Part shown: positions 1-64,000 of the stretch, in pieces | How the letters are laid out: each line of letters starts with the position of its first letter | Numbering within the stretch: position 1 is the first letter of the stretch | Assembly: GCA_002269645.1 (NCBI GenBank) | Contig: NIVC01002777.1 | Coordinates: 62,001-126,000, forward strand | DNA: 64,000 nt | Origin: Macrostomum lignano | Taxonomy: Eukaryota | Reading direction: 5' to 3' | Position numbers and translations under genes: made by a program | The notes under the pieces: generated by a model | What the model was told of the DNA's origin: nothing | Seen by the model: the letters and a program-made list of their open reading frames with translations, nothing else | The model's database searches: none

Positions 1-1258
1 TTCAATATACTCAAAAAAGAACAATAGCTTGCAATTCCATAGATAAATGTACTATACAATCATAAAGCAGTCCAAAAGATGAAACAAGTGAACAAATTAA
101 TGGTAGCTAAATTGTTTGTTATAGTCAATCACCACATAACCTCCACAGGTGGCACAATCCAATCTGAGGCTGCTGGTCATTTAGCTATCCAGCCATTTTT
201 AGTTGTAGCATGTTATCTTTGTTGTTAGTATTACTTCGTTTTTCAACTACCTTTTCAAATGTAGCTTTAGTTGTACTTCCTAATTTGATGATGATGCTTA
301 AAATCAATGATAAAATCAAATCTTAAAACAATGATCCTTAAAATACAAAATTGAGACCATTAAATAAACTTGTCAGAGTGGAGCTAGGTTACCAAAGAAG
401 AGTTTAAAAAAGGGCAGTCAGTACAAAGATGCCAGTTTTTGGAAGATTTCTGCCATTGTTTCAGTCTTCACCATTCTAAGTTTATTTATTATTACCAATT
501 GTCCTTCATACAATACTATTCAAATTTATGTTGTATGGACTAAATTTGTCCTAAAATATCCAATACAATGTGTTGGTGGCAGCTAAATCAGTTTTTAAAG
601 ATGTGATTTTTCATGCTTGTGACTTTTTGAGCTTTTGTTGCTAAACTTTTCGGCGATGTGAGCTAAACTTTTCGACAATGTGAGTTTTTGAGCTTATGAC
701 TTTTCGAGCTTGTGATGGAGCCCTGTTTCGATGATTTGATTTTTCGAGCTTGTGATGGCAACCCATTTCAATTGCGCAAATAGCTATTAGATTAGGAAAT
801 CTATGCTATTATCTATTGTAGATATAGTGAAACATTTAAAAAATATCTTTTTTGAAAATACATAATGTATGTTTACTATATATACTATTTATAAAGTTCA
901 CAGCATAATAACTTAAAGATGCGACCATTTTACTTAATTAAGTTTTTATCAATTTATCAATTTCATTAGAACTAAAATAGTTTATTATAAATATATATGG
1001 ATGAATGCAGTTGTGTTTAAGTAATTAGCCAATTTGTATATTTAAATTAATTTAATTTCTAGTCAGAGGCTGGAGCATATCTAGGATTTTTTGGAGTAAT
1101 GGCTGACTTATTTGACCATTTTGATATGCCATAAATGCTACTCCACTAGAAATCTAAGGTTATAACAATCAAGCATTGTACTCTATTCATGGCTATCCCA
1201 GTCAGTATTGCATGTGCTAGTAAATAAACTGATTATTGGCAGCAGTAGCAGCAGCACC

Positions 1259-1580
1259 ATGCAGGCAGCTCAATCTGGCTGGCCAGCAGCTGTTGCCGCT
1301 GCCGCGTCCTCTGCTCCCTCAGCAGCAACAACTAGTGTTACCATGGAGACCAGAGACAATTACTCTGAAGGCAATGGTCGGGCAATTATGAAAGTGGAGG
1401 AAGACGACATAGATGAGGAAGAAGCAGATGATCCGCAGCAGCGGCGAGATCAGGATCCAGATGATGACGCTGAGGGCGTGTGGAGTCAGGACATCGAGCA
1501 GAGCTTCCAAGAGGCGCTGGCCATGTATCCACCTTGTGGGCGGCGGAAAATCATTCTGCAGGAGGAGGGCAGAATGTATG
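1259..1580 (+). CDS. TEAD: TEAD/scalloped transcription factor, exon 1 (start of TEA domain)
   Basis: ATG at 1259; encodes [39 protein letters not shown], the canonical TEA N-half; donor G|GTGAGT at 1581. Confidence 0.93.
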
Positions 1581-1604
1581 GTGAGTTGGCTTTATTGCTT
1601 AATG

Positions 1605-2030
1605 GGAATCGCTCCCTTGCTCAGAGGCGAATCGCTCATTTGCTTAGAGGGGAATCGCTCATTTGCTCAGAGGGGAATCGCTCATTTGCTCAGAGGGGAA
1701 TCGCTCATTTGCTCAGAGGGGAATCGCTCATTTGCTCAGAGGCGAATCGCTCATTTGCTTAGAGGGGAATCGCTCATTTGCTCAGAGGGGAATCGCTCAT
1801 TTGCTCAGAGGGGAATCGCTCATTTGCTCAGAGGGGAATCGCTCATTTGCTCAGAGGGGAATCGCTCATTTGCTCAGAGGGGAATCGCTCATTTGCTCAA
1901 AGGCGAATCGCTCATTTGCTTAGAGGGGAATCGCTCATTTGCTCAGAGGGGAATCGCTCATTTGCTCAGAGGGGAATCGCTCATTTACTAAGGGGGAATT
2001 TATCATTTGCTCAGGGGGAATCTCACTCCT
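1605..2030. repeat. 23-bp minisatellite (GAGGGGAATCGCTCATTTGCTCA)n in TEAD intron 1
   Basis: Direct reading of tandem units. Confidence 0.95.
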
Positions 2031-2516
2031 TGGCAACAGTCTCTGTGCTTCACTCAAAACGCTCTTATCATTGCCGCCCGCCTATATGGCATGGGTCAGA
2101 AAGGGAGAATCCTAAAAATATTGTAATCTTGCGCTATGCGCGGCATTGCACGCCGTGGACTTGAAGATACCCCCACGCCCACACGTGCCAGAGTTCCTGT
2201 GCATTCATTCGCTCACTCATCCGCTGACCAGAGTGACTGTGCATTCGGCATTGCTGGCCAAAACGTTGAATTCCTAATAACAACTGTACACGCGCACACC
2301 TTGTACGCTCCTGTTAAATAACCTGTACCTTGTGTAACTGTAGCTACTGTACTCAGTACTGTACAGTTCCATGCATTATATTGTAGACTCTATAAAAAAA
2401 CGTATAAAAAGCCTTTTTGGCTTTCCTACATGAGAGTCGGAAAATGGATTTATAGACATGCATACATCCTATTCTTTGTGTCAGCAATGTGGAGACTGTG
2501 GGTTAGGCCTGTCGTA

Positions 2517-2548
<32 letters not shown>

Positions 2549-2663
2549 TGGGTCTCCTGTCAATATAAAATACTAGCCTACACATAGTGGTGCGCGCACA
2601 CAGCTTATAGCTCTCTATACTAGTGAGTAGGGGGGGTTAAGAAGTTGGCGTGGATGCATTGAA

Positions 2664-2775
<112 letters not shown>

Positions 2776-3004
2776 CTTTCCCTAGCCAGTATGAGGACAG
2801 GGTGTTGAGTAGGATCTGCGAGTGCACAGTTATAGAGCTAGCTATTTGGCTGGGGTAGATGCGTCCCTGCATCCCAGCTCTCAAGCTATTCATTTTTATT
2901 CTGCCTGGATTTTCCCGGCTTGTTTTGTTCTCGGGATGGATAATTTTTTGCTGAATTATATTTCCTTCTAGCTGCTATAGTATTGCGGAATCCTTGCTGC
3001 TCTT

Positions 3005-4925
3005 GTAGATGGGGCAAGTCTCAGATGGGGCAAGTGTCATAGATAGGGCAAGTCTCGTAGATGGGACAAGTGTCATAGATGGCCAAGTCTCATGGATAGA
3101 ACTAGTCTCATAGATAGGGCAAGTCTCATAGATGGGCCAAGTCTCATAGTTGGGGAAAGTCTCATAGATAGGGCAAGTCTCATAGATAAGGCAAGTCTCA
3201 TAGATGGGCCAAGTCTCATAGATGGGGCAAGTCTCATAGATGGGCCAAGTCTCATAGATAGACCAAGTCTCATAGATGGCCAAGTCTCATGGATGGGGCA
3301 AGTCTCATAGATGGGGCAAGTCTCATAGATGGGGCAAGTCTCATAGATGGGGCAAGTCTCATAGATGGAGCAAGTCTCATAGATGGGGCAAGTCTCATAG
3401 ATGGGCCAAGTCTCATAGATAGACCAAGTCTCATAGATGGTCAAGTCTCATGGATGGGGCAAGTCTCATAGATGGGGCAAGTCTCATATATGGGGCAAGT
3501 CTCAGATGGGGCAAGTCTCATAGATAGGGCAAGTCTCATAGATGGGCCAAGTCTCATAGATAGACCAAGTCTCAAAGATAGTCTCATAGACATTGGCCCA
3601 TCTATCAAGTCTCATAGATGGGCCAAGTCTCATAGATGGGGCAAGTCTCATAGATGGGGCAAGTCTCATAGATGGGGCAAGTCTCATATATGGCCAAGTC
3701 TCATGGATGGGCCAAGTCTCATAGATAGACCAAGTCTCAAAGATAGTCTCATAGACATTGGCCCATCTATCAAGTCTCATAGATGGGGCAAGTCTCATAG
3801 ATGGCCAAGTCTCATGGATGGGGCAAGTCTCATAGATGGGGCAAGTCTCATATATGGGGCAAGTCTCATATATGGGGCAAGTCTCAGATGGGGCAAGTCT
3901 CATAGATGGAGCAAGTCTCATAGATGGGGCAAGTCTCATAGATGGGGAAAGTCTCATAGATAGGGCAAGTCTCATAGATAGGGCAAGTCTCATAGATAGG
4001 GCAAGTCTCATAGATGGGCCAAGTCTCATAGTTGGGGAAAGTCTCATAGATAGGGCAAGTCTCATAGATAGGGCAAGTCTCATAGATAAGGCAAGTCTCA
4101 TAGATGGGCCAAGTCTCATAGATGGGACAAGTTTCATAGATGGCCAAGTCTCATAGATGGGGCAAGTCTCATAATTAGACCAAGTCTCATAGATAGTCTC
4201 ATAGACATTGGCCCATCTATCAAGTCTCATAGATGGGCAAGTCTCATAGATGGGGCAAGTCTCATAGATGGGGCAAGTCTCATAGATGGGGCAAGTCTCA
4301 TAGATGGGGCAAGTCTCATAGATGGGGCAAGTCTCATAGATAAGGCAAGTCTCATAGATAGGGCAAGTCTCATAGATAGGGCAAGTCTCATAGATGGGGC
4401 AAGTCTCATAGATGGGGCAAGTCTCATAGATGGGGCAAGTCTCATAGATGGGGCAAGTCTCATAGATGGGGCAAGTCTCATAGATGGGGCAAGTCTCATA
4501 GATGGGGCAAGTCTCATAGATGGAGCAAGTCTCATAGATGGGGCAAGTCTCATAGATGGGGCAAGTCTCATAGATAGGGCAAGTCTCATAGATGGGGCAA
4601 GTCTCATAGATGGCCAAGTCTCATAGATAGTGCAAGTCTCATAGATAAGGCAAGTCTCATAAATGGGGCAAGTCTCATAGATGGGGCAAGTCTCATAGAT
4701 GGGGCAAGTCTCATAGATGGCCAAGTCTCATAGATAGGGCAAGTCTCATAGATGGGGCAAGTCTCATAAATGGGCAAGTCTCATAAATGGGCAAGTCTCA
4801 TAGATGGGGCAAGTCTCATAGATAGACCAAGTCTCATAGATGGGGCAAGTCTCATAGATGGGGCAAGTCTCATAGATAAACCAAGTCTCATAGATGGGCC
4901 AAGTCTCATAGATGGGCAAAACTCA
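3005..4925. repeat. 18-bp minisatellite (GATGGGGCAAGTCTCATA)n, about 1.9 kb, TEAD intron 1
   Basis: Direct reading; source of the YETCPI/SMRLAP/DGASLI pseudo-ORFs. Confidence 0.97.
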
Positions 4926-4993
4926 CAGATGGGACAGGCAAGGCAAGCCAAAGAACAGGGTTTCAGAGCAACAATCCGACCGCATTTGCCCAG

Positions 4994-5648
4994 GTCGCAA
5001 CGAGCTGATAGCACGCTACATCCGGCTCCGCACCGGCAAGACTCGCACGCGAAAGCAGGTGTCCAGTCACATCCAGGTGCTGGCCAGGCGCAGAACTAAA
5101 GAGGTGCAGAGCAACATCCGGGATCCGGCTACTAAAGAGCGGGCTATGCAAACTCTTAGCCAGTTGAGCTCCGCCCAGATTGTTAGCGCCGGTCTGGCTC
5201 CGGCTTCTACTAGGGGACAACAGCAGCAACAGCAACATCAGCCAGAGCCAGCATCAACAACAGTAGTCTCAGAGTCTCTGGAGCCAGATTCTCCCGTGTC
5301 CATTGCCGGGCCTCGTCTTCGATTGCGAGAATTAATCGCTTTCGTTGAAGCTCCAGCATTGGCTGATCCGGCCGACTCGAGCCAGCAGCAGCAACAGCAG
5401 CGTCGGGTTTGCCCCGACCGGCGCCATCTGTTTGCCAGCCTGACGGCCGCCTCCGCCGACGCCGCTCCGCCGCCCCTGGAATGCGTCGACGTGTCGCAGA
5501 TTGCCGACAAATTTCCAGAGCGTCGTGGCGGCCTGCGCGACTTTCTGGAGTCCGGACCAGACGGGGCCGCCTATCTGGTGAAGTTCTGGGCGGATATTAA
5601 TACACCTATCCCGGATGAGGCTGGCGCTTTCTACGGATTCGGGACCAC
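4994..5648 (+). CDS. TEAD: TEAD exon 2 (rest of TEA domain, start of YAP-binding domain)
   Basis: Acceptor CCCAG|GT completes Gly, then RNELIARYIRLRTGKTRTRKQVSSHIQVLARR ... YLVKFWADINT...AGAFYG; donor AC|GTGAG at 5649. Confidence 0.95.
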
Positions 5649-5714
5649 GTGAGCTGCCGGCTTTCATTCATATGGGCTAGTATCCTTTCTCAGCTCATTG
5701 GCTAATCACACTCT

Positions 5715-6372
5715 GTGTTGATCTATTCTCAGTTCATTTAATATCAAATCTCACCCAGTGTTGATCTATTCTCAGCTCATTTGACATCAAATCTCACCCA
5801 GTGTTGATATATTCTCAGCTCATTTAATATCAAATCTCACCCTGTGTTGATCTATTCTCAGTTTATTTAATATCCAATCTCACCCTGTGTTGATCTATGC
5901 TCAGCTCATTTGACATCTATCTCATCCTGTGTTAATCTATTCTCAGCTCATTTGACATCTATCTCATCCTGTGTCGATCTATTCTCAGCTCATTTGACAT
6001 CTTTCTCATCCTGTGTTGAACTATTCTCAGCTCATTTGACATCTATCTCATCCTGTGTTGAACTATTCTCAGCTCATTTGACATCTATCTCATCCTGTGT
6101 CGATCTATTCTCAGCTCATTTGACATCTATCTCATCCTGTGTTAATCTATTCTCAGCTCATTTGACATCTTTCTCATCCTGTGTTGAACTATTCTCAGCT
6201 CATTTGACATCTATCTCATCCTGTGTCGATCTATTCTCAGCTCATTTGACATCTATCTCATCCTGTGTCGATCTATTCTCAGCTCATTTGACATCTATCT
6301 CATCCTGTGTTAATCTATTCTCAGCTCATTTGACATCTATCTCATCCTGTGTTAATCTATTCTCAGCTCATT
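5715..6372. repeat. 42-bp minisatellite in TEAD intron 2
   Basis: Unit TCTATTCTCAGCTCATTTGACATCTATCTCATCCTGTGTCGA. Confidence 0.95.
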
Positions 6373-6944
6373 TCAAATCCAATCCCATCCATCGAATATT
6401 ACTACCTGAGCTCATCAGTTGGCATCTAATTTGCGTAATAAGTCTCGTCTCTATGCCGCCGCCTCCATATTTCACACAGAAATAGCTGAAGCGTGCTTCC
6501 CTCTGTTTTTTTGAAAAAAAACCAGAGAATCGTTTTTGCTTGCTGCTTCTGGTTGTGGCGGCTCAGCAGCAGAGAAATCCATACTGTAGGGCAAATAGGC
6601 AGTGACATTGGCGTAGGTAAGGTAAAGGGAAGTGGAGAAGACCTCTAGAAGCAACTCAATCAATACCAGCTTTGTAGATGCGAAGGTTGGTGTAGTAAGA
6701 GCTAGAAATTTCTCTCCATGTTTATTGGGCTGTTTATTCAGTAGGGAAACATTGCCAGCTGAAAGTCTAAGGGACAATAAAGCAGGAAGAAATTAAGGAT
6801 GAATGAGAGGATAGGACTGACTATTAATTTTTTGTCTCTAGCTTGAGTATGAAAGCGAGTATCATTGTCGGGTTTTAGACTTGCGCCCCAATTGCATCTA
6901 TAGTACTTTCTATCTATTCCACTATTTGTATTTTACTGATTTTA

Positions 6945-7117
<173 letters not shown>

Positions 7118-7162
7118 AATAGCTTACAAGGATTTTATTCGCTTCATTTTTTCCGTCTCAAG

Positions 7163-7400
7163 GTACGAAAGTACAGAGCGTCTAACGCTTTCCTGCTCAA
7201 CTAAAGTGTGCTCATTCGGCCGGCAAGTAGTTGAGAAAGTTGAGAAGCATATTGGTCCTAGGCTCGAGTCTGGCCGCTACGTATATCAAAGCGATCGAAG
7301 CCCGATGTGCGAGTACATGGTGAACTTTATTACTAAATTGCGGCAGCTACCGGAAAAGTACATGATGAATACTGTGTTGGAAAATTTTACTATTCTTCAG
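7163..7400 (+). CDS. TEAD: TEAD exon 3 (YAP-binding domain)
   Basis: Acceptor TCAAG|G; [27 protein letters not shown]...[34 protein letters not shown], with the palmitoylation Cys motif SPMCEY retained; donor CAG|GTGAGA. Confidence 0.95.
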
Positions 7401-7474
7401 GTGAGAACTTGACTAGTATATGTTCCCATCTATTATTTACCCCTTGTCTAACAGTGAGCTCACACTTCACACCA

Positions 7475-7878
7475 TTACCTATATCAGAGTGAGTTCACAT
7501 CTATATCAGAGTGAGTTCACATCTATATCAGAGTGAGTTCACATCTATATCAGAGTGAGTTCACACCTATATCAGAGTGAATTCACACCTTATATCAGAG
7601 TGAGTTCACACCTATATCAGAGTGAGTTCACTCCTATATCAGAGTGAGTTCACACCTTATATCAGAGTGAGTTCACACCTATATCAGAGTGAGTTCACAC
7701 CTATATCAGAGTGAGTTCACACCTATATCAGAGTGAATTCACACCTATATCAGAGTGAGTTCACACCTATATCAGAGTGAATTCACACCTATATCAGAGT
7801 GAGTTCACACCTATATCAGAGTGAGTTCACACCTATATCAGAGTGAGTTCACACCTATATGTGAGTGATCTCACACCC
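7475..7878. repeat. 22-bp minisatellite (CACCTATATCAGAGTGAGTTCA)n filling TEAD intron 3
   Basis: Direct reading. Confidence 0.95.
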
Positions 7879-7882
7879 GCAG

Positions 7883-7990
7883 GTGATCAATTGCGAATCG
7901 AGCGGCGACTCCCTGCTCTGCATTGCTTACGTATTCGAAGTGTCCTCAGGCGCGGCTCAGCATCACGTTTACCGGCTTAGCAGAGGCTAA
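7883..7990 (+). CDS. TEAD: TEAD exon 4 (C-terminus, stop)
   Basis: CCGCAG|VINCESSGDSLLCIAYVFEVSSGAAQHHVYRLSRG*; the four exons total 1323 nt = 440 aa plus stop. Confidence 0.93.
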   Translation: MINCESSGDSLLCIAYVFEVSSGAAQHHVYRLSRG

Positions 7991-8574
7991 TAAATCTTCG
8001 GCCTTTAAACTGAATTTTCTATTAAGTAAAATTTAATAGACTCTCATCAAGCAGTTGCTGTTAATGCTAGCACGGTCTCTTATTAATTTAGCTAGCTTGC
8101 TACCTGTAGCTACCTAATAGTATGTTTGTCTCAGTGCCTTCCTACATTTTTAAACTTTTAACAACACTGTCGCTAATGTTTTTTTTAATATACACAGGGT
8201 AAAACCGTACGCTATGCTTCCAATATATTGTCATCCAGTGCCTTGCTGACTATCTCCTAGCTGTCTGACTTAATTTCTTTGTTCAATTAATTTTTGTTTA
8301 AAACAGCTCTTTTTATATAAAAAACTTGTTCGTCTTTGAAACTGTTACACCATATCGTTGCTCTGTGTCTTCCCAAGTTTTTATTGAAACAAATCAGGGT
8401 GCTTTTTGTCCTTAGTTCTTATCAGAATACTTCAAATTTGTCAGGTTAATTGTGCGCAACATTTTTTCTAATTGTAGTTAAAATATTCGACTTTTCAAAT
8501 GTTCTCTGAGGCTTTCAGATCCTTCTTTTAAGATTATATTCCTTTAGAATCTGTTAAATCCCTTTTTTAGGAGC

Positions 8575-9425
8575 TTGTCGATTCCTCAAGAATCCCAGAG
8601 AATCTGTTGGGATCCCATTTCTGGTGTCGATTCCTCAAGAATCCCAGAAAATCTGTTGGGATCCCATTTCTGGTGTCGATTCCTCAAGAATCCCAGAGAA
8701 TCTGTTGGGATCCATTTCTGGTGTCGATTCCTCAAGAATCCCAGAGAATCTGTTGGGATCCCATTTCTGGTGTCGATTCCTCAAGAATCCCAGAGAATCT
8801 GTTGGGATCCCATTTCTGGTGTCGATTCCTCAAGAATCCCAGAGAATCTGTTGGGATCCATTTCTGGTGTCGATTCCTCAAGAATCCCAGAGAATCTGTT
8901 GGGATCCCATTTCTGGTGTCGATTCCTCAAGAATCCCAGAGAATCTGTTGGGATCCCATTTCTGGTGTCGATTCCCCAAGAATCCCAGAGAATCTGTTGG
9001 GATCCCATTTCTGATGTCGATTCCTCAAGAATCCCAGAGAATCTGTTGGGATCTCATTTCTGGTGTCGATTCCTCAAGAATCCCAGAGAATCTGTTGGGA
9101 TCTCATTTCTGGTGTCGATTCCTCAAGAATCCCAGAGAATCTGTTGGGATCCCATTTCTGGTGTCGATTCCCCAAGAATCCCAGAGAATCTGTTGGGATC
9201 CCATTTCTGATGTCGATTCCTCAAGAATCCCAGAGAATCTGTTGGGATCTCATTTCTGGTGTCGATTCCTCAAGAATCCCAGAGAATCTGTTGGGATCTC
9301 ATTTCTGGTGTCGATTCCTCAAGAATCCCAGAGAATCTGTTGGGATCTCATTTCTGGTGTCGATTCCTCAAGAATCCCAGAGAATCTGTTGGGATCTCAT
9401 TTCTGGTGTCGATTCCTCAAGAACC
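8575..9425. repeat. 49-bp minisatellite
   Basis: Unit GTCGATTCCTCAAGAATCCCAGAGAATCTGTTGGGATCCCATTTCTGGT. Confidence 0.96.
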
Positions 9426-10343
9426 CCGAAGCAGAAATCAGTCTACAAAAATTTTCCTGAAATTTTCTACGACTATCTACAGATACTACTTACAGTACTG
9501 TATTTTGATCTAGCTTTTAGTAGGCTCTGCGAGTTCTCAAAGTCGTCATTCTGGTCGCACAAGCCTACAGTGTGATATCTATATATAATTATTATGAGCA
9601 GGAGCAGAATAGCATATGTGTAAGTAATGATAGATAATTTATATACATTAATATTACGCGCCTGTTGCATAGAAATTAGTTTTACAATTAATTTACTACT
9701 CAAACTGATTGAGTATATGCCTAACACACATACGGTTCTGATTGCAAGCAGTGGCTCTTCATTTTGTATTAAATGGTTTTTTTTCTTTCGCATCGCGCCT
9801 TCGCTAACTCTAATCTGCTTGCTTGTAAAGAATTTCATTCAATTGAGAAAATTAAATCATTTTTTGGTTATACATTTAGTTAGTTGCGCTTTTTTTAGCC
9901 ACTTTATTGCTGATTAAAATGATTTTTTGGCGATGGGTGTCTGGAAAGCAGTGTTACGAAAAGAGACGGTTAGTTGATTGAATAAAGCAACTCGCTCAAC
10001 CAAAATGACACCAAATTTTGCACCCACCCTAAACTCACTACGGAGTGTCTTGGGCTACCTAAAATTTCCTAAATTAAAATGCTTCCTGTCTAAAAGGGAA
10101 AAATCCTCCATAGCGTTGCTTCACTTTACCAATCCTATTCAAATTTGACACAAAAATCTTCAACTATTTTGGTCATTAATTCTGAACGGCGCTGTGCACT
10201 TTTAAAGTTGGCTTGTTTTTTTTTCAGAGCGACAACCACCCCAACCTTTGCTTGGCTCCTTCCTTATCTGGCCAGATGTGTAAAATCTTGCAACTTTCTT
10301 TCGCACGCATTCGCTGTCTATGACCAAAACCAAGACAGTAAAC

Positions 10344-10730
10344 GACACACACACACACACACTCTCTCTCCCTCTCTCTCTACCCTCTCTCCTCTCTCCC
10401 TCTCTCTCTACTCTCTCTCCCTCTCTCTCCTCTCTCTCTACTCTCTCTTCTCTCTCTCTACTCTCTCTCTCTCTCTACTCTCTCTCTCTCTCTCTCTACT
10501 CTCTCTCTCTCTCTCTCTCTCTACTCTCTCTCTTCCTCTCTCTCTCTACTCTCTCTCCTCTCTCTCCCTCTCTACTCTCTCTCCTCTCCCTCTCTCTCTC
10601 TACTCTCTCTCCCTCTCTCTCCTCTCTCTCTACTCTCTCCTCTCCCTCTCTCTCTCCTCTCTCTCTCCCTCTCTACTCTCTCTCCTCTCTCTCTCCCTCT
10701 CTACTCTCTCTCCTCTCTCTCTCCCTCTCT
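10344..10730. repeat. CT-rich compound microsatellite
   Basis: Direct reading. Confidence 0.93.
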
Positions 10731-11369
10731 CAGCGGAACCAATTGTGTGGGCCCTGCGGTTTTTACTAACAATGAGCTTCGATCAAAAGTAGCACTACTT
10801 TCCGGACGTCCCTCGTACTTTTTTTTAAGATGACGCGTATTTCTGCTTTTCTCCATCCAATTATTACAGATTCTTAAGAGATGAGAAACTCCCTTGAAAT
10901 TAGCGCATTGGATTTTATTTGTACTCTTGAATGCTGCGTGATTTTTTAAGGAAAAAACTGCACAATTGTCTTTGCTTTTTCAGTTTTATTTTGTTTGTTT
11001 GTTTGCGTCCATTTTTTCGTCGCGTTAAGTTGGGACCCAGTCTTGTCTGTTAACCCTCTTTGTAGGACTCTTTTTGTTTAAAATATATAGTGAGAACCTC
11101 TGCAATTTTTTAAGTGTTCGTCTTTTTTTCGCTTTTTAATATTATTTCTATTTTTAAATCCGATTTAGCTCCCGTGAGGAGAGTCAAATTGCTAGTCTAA
11201 TATACTAAGAATTTCGTTTCTACAAATTAAATGAGGAACTATTTTAGTAAATGAAGCATAACACAAAGCTAATTTAGCCAAATTATCAATGAGAAAATTT
11301 GGTTACCTGAAAATCCCTCAAATATTCCTTAATAAGATTCCCTATTCCCTGAGATCCAATGCCCAGGAC

Positions 11370-11682
11370 TTTATTGGGACTCCCAGAACACTCAGGGCTT
11401 CAAGATATCCCATTGGGACTTGCAGAACACTCCAGTGCCTCAAGATATCCCATTGTGATTCCCAGAACACTCCAGTGCCTCAAGATATCCCATTGGGATT
11501 CGCTGAACACTCCAGTGCCTCAAGATATCCCATTGGGATTCGCTGAACACTCCAGTGCCTCAAGATATCCCATTGGGATTCCCAGAACACTCAGTGCCTC
11601 AAGATATCCCATTGGGATTCCCAGAACACTCAGTGCCTCAAGATATCCCATTGGGATTCCCAGAACACTCAGTGCCTCAAGA
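11370..11682. repeat. 39/40-bp minisatellite directly upstream of the HMG exon
   Basis: Unit CCTCAAGATATCCCATTGGGATTCCCAGAACACTCAGTG. Confidence 0.93.
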
Positions 11683-11738
11683 TGCCCCGGATTTCGAATA
11701 TTTAATCTTTCTCGCCGTCCCGAACCGCCCGCCGCCAG

Positions 11739-12874
11739 CGCGCAGCCCACCCGCCGTCAAAGTGTCGCTCTCACGCATAATCGAAGACGTGACGACGCGG
11801 GCGGCCGCGGCAGCGGCCGACGCCGCAGCGGCGGCCGGCGGCGGCGATGCGTCCTCGGTGACGCCGCCGAGGCCGGCAAAGCCGCGCAAGCCGGCTGGCA
11901 CCGGGCGCCGGTCCCGGCAGGCGCGCCGCGATCCCCAGGAGCCGGTGAATCCCCGGTCGGCCTACACCGTATTCGTCAAAGAGAAGATGGAGCAGCTTGG
12001 CGCGCATATTAAAGACACGCCGGAGCTGAAGCTGAAAGGTCGCGACCAGATTAAAGTGGTAGCGCAGCAGTGGCGCGACCTGTCAGCGGATGAGAAGCAG
12101 CGCTACCAGCAGCTCTATACCAAAGCGTTCGCCGCCTACGAGCAGGAGTTGTCAGCCTACAAGCAGACTGAAGCGCACCGGGCCTTTCAAGAGAAGCTCA
12201 AAGCGTTGGACGCGCAACGGTCGGCTAGCAATCATCCGTCTACGTCGGCGCCAAGTCCGGCTAAGAGAGCCAAAACTGGTTCCGGCGCTGGCAGCGGCGC
12301 GGGAAGCGGCGCCGGAGCTCGTCCTGGCGGCGCCGCTGCGGCGGGGGCGGCGGCGACTGCGCCGGCCGCTACTGCTGGCGTCCGGAAATCAACTGGGGAC
12401 GAGTCGTCCATTCTCAATAATAGCCAAGCGGCCGGGTCTGTTGTTGTCAACCAGCAGCAACCGCAGCAGCAACAGCAACAGTCACTTCAGCAGCAGCTGC
12501 TGGTCCCGACTACAGTGGGCCAGCAGCTGCTGGTACCGGCTGGTCAGCAGCAGATGCTACTACCGGCTGGAGCTCAACAACAGGTGCTGGTGCCCGCTAG
12601 TGCTCAACAACAGGTACTGGTGCCCGCTAGCGGTCAGCAACAGGTGCTCGTGCCTGCTAGTCGTCAGCAACAGATGCTGGTGTCTGCCGGAGGTCAGCAG
12701 CAGATGCTAGTGCCCGCTAGTGGTCAGCAACAGGTGTTAGTACCAGCTAGCGGTCAGCAGCAGGTGCTGGTGTCTGCCAGCGGTCAGCAACAGGTGCTGG
12801 TACCAGCCAGCCAGCTGTCCGGGCTGAATACTGGGCAGCAGCAGTTCCTGGTTCCGGCGGGCGGGCAGCAACAG
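11739..12874 (+). CDS. HMG-box protein, HMG20/BRAF35-like, internal exon with HMG box and 10-aa Gln-rich repeats
   Basis: HMG box RRDPQEPVNPRSAYTVFVKEK...VVAQQWRDLSADEKQRYQQLY...YEQELSAYKQTEAHRAFQEK resembles the HMG20 box plus its KELRAYQQSEAY extension; donor CAG|GTGAGC at 12875. Acceptor is either 11738 or 11745 and the upstream exon was not identified. Confidence 0.75.
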
Positions 12875-12912
12875 GTGAGCTCGAAATTCTGTGCTTAATT
12901 TGATATGCTCGG

Positions 12913-13515
12913 GAGTGAGATTTCCAGTGTGCCAGTCCAGATAGAGTGAGATTTCCAGTGTGCCAGTCCAGATAGAGTGAGATTTCCAGTGTGCCAGTTC
13001 AGATAGAGTGAGATTTCCAGTGTGCCAGTCCAGATAGAGTGAGATTTCCAATGTGCCAGTCCAGATAGAGTGAGATTTCCAATGTGCCAGTCCAGATAGA
13101 GTGAGATTTCCAATGTGCCAGTCCAGATAGAGTGAGATTTCCAATGTGCCGGTCCAGATATAGAGTGAGATTTCCAATGTGCCAGTCCAGATATAGAGTG
13201 AGATTTCCAATGTGCCGGTCCAGATATAGAGTGAGATTTTCAATGTGCCAGTCCAGATATAGAGTGAGATTTCCAATGTGCCGGTCCAGATATAGAGTGA
13301 GATTTTCAATGTGCCAGTCCAGATATAGAGTGAGATTTCCAATGTGCCAGTCCAGATATAGAGTGAGATTTCCAATGTGCCAGTCCAGATATAGAGTGAG
13401 ATTTCCAATGTGCCGGTCCAGATATAGAGTGAGATTTTCAATGTGCCAGTCCAGATATAGAGTGAGATTTCCAATGTGCCAGTCCAGATATAGAGTGAGA
13501 TTTCCAATGTGTCAG
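12913..13515. repeat. 31/33-bp minisatellite filling the HMG20-like intron
   Basis: Unit GAGTGAGATTTCCAATGTGCCAGTCCAGATA(TA). Confidence 0.96.
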
Positions 13516-13601
13516 TGAGCTCTTAATTCTGGTCTCTATTGAATCGGTGAATTCGGATTTCAAGCAGTGGCTCTGAGCTCCATCACCCCCATATTTGCCA
13601 G

Positions 13602-13925
13602 CAGATGCTGATGGCGGGCGGGCCGGGCGGGCAAGGCCAGCAGCTGCTCATGCCGGCTGGTCAGCAGCTGATGCAGCTCCAGAATCTGCCTGGCCTGCCG
13701 CCTGGCACAGTGGCTCTGCTAGCTGTCACCCAGGGTCCTATGCCCGGCCTCGCTCAGGTGGCCACAGTTGGTGGACAGTCTCTGTCCAGCTTCCAGGAGC
13801 TTGTACAGTCGGCTCAGCCGCAGCAGCAGCAGCAGCAGCAGCAGCCTCAGCAACAGCAGCACATGTCGACGCAGATTCAGCAACAGCAGCAACAGCAACA
13901 GCCTTCTCAACAGCTTCATCATCAG

Positions 13926-13957
<32 letters not shown>

Positions 13958-14279
13958 GCAGCAGCAGCAACAGCAACAGCACATGCAGACTAGCAAAGCC
14001 GTCAGCACAGCAGATTTGGCAGCCAGCATTCAACGCATAGCGGAAGATTTTAACGCCGGATCAGAAGACCGACTGCGAGCGGCGGAAGAATCTGTCCGAC
14101 AATTGCGCGCCAGAATGACTGACGTTCAGGCGGCCTACAGGCAGCAGGGCTTGGCGCAGAACTTTGTGCCGGATTTGCAAGCTCAGATTGACCGGGTGCT
14201 GCCAGCTCTGAGCTCCGTCAGGCCGGATGTGCTGGCTAATCTGCAGGAACTGGTTCGCTCGCTGATTCTGCCCACCTGA
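13602..14279 (+). CDS. HMG20-like protein, terminal exon (polyQ plus coiled-coil C-terminus)
   Basis: Tandem acceptor GCCAG|CAG|ATG in phase 0; polyQ followed by helical LAASIQRIAEDF...EDRLRAAEESVRQLRARM...LANLQELVRSLILPT*. Confidence 0.8.
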
Positions 14280-14439
14280 GGCTAGGCTGAGACAGGGTGA
14301 TGAAGTGTTGCTAATTCAAGTCGTGGCAAAATTCGAATATGGTCACTGGATTAGTCCTTTGTGTCACTCATGTTGCAGTCACTTGAAAGCTTTCTGCCAC
14401 GATTTGAAAGTGCACAGGTCTTCTTCCCGTTCTTGTCTC

Positions 14440-15050
<611 letters not shown>

Positions 15051-16115
15051 CAGCCCAGCTTCTTAACTAGATTCAATCATACGAGTATATGCTGTGTTGT
15101 TTGTGTTAATTATAGTTAATATAATTATTTGTTTCCGCGTTGTAATCTATGCCATTTGTACGATTTTCTCTGTTGTTATTAACAAATTTTATTAAATAAT
15201 CATGGCTGACAGTTTCCTGATTAATTCTATATACATTTAATAGTTTTAATATCTTATAAAATATCTTCTTGTTTCATTGACGCACCAGCAGTTTCGGTCC
15301 GAAGCGGCAGTTTTGTGTGTTGTTGTCTGTTTTTAAATTTGTTGCAAAATTATCCGATCGGAAATTTTTAGACGCACACGTCCGCAAAGAATTCAAGCAT
15401 AGAGAGCCGATTTTTTCCTGAGTTTGCTCCTTTCCTCTGTTTTACTTACTAATCTCCTGCTTTTTGAAAATGTTTCATTTCTACCAAATATCTTTGCTTG
15501 TGTAGCAGATTTGACTTTGTTTTAATCATTTGATTTGTCAAATGGCGGCAATTTTAAAGTGCCGCCTGTGTCCTGCTCCTTGTGGGCCCCGTCCTCGGGC
15601 CTCTGTAATCATGTCTGTCTCTCTTACAAAAGCAGCTAATTTACATTTATTTAATCTTGCATTGATGATATATATCTTACATTATAATTGTGTACATAAA
15701 CTTGCACTTCAGTACAGTCACTTATCTGTTTGTCTGTGTACACCGTGCGCATTGTGTAAGCCGCTTTAACGACTACACATTTAATATAACAAGTTAATAA
15801 ATTGTTAATTATTATTACCTAATTACACTTATTGCGCAGTCAGCCCCACCCTCTGTGTCAGCTTGGCCCAAATTAAGCTGGGGTGATTTCTTTGACAATT
15901 AGTACTTTTATATACAGTAGTATAAAACGTTTTGCTAGCTTAAAATGTGCGGTTTTTTGTCTGTTCTGCATACTTTGCCGCTCTTAGTAGTTTGTTGAAG
16001 CAAACAAACTCTTTTTTTATTCTCTAAGCGCTCTAGTCTGAACCTGTAGTGACATCGCTATGGATTATGCATATACGATCATCTTGTACGAATGATTCCC
16101 TACTAAAGTCTAGAT

Positions 16116-16566
16116 CAGGGGTCGGCGAACTTTTTTATCTAAAGGGTCAGATAGAAAACCTAGCGCATCACTGGGAGCCAGAGGAGAGGAGAGAGAAGAG
16201 AGATAGGAAACAAGAGAGGCAGGCAATAAGGGAGAGGCAAGGCGAGGCGAAAAGTGATGAGACGAGAGGAGAGAAGAGATGAAATAGAAGAGGAGGGCGA
16301 GGAGAGGAAAAAAGAATAGAAAAGATGATGGCAGGGGAGAGGAGAGGAGAGGAGGGAAGAAGAGAGAAGAGAGGAGAGGAGAAGAAGAGAGGAAAGGAGA
16401 GGAGAAGAGAAAAGCGAGGAGAGGAAAGAAGAAGAGAGGAGAGGAAATTAGAGGAGAGAGCTGAGAAGAGACTCAAACCCTGAGCGGGCCGGATTGCTAT
16501 TGTGATATTTCAAAAGACCCGAGGACCGGATAGAGAGGTTCTACGGTCCGGGTTTGCCGACCCCTG
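16116..16566. mobile_element. hAT (Charlie-like) MITE with GA-rich interior
   Basis: TIRs CAGGGGTCGGCGAAC / GTTTGCCGACCCCTG; flanks GTCTAGAT / ATCTAGCT form a degenerate NTCTAGAN-type 8-bp TSD. Confidence 0.75.
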
Positions 16567-17500
16567 ATCTAGCTCGTTGATTAACAAAAATAGTTCAGTA
16601 ATGATAAAAATCTGCATAAATGCATGCAGTTGGTCGCATCCATTTTTAAATCTGAACCGATTGTGTCAGTTTTTCAATGTAAAACTACCTTACTATATTC
16701 AATATTCTGTAGTCTTAAAACATTCACTGCAATCTAAATATTGCTAGTGGTGTTAGTTACGAACTGTAATCCACATGGCTATTATAATAAAAACCAATAA
16801 TTTACATTTCTCAACGCGTATTTTAACCGCGTGGGCGTCCTTTTACAAAATAGTCAAGCTAAAAGTGCTATCTATGCGTTAGATGACATCGGAGTTCGGT
16901 CTTGAAACTTGGTTTGTTATTTTTCTTTTTCTGATTTTTGGGGGGTCAGTCGAAAGTTAGGGCCGCTGTACACTCCTGTGTGAGTGTGTGCCTGTGCGTA
17001 TGACTGCGTACGTATCCGCGCGCTTGTGTGCCTGCTTAGGGGAGTCGGCGGAATGGGCAGTAATGCCTCTTACCGATTGTGACAATGTCGCTTAAAGTGC
17101 TCTACTAAGGTGCACACAGCTCCTCGCCTGTTATAAGACGTGTACCACCTGTTGTGCCAAGTTACTCTGGGGGCTGCTAAATTCAAATCTTAGAGGGTGT
17201 ACACGCCTGAGGATGAGAAAGTCAGGGCTGCTGTGCACTCAGTGTGAGTGTGTACTTGTTGCGTATAGACTGCTTGCTCACTCCAGCTGCAAACAGACTT
17301 GACAGACAGAACTACATGTGGGCGTTTGCTAACATCTGCAGAAGACTCACTGACTGGATTAGTCTATGGCTCTTAGAGCAAGAGACAGTCATCAGGAGCT
17401 TTTTACTCAGGCCACCCGACTTATCAGTCGAGTCAGAGAAGCAAGCGCTCGAGCTGGAACTATTTAATAATACAAAAGAGAGTGCTCAGTACTGCTCAGC

Positions 17501-17911
17501 ATGACCGGACTCAAAACTTGCGGCGGCGGTGGCGGCGGATTCGCCAGCTGCGCAATGGGCAGCGCCACCGACTTAGCCACTGAGAGCCAGGAGACCTGCG
17601 GCAACAACAGCGGCGGCGGCAACTCTGGGGAGGAGCGCCGGCCTTCCATCGACTTAAGCGCGTTGGAGCGCAAAGCTGTGCGCGGCGGCATCACCCGGTT
17701 TCACTGCCGCTACTTCCTGCGCCAGAGACAGTCGGATATGAAAAAGCAGCAGATGCAGCTGCAGCACCAGAACGATGAGGACGAGCATCAGGACGACCAG
17801 CAGGCCAAGCAGCAGGATGAGCGGCCTGAGCAAGACAACCAGGCCGACACTGAGCAGCCGGAGCAGCAGAGCAACCGGTTCGGCTCGAAGCGCTCGCAGA
17901 AGAAGAAATGA
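17501..17911 (+). CDS. Hypothetical 136-aa protein (Gly-rich N-terminus, short basic core, Q/E/D-rich tail)
   Basis: GC-rich island with exon-like codon usage in AT-rich surroundings; ATG to TGA intact; no family recognised. Confidence 0.5.
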   Translation: MTGLKTCGGGGGGFASCAMGSATDLATESQETCGNNSGGGNSGEERRPSIDLSALERKAVRGGITRFHCRYFLRQRQSDMKKQQMQLQHQNDEDEHQDDQQAKQQDERPEQDNQADTEQPEQQSNRFGSKRSQKKK

Positions 17912-18939
17912 AAAAACATCAAATCCTTCGCTAACAGTTGAAAACAATTTAGAAAAATGGTTTCAGTTGACTACCTGATCAAATTTTCACTTTTCACTTT
18001 CACTTCCGCCCGCCTGACGGCTTCCAATAAAGCTTATTTTTCTCCAGTCGGACCCAATTTGACTGTCGAGTGTCGGCCGGTCGTCGCGCTTCAAGATTGT
18101 CGGCGCTTTGAATTGCTTTTGCTAATTTTTGCTGCAAGTGTTCATCTTGTATTTGCTTATTTTGCTTGTCTACAGAGCAACTGAAATCGGGCCTAATACT
18201 AATACTAATACTTACTATTAATAGTATTAGTATTGATAATGAGTACAGGAGGGCCGTGGGCGCCCTGGCAACAACGCTTTCGGCGAAATTAATCCCCACA
18301 ACCAGCGCTGACTCCTGAGTCATATACGATACATATCGTATACGAACCTTTTAAATAATTTGACTGCGCGCCGCAGAATCGAACTTAGGAGACTTCCGAA
18401 TCCCGAATATCTTGAGATCAACTCCGGTGTTGACCGGTTATTGTGCCTGTCGACTGAGTTAAAATCCCATTTGATTAATCGAAATTCTGAAAAACCTTTG
18501 AAAGTCATTAAAACAATCATCATTTTAAACAAAATTCAATTATATTGACAACGCTTCAACATCTGATTTATTTCAGAATAATTTGAAAATACTCAATATT
18601 ATTTTAGTAAAAAGTAATAGGTTAACTGTAAATTAGGAATACGGATTCTTTAGAACTCATGCTCGGAGGAAAAAATAATGTCTCACAAGCGCGGAAGCTG
18701 ACAATAAGACGCAGTGAAGCTGAAACTTACAAAAATAAAAAACACATTTTAAAGGTTTAAAAAATTGAGAAGTATTGATAGTGTCTACCGAAACTCAACC
18801 GTCGCTTATTAATTGGCCAGGCAAATTGGCTAATAAAGATTTTAAATTAAACAAAAGCCCAGTGAGTGCATCTGAAATTCTCTAACCTAGCCCAGCAATG
18901 ATCCAAATGAACCGTCGGCCGGATGCTTTTGAGCAGGTC

Positions 18940-19023
18940 TCAACGCTGCGACCCGGTTTTGATGTAGGAGATCGTGGTTGGCAGGTGCAGCTCTTCGAAT
19001 GTGCACAGGAATGCGTCTGCGCT
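18940..19023 (-). CDS. EFCAB1: Calaxin exon 7 (stop)
   Basis: CCGCAG|SADAFLCTFEELHLPTTISYIKTGSQR*; total CDS 651 nt = 216 aa. Confidence 0.8.
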   Translation of the reverse strand, partial: SADAFLCTFEELHLPTTISYIKTGSQR

Positions 19024-19199
19024 CTGCGGAATTAATGAGATTTCTTGTTTGGGTCTTCTGATCCTACAGAACACGATCGAGCCACATGCATTACTCTAGC
19101 TGTCCTTAAATTGCCTGTAGTACCTTTAAAACACATGCAGGTATTTTTACTTAAGCTCCACTTAGGTAAAAATACCTGCATGTATAAGTGTCCTATACA

Positions 19200-19935
19200 G
19201 GAGAGGGGCAGTGGCGCTCCACCTCTCAGGACAGGAGAGAGACAGTGGCGCTCCACCTCACAGGACAGGAGGGGGCAGTGGCGCTCCACCGCACAGGACA
19301 GTAGAGGGGCAGTGGCGCTCCACCTCTCAGGACAGGAGAGAGACAGTGACGCTCCACCTCACAGGACAGGAGAGGGGCAGTGGCGCTCCAAATCAACAGG
19401 ACAGTAGAGGGACAGTGGCGCTCCACCTCACAGGACAGTAGAGGGGCAGTGGCGCTCCACCTCACAGGACAGTAGAGGGCCAGTGGCGCTCCACCTCACA
19501 GGACAGGAGAGGGGCAGTGGCGCTCCACCTCACAGGACAGGAGAGGGGCAGTGGCGCTCCAAATCAACAGGACAGTAGAGGGACAGTGGCGCTCCACCTC
19601 ACAGGACAGTAGAGGGGCAGTGGCGCTCCACCTCACAGGACAGTAGAGGGCCAGTGGCGCTCCACCTCACAGGACAGGAGAGGGGCAGTGGCGCTCCACC
19701 TCACAGGACAGGAGAGGGGCAGTGGCGCTCCACCTCACAGGACAGGAGAGGGACAGTGGCGATCCACCTCACAGGACAGGAGAGGGGCAGTGGCGCTCCA
19801 CCTCTCAGGACAGTAGAGGGACAGTGGCGCTCCACCTCACAGGACAGTAGAGAGGCAGTGGCGCTCCACCTCACAGGACGGGAGAGAGGCAGTGGCGCTC
19901 CACCTCACAGGACAGGAGAGGGGCAGTGGCGCTCC
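19200..19935. repeat. 34-bp minisatellite in the last calaxin intron
   Basis: Unit CAGTGGCGCTCCACCTCACAGGACAGGAGAGGGG. Confidence 0.96.
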
Positions 19936-19977
19936 ATCATGCACTATGGTTAAAACTGTCGCCTGGTTTCTGCTCAC

Positions 19978-20082
19978 CTTCTCGTCTGGCAGGCAGGGTC
20001 CCAGCGCCTGCAACAGCAGCGGTTCCTCTGCCACCATGGCCTTGAATTGGGCATAGTCAATGACTCCCTTCTTCTGCGTGTC
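19978..20082 (-). CDS. EFCAB1: Calaxin exon 6
   Basis: DTQKKGVIDYAQFKAMVAEEPLLLQALGPCLPDEK resembles calaxin LLLEAFGPCLPDPK. Confidence 0.93.
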
Positions 20083-20168
20083 CTGCAGTAAGGGTTGTTT
20101 GGCCAGTGCTAAACTATAATAGTACATCTTTATTGGCGCGTAGGCTGTAGTCGCTAGCTTGTACTTAC

Positions 20169-20234
20169 GAATTTTTTGAAGACAATTTCTACCAGATCGC
20201 GGACACCCTCGTCCGGGTCCTCCTCAACGGGTTG
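20169..20234 (-). CDS. EFCAB1: Calaxin exon 5
   Basis: QPVEEDPDEGVRDLVEIVFKKF resembles calaxin QPSEEDPDEGIKDLVEITLKKM. Confidence 0.93.
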
Positions 20235-20568
20235 CTAAAATTTTGTGGCAAGTTGAATGGATATTATATACAATTCTGGTGACCTCTTTGACCTTTGACC
20301 TGGAGTTCAATTACTAGCCAATTATCGTTTTCAGACATTAGTGCTTGCGTACTTTTAGACGACAACTAAACTTTATTATCTCATACTTTTGGAGTGAAAG
20401 TCGAAGCTTTAATTCGCCTATTAAAAAGTACACGTCTTTAACAATAGTACAAATACGACTGCGTGCATAAAAAAGTACAAGTGGAGGTGCCTATAGCCCA
20501 AACACACACAACAGTTTATATTATCATTACAATCCAAAAAGCTTTTTAAGACTGTCAAACCAACCGAC

Positions 20569-20654
20569 CTTAATAAGGGTGGCCTTCAACAGCTGGAAAA
20601 TCTCCTCGCGGCTGATCACTCCATTCGAGTTCAAATCGTAGGCGCGGAAGGCGA
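20569..20654 (-). CDS. EFCAB1: Calaxin exon 4 (EF-hand)
   Basis: FAFRAYDLNSNGVISREEIFQLLKATLIK; canonical EF loop. Confidence 0.92.
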
Positions 20655-20723
20655 CTAAAATGTTTTGTAGTTTTTATTAATACAATCGCAAAAGTTGAAA
20701 AAATTAACTAATTAACTCCTTAC

Positions 20724-20828
20724 ACTGCGTCTTCTCGTCTAGGGTGCCCCTCAGAAAGGTGGACATTCCCTTCAGCCACTCCTCTTGGCTGATGCTGGAG
20801 TCAAAGTCGGTGTCGAATGCCCGAAAAA
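20724..20828 (-). CDS. EFCAB1: Calaxin exon 3 (EF-hand)
   Basis: [35 protein letters not shown]; CAG/GTAAG boundaries. Confidence 0.92.
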
Positions 20829-20922
20829 CTGGTTGAAAAAAAACAGTTAATAATTGAAAGTGCTTAATTTGTTTGACAATGAATATTTAGACAAAATATC
20901 GAGCCCGATCGACCAGCCTCAC

Positions 20923-21063
20923 CGTGGTCAATCATCATAGCGTCGGTCATGCCGAACGAACAGTGCAGGATGTCCTTAAACTTGCTCCTATCCAGCTTCA
21001 CATCATCAGCTCCAGCCAGCTCCCGATACATATGCAGCAGATGCTCGCATTCCTTTTTAGTAA
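20923..21063 (-). CDS. EFCAB1: Calaxin exon 2
   Basis: FTKKECEHLLHMYRELAG...LDRSKFKDILHCSFGMTDAMMIDH resembles calaxin LDRNAFRNILHVTFGMTDDMIMDR. Confidence 0.9.
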
Positions 21064-21789
21064 CTTGGGTTGGAGGCGGAAATGACAGGTATTTAATTAT
21101 TCAATTATTTATTATTTAGGTAAAATTAAATATATATATTAAGATAATTTACAATCAAATTCGTACTGTGATTTTAAGTACAATATGTACAGCAGCAGCA
21201 GTTTTATAATACTTGAATTAATAAATAAATAAATTCATTAATTTGAATACCAAGAATATAAAGAAATGAATAGACAGCTACTATATACTAAACACTAAAA
21301 TGATATATTAATAAACTTAATTGATAAAAATCTGGTTTTAAAATAAAGATCAAAATATTTCTAGACTTTTTTTAATAGTGAGCAATGAAAAGCAATATTT
21401 TTTGTGAAATTGTGAATTACTTACTTCAGGGTTCTTGATAACTAAGAAATCTAGTTTCATAGGCTAATTCTTTCGCTTAGTTTAAAGGTTGTTAAACAAA
21501 TATTAACCGGTTCATATTTAACTGACTGCTCTATTGTTGCTGTCATTTTTATTTAATTTGCTGTGCGAATGCGAATCTAATTATACGTTTTACTGAGTGA
21601 ATGGTAAATGATTACTGCATAGGTAATCATAACATACAAGAAATATTAAGGTAATTGAGATAAAAATTATACGTGTTAACAGTGCTTCTGGAAAAGTACG
21701 AGTATACTACGTTTTCGAAAGCATAACTATAGAAATAACTGACTTACAGGCCCTACTTGTAATATGACTAGTGCAAAGGTAACACTTAC

Positions 21790-21853
21790 AATTCGTTTGC
21801 TTGTGCAAAGACTCAGCTAACTTTGAGATAGCTGTCTTAGCTGAAACGTCCAT
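21790..21853 (-). CDS. EFCAB1: Calaxin (EF-hand Ca-binding, axonemal dynein regulator) exon 1
   Basis: MDVSAKTAISKLAESLHKQTN, then T|GTAAGT donor in phase 1, matching the next exon. Confidence 0.8.
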
Positions 21854-24204
21854 GCTGATATGCAATACAATAATTGGCTCAAGACTCAAGAGGAATTCAG
21901 AAAATCATAAAATTGTGAAATTTTGACATGTTAAAAAAATATTTGTATTGATCCTAGCGACCTGCAATTAGATTTCACAAGTTTAAACAAAATCTGGTAA
22001 ATAAAATTAGTTTTATCACAATTATGTATCCCTAATGTTTAGAAAACAATAATAACTCAACAGTAAAAGATTTAAAGTGGAAAATAATTAAAATGAAATG
22101 ATTATTTTCGAGCTTTAGTTATCTTTCGTCTTCAATACCGACAGGGGCTCGATGCGATAAAGATTCGCTTCACTTCATGCTCAATATCTTCAAAGTTTCC
22201 TATTAATATTCATATATATAATGATAAAATTAATGGAATAAAATTAATTATAATTAAAATAAAACAATTATAAAATTAATGAAATATATTCACGGATTTT
22301 GTGATCCTTGCAACATGCGTGGGCAAATAATCGCTAGTGTGTTATGTACAAGTACATAATATGCGCTTGTACAAGTACATGTATGTAGCACGTAGTGTAT
22401 ACGTGTAAAACGGCCAATTGCACAGAACTTACTTCGCAAACGCAACCTTTTTCACATGTAACCCGGTTCAAACAAAAGTAATTGTGACCCAAAAAAACGA
22501 CTCGTATTGTTATTTGTTAACACATTATTTGAAACAACGCTGAAGCTCGATCAGCTCACGGTCGATTTGAATAACTAAGAGTACTATGGTTTTGAGTGTA
22601 TTAGTGGATGGGTTTAATACATGGGCCTTATTGTCATAATCTTTTCTTGAGTGCGAGTCAGCTACATTCTGTTGTACTTCGCGGTCAAATATACATGTAA
22701 AAGCAAGTTCTATACCCAACAACATAGTAGTGTACTACATGTAATTTAAAGGAATTTAAAGGCTATCTCCAACATCTTTTTCTGAAAGAAATGAGCATTC
22801 ACTGTCTTCATTTTGACTGCATGTAGCATGCATATGTATATATGCAGTTTCTTTTTGGGACACCCGCTACATGTACATGTACGAGCTAGATATGTATGTA
22901 ATTGTTATGGTGCATACAGTATAAAATGCTGCCTTTGTCGGGCAAGTGGGAACAGTGAAAAAGCACGACTTATTTATCATACAGTTTTCCCACCCTGTTT
23001 AGTTGTTAGGTCTATCGAATATTCAAGCTGTCCAATGCGATGAAACACTAATAACTCGTAGTATACACTTTTTCCCTTGCTTTTACTATACTGAAATTAG
23101 AATAAAACTCGCGACTAATTTTGAGCAGGATTAATTTGTCTCAATTTTCGTTCGTTCTGTTGCAAATGCAAGCTACTCAACACGTGCCGTTTTCCCTGAG
23201 CAAGTCGGCTTATTCTGCATATTCTAAATTGTTAGAAGTGCAAAATTACTGTCTGCATAGTGAACACTGATACTAGAATACTATCTTTATTAGATAGGCC
23301 ACATCTTTAGTTCATTTCATAACTTTATTCGGGCGTAGCTGCAGTTTACAGTTATACAGTAACAATTTTGAATTTATTTTAATCATCCATGCGCTCAATA
23401 AAAAAAGATATATAAGAAATAACGCTTTCCCAATTCTGGAAAGATTTGCTTTTTTGAGCAATAAAAACTTTAGAGTCAAGACTTAGTAAACCCACTTGAG
23501 TTCGCGATTCATTTTATATTATTTCCAAAACGGCACGAGAAGAGCGGGATGGGGAAGCACAATAATGGAAATTCTAAATGTGCGTACAAGATACGTAAAT
23601 AATGGGAAGAGCCAGCGAGCCTGCATATAGGAAGAATGATGCAATATTTGACCATAAAATAAATAGTACCTGCAAAATGTAATTAAAAATAGCAAAAATA
23701 GCTACACTACACAAGTAATTATTGTCGTTTTCATTGCCAGTCAAGAGAGAGGGGAGAAGAGAGAGGGGAGAAAAGAGAGAGGCGGGTAAAGAGAGGGGGA
23801 GAAGAGAGGGGAGACGGGAGAAGACAGCTGAGGAGACAGGAAAACTTTAAGCGGATGGGAGTCATGCCGATCCCTGCTGTAATGCATACTATGGAGTATT
23901 AGGATTTGCATCTATTCATTTTTTCGGCAAAATTGAACATTAGTTTTAATACACCCTTACCGAAACAAAATTGTTTTGTTGCAAGCAAATTTATTATAAA
24001 TTACATGCAAAAAATAGAAGATTTGATTTTTTCACCAAGTGCTTGTTCAGAGCTTAAATAATTAACTAACAGGGTTTCATTCAGTTTTTTTTCTGAGAGA
24101 TCAAGCAACACTTGCAGTCTGAGAGCGTTTTGCATTCAAGGGTGCATTGCCCAGCTGTTAGAAAGGGGGGCATTTTTAAATCATTTTTAGTATATAGGAC
24201 TAGC

Positions 24205-24531
24205 CAGTAGCCAGGAATTTCAATTGGGGGGAAGGCGGGTTGGCCTGGCTGGCCATGCCTTATGCCATTCCCACTTTTGGCGCCGCAGGCACTCATTTTG
24301 GCGCCGCAGGCACTCATTTTGGCGCCGCAGGCACTCATTTTGGCGCCGCAGGCACTTATTTTGGCGCCGCAGGCACTCACTTTAGCGCCGCAGGCACTTA
24401 TTTTAGCGCCGCAGGCGCTCATTTTGGCGCCGCAGGCACTCAATTGCCTCATGGTTTTTGGTACCCGCCGCGCCCAACCCCACCCCCCAGGCGATTGGGG
24501 GGCTGCGGCCCCCCACCTGGCTACGCCACTG
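24205..24531. mobile_element. hAT-type MITE with internal 21-bp tandem repeat
   Basis: Perfect 8-bp TSD GGACTAGC on both sides; ends CAGT(..)AGCCAGG / CCTGGCTACGCCACTG; internal (GGCGCCGCAGGCACTCATTTT)n. Confidence 0.8.
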
Positions 24532-24659
24532 GGACTAGCAATCAGCGCCCCTGCTGGGAAGCAAAAAAAAGAATAAAAAATTGAGTTAACTACTCGTCTC
24601 GTGTTTTAGTATCCTAACTAAAGAAACTAATGGTTTAAGCAACAAAGCATCAGTCTTGA

Positions 24660-24960
24660 AAGCCGGCTATCTGGCCCAAGATATCAGCATCCCCTGTGAG
24701 CTTTGGCATCAAAGCCTCCATTTGACCCATGGCTTAACTTAACCCTCCCTTTGATCGATCAGCAACCGATCTCAGCAACCCCCATGAGCCACAATATTTC
24801 AGCAACCACCCTTGACATCTCAGCAATTCTCCCCGAGTCATAGAATTTCAGCAATCCCCCCCCCAAGCCTGACATCTCAGCGATTCCACCATGACATGAG
24901 CATTGTCATGTCAGCAACTCCACCCGTGAGCCCTGATACCTCATATCTCATATCTCAGAA
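24660..24960 (+). repeat. Dispersed repeat: conserved head plus degenerate CATGAGCC...CTCAGC array
   Basis: Head AAGATATCAGCATCCCCT(G/A)TGAGCTTTGGC shared with about 57483. Confidence 0.7.
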
Positions 24961-25419
24961 AGAAACACATCTGATATACTTGTTAGAAGCTTAAATGTGC
25001 TGTCGAGAATTCTATATCTATTCGAATTCTAATCGTTAATCGGCGTGTATGACGAAATATTAAATTTATATATATATACTGTATAGTCGCAAGAGGGGTT
25101 TAAAACACATGGCGCAGTGAAATTAAGCATCTAAAAAATCAAAGCTACTAACATATTAGCACTTTTCAGGTCCAATTACGACTGTAAATTGCTGCAGTAT
25201 TCGCAAAAAAATAATATGGGAAAAGAAAAATGGCAACGCGAGAAATAAAAATCGCATCGAGAAAAAGTTTTTTAACCGAGTTCACAAAGTATTGTGTTTA
25301 ACAAACAAAACAAATGAATACCTAAGCCTTTACCAAAATTTGCACAGATAATTAATCAGTAGTAACCAAAATACACTAATAACCGTTACGATTTTGTTAT
25401 TTCATCATTGTTAGCCAGA

Positions 25420-25432
25420 TTAAGGACCATAT
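25420..25432 (-). CDS. ZAP-like copy A, putative micro terminal exon (R-Y-G-P-stop)
   Basis: TTTTTCCTTTCAG|A TAT GGT CCT TAA satisfies phase 2; inferred from splice signals only. Confidence 0.5.
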
Positions 25433-25582
25433 CTGAAAGGAAAAATAGGTGAACATTTTTTTAAAGTTGAAAGCAAGGTTTTGTTAGCAAAAAGCTGTGT
25501 TGGAGCTATTTGTCTGGTAAGCTCTATGAAATCGATGTAGCGCTAAGCTAGTGCAAGAATCAACAGGTGCAAAAAGACCAAC

Positions 25583-26563
25583 CTGGGCCCACTGGGAGGC
25601 GGAAATCTGCCACCCATAAACGGATCCGTATAAAACGAGGACGGGGGCCGTGGTCCGAAAAATGCAGGATGCACCGGCGGTCCCAGGCCTCGACCAGGGA
25701 TCGGTGGTGGATGCTGCTGGAAGCTCCATTGCTGCGGCTGCATCCGTGGCGCCGGCCTGCGACGTAGCGGCATCTCCTGCGGAGCTCCGGGCATGGAGAT
25801 GAGCATTGAGTCGAGCTTGCAGCCGCACTGCCCGACAGTCAAGCTGGAGTCGCCGCGGCAAAACGCTTCCTCGAGCTTGTCGTTGAGGCCGGGCTCTGGA
25901 AGAATCTCAACGGAGCTCCAGGCGCCGTGGCTGCCAAGGAAGAACCAGCGCCAGTTGGTGGCCAGGGGCCGGTGGAGGCTGGCGCGGCTCTCCGTGCGGA
26001 GGCAGCGAAGGCCGCCGGGAGGCTTGAGGTGTCCCGAGACCGACCGAATCTCGAATCTATCGGCCGAACCGGCAACGAACGACAGCGTCAGCTGACCGGG
26101 GAACTCGGAGCCGAGCTCGCCGCTGCCGACCGTCACTAAGTCGGAGCGGTCGGGCTGGCAGAAGGCCGCCTCCAGCTGCTCGTTCAGCGCGGCGTCCACG
26201 TCCTGCCAGCGGCTCGGCGGCCAGTGGGCGGCCCGCCACTGCCACAGATAAGGGACCTTGTGAGGGCAGTGCCGCCGAGGACAATTCTGGGAGAAGCATT
26301 CGTGCCGGAGGAACTCCTCGCACAGGGTTTCCTCGCTAGGAGCGGCACGAGACGCCTTTGGATTGGCGGCGGCTGAGGCAACGGGCGGCTTTTGCTGCGC
26401 TTTTGGGCTGCTGCAGAGTTTCAACTTTGCGATGTTTGGCACACTGCCTGCGGACAGCTTGTTTTGGCGCTTGCTTTGCAAGTCAGCCTTCTGCTGCTGT
26501 TCTGTCGATTGCTGATGACCTCGGAATTGGTGCTTGCCCGACTGGTGCAGCCCAATTGGCGGC
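25583..26563 (-). CDS. ZAP-like copy A, exon 6: CCCH finger plus tandem WWE domains
   Basis: ETLCEEFLRHECFSQNCPRRHCPHKVPYLWQW...WQDVD..LNEQLEAAFCQP resembles PARP12 finger-WWE1; NWRWFF...W...EDKLEEAF...LRRRP resembles WWE2; acceptor AAACAG|G, donor AG|GTTGGT. Confidence 0.85.
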
Positions 26564-26669
26564 CTGTTTGTACGAATGCCAGAGCGATCCAATTTAGTTC
26601 AAGTGCACATCGTTGAGAGAAAAGGGGTGGCGCCCCAGCCCCAACCAGGCCGATAAACATTTTCGGCCT

Positions 26670-26870
26670 CCCTCCTTACTGCTTTCTCATTGGCTGAGCT
26701 AGATTGGGCCTGTCCTCTAGGCTCTTTCCTTACTGCTCTCTCATTGGCTGAGCTAAATTGGCCCTGCCCACTAAGCTGAGTTTCGTTTGTCTAACTGTGA
26801 CCTCTCTCCTTACTGCTCTCTCATTGGCTGAGCTAGATTAGGCCTGCCCTCTAGGCTGAGTTTCGTCTGC
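26670..26870. repeat. Degenerate repeat (CTCCTTACTGCTCTCTCATTGGCTGAGCTAGATT) in the copy-A-specific intron
   Basis: Three imperfect copies. Confidence 0.75.
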
Positions 26871-27173
26871 CTTGGGTTCACTTGTGTAAATCGAATTAGT
26901 TGTCTGTTCATTCTTCACCCCCATATGCTCCCGAGGACGCAAACCCCGAGAAAAGAAATTTTAAATGCCACAATAAACTCTAATGACACTTCGCCCAGAC
27001 TAACTCATGTAAAAAGAGTATACGATCTACTTTTTCACAACAAAAATGTAGTGTCTGCCGTGTTAACTAATTAAGTCTTTCACAATTAGGGAGCCTTTAA
27101 AAAAGTTGTTTGAGTCGATCAGAGCGCCAAAACAAAAATGGCAGTTTGAAGGACTGGTAAAAAACAATCTTAC

Positions 27174-27643
27174 CTAGGACCATGTTGCGGCTGTGGCATA
27201 AGCGGCGCAACATTTGACGATTGCTGTGGAGCATTGCTTCTAGGAGGCTGATTAACGTTAGCAAAAGCAGCGGGTACTGGATTCGAATTGGTGTTGGGCA
27301 GCGGGGCGGGAATCAGGAAAGACCTGAGCACGTGACCAGGCTCCATCTTGTCCATGTCGAAGGGGAACAGCTTCATCTTGGTCTGCTCATCCATGCTCAG
27401 CACGTGCTGCCTGCGGCAGCGGCACTTGCCGCACTGCTTGAACTTGACGTTGTTGCACAGGTGAATGTCGGCACAGTCAGTTTGTTGACAGCCGGATTCT
27501 GAGTTGTAGGCTGAGCACACCTTCGGGTGGCTGGCCAGCAGCAGGTTGAGCACCTCCCGCTGTTTCAGGCCGTCTGCGATGCCCAAGGCGCTGCGAATTC
27601 GGTGGTTGCGGCCGCTGAGGTCGTGGCAGAGCCTGCAGTCCGC
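27174..27643 (-). CDS. ZAP-like copy A, exon 5: fingers 3-4 of last module
   Basis: CTCAG|ADCRLCHDLSGRNHR...HPKVCSAYN...HLCNNVKFKQCGKCRCRRQH; donor AG|GTAAGA in phase 2. Confidence 0.85.
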
Positions 27644-27684
27644 CTGAGCAATGCGGAAGGGCATTGGGGCATTTTTAATGAGGG

Positions 27685-27945
27685 ACTTTGAGCTGTGGGA
27701 TTCTGAGCTGTGGGATTCTCAACTGTGGGATTCTGAGCTGTAGGATTCTGAGCAGTGGGGCTGTGAGAGTCTGAGAAGTGGGGTTCTGAGCAGTGGGATT
27801 CTGAGCAGTGGGATTCTGAACTGTGGGATTCTGAGCTATGATATTCTGAGCTGTGGGATTCTGAGCTGTGGGATTCTGAGCTATGGGATTCTGAGTTTTG
27901 GGATTCTGAGCAGTGGGATTCTGAGCTGTAGGATTCTGAGCTGAG
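27685..27945. repeat. 15-bp minisatellite (TGGGATTCTGAGCTG)n, copy A intron 4
   Basis: Reverse complement of the 54490-55472 array. Confidence 0.95.
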
Positions 27946-28042
27946 TAATTAACAAGTTGCAGACTCAGTTGTGGGATGAGACTGATTGCAGGAAGGGGAT
28001 ATTGATCAAATCAAATTGCACAAGTCAAACGCATCTCCCCAC

Positions 28043-28822
28043 CTTATCATGCACTTTGCCGTCGGGGTCGGCCAGAAACCACAGGCACAGGTGCAGCTGG
28101 TAGCAGTCCGCATTCTGGCAGGACTTCGGTGCCCCGTTGTGCATCGGGCAGATGCGGAAGCGGCGAAACACATTCACGCTGACCGGCTGTCTGCTCACAG
28201 CATCCTTGTAGATGTCAATCATGCTCTGCAGCGGCTTCATCAACCCGTCGATGTTGTCCCGCCACTGCTCCAGCGGGAAGCCGCTCGGCAGTTTCAGGTC
28301 GGCCAGCAGCTCCGACGGTGCGGCTCGGCCGCTGCGGCGAATCAGCGCGGCGTAGGCGGGGCGAAGGCCGAGGCCGAGGGCCGACACGTCGGGCAGCGGG
28401 GGCGGCAGGCTCGGGGCGGGCGCAGGGGCGGGCGCAGGGGCGGGCGCAGGTGCGGGCGCAAGGGCGGGTCCGGGGACACCGGCCATGGCAGGCAGGGAGT
28501 TCCGCAGCGCAGCGGGTACCAGGAAGGATCTGGCGAGGAAGTTCAGGTTGCTGTCGTCCAGGCCGAACCTGGCCAGCTTGGCCGCCGTCTCCGGGTCCTT
28601 AGCGGCAGGCTCCAGGACGTGCCGCCTATGACACGGGCACAGCTGCTTAGCCAGCTTGTTTTCCCTGTGCAGCGCGTTGTTGCAAATGTGAATGTCGGGG
28701 CAGCGGGCATCGGAACACCCGCTGTCTGTGTTGTACTTGGCGCACACAGTCGGGTGGCTCGCACGCAGCAGCTCGAAGACCTTCTGGATGCCGACTGCGC
28801 CGAGGCCAATGCGGGCAAGCAG
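28043..28822 (-). CDS. ZAP-like copy A, exon 4: fingers 3-4, AP linker, then next HTH plus fingers 1-2
   Basis: CCGCAG|LLARIGL...HPTVCAKYN...CPDIHICNN...; ends DGKVHDK|GTGGGG; 780 nt, phase 0-0. Confidence 0.88.
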
Positions 28823-28844
28823 CTGCGGGCGAGTGAATGATTAG

Positions 28845-29915
28845 ATGATGGCTGTGATGACGAGTACAGCTGAAGCTGCAGGTGACTGATTGGATGATGG
28901 CTGTGATGACGAGTACAGCTGAAGCTGCAGGTGACTGATTAGATGATGGCTGTGATGACGAGTACAGCTGAAGCTGCAGGTGACTGATTGGATGATGGCT
29001 GTGATGACGAGTACAGCTGAAGCTGCAGGTGACTGATTGGATGATGGCTGTGATGACGAGTACAGCTGAAGCTGCAGGTGACTGATTGGATGATGGCTGT
29101 GATGACGAGTACAGCTGAAGCTGCAGGTGACTGATTGGATGATGGCTGTGATGACGAGTACAGCTGAAGCTGCAGGTGAATGATTGGATGATGGCTGTAA
29201 TGACAAGCAGGTGAATGATTGGATGGCTGTGATGACAAGCAAGTGAATGATTGGATGGCTGTGATGACAAGCAGGTGAATGATTGGATGATGGCTGTGAT
29301 GACAAGCAGGTGACTGATTCGATGATGGCTGTGATGACGAGTACAGCTGGAGCTGCAGGTTACTGATTGGATGATGGCTGTGATGACAAGCAGGTGACTG
29401 ATTGGATGGCTGTGATGACAAGCAGGTGACTGATTGGATGGCTGTGATGATGAGCACAGCTGGAGCTGCAGGTGATAGTGGGAAATCGCAATGACAGCAC
29501 AGAACAGCAGTTATTGACAGCATGAAACAGCACAAAACAGTAATAACTGACAGCATAAAACAGCAATTACTGACAGCATGAAGCAGCACAAAACAGCAAT
29601 TACTGACAGCACAAAACAGCAATTACTGACAGCACAAAACAGCAGCTACTGACAGCATGAAACAGCACAAAACATCAGTTACTGAAAGCACAAAACAGCA
29701 GTTATTGACATCAGGAAACAGCACAAAACAGCAATTACTGACAGCACAAAACCGCAATTACTGACATCACAAACAGCAATTACTGACATCACAAACAGCA
29801 ATTACTGACAGCATGAAGCAGCACAAAACAGCAATTACTGACAGCACAAAACAGCAATTACTGACAGCATGAAGCAGCACAAAACATCAGTTACTGACAG
29901 CACAAAACAGCAGTT
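28845..29915. repeat. Bipartite minisatellite intron of copy A (49-bp array plus about 23-bp array)
   Basis: Reverse complement of the arrays at 50240-51420. Confidence 0.93.
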
Positions 29916-29928
29916 TACAGTTACAGAC

Positions 29929-30345
29929 CTCCTTATTGCGCGCATCCCCCAGTCCGTGAACCAGACCGCACTGTCCATTGTGCACCCTTCCATCTGGGTC
30001 GCCCAGCCACCACAGACAGAAGTGCAGCCGCTTGCACTTCGGATTCGTGCAGCTGTCCTTGGCGCCATTGTAGAACTGGCAAATTCGAACACAAGGATAA
30101 GCATTGAGCCGCCCCTCACACAGAATGAGCTTCCCGCCTGGCTGATCCGACAGCCACTGATCCAGTGGGAAATTTGATTCCAATGCGAATCTCTCCAGGA
30201 ATTCTGGCACCGTGGCGCTGCCGCCTGTAGTCAGCAGGAAGTTCAACACATTGTCCAGCGTCAGCAATGGCGCTGACTGAATGTGCCGAAACACATGGTC
30301 AAAGTTCAGAGCGTCCTTGTATAGGTCCTGCTTCTCTGGCCCAGC
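29929..30345 (-). CDS. ZAP-like copy A, exon 3: helical/HTH segment plus fingers 1-2 of an NTD module
   Basis: LTLDNVLNFLLTTGGSATVPEFL resembles ZAP FITKILCAHGGRMALDALL; RICQFYNG...CKRLHFCLWW; near-identical to 49819-50229. Confidence 0.88.
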
Positions 30346-30570
30346 CTGTTAGTAAGGAAAACAAAGCTTTCAGTGACTATAGGGAGGCTTTTTACTGACT
30401 ATAGGGGAGCTTTCACTGACTATAGGGGAGCTTTCACTGACTATAGGGTAGCTTTTACCGAGTATAGGGGAGCTTTGACACAATCGGAAAGCAATCTATT
30501 GAATGCATTAGCTAAATGTCAATAGCTTTCATCGTTAAAAATGTGATCAATATTTCCTCAAATTCCTTAC

Positions 30571-30939
30571 AATGTTTTCCGGCAAACTCTGTGGCGGTCC
30601 TAAATCTTTCAGATATTCCGCCTCTTCAATGTCGATTCCATCTGCCTTTTGACCGTCGTCCTCTTCTGTAACATCGACCAACAAATCGTCATCGACAAAG
30701 TCGCCATACGAAGCAACGTCCGATTCGTCAGCGTTGTCGTCGTCCAAGTCGCCGACGCTCGACTGGTTGTCGCCGACGCTGGACGCGGCTGAGGTTAACG
30801 ACTCGGCTCGGCTGCTAATTCCAGCGTCGCCTGCGGCAGCTCCCTGCTGACTGCGACAGCGTCTGCAATGACAGGCGCGAGCTCTGCGCAGCTTGGCCTG
30901 GTCGTACGGGTCGCTCACCACAACGAATCGCCACGCCAC
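30571..30939 (-). CDS. ZAP-like copy A, exon 2: acidic linker
   Basis: CTGCAG|VAWRFVVV...DDDNADESD...LPENI|GTAAGG; 369 nt, phase 0-0, linking exons 1 and 3. Confidence 0.7.
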
Positions 30940-31065
30940 CTGCAGTACACAATACACACATTTCTGTATATTGTGCCGGTTCTCTACACGCGATGGCTAC
31001 AAGCGAGGAGCGAACCTGCACTCAACACTCCTAGCCGCCTAGCTAGAGGGGGTGGGTGCACTAAG

Positions 31066-31383
31066 AATAATAATAATAATAATTGATTACACCTGCCCCA
31101 AATAGCAGATGCGCAACCGACAGCTCAGCCGCAGCTATTGCGCGGCGCATCTGAAGGCTGCGTACGGCTGTTCAGTCCAAGGACTGGGGGGGGGGGGGGG
31201 GTCACCGCACACAGCCTCAATTACCCCAGCTAATGCTGGCACCCATTTTACAGCTGGGTGAACTGAAGCAATGCAGAGTTGAGTGTCTTGCTCAAGGACA
31301 CAAATTGTTCCAGTGGGATCGGGAATCGAACCCCCGACCTTCAAGTTGTAAGTCCGACGCTCTAACCACTAGGCTACAACCCC
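31066..31383 (-). mobile_element. tRNA-derived SINE with CORE-like central domain and (ATT)n tail
   Basis: Minus strand: A box TAGCCTAGTGG, B box GGTTCGATTCC, then GTGTCCTTGAGCAAGACACTCAAC...CAGCTGTAAAATGGG resembling the CORE consensus CCTTGGGCAAGTCACTTAAC...CTGTAAAATGGG. Confidence 0.8.
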
Positions 31384-31466
31384 TAAATAGTTGAGAGACT
31401 GAGATAATACCTTGACAATTCGATAGAACTGACTATTCTATATTTTAAAATATTTTGAATACAGAC

Positions 31467-31937
31467 CTGCACATCCACCCAGTCGGCAGGGATATGAATA
31501 TTGCGCCGCGCAATAGCCTCTCGATCAAGCCGATGACTCAGTCGGCACTGCGCATCTCGTGGGCATTTCTTTCCTAGTGCAGTTGATGGACAGCAGTGCA
31601 AATTGGGACACTTGGCTGGTCCTAGACGACACTTTCCACGCCAATAGTGCGTGCAGGGTCGAACAAATGCTTGCCGAAGGATGTATCTGTGGCGCTGTGC
31701 CTCGCACTTTGGTGACAACTTTGGAAAATAGTGTTTCAATATATTCTCATTATGCATTGTCAGGGTTGAATGCGCCATTTTACAGTTGGACTCGGCTTTG
31801 CAATAGCCAGCCAGCCATCTTGAGCATATGTGGAGACTGCAGCACTGTTTATCCTTGCAAATTGCAGCATTCCTATACATTGAGCACAGTTGTAAATTTT
31901 TGGGAAAATGAGTGCCCTGTTGATGCTTAGGAGGCAT
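31467..31937 (-). CDS. ZAP/PARP12-like copy A, exon 1: divergent four-finger CCCH module
   Basis: ATG 31937; CSMYRNAAICKDKQCCSLHICSRWLAGYCKAESNCKMAH ... CTHYWRGKCRLGPAKCPNLHCC...CPRDAQCRLSH; donor CAG|GTCTGT in phase 0. Confidence 0.75.
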
Positions 31938-34564
31938 TGCTATGTAGATTGTTTATGTTTATAACATGAAACATAAAGCAGTATTTATTATAATGGTGTA
32001 AAAGGTTAAGTAGTATTTTGCAAATGTGTTATTTAATTTAATCAGGCCAATCAAAAGATTATTAAAAACAAAAATAAAAATGCATAGTTGAAAAAAAAAG
32101 TTCTTTGTTTAGTGTAGCATTTCATTTTGAATGTATAGAATACCACTGATTAAAATCATGAAAAATGACAAATTGAAATATGCTAAGAATATATAAGTAT
32201 AGCACTTAGCCAATAATTTAGCTAGGTAAAGAGGCTACTAGACAAGGTAAGTCATAAAGTTATTGTTTTATACATCCATATCTGTGATAGATTCCAGAAA
32301 ATATGGCTCAATTCTTTTTAAAAGACTTGAACAATTTGACTTTTTTCCCATTATGGTACACGTGTAAGGCTTCTGAACTAATCCCATCATTTCACAAGGC
32401 TACCAAGTTGTGATAGGGGTATAAGATGATCTTATTTCTGACCCAAAGTTGTTACAGTGGTCTACTACTCTTACTAGCCTACTTATATATCTTTTATGCA
32501 TAAGTAGAACTTATTAGCAGAGCATGTAGTATCTACTATAGCATTTGTACTACTTGTATTTACTGGCCTGAGTGGCTATATGGCACTGTCTATCCTATTC
32601 CTATGTTCTATGTACTCCTATGATTCTTCTTCCAATTTTAGGGTTCCTTGAAGGAATAAAAAGATGAATTTCAATTGAAAACTTTCTAAGTTATAAGTTA
32701 ATAACTGAAAGGCTCACTAATCACAAGCAAGGTTTTTGCTCTCTCAGTTTTTGGTCTTCTATTTATACTGGTTAAAAATCACTTTAAAACAAATTTACTT
32801 GTAGAATATTATTTGGAAACACTATAGTTGAACAAAATTGGGGCAGGAATTTAAATATAATTTCTAAGAAACTTTTCTAAGAAATTTTCCAAGGCAATTT
32901 TCTAAGAAACAGCAAATTAGAATTGTAGCAAAACAGTTTTATACTATAAAAAGAATATAAAGAACATATTATATTGCATTTACTGTGAAAAATGCACTAC
33001 TTCATTAGAAGAAATTGACAAAGAAAAAGGAGTTTGGAATTGATGTAAAAATACAAAAAGAAATGCTAGGACCCTCTTATCTTAACAAATAAGACTAGAA
33101 GTAATACATAAGATACATATACTAGGGCCTACTAAAACCACCTAGGCTAGAATACATTGCCAGAAATGCTACTAGAATGACCAAAACTGCTACCATAAAT
33201 GTAACTATTAATAAGAACTAGAAAAAGTAGCCATATTCTAGAAATATAATTTGCTAAACATGAATGCATACATTGAAGTATAGGCTTACCTAGACCTATG
33301 ACAGCTTTAATGGCATTAGTAAAATATTTATAAAAAAGGGAAAGCCCTAAGACAACTTGGTATTGGTGGCAGCAAGGATGCTAACCAATTTGGCAATAGA
33401 GATTCACTATGGATAAATTCAGCAAAGTATTTAAAGTATAAAGTAGTATAAACTATTTATCTAAGCATAAGTCTGAGTATTGGTCTAAAGATTATTCTGA
33501 GTATTAAATTCTCATAGGTAGCATTCTCACTGTTATTTTGGTAGCATTCTTACTGTTATTCTAGTAGCTTTCTTATTATTTTCTGGCCTAAGCAGTTTAG
33601 GGTCTACCTAGTATAAAATGGTTAGCATGGTTGTAACACTCGAGGACACTCGCACTGTCATAGCCTTCCAAAAATGACATTAAATGACACTTATCTCTAC
33701 TGTCACCAGCACGACACTGACATGCGACACTGCCCTACGACACTGGCCTGGACTGTTGCCAGCATGACACTGCCCTACGATACTAGCCTGGACTGTCACC
33801 AGCACGACACTGATATGCAACACTGCCCTATGACACTGGCCTGGACTGTCAGTGGCACGACACTGACATGCGACACTGCCCTATGACACTAGCCTAGACT
33901 ACTACCAGTATAACACTGACATACAACACTGCCCTAAGACACTCATCTAATACTCATCCAACACTCATTTGACACTTATCCGACATTCATCCAACACTTA
34001 TGACACTCATCAGACACTGCCTAACACTCATCCAACACTGCCCAATACTCATCCAACACTGCCCGACACTCATCTGACACTGCCGAAATTTATCCAACAT
34101 TGCCTGACACTCATCTGACACCCATCTGACACTCATAGTCTGAAGGAAAAGTCAACAACTAAAAGAAAGAATAAATCGGCTGATAACGATAAGGTCAGCA
34201 GTAAAAACACTGCCTACTGGATTGTCTATTTTCAAAATCCAAAATGGCAAGTGGCTTTGGTTAGCCACAGCCAGACCCAATTTTCAAACAGTTGTGGCAC
34301 CAAGGGTCAGCAGGAATACTCTGTGAGAGATGAAGTACGAGTTTGAGTAGCCAAAGGTGGTAACTCAAAGGCAGCCCTGCACGAAGCCACAATTTTAAGG
34401 GCCTATACTCCACTAAGGGAACAATCGGAAGTTGCCTTACAGTGCTATAGGCAATAGCCACTAGTACCAACCATCAACTTGGCAAGTAGGTGCACTTGTT
34501 ACCCCTCTTTGCAGCAAGACCTTTTGAGTTTGTGTGCCAAAATAGAGAAAAACATGCAGATGCA

Positions 34565-34861
34565 CATACATGCGCAACAGTCGGCCGAGTCGGCCGATCC
34601 GGCCGACCGATTTGGCGGCCAACCAAAGAAGTCGCAAAAATGCCCACCTAAAAGAACACTAAGTAGTAGTACTAAGTAGCTGACGAGGCATTTTGTTTTT
34701 ATAAGACAGTCATAGTTACTCCTGCCGTTTACCCATAGTTGCGTTAATTTTGCTTTCGGGTTTTTTTACATGTAAGTCGCATTTTTGGCCAATAACTACG
34801 TCGCATTTTTGTTAAAACTAAGTCGCACGGCCGACCGAATTTTGGAGGTTGCGCATATATG
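34565..34861 (+). mobile_element. hAT MITE, copy 1
   Basis: 14-bp TIR CATACATGCGCAAC; perfect 8-bp TSD CAGATGCA. Confidence 0.9.
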
Positions 34862-34869
34862 CAGATGCA

Positions 34870-35700
34870 TGACAAAAAGTGTCACACTAAACATAGTCTG
34901 ACTGCAAGCTACAAAGCTGAGCCGGAGAAGACTGCAGAGATCTTGCAATTGCAAAAACAACCTGAGAAGTTGCGCTTGTCGGCGGCCACCAACAGACAAA
35001 GCACAGAAAAGATACTAGACAAGTATAAATGGAGCATCGAGATGCTCAAGACTGAGTGTCGCATCCTAAAGAAGTATTCACTGATGCCGTACTGGACAAC
35101 TTGAAATCTAAATGTTGTCAAAGATAGCAAAAAAGTCATGGCTACAATCTCTCAGTCGCAGTCCAGAGATAACACTACTAGATTGCATGAGGCTACAAAA
35201 GTGCTGGAGAGTGCAGCAGTCTGCAGCATCATCCCAAATAGCAATAGTGCTGCAAATGATGTCATTGCTACAGAGCAGTGGTCTGTTTAAGTTGGCAAGG
35301 ATCTTCAACCAAGGCTTGGGTCAGTTATGCTAACCTGAATGCAGATGTCAAAATTCTAGCCAGTAGCCTTGCCACGGCAAAAGGAGCTTTTCTAGGCAAT
35401 TCCCAGAAAACAAACAAGAATGGAAAGAAGGGTCGACAGAAGTCTAATACCATAGCATTGGACAGAGGTCTGCAAGTTCTCTTCTAGGCATGTTTCACAC
35501 CCAAGGAAATGGCCAAAATGTCTTACCAAGGAAGAGCCATCAAAGACAGCACCAACAGACTAGCTGCCAATTAACATCAAAGAACAGCCATAGAATCTTA
35601 TCTAGATGCAATGGGACTGAGAAGCATTGGTCTACGCAGAATTCCATATCTGTACAGTCACATGTTGGAAGCTGTGAGAAAGAAGATGAACATTGGTGAC
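34870..35700 (+). pseudogene. Decayed ORF with BEN-domain-like C-terminal segment
   Basis: LDRGLQVLF*ACFTPKEMAKMSYQGRAIKDSTNRLAAN*HQRTAIESYL...MLEAVRKKMN fits the BEN pattern; several in-frame stops. Confidence 0.45.
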
Positions 35701-36027
35701 AACAATCAGTGATGGCGGCGAGAAGGCAGGTGATGGCGGCGATAAGGCATGTGATGGCAGCGATGAGGAAGATGACACTAGCAACAAGGCTGACATGGAA
35801 ACTTTATGAAGTTTTCTAAAATGCAGTGACAGTGTATTAAGTGACCTAAATGTCTATTTGTGACCCAACATCTTTTTGTAAGATACTTAGTGAATAAATC
35901 CACAATTTGCTTAATACATAGATTAAGCAACTTACTTCTTTGGATACAAAATTCATTTGCTACTTCTTGATTAGCTTTGCTACACGAGTTTCAGGCAGTG
36001 TTGGATGAGTGTTGGGCAATGTTGGAT

Positions 36028-36340
36028 CATACATGTGCAACAGTTGGTCGATCTGACTGACCGATTTGGCGGCCAACCAAGGAAGTCACAAAAATGCTAA
36101 CCCAAAAAATACCTAAGTTGTAGTACTAAGTAGCTGATGAAGCATTTTGACTTAATACGACAGTCATAGTTACTCTTGCCATTTACCTAAAGTTGTATTA
36201 ATTTTGCATTAGGGTTTTTTTTACATTTAAGTTGCATTTTCGGCCAAAAAATATGTCGCATTTTTGGCCAAAAACTATGTTGCATTTTTGTTAAAACTAA
36301 GTCGCATGGCTGACCAAATTTTGGAGGTTGTGCATGTATG
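36028..36340 (+). mobile_element. hAT MITE, copy 2
   Basis: TIR CATACATGTGCAAC; perfect 8-bp TSD TGTTGGAT. Confidence 0.88.
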
Positions 36341-37401
36341 TGTTGGATGAGTGTTGGATGAGTGTCAGGCAGTGTTGGATGAGTGTTAGACGAATGTGGG
36401 ATGAGATGAGTGTCAGATCAGTGTCAGACAAGTGTCGGATGAGTGTCAGATAAGTGTCGGGCAGTGTCAGATGAGTGTTGGGCAATATTGGATAAGCATT
36501 AGACGAGTATTGGAGGAGTGTCGGGCAGTGTAGGATGAGTATAGGATAAGTATCAGACAAGTGTCAGATGAGTGTCAGACAAGTGTTGGATGACTAGTAT
36601 CATTAGGTGGTGTCATTAGGCAGTGTCATTTTAGCCAAAAGTGGCAGTGCTAACAACTGTCATATTTTAAGTGTCAGTCATTATTGGTTTGTAAATTAGA
36701 AAGAAAGTTGTACCTTAAGTGTAAAGTAGCTTGGACACTAATTTTTAAAGAAAATATTCTTTAAAAATTATAAGAGTTTCACTAAACTTTAAAGTAACTG
36801 TCTTTGCTAAAAACTATTATTCTTTTTTTTACTTTTGTTTAAAATTTTCCAGCGTAAAAACAACCTTTTGGACTATGAAAAGTAGAACTTGAGTGCGCAT
36901 ACACTACATGGCATATAACCATGTTAAATGCATGTAAAAGTCAAATCCTGTCTCTGATTCTGCATTAAACAGCTTCTTTGCATACGCATACAATGGAGTG
37001 CGCACACACCTTCTTTAAGAGCACACAAGTAGGCTCCTTTTCAGTACACAAGTGCGCACAAATTTGATAAGCGCATACAAACGCATAACAACTTTTGTGC
37101 AAGAATTCCATCCTGGCAAAGTCTATAATAAGGTAGATTGTTTAATTGCTTTCAAGAAACATATTTTGAAATTTCAAGGTTTACTGATATTGTTTATACA
37201 ATAAAAATTATTAGCACAAAATATGACTAATATTTGTGTGTTCTTTGTAAGCTTATCTTATAAAGTATAGATTTAAAATTAAATGAGAATCCAATACTAA
37301 CTAGATAAGTAGGCTAGGCTAGCTAATAATAATTTTATTTTTAATATAACTAACCCAACTATTCATTAATCATTCAATGAAGTATTTCGAACTAATCTGA
37401 T

Positions 37402-37695
37402 CATACATGCGCAACCTCCAAAATTCGGTCGGCCATGCAACTTAGGCCTAGTTTTAACAAAAATGCAACATAGTTTTTGGCCAAAAATGCAACTTACATA
37501 TAAAAAAACCCTAATGCAAAATTAACGCAACTTTGGATAAACGGCAGGAGTAACTATGACTGTCTTATTAAGTCAAAATGCCTCATCAGCTACTTAGTAT
37601 TACTACTTTGGTATTTTTTAGGTAGGCATTTTTGCGACTTCCTTGGTTGGCCACCAAATTGGTCAGCCGGATTGGCCGACTGTTGCGCATGTATG
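37402..37695 (-). mobile_element. hAT MITE, copy 3 (inverted)
   Basis: TIR CATACATGCGCAAC; perfect 8-bp TSD AATCTGAT. Confidence 0.9.
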
Positions 37696-40504
37696 AATCT
37701 GATATAGGCCATGTTTAGGCACCTAGCATACCTTTATATAGAGGCCTAATTTATAATAATATGGTAAATGAAATTTTATTATACATTGATAGTCAAAGTG
37801 AACGAATTAAAACTTCAATGTCGATTTTCTAAGCATTCATTTAGATTTAAATTACTGAATTTTTAACCAATTGTGTAAAGCAGTTTGTCATTTGAATTGT
37901 TTTTTGGGGCAAGGTTTAACTTTAAGGGCCTGATTTTAGAGAAATTTGCTAGCCCAATGCCAGCCCTGCACTAGCCCACTCAAACAAAAATTAAAACGCC
38001 TGGGAAATGAAGCCAGTATGATTTAATGAGCTGAAATCTTTTGGGGCATAACTTTTGGACCATAGGCCCTAATCTATAAGATTTTATTAAAGCTGCATCT
38101 GGGGCATAATTTTAAAATTTTGACGCGGCTGAGACGCGGCTAGCGACATGGAGGTAGACAATACTGGGACAACAGACAACAGTAGAACATATGCCATACA
38201 TAAATATTACAAATGAAGATATTCAGTTGATGTTTTCAGCACTGAGGACTGAGGTCACTGAGGAGTTTGTTCAATTGCGCCAATAAAACAGTCGCACAGA
38301 AATTAAAATAGCTATAACGCACAGTTTGTATTCTTATGCCGTATCGGCTTGACATGCTCCATGTTTGCTCCCGCTTAAAAAATTGAAGCCGATTCCTGGT
38401 TAAAATCCTAGTTAAACTGAATATTCAGGGTTTATCTAGGAATGAGAATGATCGAGAGTTAAGATCGCGTCCAAGTTAAACTGACGTTTGAATTCTTTAC
38501 ACTTTAACAAAGCACGGTCAAAAAAGTTGAAAAATGACTGTTAAAGTAAGCTAACTGCAAATAAAGTTGTATTTAAAATATTAGACTGAGCTTCATTACA
38601 CACATATATGAAACACAGCATGAAAAGTAATAGATTTGAATGTTATCGCGCGCTCAGACGCATGTTAATTTAATTTTATTTTAGTTAATTTCAAAGCAAA
38701 ACGAAAAATATTTAAATTTGCAGATCGTCTCTGCACAGTTAAACAACATGCTATGCTGCGAGTATATTAAAACATCTTTGTTTGGAGTCAAACATTTATG
38801 GACTGACTTTTTGTGAAAAGTCAGTTTTGTGAAAAAACTTTGTCTATTTTGTGAAAAAATAAGTAAGTTTACAAAAGCATGGCGTAAAAGTGCAGTAGCA
38901 CAAACGTTTCATTTTTCGGATCTAAAAAAGCAAGGAATTCATTCTTTTATTTTCTTAATTTTAACTGCTTAAACCGGAGTCGTACAGAAAGTGGCAATTA
39001 CTCTACGCTGTAAAACTGCATCTATACATACGGACGAGGGGTTCAAAAAGTTTTGTCGTTCGCCTTTTTTGAGCAGAAATTTGATAAAATTGTTTTTTAA
39101 CATAGCCTACCTTCTGCCGATCAATTAATGCACTTAAAAATCGGTCGCAGCGCCTGATGTCACCGGTGTACATGTGTACGTGTAGAAATCTGCCGGTTGA
39201 TTCTCCAGCCACTGGTTGGCGAGGGTTTAAGGGGTTATAGAGACCTACTACTCTTCGTTAGACTCGAAATGGGGTCATGGGTGGAGCGGCCGCTTGTATC
39301 TGTACATATATATGTAATTTAAGTTGACAGAGCAGCATGTATAAAAATAGGAGGGTGCCAGATCTGATAAGAATTGGCTGGATGACGGAGAGGATCGAGG
39401 ATTCACATAGTGGTTGAGCTGGGGGCATTTTGTCGTGAAGTAGCAGGGTGCCAGCAATCCCCTTTCCACTCTTCCTGGACAACTGCAGCCTGACAAGCCG
39501 CGGCCCAACAAAACGCAGCCCGGTGCAAAGTCCTCGTTTCCAGAACTGACTATAGACTGTGTACGTCCTTGCATGCCTCTCGCATATACAGCTAAATCGG
39601 CCATTTCTAGTACAGTTAATAAAAATTCGTTTGCAGACTGATGGAGTCCCTTCTCGTTAGTGCATGGGAGTCTCCCGCGGGGGTACTCCTGTACAGGTGA
39701 CTGAGTGAGATGACCTTTAAGCATGTACCTTTAAGCAACCCAGTCCGCTGTCTAGATAATGGGATCTTGGCCGCAACGTCAGCTACCGCACCATGCAGGA
39801 GGCAGCTACAGTCAAGGGGACGAGGCCTGGCGGCTGACATTTCAGTGCCTGGAGCCCAGGGGTTGCACAGGTGTACGTTCTCATGCAGCCTGAATTTACG
39901 TCATCAAATAATTGCAGTAGTATATTTTTTAGTCTTTATATTCTCCATTTACATGTAACGCTTCTCCGTCCAAAAAACGATCTGACGGATACTGTATCAG
40001 AGTTTGCTCTTGCATGTGTTGCCCCCCTCCTCAAACTTTAATAATTTTCTTCTTCCGCCACGCCTGCAGTTGTGGAGTACACAGACTTTATCACTATTCG
40101 ATGCTGTTGGCTATTTTAAAGTATATAATATATATTAACGAGTGTTCAGTACATTGTATTTCTACCATTTTGTAAAGAAATCCAGAAGTGCTTGAAATTT
40201 TTGCAAAAAGATTCATAGTTACGATCAGCGTAAATTACATTATAGAGACATGAAAAGATTTGATCAGACACTTCCCTAATATTCCTTACAAAATGTACAA
40301 AAAATGAGTATACAATTAAAAGAATTCATGAATTCAACAGGCACATATTCTTTCTAAGACGGAACATAAGACTAGAGAACCATCTGCATCTCAATAGAAC
40401 AGCGCTCTCCAGGCATTTAATATCTATACACATAATTTAACGATCAACGATGTTATATTTATATACATTTTGGTTAGATGTACAATAAATCAGCTCGATG
40501 GATT

Positions 40505-41120
40505 AAGCGTCGGCGAAAGTTTACGTCGGCAATGTATTTAAAATGGGAAAAGTTAGCATCGGCAAAAGTTTACGTCGGCAATGTATCTAAATGGGAAAAT
40601 TAAGTTTGCGTCGGCAAAAGTTTACGTCAGCAATGTATCTAAATGGGAAAATTAAGTTAGCGTCGGCAAAAGTTTACGTCGGCAATGTATCTAAATGGGA
40701 AAATTAAGTTAGCGTCGGCAAAAGTTTACGTCAGCAATGTATCTAAATGGGAAAATTAAGTTAGCGTCGGCAAAAGTTTACGTCAGCAATGTATCTAAAT
40801 GGGAAAATTAAGTTAGCGTCGGCAAAAGTTTACGTCGGCAATGTATCTAAATGGGAAAATTAAGTTAGCGTCGGCAAAAGTTTACGTCGGCAATGTATCT
40901 AAATGGGAAAATTAAGTTAGCGTCGGCAAAAATTAAGTTTTGGCGTCGGCAAAAGTTTACGTCGGCAATGTATTTAAATGGGAAAAGTTATCATCGGCAA
41001 AAGTTTACGTCGGCAATGTATTTAAGTGGGAAATGTAGCGTCGGCAATGTACGAGCGTATTTAATTAAATGGGAAAATTAAGTTAGCGCCGGCAAAAGTT
41101 TACGGCGGCAATGTATTTAA
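40505..41120. repeat. 52-bp minisatellite
   Basis: Unit GCGTCGGCAAAAGTTTACGTCGGCAATGTATCTAAATGGGAAAATTAAGTTA. Confidence 0.95.
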
Positions 41121-42524
41121 ATGGGAACAGTATGTTGGACAGAGACAGATCTAGGGAGTGTCGAGTGAGTCATCACTGCTGAATCACGCCATTTGCCTAA
41201 TAGTTTGCCTTGCTTGATCATTTGGTAGGCGGCGCTTTGAGTGGCCTTGGGGATTCCCTGTCCGCCACCCCATTCCGTTTGTCGTCCAGTGTGCAGCCAA
41301 CCCACGTCGGTTTAGCGTCGGTAAAAACCGATCGGCCAAAGTTATATACATTCCTGAAGACAAGAGAAAACATTTGTCATATTAGGGTTAGGGTAGGGTT
41401 AGGTTTTGTGAGTTCTGTGTCGAAGTTGTGAAATGTCGGAGCTGTGAAAGCACCTCTATGTAGAATAAAAAATTAACATAGAATCCTAATTTTCTGAACG
41501 AAAAGCTTTATAAATATCGATAGAGCAATAAAAAAGGCACAACATATCAAAAGATGAACACTGGATCTGCCTCCTATCAAACGCAATAACAATTTTTGTG
41601 CTGAAAAAATGAAAACTTCCTATCTCCGTAGTGTATTTTTTCGGGAAAAAGTGCCTTCAAAACTTTTCTAAGAAACGAGGTTTCCCGTCCTTCTACTTAA
41701 GTCGTCCTTGCTCTGGCTGTGTATGCGGAATGAAGCAAAACACCCTATGAGTCGCGTTCGCCCGTTGAAGAGCGTTGCCACTCAGTGTGCACAGGTTTTG
41801 CCAGCGGGGGGGGGGTCAAAGCAGCCACAAAGATTCGCGTACTCCATCTTGGAGCCCATTCCAGCTTGAACTACGTGATAGTAATAGTGATCAATCATGA
41901 AGAGCTCATCATGAAATAATGTTTAAAATAGATCAGACTATATAAATTATAAGAAACAGCACTATAGAAGACGCTAATAGTTTAGCTGTACTGACTATAA
42001 TCAATTAAGTGACTGGATCCCTGGCTGCATCCAAAGTATAGATCCGAAAACCCTAACCAGCCCCTAAGTTCTTAACTGTGGACTTGTCTGCTACAAGTAG
42101 CTTCTTATTTTATAATATTTTATAATATGACAATCAAGAAGCATACTAGATAATATGTGCTTACTGTAAGCAGTTTGAGTGCAGATCGCAGTGCATTTCT
42201 GCTGTCGTATACAACATGCAATAACAACATTGTTGGCTGGGAAAGTTGCTAAAGGCATCGCAAGTAAATAGGGGGAGTAAATACATTCCAACAGGATGCG
42301 GAATATTTTTTTACCCCTCACCGACCAAAGATTGGTACTACTAAGGGTCTGGTTAATAACCGTAGCACACGGGTGGCAACCCAGTATCTGGTTGGCACAT
42401 AGCCATCGCCCATCTATTTTGAAAACTGCCCCATCTCAAAAGTAGCAAATAAGAAACAAATAGACTTAAAATGTCAATTAAATAGGAAACAGCTTATCTT
42501 AACAAATAAAAAAGGTAATATTAA

Positions 42525-45287
42525 GGGTGTGTATAAAAGCTGGCACTGGCACATTGGACACATTGGACACCCCTTTTTATAACAAAATTAGATATGAAAA
42601 TGCAAAATAAACTTGCAGAGCTACTTTTAAAAAATTTAAAAAAAATGATAATAATAGAAATGACATCCTTGCTTTTGTGATAAATGATTTGTTAAATATT
42701 CTTTGTATTATCGTTTTTTGTACATGTTTAATTTGGCATTCGATTTTTTAAAATAATCGCACATGCAAAAACTGTACAGCTTGCAATGCTATTACTCTGT
42801 GATTTTACTACCCCGAAGGTTCTGTACTACAGGCGTACCGATTTAATGCTAAATATGCCTGATATATGAAATGATCAAACTAATAGTCAGAACTCAATTC
42901 TCCATAAAATGATGAAGCATTCTGCTCTTATCAAAAAACCACAACTTATTTTGTTAGGATTACTTCATGAAGAACGAACTTTGGATATTCCAAATTGCAA
43001 GTATTTCTATATTAAAAAAGTTAATACATTGGCAGATTATTTGATGAAAAAATTGCACCCAAAAAGTTTTTTTTACTTTGAAAGATGATGAAAATATTAA
43101 TAATTTCCAAGCTTCTTCTTTTATTAGTTCAATTACTTTTTGTATGATTTCAACCAACAAAAAAGGAATAGCTACTCAGTGAAAGTTCAAATTACAGTCT
43201 CTTCTTTATATACAATCCTTTTAAGAAAACCTTTATTATTATGAATAATTTGCCAAGTCATGATATTTAAGAAATTGTGCTAATCATTTAAATTATGAGT
43301 TAAAAAATGCAAGCATATAAGTAAAAAATCTACCCTACAGACCAAGAAGTCTTTTTACTGAAAAGTTATATGTGACGCTTTGAATAAACAACATATAAAC
43401 CATCTTCACATAACATTAATTGTCATTTATTTCAGACCTAAATCCTTTAGCACATTAAATATTCTGCACGTATGTTGCAGGGTATACTTCCTTCTTCTAA
43501 AATCCTACAAATGACACAAAGTTTTAATAGGCAAATTTATTAGTATTGTTTATATTAATATTTCTATGTTTATGAGAAGTTTTCCAATAAGAACAAGTTC
43601 CCAATCATTAAAACACGATTTTTTAATTCTAATGTCTAAAATTATGGTGTTCTAAGGGACCAAGTGATAGGTTTTAAGCTACTATTAGCACCTGCATGAT
43701 TTATGTATTTAATACCTACACATTCCTTAATATCTATAGTTCGCCTAATTGCCTAATTGCTAACCCTAATTCTAGCCTTCTTGGCTTACAAGTTTGAGTC
43801 TTCACAGCATATTATTCAATGCAAGCCCTACTAATTTTATTAGCCTCTCTTAATTTTATAAAATAATAATTTTCTTTAGTGTAACTGCTCCAAAAATTTC
43901 AACTTTAATTTAAGTGGTGTGCCGAAACACCACTTGCACCATTACAGCCCTGTCTATAATTTTTTTGTGCTAATTGGTTGACCACTTTCAATAATTTTCT
44001 TGGGTCAAGAGTGTGATATCTGCATATCGCAGCATGAATTTTTTAAAGAATCCCTAATTTTATACAAGGAATCATATATATTTATAGAAAGTTAGCTCTT
44101 AGAGTAGAGATAAAGTACATAAGACTATTAAAAGCAACTTTTCATACAATTGCTTATGGTAATGATTTCTATTGTTATAAAGTTACAAATAAATAAAAAG
44201 TTACATTGCATTTAAACTGTACTTTATGAGTTGTAAGCCTTTCAACTCAGAGTGCACTTCAATTGCTTTAATATACATTGCTAGATGTTATTTAGCATTT
44301 CTTTGTTATTTATCATTTAACTCATTGCATTGTTTAATTGCTAATTTCATTTGCTCAGCTGCAATATTTATTACTTTTTTATTAATGCCAATGTTTGTTA
44401 TACTTTTTCTCCCAATTTTTAGTGTTTGTGGTATTCTTTTGTGAAATTTTAATTTTTCAGCTGTATCTATCTTTACAAAAAATTGTACCTGTAAACTTAT
44501 GGTTTTTTGCTTACAATGGTACTGTACTAAATTATATTTTATTTCCTTGTTAGATTCTCTAAATTGAAAAAGTAATGCACTGCTTTATTATCATGCATAT
44601 TGAATATTAAGGATAGTTAGTATTCCTTCCTTGAAAAAGATTCTAGAGTTGGATTCTATTTGATAAGAGAATAAATAATTTATTGAGTTTAAATGTTTTT
44701 AAAACATTAATTAATTGCATTTTGATGGAAATCATAACTTAAAAAATTATTCGTTTTTTTATTTAAGACACGGGGGATTTCAAAAGTCCATATTAACAAC
44801 AAATCAAACATTAAAATTATGGGAGAGAGAGAGAGAGAGAGAGAAGTATTAGATTCACTTTCACCATTGCTGTTGATTTATGGAAAGGCAGTAAACAAGC
44901 CAGAGCAGCTGCAAATTGTCAAATATGCCATGTCCGGCTATAAAATTCTGCAACTAGTCTGCTGCTCACTTTTTCCAACGTTTATTGAGGACAAGAAACG
45001 GCATTTAATGTTTCTATGTTTTCTGTAAGTGCACAAACTAGGTAAATGAAAATGACGTACCGAAAGTAGTTCGACAATAAAGCAAGATAAGAAATGAATT
45101 TAAATGTAGTATAAAACTTGTTGATACTACCAATCTCATGGTTGTTAGAAGTATATGAAAAATGCAATTATAAATAAATATTTACATTTTCATTCGAAAG
45201 CCAAAGTATATTTATTCAAGCAAAACAACGACCAAAACTCGATTTTTGTTAACATAAGGGGTGTCCAATGTGCCAATGGTGCCCTGC
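42525..45287. mobile_element. Non-autonomous TIR transposon (MULE-like), unit 1 of a head-to-tail dimer
   Basis: Left TIR GGGTGTGTATAAAAGCTGGCAC...GGACACCCC preceded by TAATATTAA; the right TIR lacks its outer 14 bp. Confidence 0.8.
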
Positions 45288-47992
45288 GGGTGTGTATAAA
45301 AGCTGGCACTGGCACATTGGACACATTGGACACCCCTTTTTATAACAAAATTAGATATGAAAATGCAAAATAAACTTGCAGAGCTACTTTTAAAAAATTA
45401 AAAAAAATGATAATAATAGAAATGACATCCTTGCTTTTGTGATAGATGATTTGTTAAATATTCTTTGTATTATCGTTTTTTGTACATGTTTAATTTGGCA
45501 TTCGATTTTTTAAAATAATCGCACATGCAAAAACTGTACAGCTTGCAATGCTATTACTCTGTGATTTTACTACCCCGAAGGTTCTGTACTACAGGCGTAC
45601 CGATTTAATGCTAAATATGCCTGATATATGAAATGATCAAACTAATAGTCAGAACTCAATTCTCCATAAAATGATGAAGCATTCTGCTCTTATCAAAAAA
45701 CCACAACTTATTTTGTTAGGATTACTTCATGAAGAACGAACTTTGGATATTCCAAATTGCAAGTATTTCTATATTAAAAAAGTTAATACATTGGCAGATT
45801 ATTTGATGAAAAAATTGCACCCAAAAAGTTTTTTTTACTTTGAAAGATGATGAAAATATTAATAATTTCCAAGCTTCTTCTTTTATTAGTTCAATTACTT
45901 TTTGTATGATTTCAACCAACAAAAAAGGAATAGTTACTCAAGAAATTGTGCTAATCATTTAAATTATGAGTTAAAAAATGCAAGCATATAAGTAAAAAAT
46001 CTACCCTACAGACCAAGAAGTCTTTTTACTGAAAAGTTATATGTGACGCTTTGAATAAACAACATATAAACCATCTTCACATAACATTAATTGTCATTTA
46101 TTTCAGACCTAAATCCTTTAGCACATTAAATATTCTGCACGTATGTTGCAGGGTATACTTCCTTCTTCTAAAATCCTACAAATGACACAAAGTTTTAATA
46201 GGCAAATTTATTAGTATTGTTTATATTAATATTTCTATGTTTATGAGAAGTTTTCCAATAAGAACAAGTTCCCAATCATTAAAACACGATTTTTTAATTC
46301 TAATGTCTAAAATTATGGTGTTCTAAGGGACCAAGTGATAGGTTTTAAGCTACTATTAGCACCTGCATGATTTATTTATTTAATACCTACACATTCCTTA
46401 ATATCTATAGTTCGCCTAATTGCCTAATTGCTAACCCTAATTCTAGCCTTCTTGGCTTACAAGTTTGAGTCTTCACAGCATATTATTCAATTCAAGCCCT
46501 ACTAATTTTATTAGCCTCTCTTAATTTTATAAAATAATAATTTTCTTTAGTGTAACTGCTCCAAAAATTTAAATTTTAATTTAAGTAGTGTGCCGAAACA
46601 CCACTTGCACCATTACAGCCCTGTCTATAATTTTTTTGTGCTAATTGGTTGACCACTTTCAATAATTTTCTTGGGTCAAGAGTGTGATATCTGCATATCG
46701 CAGCATGAATTTTTTAAAGAATCCCTAATTTTATACAAGGAATCATATATATTTATAGAAAGTTAGCTCTTAGAGTAGAGATAAAGTACATAAGACTATT
46801 AAAAGCAACTTTTCATACAATTGCTTATGGTAATGATTTCTATTGTTATAAAGTTACAAATAAATAAAAAGTTACATTGCATTTAAACTGTACTTTATGA
46901 GTTGTAAGCCTTTCAACTCAGAGTGCACTTCAATTGCTTTAATATACATTGCTAGATGTTATTTAGCATTTCTTTGTTATTTATCATTTAACTCATTGCA
47001 TTGTTTAATTGCTAATTTCATTTGCTCAGCTGCAATATTTATTACTTTTTTATTAATGCCAATGTTTGTTATACTTTTTCTCCCAATTTTTAGTGTTTGT
47101 GGTATTCTTTTGTCAAATTTTAATTTTTCAGCTGTATCTATCTTTACAAAAAATTGTACCTGTAAACTTATGGTTTTTTGCTTACAATGGTACTGTACTA
47201 AATTATATTTTATTTCCTTGTTAGATTCTCTAAATTGAAAAAGTAATGCACTGCTTTATTATCATGCATATTGAATATTAAGGATAGTTAGTATTCCTTC
47301 CTTGAAAAAGATTCTAGAGTTTGATTCTTTTTGATAAGAGAATAAATAATTTATTGAGTTTAAATGTTTTTAAAACATTAATTAATTGCATTTTGATGGA
47401 AATCATAACTTAAAAAATTATTCGTTTTTTTATTTAAGACACGGGGGATTTCAAAAGTCCATATTAACAACAAATCAAACATTAAAATTATGGGAGAGAG
47501 AGAGAGAGAGAAGTATTAGATTCACTTTCACCATTGCTGTTGATTTATGGAAAGGCAGTAAACAAGCCAGAGCAGCTGCAAATTGTCAAATATGCCATGT
47601 CCGGCTATAAAATTCTGCAACTAGTCTGCTGCTCACTTTTTCCAACGTTTATTGAGGACAAGAAACGGCATTTAATGTTTCTATGTTTTCTGTAAGTGCA
47701 CAAACTAGGTAAATGAAAATGACGTACCGAAAGTAGTTCGACAATAAAGCAAGATAAGAAATGAATTTAAATGTAGTATAAAACTTGTTGATACTACCAA
47801 TCTCATGGTTGTTAGAAGTATATGAAAAAGTGCAATTATAAATAAATATTTACATTTTCATTCGAAAGCCAAAGTATATTTATTCAAGCAAAACAACGAC
47901 CAAAACTCGATTTTTGTTAACATAAGGGGTGTCCAATGTGCCAATGGTGCCCTGCTTTTATACATACCCGTGCCCTGCTTTTATACAGACCC
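45288..47992. mobile_element. MULE-like element, unit 2 of the dimer
   Basis: Near-identical to unit 1 with an internal deletion of about 90 bp; right end GCTTTTATACA(T/G)ACCC is duplicated, followed by 9-bp TSD TAATATTAA. Confidence 0.8.
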
Positions 47993-49209
47993 TAATATTA
48001 AAAGTAACAAAGCAGTAAAATTAACTAACAAAGTAGTCTTAATTACCACGAGGTAGTAGAAAATTCTCTTTTTGTATTGCAAGTTTATAAATTAATTATA
48101 ATATGTGGGGCATTGTGTAATTAAAATTAAAAGTCCTCAAAAATGAATTCGCCGAAACATTGCAATACTTTGCCAAAACATTACTTCACCGAAAAATTAC
48201 TTTGCCGAAATGTTGCGTAGCCCTTGGGATATATTTATCAGGGAAATCTCTAGAATGAAATGTTTAGTGCCCTACAGGCCTACACATGGTCAGAAACTTT
48301 AGAAAGTTTGCAAAGGTTTAGTACAAGGTCACTGTAGGTCTTACAAAATGACACAATTGATTTTTACCGAAATTGTACCGATTAGAAAGTTTGGCTTGCA
48401 TGTAGGTAGGCCTATTGTAGTATATAAAATGAATAGAATTACTTATCTACTTACTTTATTTATTGCTCAATGCTAAAAATATTTACCAATTACCATTTGA
48501 TTAAATAATCTAAGTGAAGGTCTTATTTCAGTGACATTAATAGGCCTAGGCTGGCTTAGCCCTAATTTAATTTGATTTATGATTACATCATAATAGTGCC
48601 CAGTAAATCAATAATTTTATTTTATAGGCCAGAGAAAGAATACATGTTATAGGCCTACTACAAGGAAATATTGCATATTATAATCATATATATAGCTAGG
48701 GCTAGGGTAGGCCTAGATATTAGGGGGAAGCTAAAAGGGCCATTCCCCCACTTCTTAGGTCTAGCCATTGCCAAAAAAATTTGAGCCATATTTTTATGAT
48801 CTATAACTTTGCAAGGTCTATTTTCCAACATAGGGTTGTAATTGTTTAATATAGCTTGCCCCTTTAAAAAAATTCTAGATCTAGGCCTATCTTTATGTTT
48901 TATGCACAATTGGTAAACTAAACCCTAATATTAAAAATCTAACAAGAGAAGAAAGGAGGATATATATACATTTATATTTAAAGCTGAGTGGATTGGCCAG
49001 GTTTATTACATATATATATATGAAGCCAACTCTTCTATTGAAGGAAAAAAACTCACATTGCTAAAAGTCTATTCCCTAAAATCCCATGACCTAAATCCCA
49101 TTTTCCAAATCCTCTCCAACTTGTCTATAGACCCAGCTTAAAAACTCTCAAGTACCATATCTTGTTTTTTCTATTTGAAAAAATTGACCAGTTGCTATCA
49201 TCTAGATTG

Positions 49210-49548
49210 ACTCTTTCTCTCTCCTCTTTCCTCTCTCCTTTCTTATTTCTAAACTTTCCTTTCCTCTTTGCTCTTATCTCTTATCTCATATTTACTCTCT
49301 TATCTATTATCTTTCTTTTCTCTTCTTTCTTTTTTCCTTTTTCATCTTGCTTCTCTTTTTCCTCTTTTCTTTTCCCTTTTCTTGCTTCTCTCTTTCTTCT
49401 TCTCTTATCTCCTATCTCTCCTCTCTCCTCTCTGTGCTCTTATTTCTATTCTTTTTTACTTTGTCTATACTTTCTGTTCTCTACTTTCTTATCTCTCTTC
49501 TCATTTCTCTTATCTTTTCTCTCATTTCTCATCTCTATCTCTATCTTG
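49210..49548. repeat. Pyrimidine-rich low-complexity tract upstream of copy B
   Basis: Direct reading. Confidence 0.85.
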
Positions 49549-49818
49549 TAATCCTATTTTAGGCATAAAGTATGTCTTAAAAATCATTAATGGCACTTTT
49601 TGAAAACATTTTGTGCCAAATGGCTTTGCATGAGGTCATTGCCAATAAAAAGTTAGGTGCTCACTATCCATAGAGTCTAAAAAAATTCGAATGTTCTTGC
49701 AAATCTTCAGATTTTATGGAAATGGTTCATAGGTTTGGAATATCTATATTCTATACATTTCTATACCATATTTTTGTACACAAAAATCTGTATAATTTCT
49801 AACCATATTTCTTAACTG

Positions 49819-50229
49819 ATGGAGAAGCAGGAGCCATACAAGGACGCTCTGAACTTTGACCATGTGTTTCGGCACATTCAGTCAGCGCCATTGCTGACGC
49901 TGGACAATGTGTTGAACTTCCTGCTGACTACAGGCGGCAGCGCCACGGTGCCAGAATTCCTGGAGAGATTCGCATTGGCATCAAATTTCCCACTGGATCA
50001 GTGGCTGTCGGATCAGCCAGGCGGGAAGCTCATTCTGTGTGAGGGGCGGCTCAATGCTTATCCTTGTGTTCGAATTTGCCAGTTCTACAATGGCGCCAAG
50101 GACAGCTGCACGAATCCGAAGTGCAAGCGGCTGCACTTCTGTCTGTGGTGGCTGGGCGACCCAGATGGAAGGGTGCACAATGGACAGTGCGGTCTGGTTC
50201 ACGGACTGGGAGATGCGCGCAATAAGGAG
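49819..50229 (+). CDS. ZAP/PARP12-like copy B, exon 1 (HTH plus fingers 1-2 of module 1)
   Basis: ATG GAG AAG CAG preceded by an in-frame TAA; near-identical to copy A exon 3; donor GAG|GTCTGT. Confidence 0.85.
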
Positions 50230-50239
50230 GTCTGTCAAC

Positions 50240-51420
50240 TGCTGTTTTGTGCTGTCAGTAACTTATGTTTTGTGCTGCTTCATGCTGTCAGTAATTGCTG
50301 TTTTGTGCTGTCAGTAATTGCTGTTTTGTGCTGTCAGTAATTGCTGTTTTGTGTTGTCAGTTATTGCTGTTTTGTGCTGTTAATAACTGCTGTTTTGTGC
50401 TGTCGGTAACTGCTGTTTTGTGCTGTCAGTTATTGCTGTTTTGTGCTGTTAATAACTGCTGTTTTGTGCTGTCGGTAACTGCTGTTTTGTGCTGTCAGTT
50501 ATTGCTGTTTTGTGCTGTTAATAACTGCTGTTTTGTGCTGTCGGTAACTGCTGTTTTGTGCTGTCAATAATTGCTGTTTTGTGCTGTCAATAACTGCTGT
50601 TTTTTGCTGTCAGTAACTGATGTTTTGTGCTGCTTCATGCTGTCAGTAGTGCTGTTTTATGCTGTCAATAATAGCTGTTTTGTGCTGTTTCATGCTGTCA
50701 GTAATATCTGTTTTGTGCTGTTTCATGCTGTCAGTAGCTGCTGTTTTGTGCTGTCAGTAATTGCTGTTTCATGCTGTCAGTAGCTGCTGTTTTGTGCTGT
50801 CAGTAATTGCTGTTTTGTGCTGTTAATAACTGCTGTTTTTTGCTGTCAGTAATATCTGTTTTGTGCTGTTTCATTCTGTCAGTAGCTGCTGTTTTGTGCT
50901 GTTTTATGCTGTCAGTGACTCAGTATATTCTATTATGTGCTATGAGCAATTGCTGTCTTATGCTTTTAGTGATTGCTGATTGCTGTTTTAGGCTGTAACT
51001 AATGCTGTTTTGTGCTGTCATCACGATTTCCCTCTGTCACCTGCAGCTCCAGCTGTACTTGTCATCACAGCCATCCAATCAGTCACCTGCTTGTCATCAC
51101 AGCCATCATCCAATCAGTCACCTGCAGCTCCAGCTGTACTCGTCATCACAGCCATCATCCAATCAGTCAGTCAGTCACCTGCAGCTCCAGCTGTACTCGT
51201 CATCACAGCCATCATCCAATCAGTCACCTGCAGCTTCAGCTGTACTCGTCATCACAGCCATCATCCAATCAGTCACCTGCAGCTTCAGCTGTACTCGTCA
51301 TCACAGCCATCATCCAATCAGTCACCTGCAGCTCCAGCTGTACTCGTCATCACAGCCATCATCTAATCATTCACCTGCAGCTTCAGCTGTACTCGTCATC
51401 ACAGCCATCATCTAATCATT
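50240..51420. repeat. Bipartite minisatellite intron 1 of copy B: about 23-bp (CTGTTTTGTGCTGTCAGTAATTG)n then 49-bp array ending TCACCTGCAG
   Basis: Direct reading. Confidence 0.93.
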
Positions 51421-51433
51421 CACCCGCCCGCAG

Positions 51434-52201
51434 CTGCTTGCCCGCATTGGCCTCGGCGCAGTCGGCAGCCAGAAGGTCCTCGAGCTGCTGCGTGCGAGCC
51501 ATCCAGCTGTGTGCGCCAAGTACAACACAGACAGCGGGTGTTCCGATGCCCGCTGCCCCGACATTCACATTTGCAACAACGCGCTGCACAGGGAAAACAA
51601 GCTGGCTAAGCAGCTGTGCCCCTGCCACAGGCGGCACGTCCTGGAGCCCGCCGCCAAGGACCCGGAGACGGCGGCCAAGCTGGCCAGGTTCGGCCTGGAC
51701 GACAGCAACCTGAACTTCCTCGCCAGATCCTTCCTGGTACCCGCTGCGCTGCGAAACTCCCTGCCTACCATGGCCGGTGTCCCCGGACCCGCCCCTGCGC
51801 CCGCCCCTGCGCCCGAACCTGAGCCCACCCCGAGCCTGCCGCCCCCGCTGCCGGACGTGTCGGCCCTCGGCCTCGGCCTTCGCCCCGCCTACGCCGCGCT
51901 GATTCGCCGCAGCGGCCGAGCCGCACTGTCGGAGCTGCTGGCCGACCTGAAACTGCCGAGCGACTTCCCGCTGGAGCAGTGGCGGGACAGCATCGACGAG
52001 TTGATGAAGCCGCTGCAGAGCATGATTGACATCTACAAGGATGCTGTGAGCAGACAGCCGGTCAGCGTGAATGTGTTTCGCCGCTTCCGCATCTGCCCGA
52101 TGCACAACGGGGCACCGAAGTCCTGCCAGAATGCGGACTGCTGCCAGCTGCACCTGTGCCTGTGGTTTCTGGCCGACCCCGACGGCAAAGTGCATGATAA
52201 G
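51434..52201 (+). CDS. ZAP-like copy B, exon 2 (fingers 3-4 of module 1; HTH plus fingers 1-2 of module 2)
   Basis: CCGCAG|LLARIGL...DGKVHDK|GTGGGT; 768 nt, phase 0-0. Confidence 0.88.
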
Positions 52202-52756
52202 GTGGGTAGATGCACTTTAATTATGTGGATCAATATCCCCTTCCTGCAATCAGTCTCATCCAAATAATGAAGTGGAAACAGCATGAAGACTGTTTTGCGA
52301 CGTGACTAGTCAACAACTAACGAGTCTGGAAGAGGGTTCCTTCATAAATCTAGGAGCCCATTTTTTTTAAATATCAACGTACCCCGTCGGGAAATAATTG
52401 TCCCTTAACGGTGTCAAATGGCACACGAAAAAGGGAAAAAAATTTTAAAAAATTCTTGATTCGTAACAAAAATTCGCAGTTTTAACTTTTCCACAACTGT
52501 GCAATGTGTTCCGTTTGGCACAGTAATATGCTGATTAGCATAACTGTGCCAATTGGAATAGTAGTGCTTAGTTGGCAGAATTGCAGACTTTGCTGGGACA
52601 ATTATTTCCCACCGGGGCCGTAGCGCATATTATTAAACAGACGCTGGCTCAGGGGTCAGCAAAGCACCCGTTGGTGGAAAACAGCTGAGTCAGAACTGAG
52701 GATAGAACTGTAAGAAATGTTTTGAATAATAAAAATATCGACGGCTATAGCTTTTT

Positions 52757-53465
52757 GCAGCCCATTTGGGCTTACGCTCATTGAATTTAATCCAATACGT
52801 TTGCCAATATAATGGAGCTTTTGTCTATGGTAGCAAGGCTGGCACAGTGGCATTCAATTTGGTCCAAACGCTCGTGAGCCAGTCGGCCAAGCTCTTGAAT
52901 TCTCGCAACCATCTGTGGGCTGTTGTGTACCGCTGGAATGTCAGCGTCTCTACCGACAATTTTTAGTCGCTCTTCCAGATCTCTGCTCATAGTCGAGATC
53001 TGATAACCAACTGGAACTGTTCCTTCAACTTTTGTTGCATTTCGGCAACGTCAACAAGGGTTCGACTCAACTGCATCGAGTAGCAGTTGGACTTGAGGCT
53101 CTTGAGCAACTTGCCTTGGCGATTGCTATCCTTTTGCAGGCGAGCTCTGTCGGCAGTGGTTTTAACGCGCTGATTGATGCTGTAAACCATCTTTTCTTTT
53201 ACATTAAGCAACCTTGTAATGTCATTTGGGTGTTCAATCAGAAGCCAATGGCATTCGTTCGAGTTCGAGACAGTCTAGCATATGGTCCACAATTCTGGGG
53301 CTGATCTTGCTCCTCGGAAACAGTTGCTACGGACCAAATTGATGCTTGTTGTTGGACCAAATTAAATGATGCTGTGCCACCCATTTGCTACCATAGACAA
53401 AAGCTCACTTTGGCAAACGTATCTCGGATTAGATTCAATAATATGTGTAGGCCCAAATGCGCTGC
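52757..53465. repeat. Imperfect inverted repeat (about 110-bp arms, 52757-52867 and 53352-53465) in copy B intron 2
   Basis: Arms share GCAGC.CATTTGGG, ATACGTTTGCCAA, GAGCTTTTGTCTATGGTAGCAA and AATTTGGTCCAA in opposite orientation. Confidence 0.8.
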
Positions 53466-53514
53466 GAAGAGTTTCTTTGTAACCACTAGCAAAATATAAT
53501 TAATCTCCTATTAG

Positions 53515-54393
53515 GCAAAATGCCAGCTATGTCACGACCTATTCGGTCGGAACCATCGGATTCGACAGGCGCTGGGCATTGGTGTGAAGTACAAACAGGC
53601 CGATATTATTAGCCTGCTACGTGCATGTCATCCGAATGTCTGCTTAGACTACAACACTGAGCCGGGCTGCAGCCGACCCAGCTGTCCCTACATCCACGTG
53701 TGCAACAACGCTCTACGCTCCGGCCTGCAGGCTAGCATGGACAAGGCTAATAAAAAGCAGACACAGATCACTTGCGCCTGTCTTAGGCAGCACAAACTGG
53801 AGCAGGACAGCGTGGCAAAGCTGCAGGCCTACGGGCTGGCTGACGAGAAGCTCAGTCTTGTGTTTCGCTCCTATCTGGTGCCGGCTGCGCTACCGAGACG
53901 CGCTAAGGTCGATCCGCCAGCTAAGCCAGCTAAATTCGATAAGGCCAAGGCTAAAGAGGCCACAGAATCCAAACAGAAGGCTGCTAAAGCTGAGGAGAAA
54001 CCAACTGCTAAAAAAGCCGCCCCGAGCCTGCCGCCCCCGCTGCCGGACGTGTCGGCCCTCGGCCTCGGCCTTCGCCCCGCCTACGCCGCGCTGATTCGCC
54101 GCAGCGGCCGAGCCGCACCGTCGGAGCTGCTGGCCGACCTGAAACTGCCGAGCGACTTCCCGCTGGAGCAGTGGCGGGACAGCATCGACGAGTTGATGAA
54201 GCCGCTGCAGAGCATGATTGACATCTACAAGGATGCTGTGAGCGGACAGGCGGTCAGCGTGAATGTGTTTCGCCGCTTCCGCATCTGTCCGATGCACAAC
54301 GGGGCACCGAGGTCCTGCCAGAATGCGGACTGCTGCCAGCTGCACCTGTGCCTGTGGTTTCTGGCCGACCCCGACGGCAAAGTGCATGATAAG
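53515..54393 (+). CDS. ZAP-like copy B, exon 3 (fingers 3-4 of module 2; HTH plus fingers 1-2 of module 3), absent from copy A
   Basis: CTATTAG|AKCQLCHDLFGRNHRIRQALGIG...HPNVCLDYN...CPYIHVCNN...DGKVHDK|GTGGGA; 879 nt, phase 0-0. Confidence 0.87.
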
Positions 54394-54489
54394 GTGGGAG
54401 ATGCGTTTGACTTGTGCAATTTGATTTGATCAATATCCCCTTCCTGCAATCAGTCTCATCCCGCAATTGAGTCTGCAACATGAAATTAA

Positions 54490-55472
54490 CTCAGCTCAGA
54501 ATCCCACAGTTCAGAAACCCACAGCTCAGAATCCCACAGCTCAGAATCCCACAGTTCAGAATCCCACTGCTCAGAATCCCACTGCTCAGAATCCCATAGC
54601 TCAGAATCCCACAGCTCAGAATCCCACAGCTCAGAATCCCACATCTTACAGCCCCACTGCTCAGAATCCCACAGCTCACAGCCCCACTGCTCAGAATCCC
54701 ACAGCTCAGAATCCCACATCTTACAGCCCCACTGCTCAGAATCCCACAGCTCACAGCCCCACTGCTCAGAATCCCACAGCTCAGAATCCCACAGCTCAGA
54801 ATCCCACAGCTCAGAATCCCACAGCTCAGAATCCCACAGCTCAGAATCCCACAGCTCAGAATCTCACAGCTCAGAATCCCACAGCTCAGAATCCCACAGC
54901 TCAGAATCCCACAGTTCAGAATCCCACAGTTCAGAAACCCACAGCTCAGAATCCCATAGCTCAGAATCCCACAGTTCAGAATCCCACAGCTCAGAATCCC
55001 ACAGCTCAGAATCCCACATCTTACAGCCCCACTGCTCAGAATCCCACAGCTCACAGCCCCACTGCTCAGAGTCCCACAGCTCAGAATCCCACAGCTCAGA
55101 ATCCCACATCTTACAGCCCCACTGCTCAGAATCCCACAGCTCACAGCCCCACTGCTCAGAGTCCCACAGCTCAGAATCCCACAGCTCAGTATCCCACAGC
55201 TCAGAATCCCACTGCTCAGAATCCCACTGCTCAGAATCCCACAGTTCAGAATCCCACAGTTCAGAAACCCACAGCTCAGAATCCCATAGCTCAGAATCCC
55301 ACAGCTCAGAATCCCACAGCTCAGAATCCCACATCTTACAGCCCCACTGCTCAGAATCCCACAGCTCAGAATCCCACAGTTCAGAATCCCACAGCTCAGA
55401 ATCCCACAGCTCAGAATCCCACAGTTGAGAATCTTACAGCTCAGAATCCCACAGCTCAGAATCCCACAGCTC
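54490..55472. repeat. 15-bp minisatellite (CAGCTCAGAATCCCA)n, copy B intron 3
   Basis: Direct reading; source of the NPTAQ/CGILS/WDSEL pseudo-ORFs. Confidence 0.96.
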
Positions 55473-55518
55473 AAAGTCCCTCATTAAAAATGCCCCAATG
55501 CCCTTCCGCATTCCTCAG

Positions 55519-57062
55519 GCGGACTGCAGGCTCTGCCACGACCTCAGCGGCCGCAACCACCGAATTCGCAGCGCCTTGGGCATCGCAGACGGCCTGAAAC
55601 AGCGGGAGGTGCTCAACCTGCTGCTAGCCAGCCACCCGAAGGTGTGCTCAGCCTACAACTCAGAATCCGGCTGTCAACAAACTGACTGTGCCGACATTCA
55701 CCTGTGCAACAACGTCAAGTTCAAGCAGTGCGGCAAGTGCCGCTGCCGCAGGCAGCACGTGCTGAGCATGGATGAGCAGACCAAGATGAAGCTGAACCCC
55801 TTCGACATGGACAAGATGGAGCCTGGTCACGTGCTCAGGTCTTTCTTGATTCCCGCCCCGCTGCCCAACACCAACCCAAACGAAAAACCCGAGCCTCCAG
55901 CCGTGGCCTCTCAGCAAGAGTTATCGAAACCAAAGGATTTGGCCCCTTCCGAGCAGGCCAAGGGCAAAAAGGCCAAGCCAGAAGTGCCCAGCCTATTAAA
56001 TATTAATGCCGCTCAAGGCGTCGGCTTAAAGCCGCAACTGCAGGAGCAGCAGCATCAGAAAAAGAAAAAGCAGAAGACTCCTTCTGTTGCTTCCGATTTA
56101 TCCAGTGAACCTGACACTGCTGGGCTAAAAAAACAACAACAGCGGCAGCAGAAGGCTGACTTGCAAAGCAAGCGCCAAAGCAAGCTGTCCGCAGGCAGTG
56201 TGCCAAACATTGCAAAGTTGAAACTCGGCAGCAGCCCAAAAGCTCAGCAAAAGCCGCCCGTTGCCTCAGCCGCCGCCAATCCAAAGGCGCCTCGTGCCGC
56301 TCCTAGCGAGGAAACCCTGTGCGAGGAGTTCCTCCGGCACGAATGCTTCTCCCAGAATTGTCCTCGGCGGCACTGCCCTCACAAGGTCCCTTATCTGTGG
56401 CAGTGGCGGGCCGCCCACTGGCCGCCGGGCCGCTGGCAGGACGTGGACGCCGCGCTGAACGAGCAGCTGGAGGCGGCCTTCTGCCAGCCCGACCGCTCCG
56501 ACTTAGTGACGGTCGGCAGCGGCGAGCTCGGCTCCGAGTTCCCCGGTCAGCTGACGCTGTCGTTCGTTGCCGGTTCGGCCGATAGATTCGAGATTCGGTC
56601 GGTCTCGGGACACCTGAAGCCTCCCGGCGGCCTCCGCTGCCTCCGCACGGAGAGCCGCGCCAGCCTCCACCGGCCCCTGGCCACCAACTGGCGCTGGTTC
56701 TTCCTTGGCAGCCACGGCGCCTGGAGCTCCGTTGAGATTCTTCCAGAGCCCGGCCTCAACGAAAAGCTCGAGGAAGCGTTTTGCCGCGGCGACTCCAGCT
56801 TGACTGTCGGGCAGTGCGGCTGCAAGCTCGACTCAATGCTCATCTCCATGCCCGGAGCTCCGCAGGAGATGCCGCTACGTCGCAGGCCGGCGCCACGGAT
56901 GCAACCGGTGACCCATCCGCTCATGTCGGTGCAACAACCGGGTCTGTTCTATCCAGGCCAGAACCCTGTCATGGGCATCGGCCAGCCGTCCATGTATCCC
57001 ACTATGCCAACCTACGGCTACTCGATGGGTCAGATGAGTGGCCAGCAGGGCCCGGTGCATAG
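55519..57062 (+). CDS. ZAP-like copy B, exon 4 (fingers 3-4 of module 3, K/P/Q linker, CCCH-WWE-WWE, Pro/Met-rich tail)
   Basis: CCTCAG|ADCRLCHD...; same finger-WWE-WWE as copy A exon 6; donor AG|GTGAGC in phase 2. Confidence 0.88.
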
Positions 57063-57479
57063 GTGAGCTCGTTTCCATGGAGTTAAACATCCAGTAGCTT
57101 GTGCTATTTTTTTTGTCGATATACTTTACCTTTAGGCTACATGCTATTTTCATATGATTCTTCATTTAACAATGGAAACCATTGAGTTTTGCATTGTTTC
57201 CGCTATGTACAGAGCCGACCTACATGGAGTGCCACTATACCAATTCAGGTATTTCAGCAGGCACATTAACTTCATTTCTTATTTAGAGGTTTTTTGGATC
57301 CTTTTTTCCTTCATTCAATTTTGTGACTGAAACTGGGCATATGCGCCCCCCGTTGGGGAGGAAACAAACAAATTGAATAATCTGCATGTAGATTTTCAAC
57401 TTGCAGTCACTTTTACTTTATTGAGGAAAATGGTGTTTAAAGTAAAAAAGCATCCCCACCCTGACAGCCAGCTGTCTAG

Positions 57480-58430
57480 CCTAAGATATCAGCATCCCCT
57501 ATGAGCTTTGGCTCAGACTCTCTGAGCAACTCCTCACAGCCACAGCATTTCAGAAATTATCTCATGATGCGTCACATCTTAGCAATTCCCTCCATAAGCC
57601 ACTGTCTTTCAGCAATACCACCCATGAGTCTTGAAAACTCGCCAATTCCCCCATGAGCCTTGACAACTCGCCAATTCCTCCATGAGCATTGACAACTCAG
57701 CCATTCCCCCCATGAGCCTTGACAACTCAGCTTCCCCCCCCCTCATGAGCCTTGACAACTCAGCCATTCCCCCATGAGCATTGACAACTCAGCCATTCCC
57801 CCATGAGCCTTGACAACTCAGCCATTCCCCCATGAGCCTTGACAACTCAGCCATTCCCCCCATGAGCCTTGACAACTCAGCTTCCCCCCCCCCCCCAAGA
57901 GCCTTGACAACTCAGCCATTCCCCCATGAGCCTTGACAACTCAGCCATTCCCCCCATGAGCCTTGACAACTCAGCCATTCCCCATGAGCCTTGACAACTC
58001 AGCTTCCCCCCCCCATGAGCATTGACAACTCAGCCATTCCCCCCATGAGCCTTGACAACTCAGCCATTCCCCCATGAGCCTTGACAACTCAGCTTCCCCC
58101 CCCCATGAGCATTGACAACTCAGCCATTCCCCCCATGAGCCTTGACAACTCAGCTTCCCCCCCCCCAAGAGCCTTGACAACTCAGCCATTCCCCCAAGAG
58201 CCTTGACAACTCAGCCATTTCCCCATGAGCCTTGACAGCTCAGCCATTCCCCCCAAGAGCCTTGACAACTCAGCCATTTCCCCATGAGCCTTGACAGCTC
58301 AGCCATTCCCCCCATGAGCCTTGATAAATCAGCCATTCCCCCATGAGCCTTGATAAATCAGCCATTCCCCCCATGAGCCTTGATAAATCAGCCATTCCCC
58401 CATGAGCCTTGACATCTTAGTGATTCCCCC
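57480..58430 (+). repeat. Conserved head plus about 28-bp minisatellite (CATGAGCCTTGACAACTCAGCCATTCCCC)n
   Basis: Direct reading; same family as 24660-24960. Confidence 0.9.
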
Positions 58431-58614
58431 ACGAGTCTTCTATGATTGACAGGACAATTCTTTTTGGCTGAACCCTACCTTGACCTCATGAGCCACAGCA
58501 ATTCAGCACTTTACCCCGTGTGCCTTTTTCTTTTTTTCTAGTATCTCACCAATTTTTTTAACATTAGTTTTTTATTAAAAACTATGTGACAATATTGAAA
58601 TTCAATCATTTCAG

Positions 58615-58630
58615 ACCTGGCGGACTTTAA
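58615..58630 (+). CDS. ZAP-like copy B, putative micro terminal exon (R-P-G-G-L-stop)
   Basis: CATTTCAG|A CCT GGC GGA CTT TAA fits phase 2, parallel to copy A; splice signals only. Confidence 0.45.
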
Positions 58631-59218
58631 ATTGCGCAACGGACTGAATGATCTGAAGTGATAATTAATACACACTGCCTATATTGACTCTATTTACACA
58701 TGGGTTGATATGGTGGATTTTATTACTTTTACACACAATCGCAAATTAACTTAGCAATTCCATACAGCGTTTTTGTCTAGTTTATTTATCGTCATAGATT
58801 ATACCATTATACAAGTAATGGTGTTCGCTTCCCCACTGGATATTTTCTGCAGCTACTAGTCTATCTCAAATACTTAAAAAATTAAGCGCTCATACTGATA
58901 CTATAATAGCGTATAATACATGACTAGATTCTTCAAATAAAAATGCCAATGAAAATTAAAAAAAGATGGCTAAATTCGTCATTGTTGTTTTCGAACTTCT
59001 ATTGTTAAAAACTCTGTAGAGTTTTGTACTCGTAAAATTCCATATTGAAGCCGATAGGATTGCGTGTGTATTTGAAGGATTGATGGGATTGATTAGCAAC
59101 AATTTAGAAGCTTGAGCAGATTAAAATGTTCAGAAATAATCGACACTTATTTACTGTTGTTAAGATTTAGAACAACTAGTAGGCAGTCAGTTGTAGAGCT
59201 TGGAGTACTTGAATGCCG

Positions 59219-59361
59219 TCACATGTACTGTTCGTCATCTTCATTGCCGTAGATGTACTGAAACATGACCAGCTTTTCCAGCACTTCTTTATATGCTTCT
59301 TTCTCCTCTCGGCTGAGGAATTCTCCTTCGGGGTCGATCTCATCTCGTAGGATATAGCCGT
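59219..59361 (-). CDS. SH3-like gene terminal exon
   Basis: TTTCAG|AC gives K-Y-G-Y-I-L-R-D-E-I across the splice, matching the hSH3 motif KYGYVLRSYL; ends DDEQYM*. Confidence 0.7.
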
Positions 59362-59439
59362 CTGAAATGTTTTTCAATTTTATCTGAATCAATAAAGCTA
59401 AAATACTACCAACTTTTCGACTACCTTTCAGGATCTCTC

Positions 59440-60250
59440 ACTTGTCAGTGTTGACCACAGATGTTCCATGACCCGTTGGCCCTACGCACAGCAAACTCAC
59501 ACTTGTCAGTGTTGAGCACAGATGTTCCATGAGCCATTGACCCTACACACAGCAGACTCACACTTGTCAGTGTTGAGCACATATTTTCCATGAGCCATTG
59601 ACCCTACACACAGCAGACTCACTTGTCAGTGTTGAACACAGCTGCTCCATGAGCCACACACAGCAGACTCACACTTGTCAGTGTTGAACACAGCTGCTCC
59701 ATGACCCACACACAGCAGACTCACACTTGTCAGTGTTGAGCCCAGCTGCTCCATGACCCATACACAGCAGACTCACACTTGTCAGTGTTGAGCACAGCTG
59801 CTCCATGACCCAAACACAGCAGACTCACACTTGTCAGTGTTGAGCACAGCTGCTCCATGAGCCACACACAGCAGACTCACACTTGTCAGTGTTGAGCACA
59901 GCTGCTCCATGACCCACACACAGCAGACTCACACTTGTCAGTGCTGAGCACAGCTGCTCCATGACCCACACACAGCAGACTCGCACTTGTCAGTGCTGAG
60001 CACAGCTGCTCCATGACCCACACACAGCCAGTGCTGAGCACAGCTGCTCCATGACCCACACACAGCAGACTCACACTTGTCAGTGTTGAGCACAGCTGCT
60101 CCATGACCCACACACAGCAGACTCACACTTGTCACTGTTGAGCACAGCTGCTCCATGACCCACACACAGCAGACTCACACTTGTCACTGTTGAGCACAGC
60201 TGTTCCATGAGCCATTGACCCTACACACAGCAGACTCACACTTGTCAGTG
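59440..60250. repeat. 52-bp minisatellite made of exon/intron junction copies, last intron of the SH3-like gene
   Basis: Each unit carries ACTGACAAGT|GTGAGT on the sense strand. Confidence 0.95.
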
Positions 60251-60524
60251 CCGGGCAGCCTGCCCAGAGCTCTGTTGCACTCTCCATCGTCGCCAAAGTA
60301 CTCCTTCCAGATCTCCACCTTCTCCCCGGCAGGCGGATCCAGCCAGACTGACCGGGACTTGCCGTCGACCGTGTAGCGCTTATTCTTGCCGTTTTCTATT
60401 ATCAAAGCTTTTTGCTTCTTAACAGCCGGTGTATTAACAGCATTTGAGGTGTAGACTGTGGCGATGAGACGGGTGCTCGGCATTATCTGCGATGGACAAT
60501 AATCAATTTTGTCTAATTCCTTTC
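60240..60524 (-). CDS. SH3-like (helically extended SH3, FYB/ADAP-like) domain exon
   Basis: ...LDPPAGEKVEIWKEY...ALGRLPGTDK resembles ADAP LQVKPGESLEVIQT...VLCRNEEGK; donor AAGT|GTGAGT. Confidence 0.65.
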
Positions 60525-61205
60525 CTAACAACAAAGATAACAGGGCACACTGTCACAAAAGGTCTTGAAGGCGCCTCAAAACTTAAGAGATAGAATCCTT
60601 AAGCTAAAGGATGCCTGCAGCGTCAGCAGCAGCAGCACATCCTGTACGGGTTGTAGGTAGAAAGCCTCAGCGCGGATGATGTGGCCTATCAGATGTCGCT
60701 GACGTTTTATTAAAGGGGTCGGCAAACTCCGGACTGCGAACCACATGGCGGCTCGCAAAGCTTCTCTATCCGGCCTTCGAGTTTTATAACTTCACAATAG
60801 CAATTCTTCTCATTTTTATTCCCTCAAACCAATCTTCCTAATCCTAACAAAATCTGTCTATTTACTTCGCTATACTTTTCTTTGATTCGCCATAGCTACT
60901 TATTAGTAGAGCGTCTTGCATTTTAACAGTTCTTTGCATACTGACTGGTTCTCTCGCATAGAATCCTTAGCTGTTGCTTTAATAATTTAATTCAAATATA
61001 GACCAGGCTTTTAACACATTAATCGCAAGGAAAATTGCTATGCACGTCAATTTGGTAAGCAAAGCTACACATTGCAAACATCGTTAAACTGTAAAGCGTA
61101 GCAGATTAGAGAGCTTGGAAAGCAGTAAACCGCTGCCAATTTGCGTAAATTTGTGCAACCCAGTGAGGCTTATGATTGAAAAAATTCGACCGTAAATTTT
61201 CTTAC

Positions 61206-61244
61206 ACTGGCTCCGTTGGTAGCCAACTGGCCCAGTACCACTTC
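61206..61244 (-). CDS. SH3-domain gene, possible micro-exon EVVLGQLATNGAS
   Basis: AAACAG|...|GTAAGA; exact 3' end (61206 or 61208) is uncertain. Confidence 0.35.
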
Positions 61245-61485
61245 CTGTTTAGATGCTGAATCTTAAACTATCTATCCTATACTGTAATGTAAAGGCCATG
61301 TCACTGGCTTTTCCTTTCAATGCATATTGCTTCTTTTGGAGAAGCTTGAATGCGATAGAATTGAGGCCGTTGCAAAAGCTTTGTTTATTAACTAAATAAG
61401 AGAATTTACATGAAGTTCTTGACAAGAGAGGTGCGGTCATTTAAAAACCATCATCTCTAAGATTTGGCAAAGAAAATTGACTCAC

Positions 61486-61603
61486 TTCGAAAAGAGATTT
61501 CACTTTTTCTGGCACGTCGTGCGGAAAATTCGATGTGCTTAGCAACTGATCAGTGCTTCCCTTCGATTTGTCCTTCTTCCGGTTGAGAAATGAGAGCGGT
61601 TTT
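61486..61603 (-). CDS. SH3-domain gene, internal exon
   Basis: TTGCAG|A KPLSFLNRKKDKSKG...PEKVKSLFE|GTGAGT; phase 2 in, phase 0 out. Confidence 0.6.
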
Positions 61604-61879
61604 CTGCAATTTCACATGGTGAATTCAGCGACCACAAGTGCACTTCATATAGTGATTGCATCAAGTTGAAAAAACGCGCACGCTTCTAGACTTATAACAA
61701 ACCTTAATACGAGCTACGTGTACATGTAGATAAATCGAAAAATATGATCATACTCTGATAGTAATTTAATCTTTCCTGTTGATTGCATGCATGGCCTTCC
61801 GTGAAAGACCTGCGAAAAAGCTCTTGTGCTCGTAAGCGACTTTGACTAAATTGAATGAATTAAAATCATCTTAATTAGA

Positions 61880-62460
61880 TTTCGAAGTGAACCCTGTAGA
61901 TTGCTGCATGAATATCTGTAGATTGCTACATGTATATAAATATTTGTAGATTGTTCAAGGAATATCTGCAGATTGCCGTAGGAATACATGTATCTGTAGA
62001 TTGTTTAGGAATATCTGTAGTCTGCTGTATATCTGTAGATTGCTGTTAGGAATATCTGTAGATTGCTGTTAGGAATATCTGTATATTGCTGTTAGGAATA
62101 TCTGTAGATTGCTGTTAGGATTATCTGTTGATGCTGTTAGGAGTATCTATATATTGCTGTTAGGAGTATCTGTATATTGCTGTAGGAATATCTGTAGATT
62201 GTTGTTAGGAATATCTGTAGATTGTTGTTGGGATCATGTCTGTAGATTGCTATTAGGAATATCTGTAGATTACTGTAGGAATATCTGTAGATTGTTGTTG
62301 GGATCATGTCTGTAGATTGCTATTAGGAATATCTGTAGATTACTGTAGGAGTATCTGTAGATTGTTGTTGGGATCATGTCTGTAGATTGCTATTAGGAAT
62401 ATCTGTAGATTACTGTAGGAATATCTGCAGATTACTGTAGGAATATCTGTAGATTGTTGG
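61880..62460. repeat. About 23-bp minisatellite (AGGAATATCTGTAGATTGCTGTT)n
   Basis: Direct reading. Confidence 0.9.
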
Positions 62461-62542
62461 GGGGATTTATTAGTTTCTGCGTGGATTTTTTAGATTTCTG
62501 GCTCTTTATTAGGCAGCTGTATCTCTTCGGCACTTCACTCAC

Positions 62543-62800
62543 TTGCTGATGGGTGGCTTCGGCTTCTCGCTGACTGGTGGCGGCGCGTCGTCCACAGTCG
62601 CCTCGCCTCCAGTTTCGCTGTCAACGGTGTTCGAAGCTGATGCTGCGGCGGCGGCGGATGCTGCTGCTGCTGCAATTTCTGCAGCTGCCCTCGCCTTGCC
62701 CTCGTCGTGCGTTGGCACGCTGACTTCGCTGTCGGAGCTGCTGCTGCGGCGCGAGCCGTCGCCTCCATCCAGTCCAATTTCAACCGGCTGCTGCTGATCG
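62543..62800 (-). CDS. SH3-domain gene, low-complexity acidic/Ala exon
   Basis: CCCCAG|C GAT CAG...EKPKPPIS AA|GTGAGT; GC-rich, open, phase 2-2. Confidence 0.7.
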
Positions 62801-63084
62801 CTGGGGGGGGGGGGGTTGGGTGCAATTTTAAAGCCTAAATTTGATGACGTTCTCCACCATCAAACAAAACTAAAGCACGAGTAGTGAGTAGTGAGAGATC
62901 TCATAGCACGATTTCATAAAGATCTGTGCAGACTTCCAACTTACATCACTCCTCTGAAACCTGTTTTAGTCTGCTAAACTATCCTTTTCACACCAGTCTG
63001 TCTTCGAATTCCATCGTCGAGCTGCTCCCTTACTACCAGTATTTTGATTTTCGTTATTTCTTGGACCGCGGAATCCCATACTGA

Positions 63085-63890
63085 TTCCGCGGCATTTCCG
63101 CCCCTAGCCGCTCCCTACTATTCTGATTCCGCCCCTAGCCGCTCCCTACTATCCTGATTCCGCCCCCTAGTCACTGCCTACTATCCTGATTCCGCCCCCT
63201 AGCCGCTCCCTACTATCCTGATTCCGCCCCTTATAGCCACTCTCTCCCACCCAGATTCTTCCTCTAGCGGCTCCCTACCATCCTGATTCCACTCTTAGCC
63301 GCTTCCTACCATCCTGATTCCTCCCCTAGCCGCTCCCTACCATCCTGATTCCACCCCTAGCCGCTTCCTACCATCCTGATTCCTCCCCTAGCCGCTCGAT
63401 CCCTACCATCCTGATTCCTCCCCTAGCCGCTCCCTAGCATCCTGATTCCTCCCCTAGCCGCTCCCTAGCATCCCGATTCCGCCCCCTAGCCGCTCCCTAC
63501 TATCTTGATTCCGCCCTAGCCGCTCCCTAGCATCCTGATTCCGCCCCTTATAGCCACTCTTTCACACCCTGATTCCTCCCCTAGCAGCTCCCTAGCATCC
63601 TGATTCCACCCCTAGCCGCTCCCTACCATCCTGATTCCTCCCCTAGCCGCTCGATCCCTACCATCCTGATTCCTCCCCTAGCCGCTTCCTACCATCCTGA
63701 TTCCACCCCTAGCCGCTCCCTACTATTCTGATTCCGCCCCCTAGCCGCTCCCTACTATCCTGAATCCGCCCCTAGCCGCTCCCTACCATCCTGATTCCAC
63801 CCCTAGCCGCTCCCTACCATCCTGAATCCGCCCCTAGCCGCTCCCTACCATCCTGAATACGCCCCTAGCCGCTCCCTACCATCCTGATCA
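63085..63890. repeat. About 32-bp minisatellite (CTAGCCGCTCCCTACCATCCTGATTCCGCCC)n
   Basis: Direct reading. Confidence 0.92.
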
Positions 63891-63938
63891 CGTACAATTC
63901 TCTTGGCACTCTCTCCCATCCTGAAATCCGGCACTCAC

Positions 63939-64000
63939 GGCGGATGCAGCTGCCGATTCGAGGTTGTCAGTTTCCCGCCTCCGGCTGATCCGTCGGCGCT
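63939..64000 (-). CDS. SH3-domain gene, partial exon cut by the window edge
   Basis: SADGSAGGGKLTTSNRQLHP then CC|GTGAGT; phase 2 matches the next exon. Confidence 0.6.

Follow-up and report, generated by a model that had tools for sequence, protein, structure and literature searches.

We describe two genes of the free-living flatworm Macrostomum lignano that are best explained, with a probability of roughly 0.6, as a recent head-to-head pair of ZAP/PARP12 zinc-finger paralogues devoid of the PARP catalytic domain, whose products would be multivalent RNA-binding proteins acting by recruiting partners or sequestering RNA. The stretch of DNA analysed here (hereafter, the window; 64 kb) carries gene A on the reverse strand (25543-31937) and gene B on the forward strand (49819-57066). 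Both are ordinary host genes of M. lignano and belong to a known family in which multi-headed invertebrate relatives are common, and thus do not represent a new kind of system; the gene pair by itself reveals no new defence mechanism.

All 10 modelled exon junctions of the two genes (Table 1) combine a GT donor and an AG acceptor in consistent phase. The predicted products span 1175 aa (gene A) and 1201 aa (gene B), replacing the 1166 and 1205 aa put forward in an earlier, sequence-only reading of this DNA. In agreement with that reading, the module HMM and a C-terminal profile recover three N-terminal modules followed by CCCH-WWE-WWE in each product, the modules lying at aa 14-146, 285-528 and 557-797 in gene A and, all full-length, at aa 2-246, 271-522 and 564-804 in gene B. 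Five of the six, again as proposed, start with a helix-turn-helix (HTH; winged-helix) lead-in, the exception being the first module of gene A (module X), which consists of fingers only and is covered by the HMM at profile positions 84-219 only. Exon 1 of gene A, encoding this module, ends in a GT donor after ...ADWVDVQ and is spliced to the following exons in the database models P0003 and P0004. In gene B, exon 3 (an open frame bounded by an AG acceptor and a GT donor) supplies an extra module missing from gene A, and no counterpart of the gamma half of module 2 was found in gene A by DNA alignment. The database model of gene B (P0001) skips this middle module, whereas the independently assembled locus in NIVC01000815.1 (L001) contains exon 3 and agrees with the modelled structure of gene B, extra module included. 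Exon 4, which matches the M. lignano UniRef entry A0A1I8GJV3 at 100%, closes with a Q/G/M/P-rich tail and a stop at 57064-57066. For Macrostomum, a model of regeneration and the germline, these structures correct the models of two loci that the current annotation presents in fragments.

Table 1. Modelled features of genes A and B and of the region between them (window positions)
Feature	Position	Strand	Content	Support or remark
Gene A exon 6	25543-26563	-	Linker, ZnF5-WWE1-WWE2 (about 25750-26343), Pro-rich tail, stop	Pfam WWE E=5e-5
Gene A putative intron 5	26564-27173	-	Tandem repeats of roughly 60 bp	Frame-preserving splice model
Gene A exon 5	27174-27643	-	Module 3 second half (type delta), A-specific linker	
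Gene A exon 4	28043-28822	-	Second half of module 2 (fingers 3-4), Pro/Ala linker and first half of module 3 (type beta)	
Gene A exon 3	29929-30345	-	Module 2 first half (HTH lead-in and fingers 1-2; type alpha)	Module HMM
Gene A exon 2	30571-30939	-	Acidic, low-complexity linker	Open frame, AG acceptor and GT donor in phase; in P0003 and P0004
Gene A exon 1	31467-31937	-	Start codon; module X with four CCCH fingers but no HTH lead-in	Pfam zf-CCCH_PARP12 E=4e-6
Spacer	31938-49818		AT-rich, ~17.9 kb, GC 0.29-0.43	Separates the divergent genes
Gene B exon 1	49819-50229	+	ATG; first half of module 1 (HTH and fingers 1-2; type alpha)	Also in L001, independent assembly
Gene B exon 2	51434-52201	+	Second half of module 1, Pro/Ala linker and first half of module 2 (type beta)	
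Gene B exon 3	53515-54393	+	Second half of module 2 (divergent gamma), linker rich in Lys/Ala and first half of module 3 (beta)	
Gene B exon 4	55519-57066	+	Second half of module 3 (delta), basic linker of some length, ZnF5-WWE1-WWE2 (about 56299-56892), tail	

The inverted arrangement recognised in the sequence-only reading was recovered by DNA alignment, which pairs 25735-30336 of gene A with 56907-49822 of gene B at 89-99% identity. Exon 3 of gene A is 97% identical to exon 1 of gene B, the coding divergence is low (dS 0.01-0.06, about 0.03) and both copies are intact, with a pooled dN/dS of ~0.4; at ~42 substitutions, this ratio speaks only weakly for constraint. Only gene A has module X, the acidic exon and a replaced linker, and only gene B the gamma module and a start codon of its own. 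Sequence comparison thus identifies the two genes as a recent inverted duplicate pair differing in module and linker content, consistent with the remodelling of linkers that had been suggested. It is improbable that the pair is instead an assembly artefact of collapsed or chimeric haplotypes or homeologues, with only one such gene at the locus. Such an origin would be compatible with the numerous near-identical paralogues of the recently duplicated M. lignano genome, the tiny A-B divergence, the shift in L001 identity along gene B from 99.4-99.8% to about 94.6%, and the fact that gene A was not found in an independent assembly; however, the structural differences between the copies, the 17.9 kb of unique AT-rich sequence lying between them and the separate UniRef entries for A and B all argue for two genuine genes. 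Neither a second copy of module X nor a PARP domain was found on either strand of the spacer. The neighbours of the pair are developmental genes (TEAD, HMG-box), and the CpG observed/expected ratio of its exons is 0.87.

Profile alignment and structure prediction jointly assign the modules to the ZAP/PARP12-type N-terminal domains (NTDs). A profile of three window modules and 24 relatives aligned end to end (positions 22-225) with ZAP residues 11-217, matching PDB entries 6l1w (E=1.3e-31), 3u9g (5.6e-30) and 6uei (1.5e-28), and Pfam zf-CCCH_PARP12 matches 25 of its 27 modules. The link to the ZAP NTD is transitive, running through relatives at E=1e-20 to 1e-54, since queries from the window alone are weak or null: a single window sequence (gene B exon 4, phmmer) reached the ZAP NTD in the PDB at E=0.03 only, and a profile of three window modules had no match at all. 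The module profile itself matched 347 relatives. When the AF2 model of gene B module 3 (pLDDT 83.1, pTM 0.77) was compared with the PDB by Foldseek, human ZAP was the only match at E<=0.001 (6uej_A, 7e-7 over 230 columns, and 6uei), with a moderate TM-score of 0.42-0.46 and an rmsd of about 11 A; the lead-in by itself resembles winged-helix domains.

The zinc ligands do not vary in fingers 1, 3 and 4, whereas in finger 2 of the five HTH modules the second Cys (ZAP C96) is replaced by Val, with a His adjacent in a conserved DPDG(K/R)VH; module X retains the Cys. The four-finger description of the modules therefore stands by homology only, and the zinc site of finger 2 may be altered in five of them. 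The CpG-binding pocket of ZAP comprises K89, Y98, K107 and Y108 (PMC8102003). At these positions the modules have L for K89, G, Q or R for K107 and L for Y108, with Y98 falling inside an unaligned insert, and module X has S and M for K89 and Y108 and retains K107. The window modules share 39-50% identity with one another, which points to old duplicates and not to the recent tripling of RNA-binding valency envisaged in the sequence-only reading.

A profile of the C-terminal exon with 12 relatives aligned end to end with the ZAP central domain (7kzh/7tgq, E=2.7e-40; 7sz2/7sz3, E=8.4e-38), and Pfam WWE matched the window exon alone at 22-24 bits, barely over the cut-off. The ADP-ribose pocket of ZAP involves W611 and Q668, and the mutants Q668A and Q668R lose poly(ADP-ribose) (PAR) binding (PMC8853533). 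In both Macrostomum genes, Q668 is replaced by Ile (MLISM versus MIQTN in ZAP, at identical spacing to RRRP) and the equivalent of W611 is F, a conservative change; Gln is kept at the Q668 position by 9 of the 12 relatives. With Ile in place of the pocket Gln, canonical PAR reading is probably lacking.

In gene A, inclusion of the WWE exon depends on splicing of the putative intron 27173-26564, whose donor (TCCTAG/GTAAGATT) together with the acceptor (ACAAACAG/G) restores the WWE-exon frame; otherwise the frame closes after exon 5 at a TAA (27172-27170). We lean against, but take seriously, the possibility that gene A ends at this stop as an NTD-only protein akin to human ZC3HAV1L, leaving the CCCH-WWE-WWE exon as a stranded remnant or part of a minor isoform. 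The in-frame stop is encoded in the genome, models P0004 and P0003 terminate there (783 and 817 aa, without WWE), and region 26497-27288 has no A-B DNA alignment, holding unrelated repeat-bearing sequence instead of the B-type linker; moreover, P0003, which represents another locus, has the same terminal peptide behind a B-type linker. On the other hand, the stop overlaps a near-consensus donor (AG/GTAAGA) for which a frame-restoring acceptor is available, and the WWE exon is a stop-free open frame of 352 codons, 98.7% identical to gene B across 25735-26497, although the duplication is too young (dS about 0.03) for decay to have become visible. The Pro-rich tail of this exon finishes with a hydrophobic stretch, LVFLHLLILALA, followed by the stop. 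If gene A is truncated, its product would resemble ZC3HAV1L in consisting of NTDs only, with three modules where the human protein has one.

No PARP catalytic exon was detected in the 64-kb window using an HMM built from the catalytic domains of fetched relatives (2559 six-frame fragments; best E 0.32, 8 bits), as the sequence-only reading had anticipated for the intervals up to the next genes. Among the listed matches of a tblastn search with homologues, which were unfiltered by PARP coordinates, none to the window came from PARP parts. We consider it very improbable that a PARP exon lies beyond the window or is too diverged, and that the genes are ordinary PARP12 orthologues. In favour of such an exon, only 6.9 kb downstream of gene B are included, at least 20 of 148 representative relatives possess PARP domains, and the UniRef name of the gene A model P0004 is 'Poly [ADP-ribose] polymerase 12'; this name, however, is based on a zinc-finger Pfam match only. 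Against it, stop codons close both reading frames after unrelated Pro-rich tails, the duplicated segment terminates just past WWE2, the next called gene in NIVC01000815.1 begins on the opposite strand about 590 bp past gene B, and the 25 kb downstream of gene A contain other genes, with no PARP match found.

Two or more modules occur in 64 of the 148 representative clusters, and three or more in 28. Examples include the coral Montipora foliosa 'ZC3HAV1-like' protein XP_068694759 (P0028), the snail Pomacea canaliculata 'PARP12-like' protein XP_025082025 (P0022) and LOC141908132 (P0047) of the nemertean Tubulanus polymorphus, all matched by the module profile at E=1e-20 to 1e-29. Like the Macrostomum pair, these relatives have NTD modules in tandem, two to three of them and elsewhere up to five or more, followed by ZnF5-WWE; unlike them, the Macrostomum modules have the DPDG(K/R)VH insertion in finger 2, and the Montipora protein retains the PARP domain that the Macrostomum genes lack. 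The sequence-only reading had allowed that multi-NTD homologues might be both common and already described: they are common, but our literature search found no explicit description, the nearest statement being that family members have 'additional zinc-finger domains' (PMC11784840). Invertebrate members, some without PARP, were already known from a survey (PMC8102003) that demanded five CCCH fingers and hence left out multi-module forms, and flatworm members are covered in neither study. The present pair extends the range of the ZAP/PARP12 family to free-living flatworms and indicates that loss of the catalytic domain and multiplication of the RNA-binding head are ordinary variation among invertebrate members, both untreated in the main evolutionary surveys because of filters for the five-finger vertebrate architecture.

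PARP12 and the invertebrate PARP12/ZAP-like proteins share family and domain order with the Macrostomum genes, from which the catalytic domain is missing. The short isoform of human and mouse ZC3HAV1 (ZAP-S; PARP13) likewise combines an HTH and four CCCH fingers with ZnF5-WWE1-WWE2 and no PARP domain in the product. However, ZAP has one NTD and the Macrostomum genes three, and ZAP-S loses PARP through alternative processing of a PARP-containing gene, whereas the Macrostomum locus lacks a PARP exon. Of the proposed ZAP-S-like sensor, family membership and the PARP-less state hold; the CpG contacts K89, K107 and Y108, the second Cys of finger 2 in five modules and the PAR-pocket Gln668 are changed, and a sensor role can at most be inferred.

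Should the pair encode multivalent RNA-binding proteins, as we favour, the products would be cytoplasmic and bind single-stranded RNA through the avidity of their diverged modules, perhaps with differing short-motif preferences. They would act without catalysis of their own, and probably without canonical PAR reading, by partner recruitment or RNA sequestration, as is thought for PARP-less ZAP-S and ZC3HAV1L. CpG-based recognition is unlikely, since the CpG-contact residues of ZAP are absent. On family precedent alone, the first guess for the target would be RNA of viruses or retroelements, and an antiviral role may be inferred by analogy. Genes A and B are candidates for studies of RNA surveillance in Macrostomum; the gene identifier had no match in the searchable literature. 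Human PARP12 is the closer paralogue type for the invertebrate members. As a point against our reading, RNA binding by human PARP12 was not detectable (PMC8102003).

A substantial, if not the favoured, possibility is that these proteins regulate RNA post-transcriptionally in a general way, for example through mRNA decay, stress granules or the control of germline RNA, and have no special defence role, their likeness to ZAP reflecting ancestry only. The unconserved ZAP-specific CpG pocket, the changed PAR pocket, the late, tetrapod origin of CpG-specific antiviral activity (PMC8102003), exons that are not CpG-poor and the developmental neighbours fit this possibility. Conversely, vertebrate ZAP, PARP12 and PARP7 restrict viruses, in cnidarians the homologues belong to the set of genes that the immune signal cGAMP induces most strongly (PMC11784840), and recent duplication with turnover of modules and linkers is typical of, though not specific to, defence genes. 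A less likely, more far-reaching alternative to our reading of the pair as partner-recruiting or RNA-sequestering proteins is that arrays of two to at least five diverged ZAP-type NTDs form a widespread, not explicitly described class of invertebrate multivalent RNA readers, in which each module would have its own short-motif preference and the array, not CpG, would provide non-self discrimination, with the Macrostomum pair, devoid of PARP and changed in its PAR pocket, being entirely uncoupled from ADP-ribosylation. The arrays in question span cnidarians, molluscs, nemerteans and flatworms.

The two genes can be securely assigned to the ZAP/PARP12 family. Direct evidence for the proposed identity of their modules with the ZAP N-terminal domain (NTD; a helix-turn-helix lead-in and four CCCH fingers) is weak: one window exon matched mouse and rat ZAP NTD (E = 0.03), Pfam searches with single exon ORFs returned a weak WWE match and zf-CCCH_PARP12 for module X only (the finger-only module of gene A), a three-module profile had no match in the PDB, and phmmer with exon 3 gave a chance chromoprotein match and nothing else. 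The transitive profile evidence, however, is strong. Word-indexed homologue searches yielded M. lignano entries or five fragments only, and the survey of relatives was therefore based on HMMER, run exhaustively against 1.84 billion representatives; of the 347 relatives it recovered, 90 had E ≤ 1e-10. A family profile built from 27 modules, including 3 from the window, matched the solved ZAP NTDs 6l1w, 3u9g, and 6uei with E values of 1e-31 to 1e-28 across ZAP residues 11-217, i.e., the lead-in and all four fingers, and the Pfam PARP12-like finger tandem was found in 25 of the 27 modules. An AlphaFold prediction from a 3-sequence alignment was unusable (pLDDT 43); that of the third module of gene B from the 27-module alignment was confident (pLDDT 83, pTM 0.77), and its significant fold matches in the PDB were to human ZAP only, with and without RNA (6uej and 6uei; E = 7e-7), over 230 aligned columns and with moderate TM-scores of 0.42-0.46.

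Mapping of open frames and junctions showed that the modelled exons of both genes (see the table) are joined in phase by GT-AG junctions without exception and are free of stops and frameshifts; the products are essentially those of 1,166 aa (A) and 1,205 aa (B) expected from the sequence-only reading. The genes lie head to head, 17.9 kb apart, and share an inverted duplication revealed by self-comparison of the window; their coding sequences have hardly diverged (dS 0.01-0.06; pooled dN/dS ~0.4, from ~42 substitutions). The last exon of gene B is 100% identical to UniRef A0A1I8GJV3, all close matches being from M. lignano, and the gene B structure, including its extra module, recurs in an independent assembly (L001, NIVC01000815.1:351395-374914), whereas the gene A model had no exact match in the other assemblies searched. 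Identity of L001 to window positions 42063-60251 is 99.4-99.8% up to 53066 and ~94.6% from 53055 onward, a switch located within gene B and pointing to gene conversion or to a haplotype or homeologue mosaic.

Features of the locus and of the surrounding window
Feature	Position	Strand	Remarks
Gene A exons	31937-31467, 30939-30571, 30345-29929, 28822-28043, 27643-27174, 26563-25543	-	product 1,175 aa
Gene B exons	49819-50229, 51434-52201, 53515-54393, 55519-57066	+	product 1,201 aa
Inverted duplication, A vs B	25735-30336 vs 56907-49822		89-99% identity
C-terminal tail, gene A	25543-25735	-	unrelated to that of B
C-terminal tail, gene B	56907-57066	+	Q/G/M/P-rich
tRNA-like element, gene A intron 1	31314-31383	-	Rfam tRNA model, 37.8 bits
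Intron minisatellites, B vs A	54492-55473 vs 27689-27943
Intron minisatellites, A vs B	28833-29204 vs 51093-51424
TEAD-type factor and HMG-box protein	1208-5652 and 11555-14279	+	host genes
Tandem array	57609-58430		29-bp unit
Tandem array	59487-60250		52-bp unit
Tandem array	61894-62456		23-bp unit
Tandem array	63096-63888		31-bp unit

The predicted CCCH-WWE-WWE unit was recovered in full, as a profile of the C-terminal region of the window and 12 relatives matched ZnF5-WWE1-WWE2 of ZAP end to end (7kzh/7tgq, E = 3e-40; 7sz2, E = 8e-38). At this locus, the genes are also PARP-less, as claimed. An HMM built from the PARP catalytic domains of the retrieved relatives and run with filters off produced only noise across all 2,559 six-frame fragments of the window (best E = 0.32, 8 bits), and both frames terminate after their tails. 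In NIVC01000815.1, the next called gene after gene B is on the opposite strand and starts ~590 bp away, while the 25 kb downstream of gene A contain the HMG-box and TEAD genes, without a PARP match. The tails are unrelated because the duplicated segment ends directly past WWE2. At the end of the gene A tail, the hydrophobic residues LVFLHLLILALA may represent a tail anchor or mere read-through.

Gene A carries an in-frame TAA overlapping a near-consensus splice donor. Removal of 27173-26564 puts the gene back in frame into the WWE exon, yet the database models end at this TAA, so that the gene A product may differ, being NTD-only, full-length, or both. A donor at the point where A and B diverge, after 'RMQP', was rejected upon sequence inspection, since that of B is weak (CCA/GTGACC) and A has no GT.

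The repeat HMM delineated three full modules in gene B (aa 2-246, 271-522, and 564-804) and two in gene A (aa 285-528 and 557-797), with a third, at aa 14-146, matching in the finger part alone; thus, the helical lead-in is present in five of the six modules, as first noticed. Judged by their divergence, the modules are old duplicates: their first halves fall into two types, alpha and beta, 39-41% identical to each other, and their second halves into three types (45-50% identical), near-identity among copies (94-97%) being limited to the beta first half. In the extra module of gene B, an old, divergent gamma second half is combined with a beta first half that was homogenised recently. On a simple reading, unequal recombination between beta copies would change the number of modules. 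In a third paralogue at another M. lignano locus, modelled as UniRef A0A1I8H8H3, the linker is of B type and leads into the terminal peptide of A type, PLPNTNSNPVPAAF...HGPR. This order makes the A-specific segment look like an insertion, after which gene A would have undergone a deletion between two PLPNTN repeats.

The multi-module form had been regarded as special, but the survey did not bear this out: at least two modules occur in 64 of the 148 representative clusters and at least three in 28, with five or more in some, four relatives carrying five to seven. Three modules together with WWE and PARP occur in a coral protein named 'zinc finger CCCH-type antiviral protein 1-like', two modules in a snail 'PARP12-like' protein, and three in a nemertean protein. 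What appeared distinctive in the Macrostomum pair is ordinary among invertebrate members of the ZAP/PARP12 family. Descriptions of multi-NTD arrays were not found in the accessible literature: five fingers were an inclusion requirement in PMC8102003, where PARP-less family members had been noted, and 'additional zinc-finger domains' are all that PMC11784840 mentions. Neither the locus tag nor Macrostomum combined with PARP12 led to relevant publications.

The proposal of paired, three-module, PARP-less genes is confirmed, but the binding pockets of ZAP are not kept. Among its CpG contacts (K89, Y98, K107, and Y108), K89 is replaced by L, K107 by G/Q/R, and Y108 by L in the window modules, and finger 2 is without its second cysteine in five modules. 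The exons of both genes have a CpG o/e of 0.87, so a CpG filter would fail to separate self from non-self here. Mutation of the buried glutamine Q668 of ZAP abolishes poly(ADP-ribose) binding (PMC8853533). This glutamine is kept in 9 of the 12 relatives and replaced by isoleucine in genes A and B, at identical spacing to the RRRP motif; the predicted poly(ADP-ribose) pocket is altered in both. A role as an antiviral RNA sensor is inferred from family precedent.

Neither viral nor mobile elements were seen in the region, and this explanation was rejected, the neighbours being the TEAD-type factor, with a TEA domain (E = 1.5e-14) and a YAP-binding domain, and the HMG-box protein, which contains extended Gln-rich tracts; minisatellite-rich introns interrupt both genes. 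The element in gene A intron 1 exceeds the gathering score of the Rfam tRNA model, but ARAGORN calls no tRNA there; a repeat derived from a tRNA and a degenerate tRNA gene are both possible identities. Minisatellite copy number in the introns is strongly unequal between the paralogues, with a 15-bp unit repeated 65 times in B but 17.5 times in A; the long ORFs that cross these arrays, e.g., 54467-55597, are spurious. Of the four large tandem arrays downstream of gene B, that with the 52-bp unit is expanded to >8 kb in NIVC01000815.1, within a called minus-strand gene.
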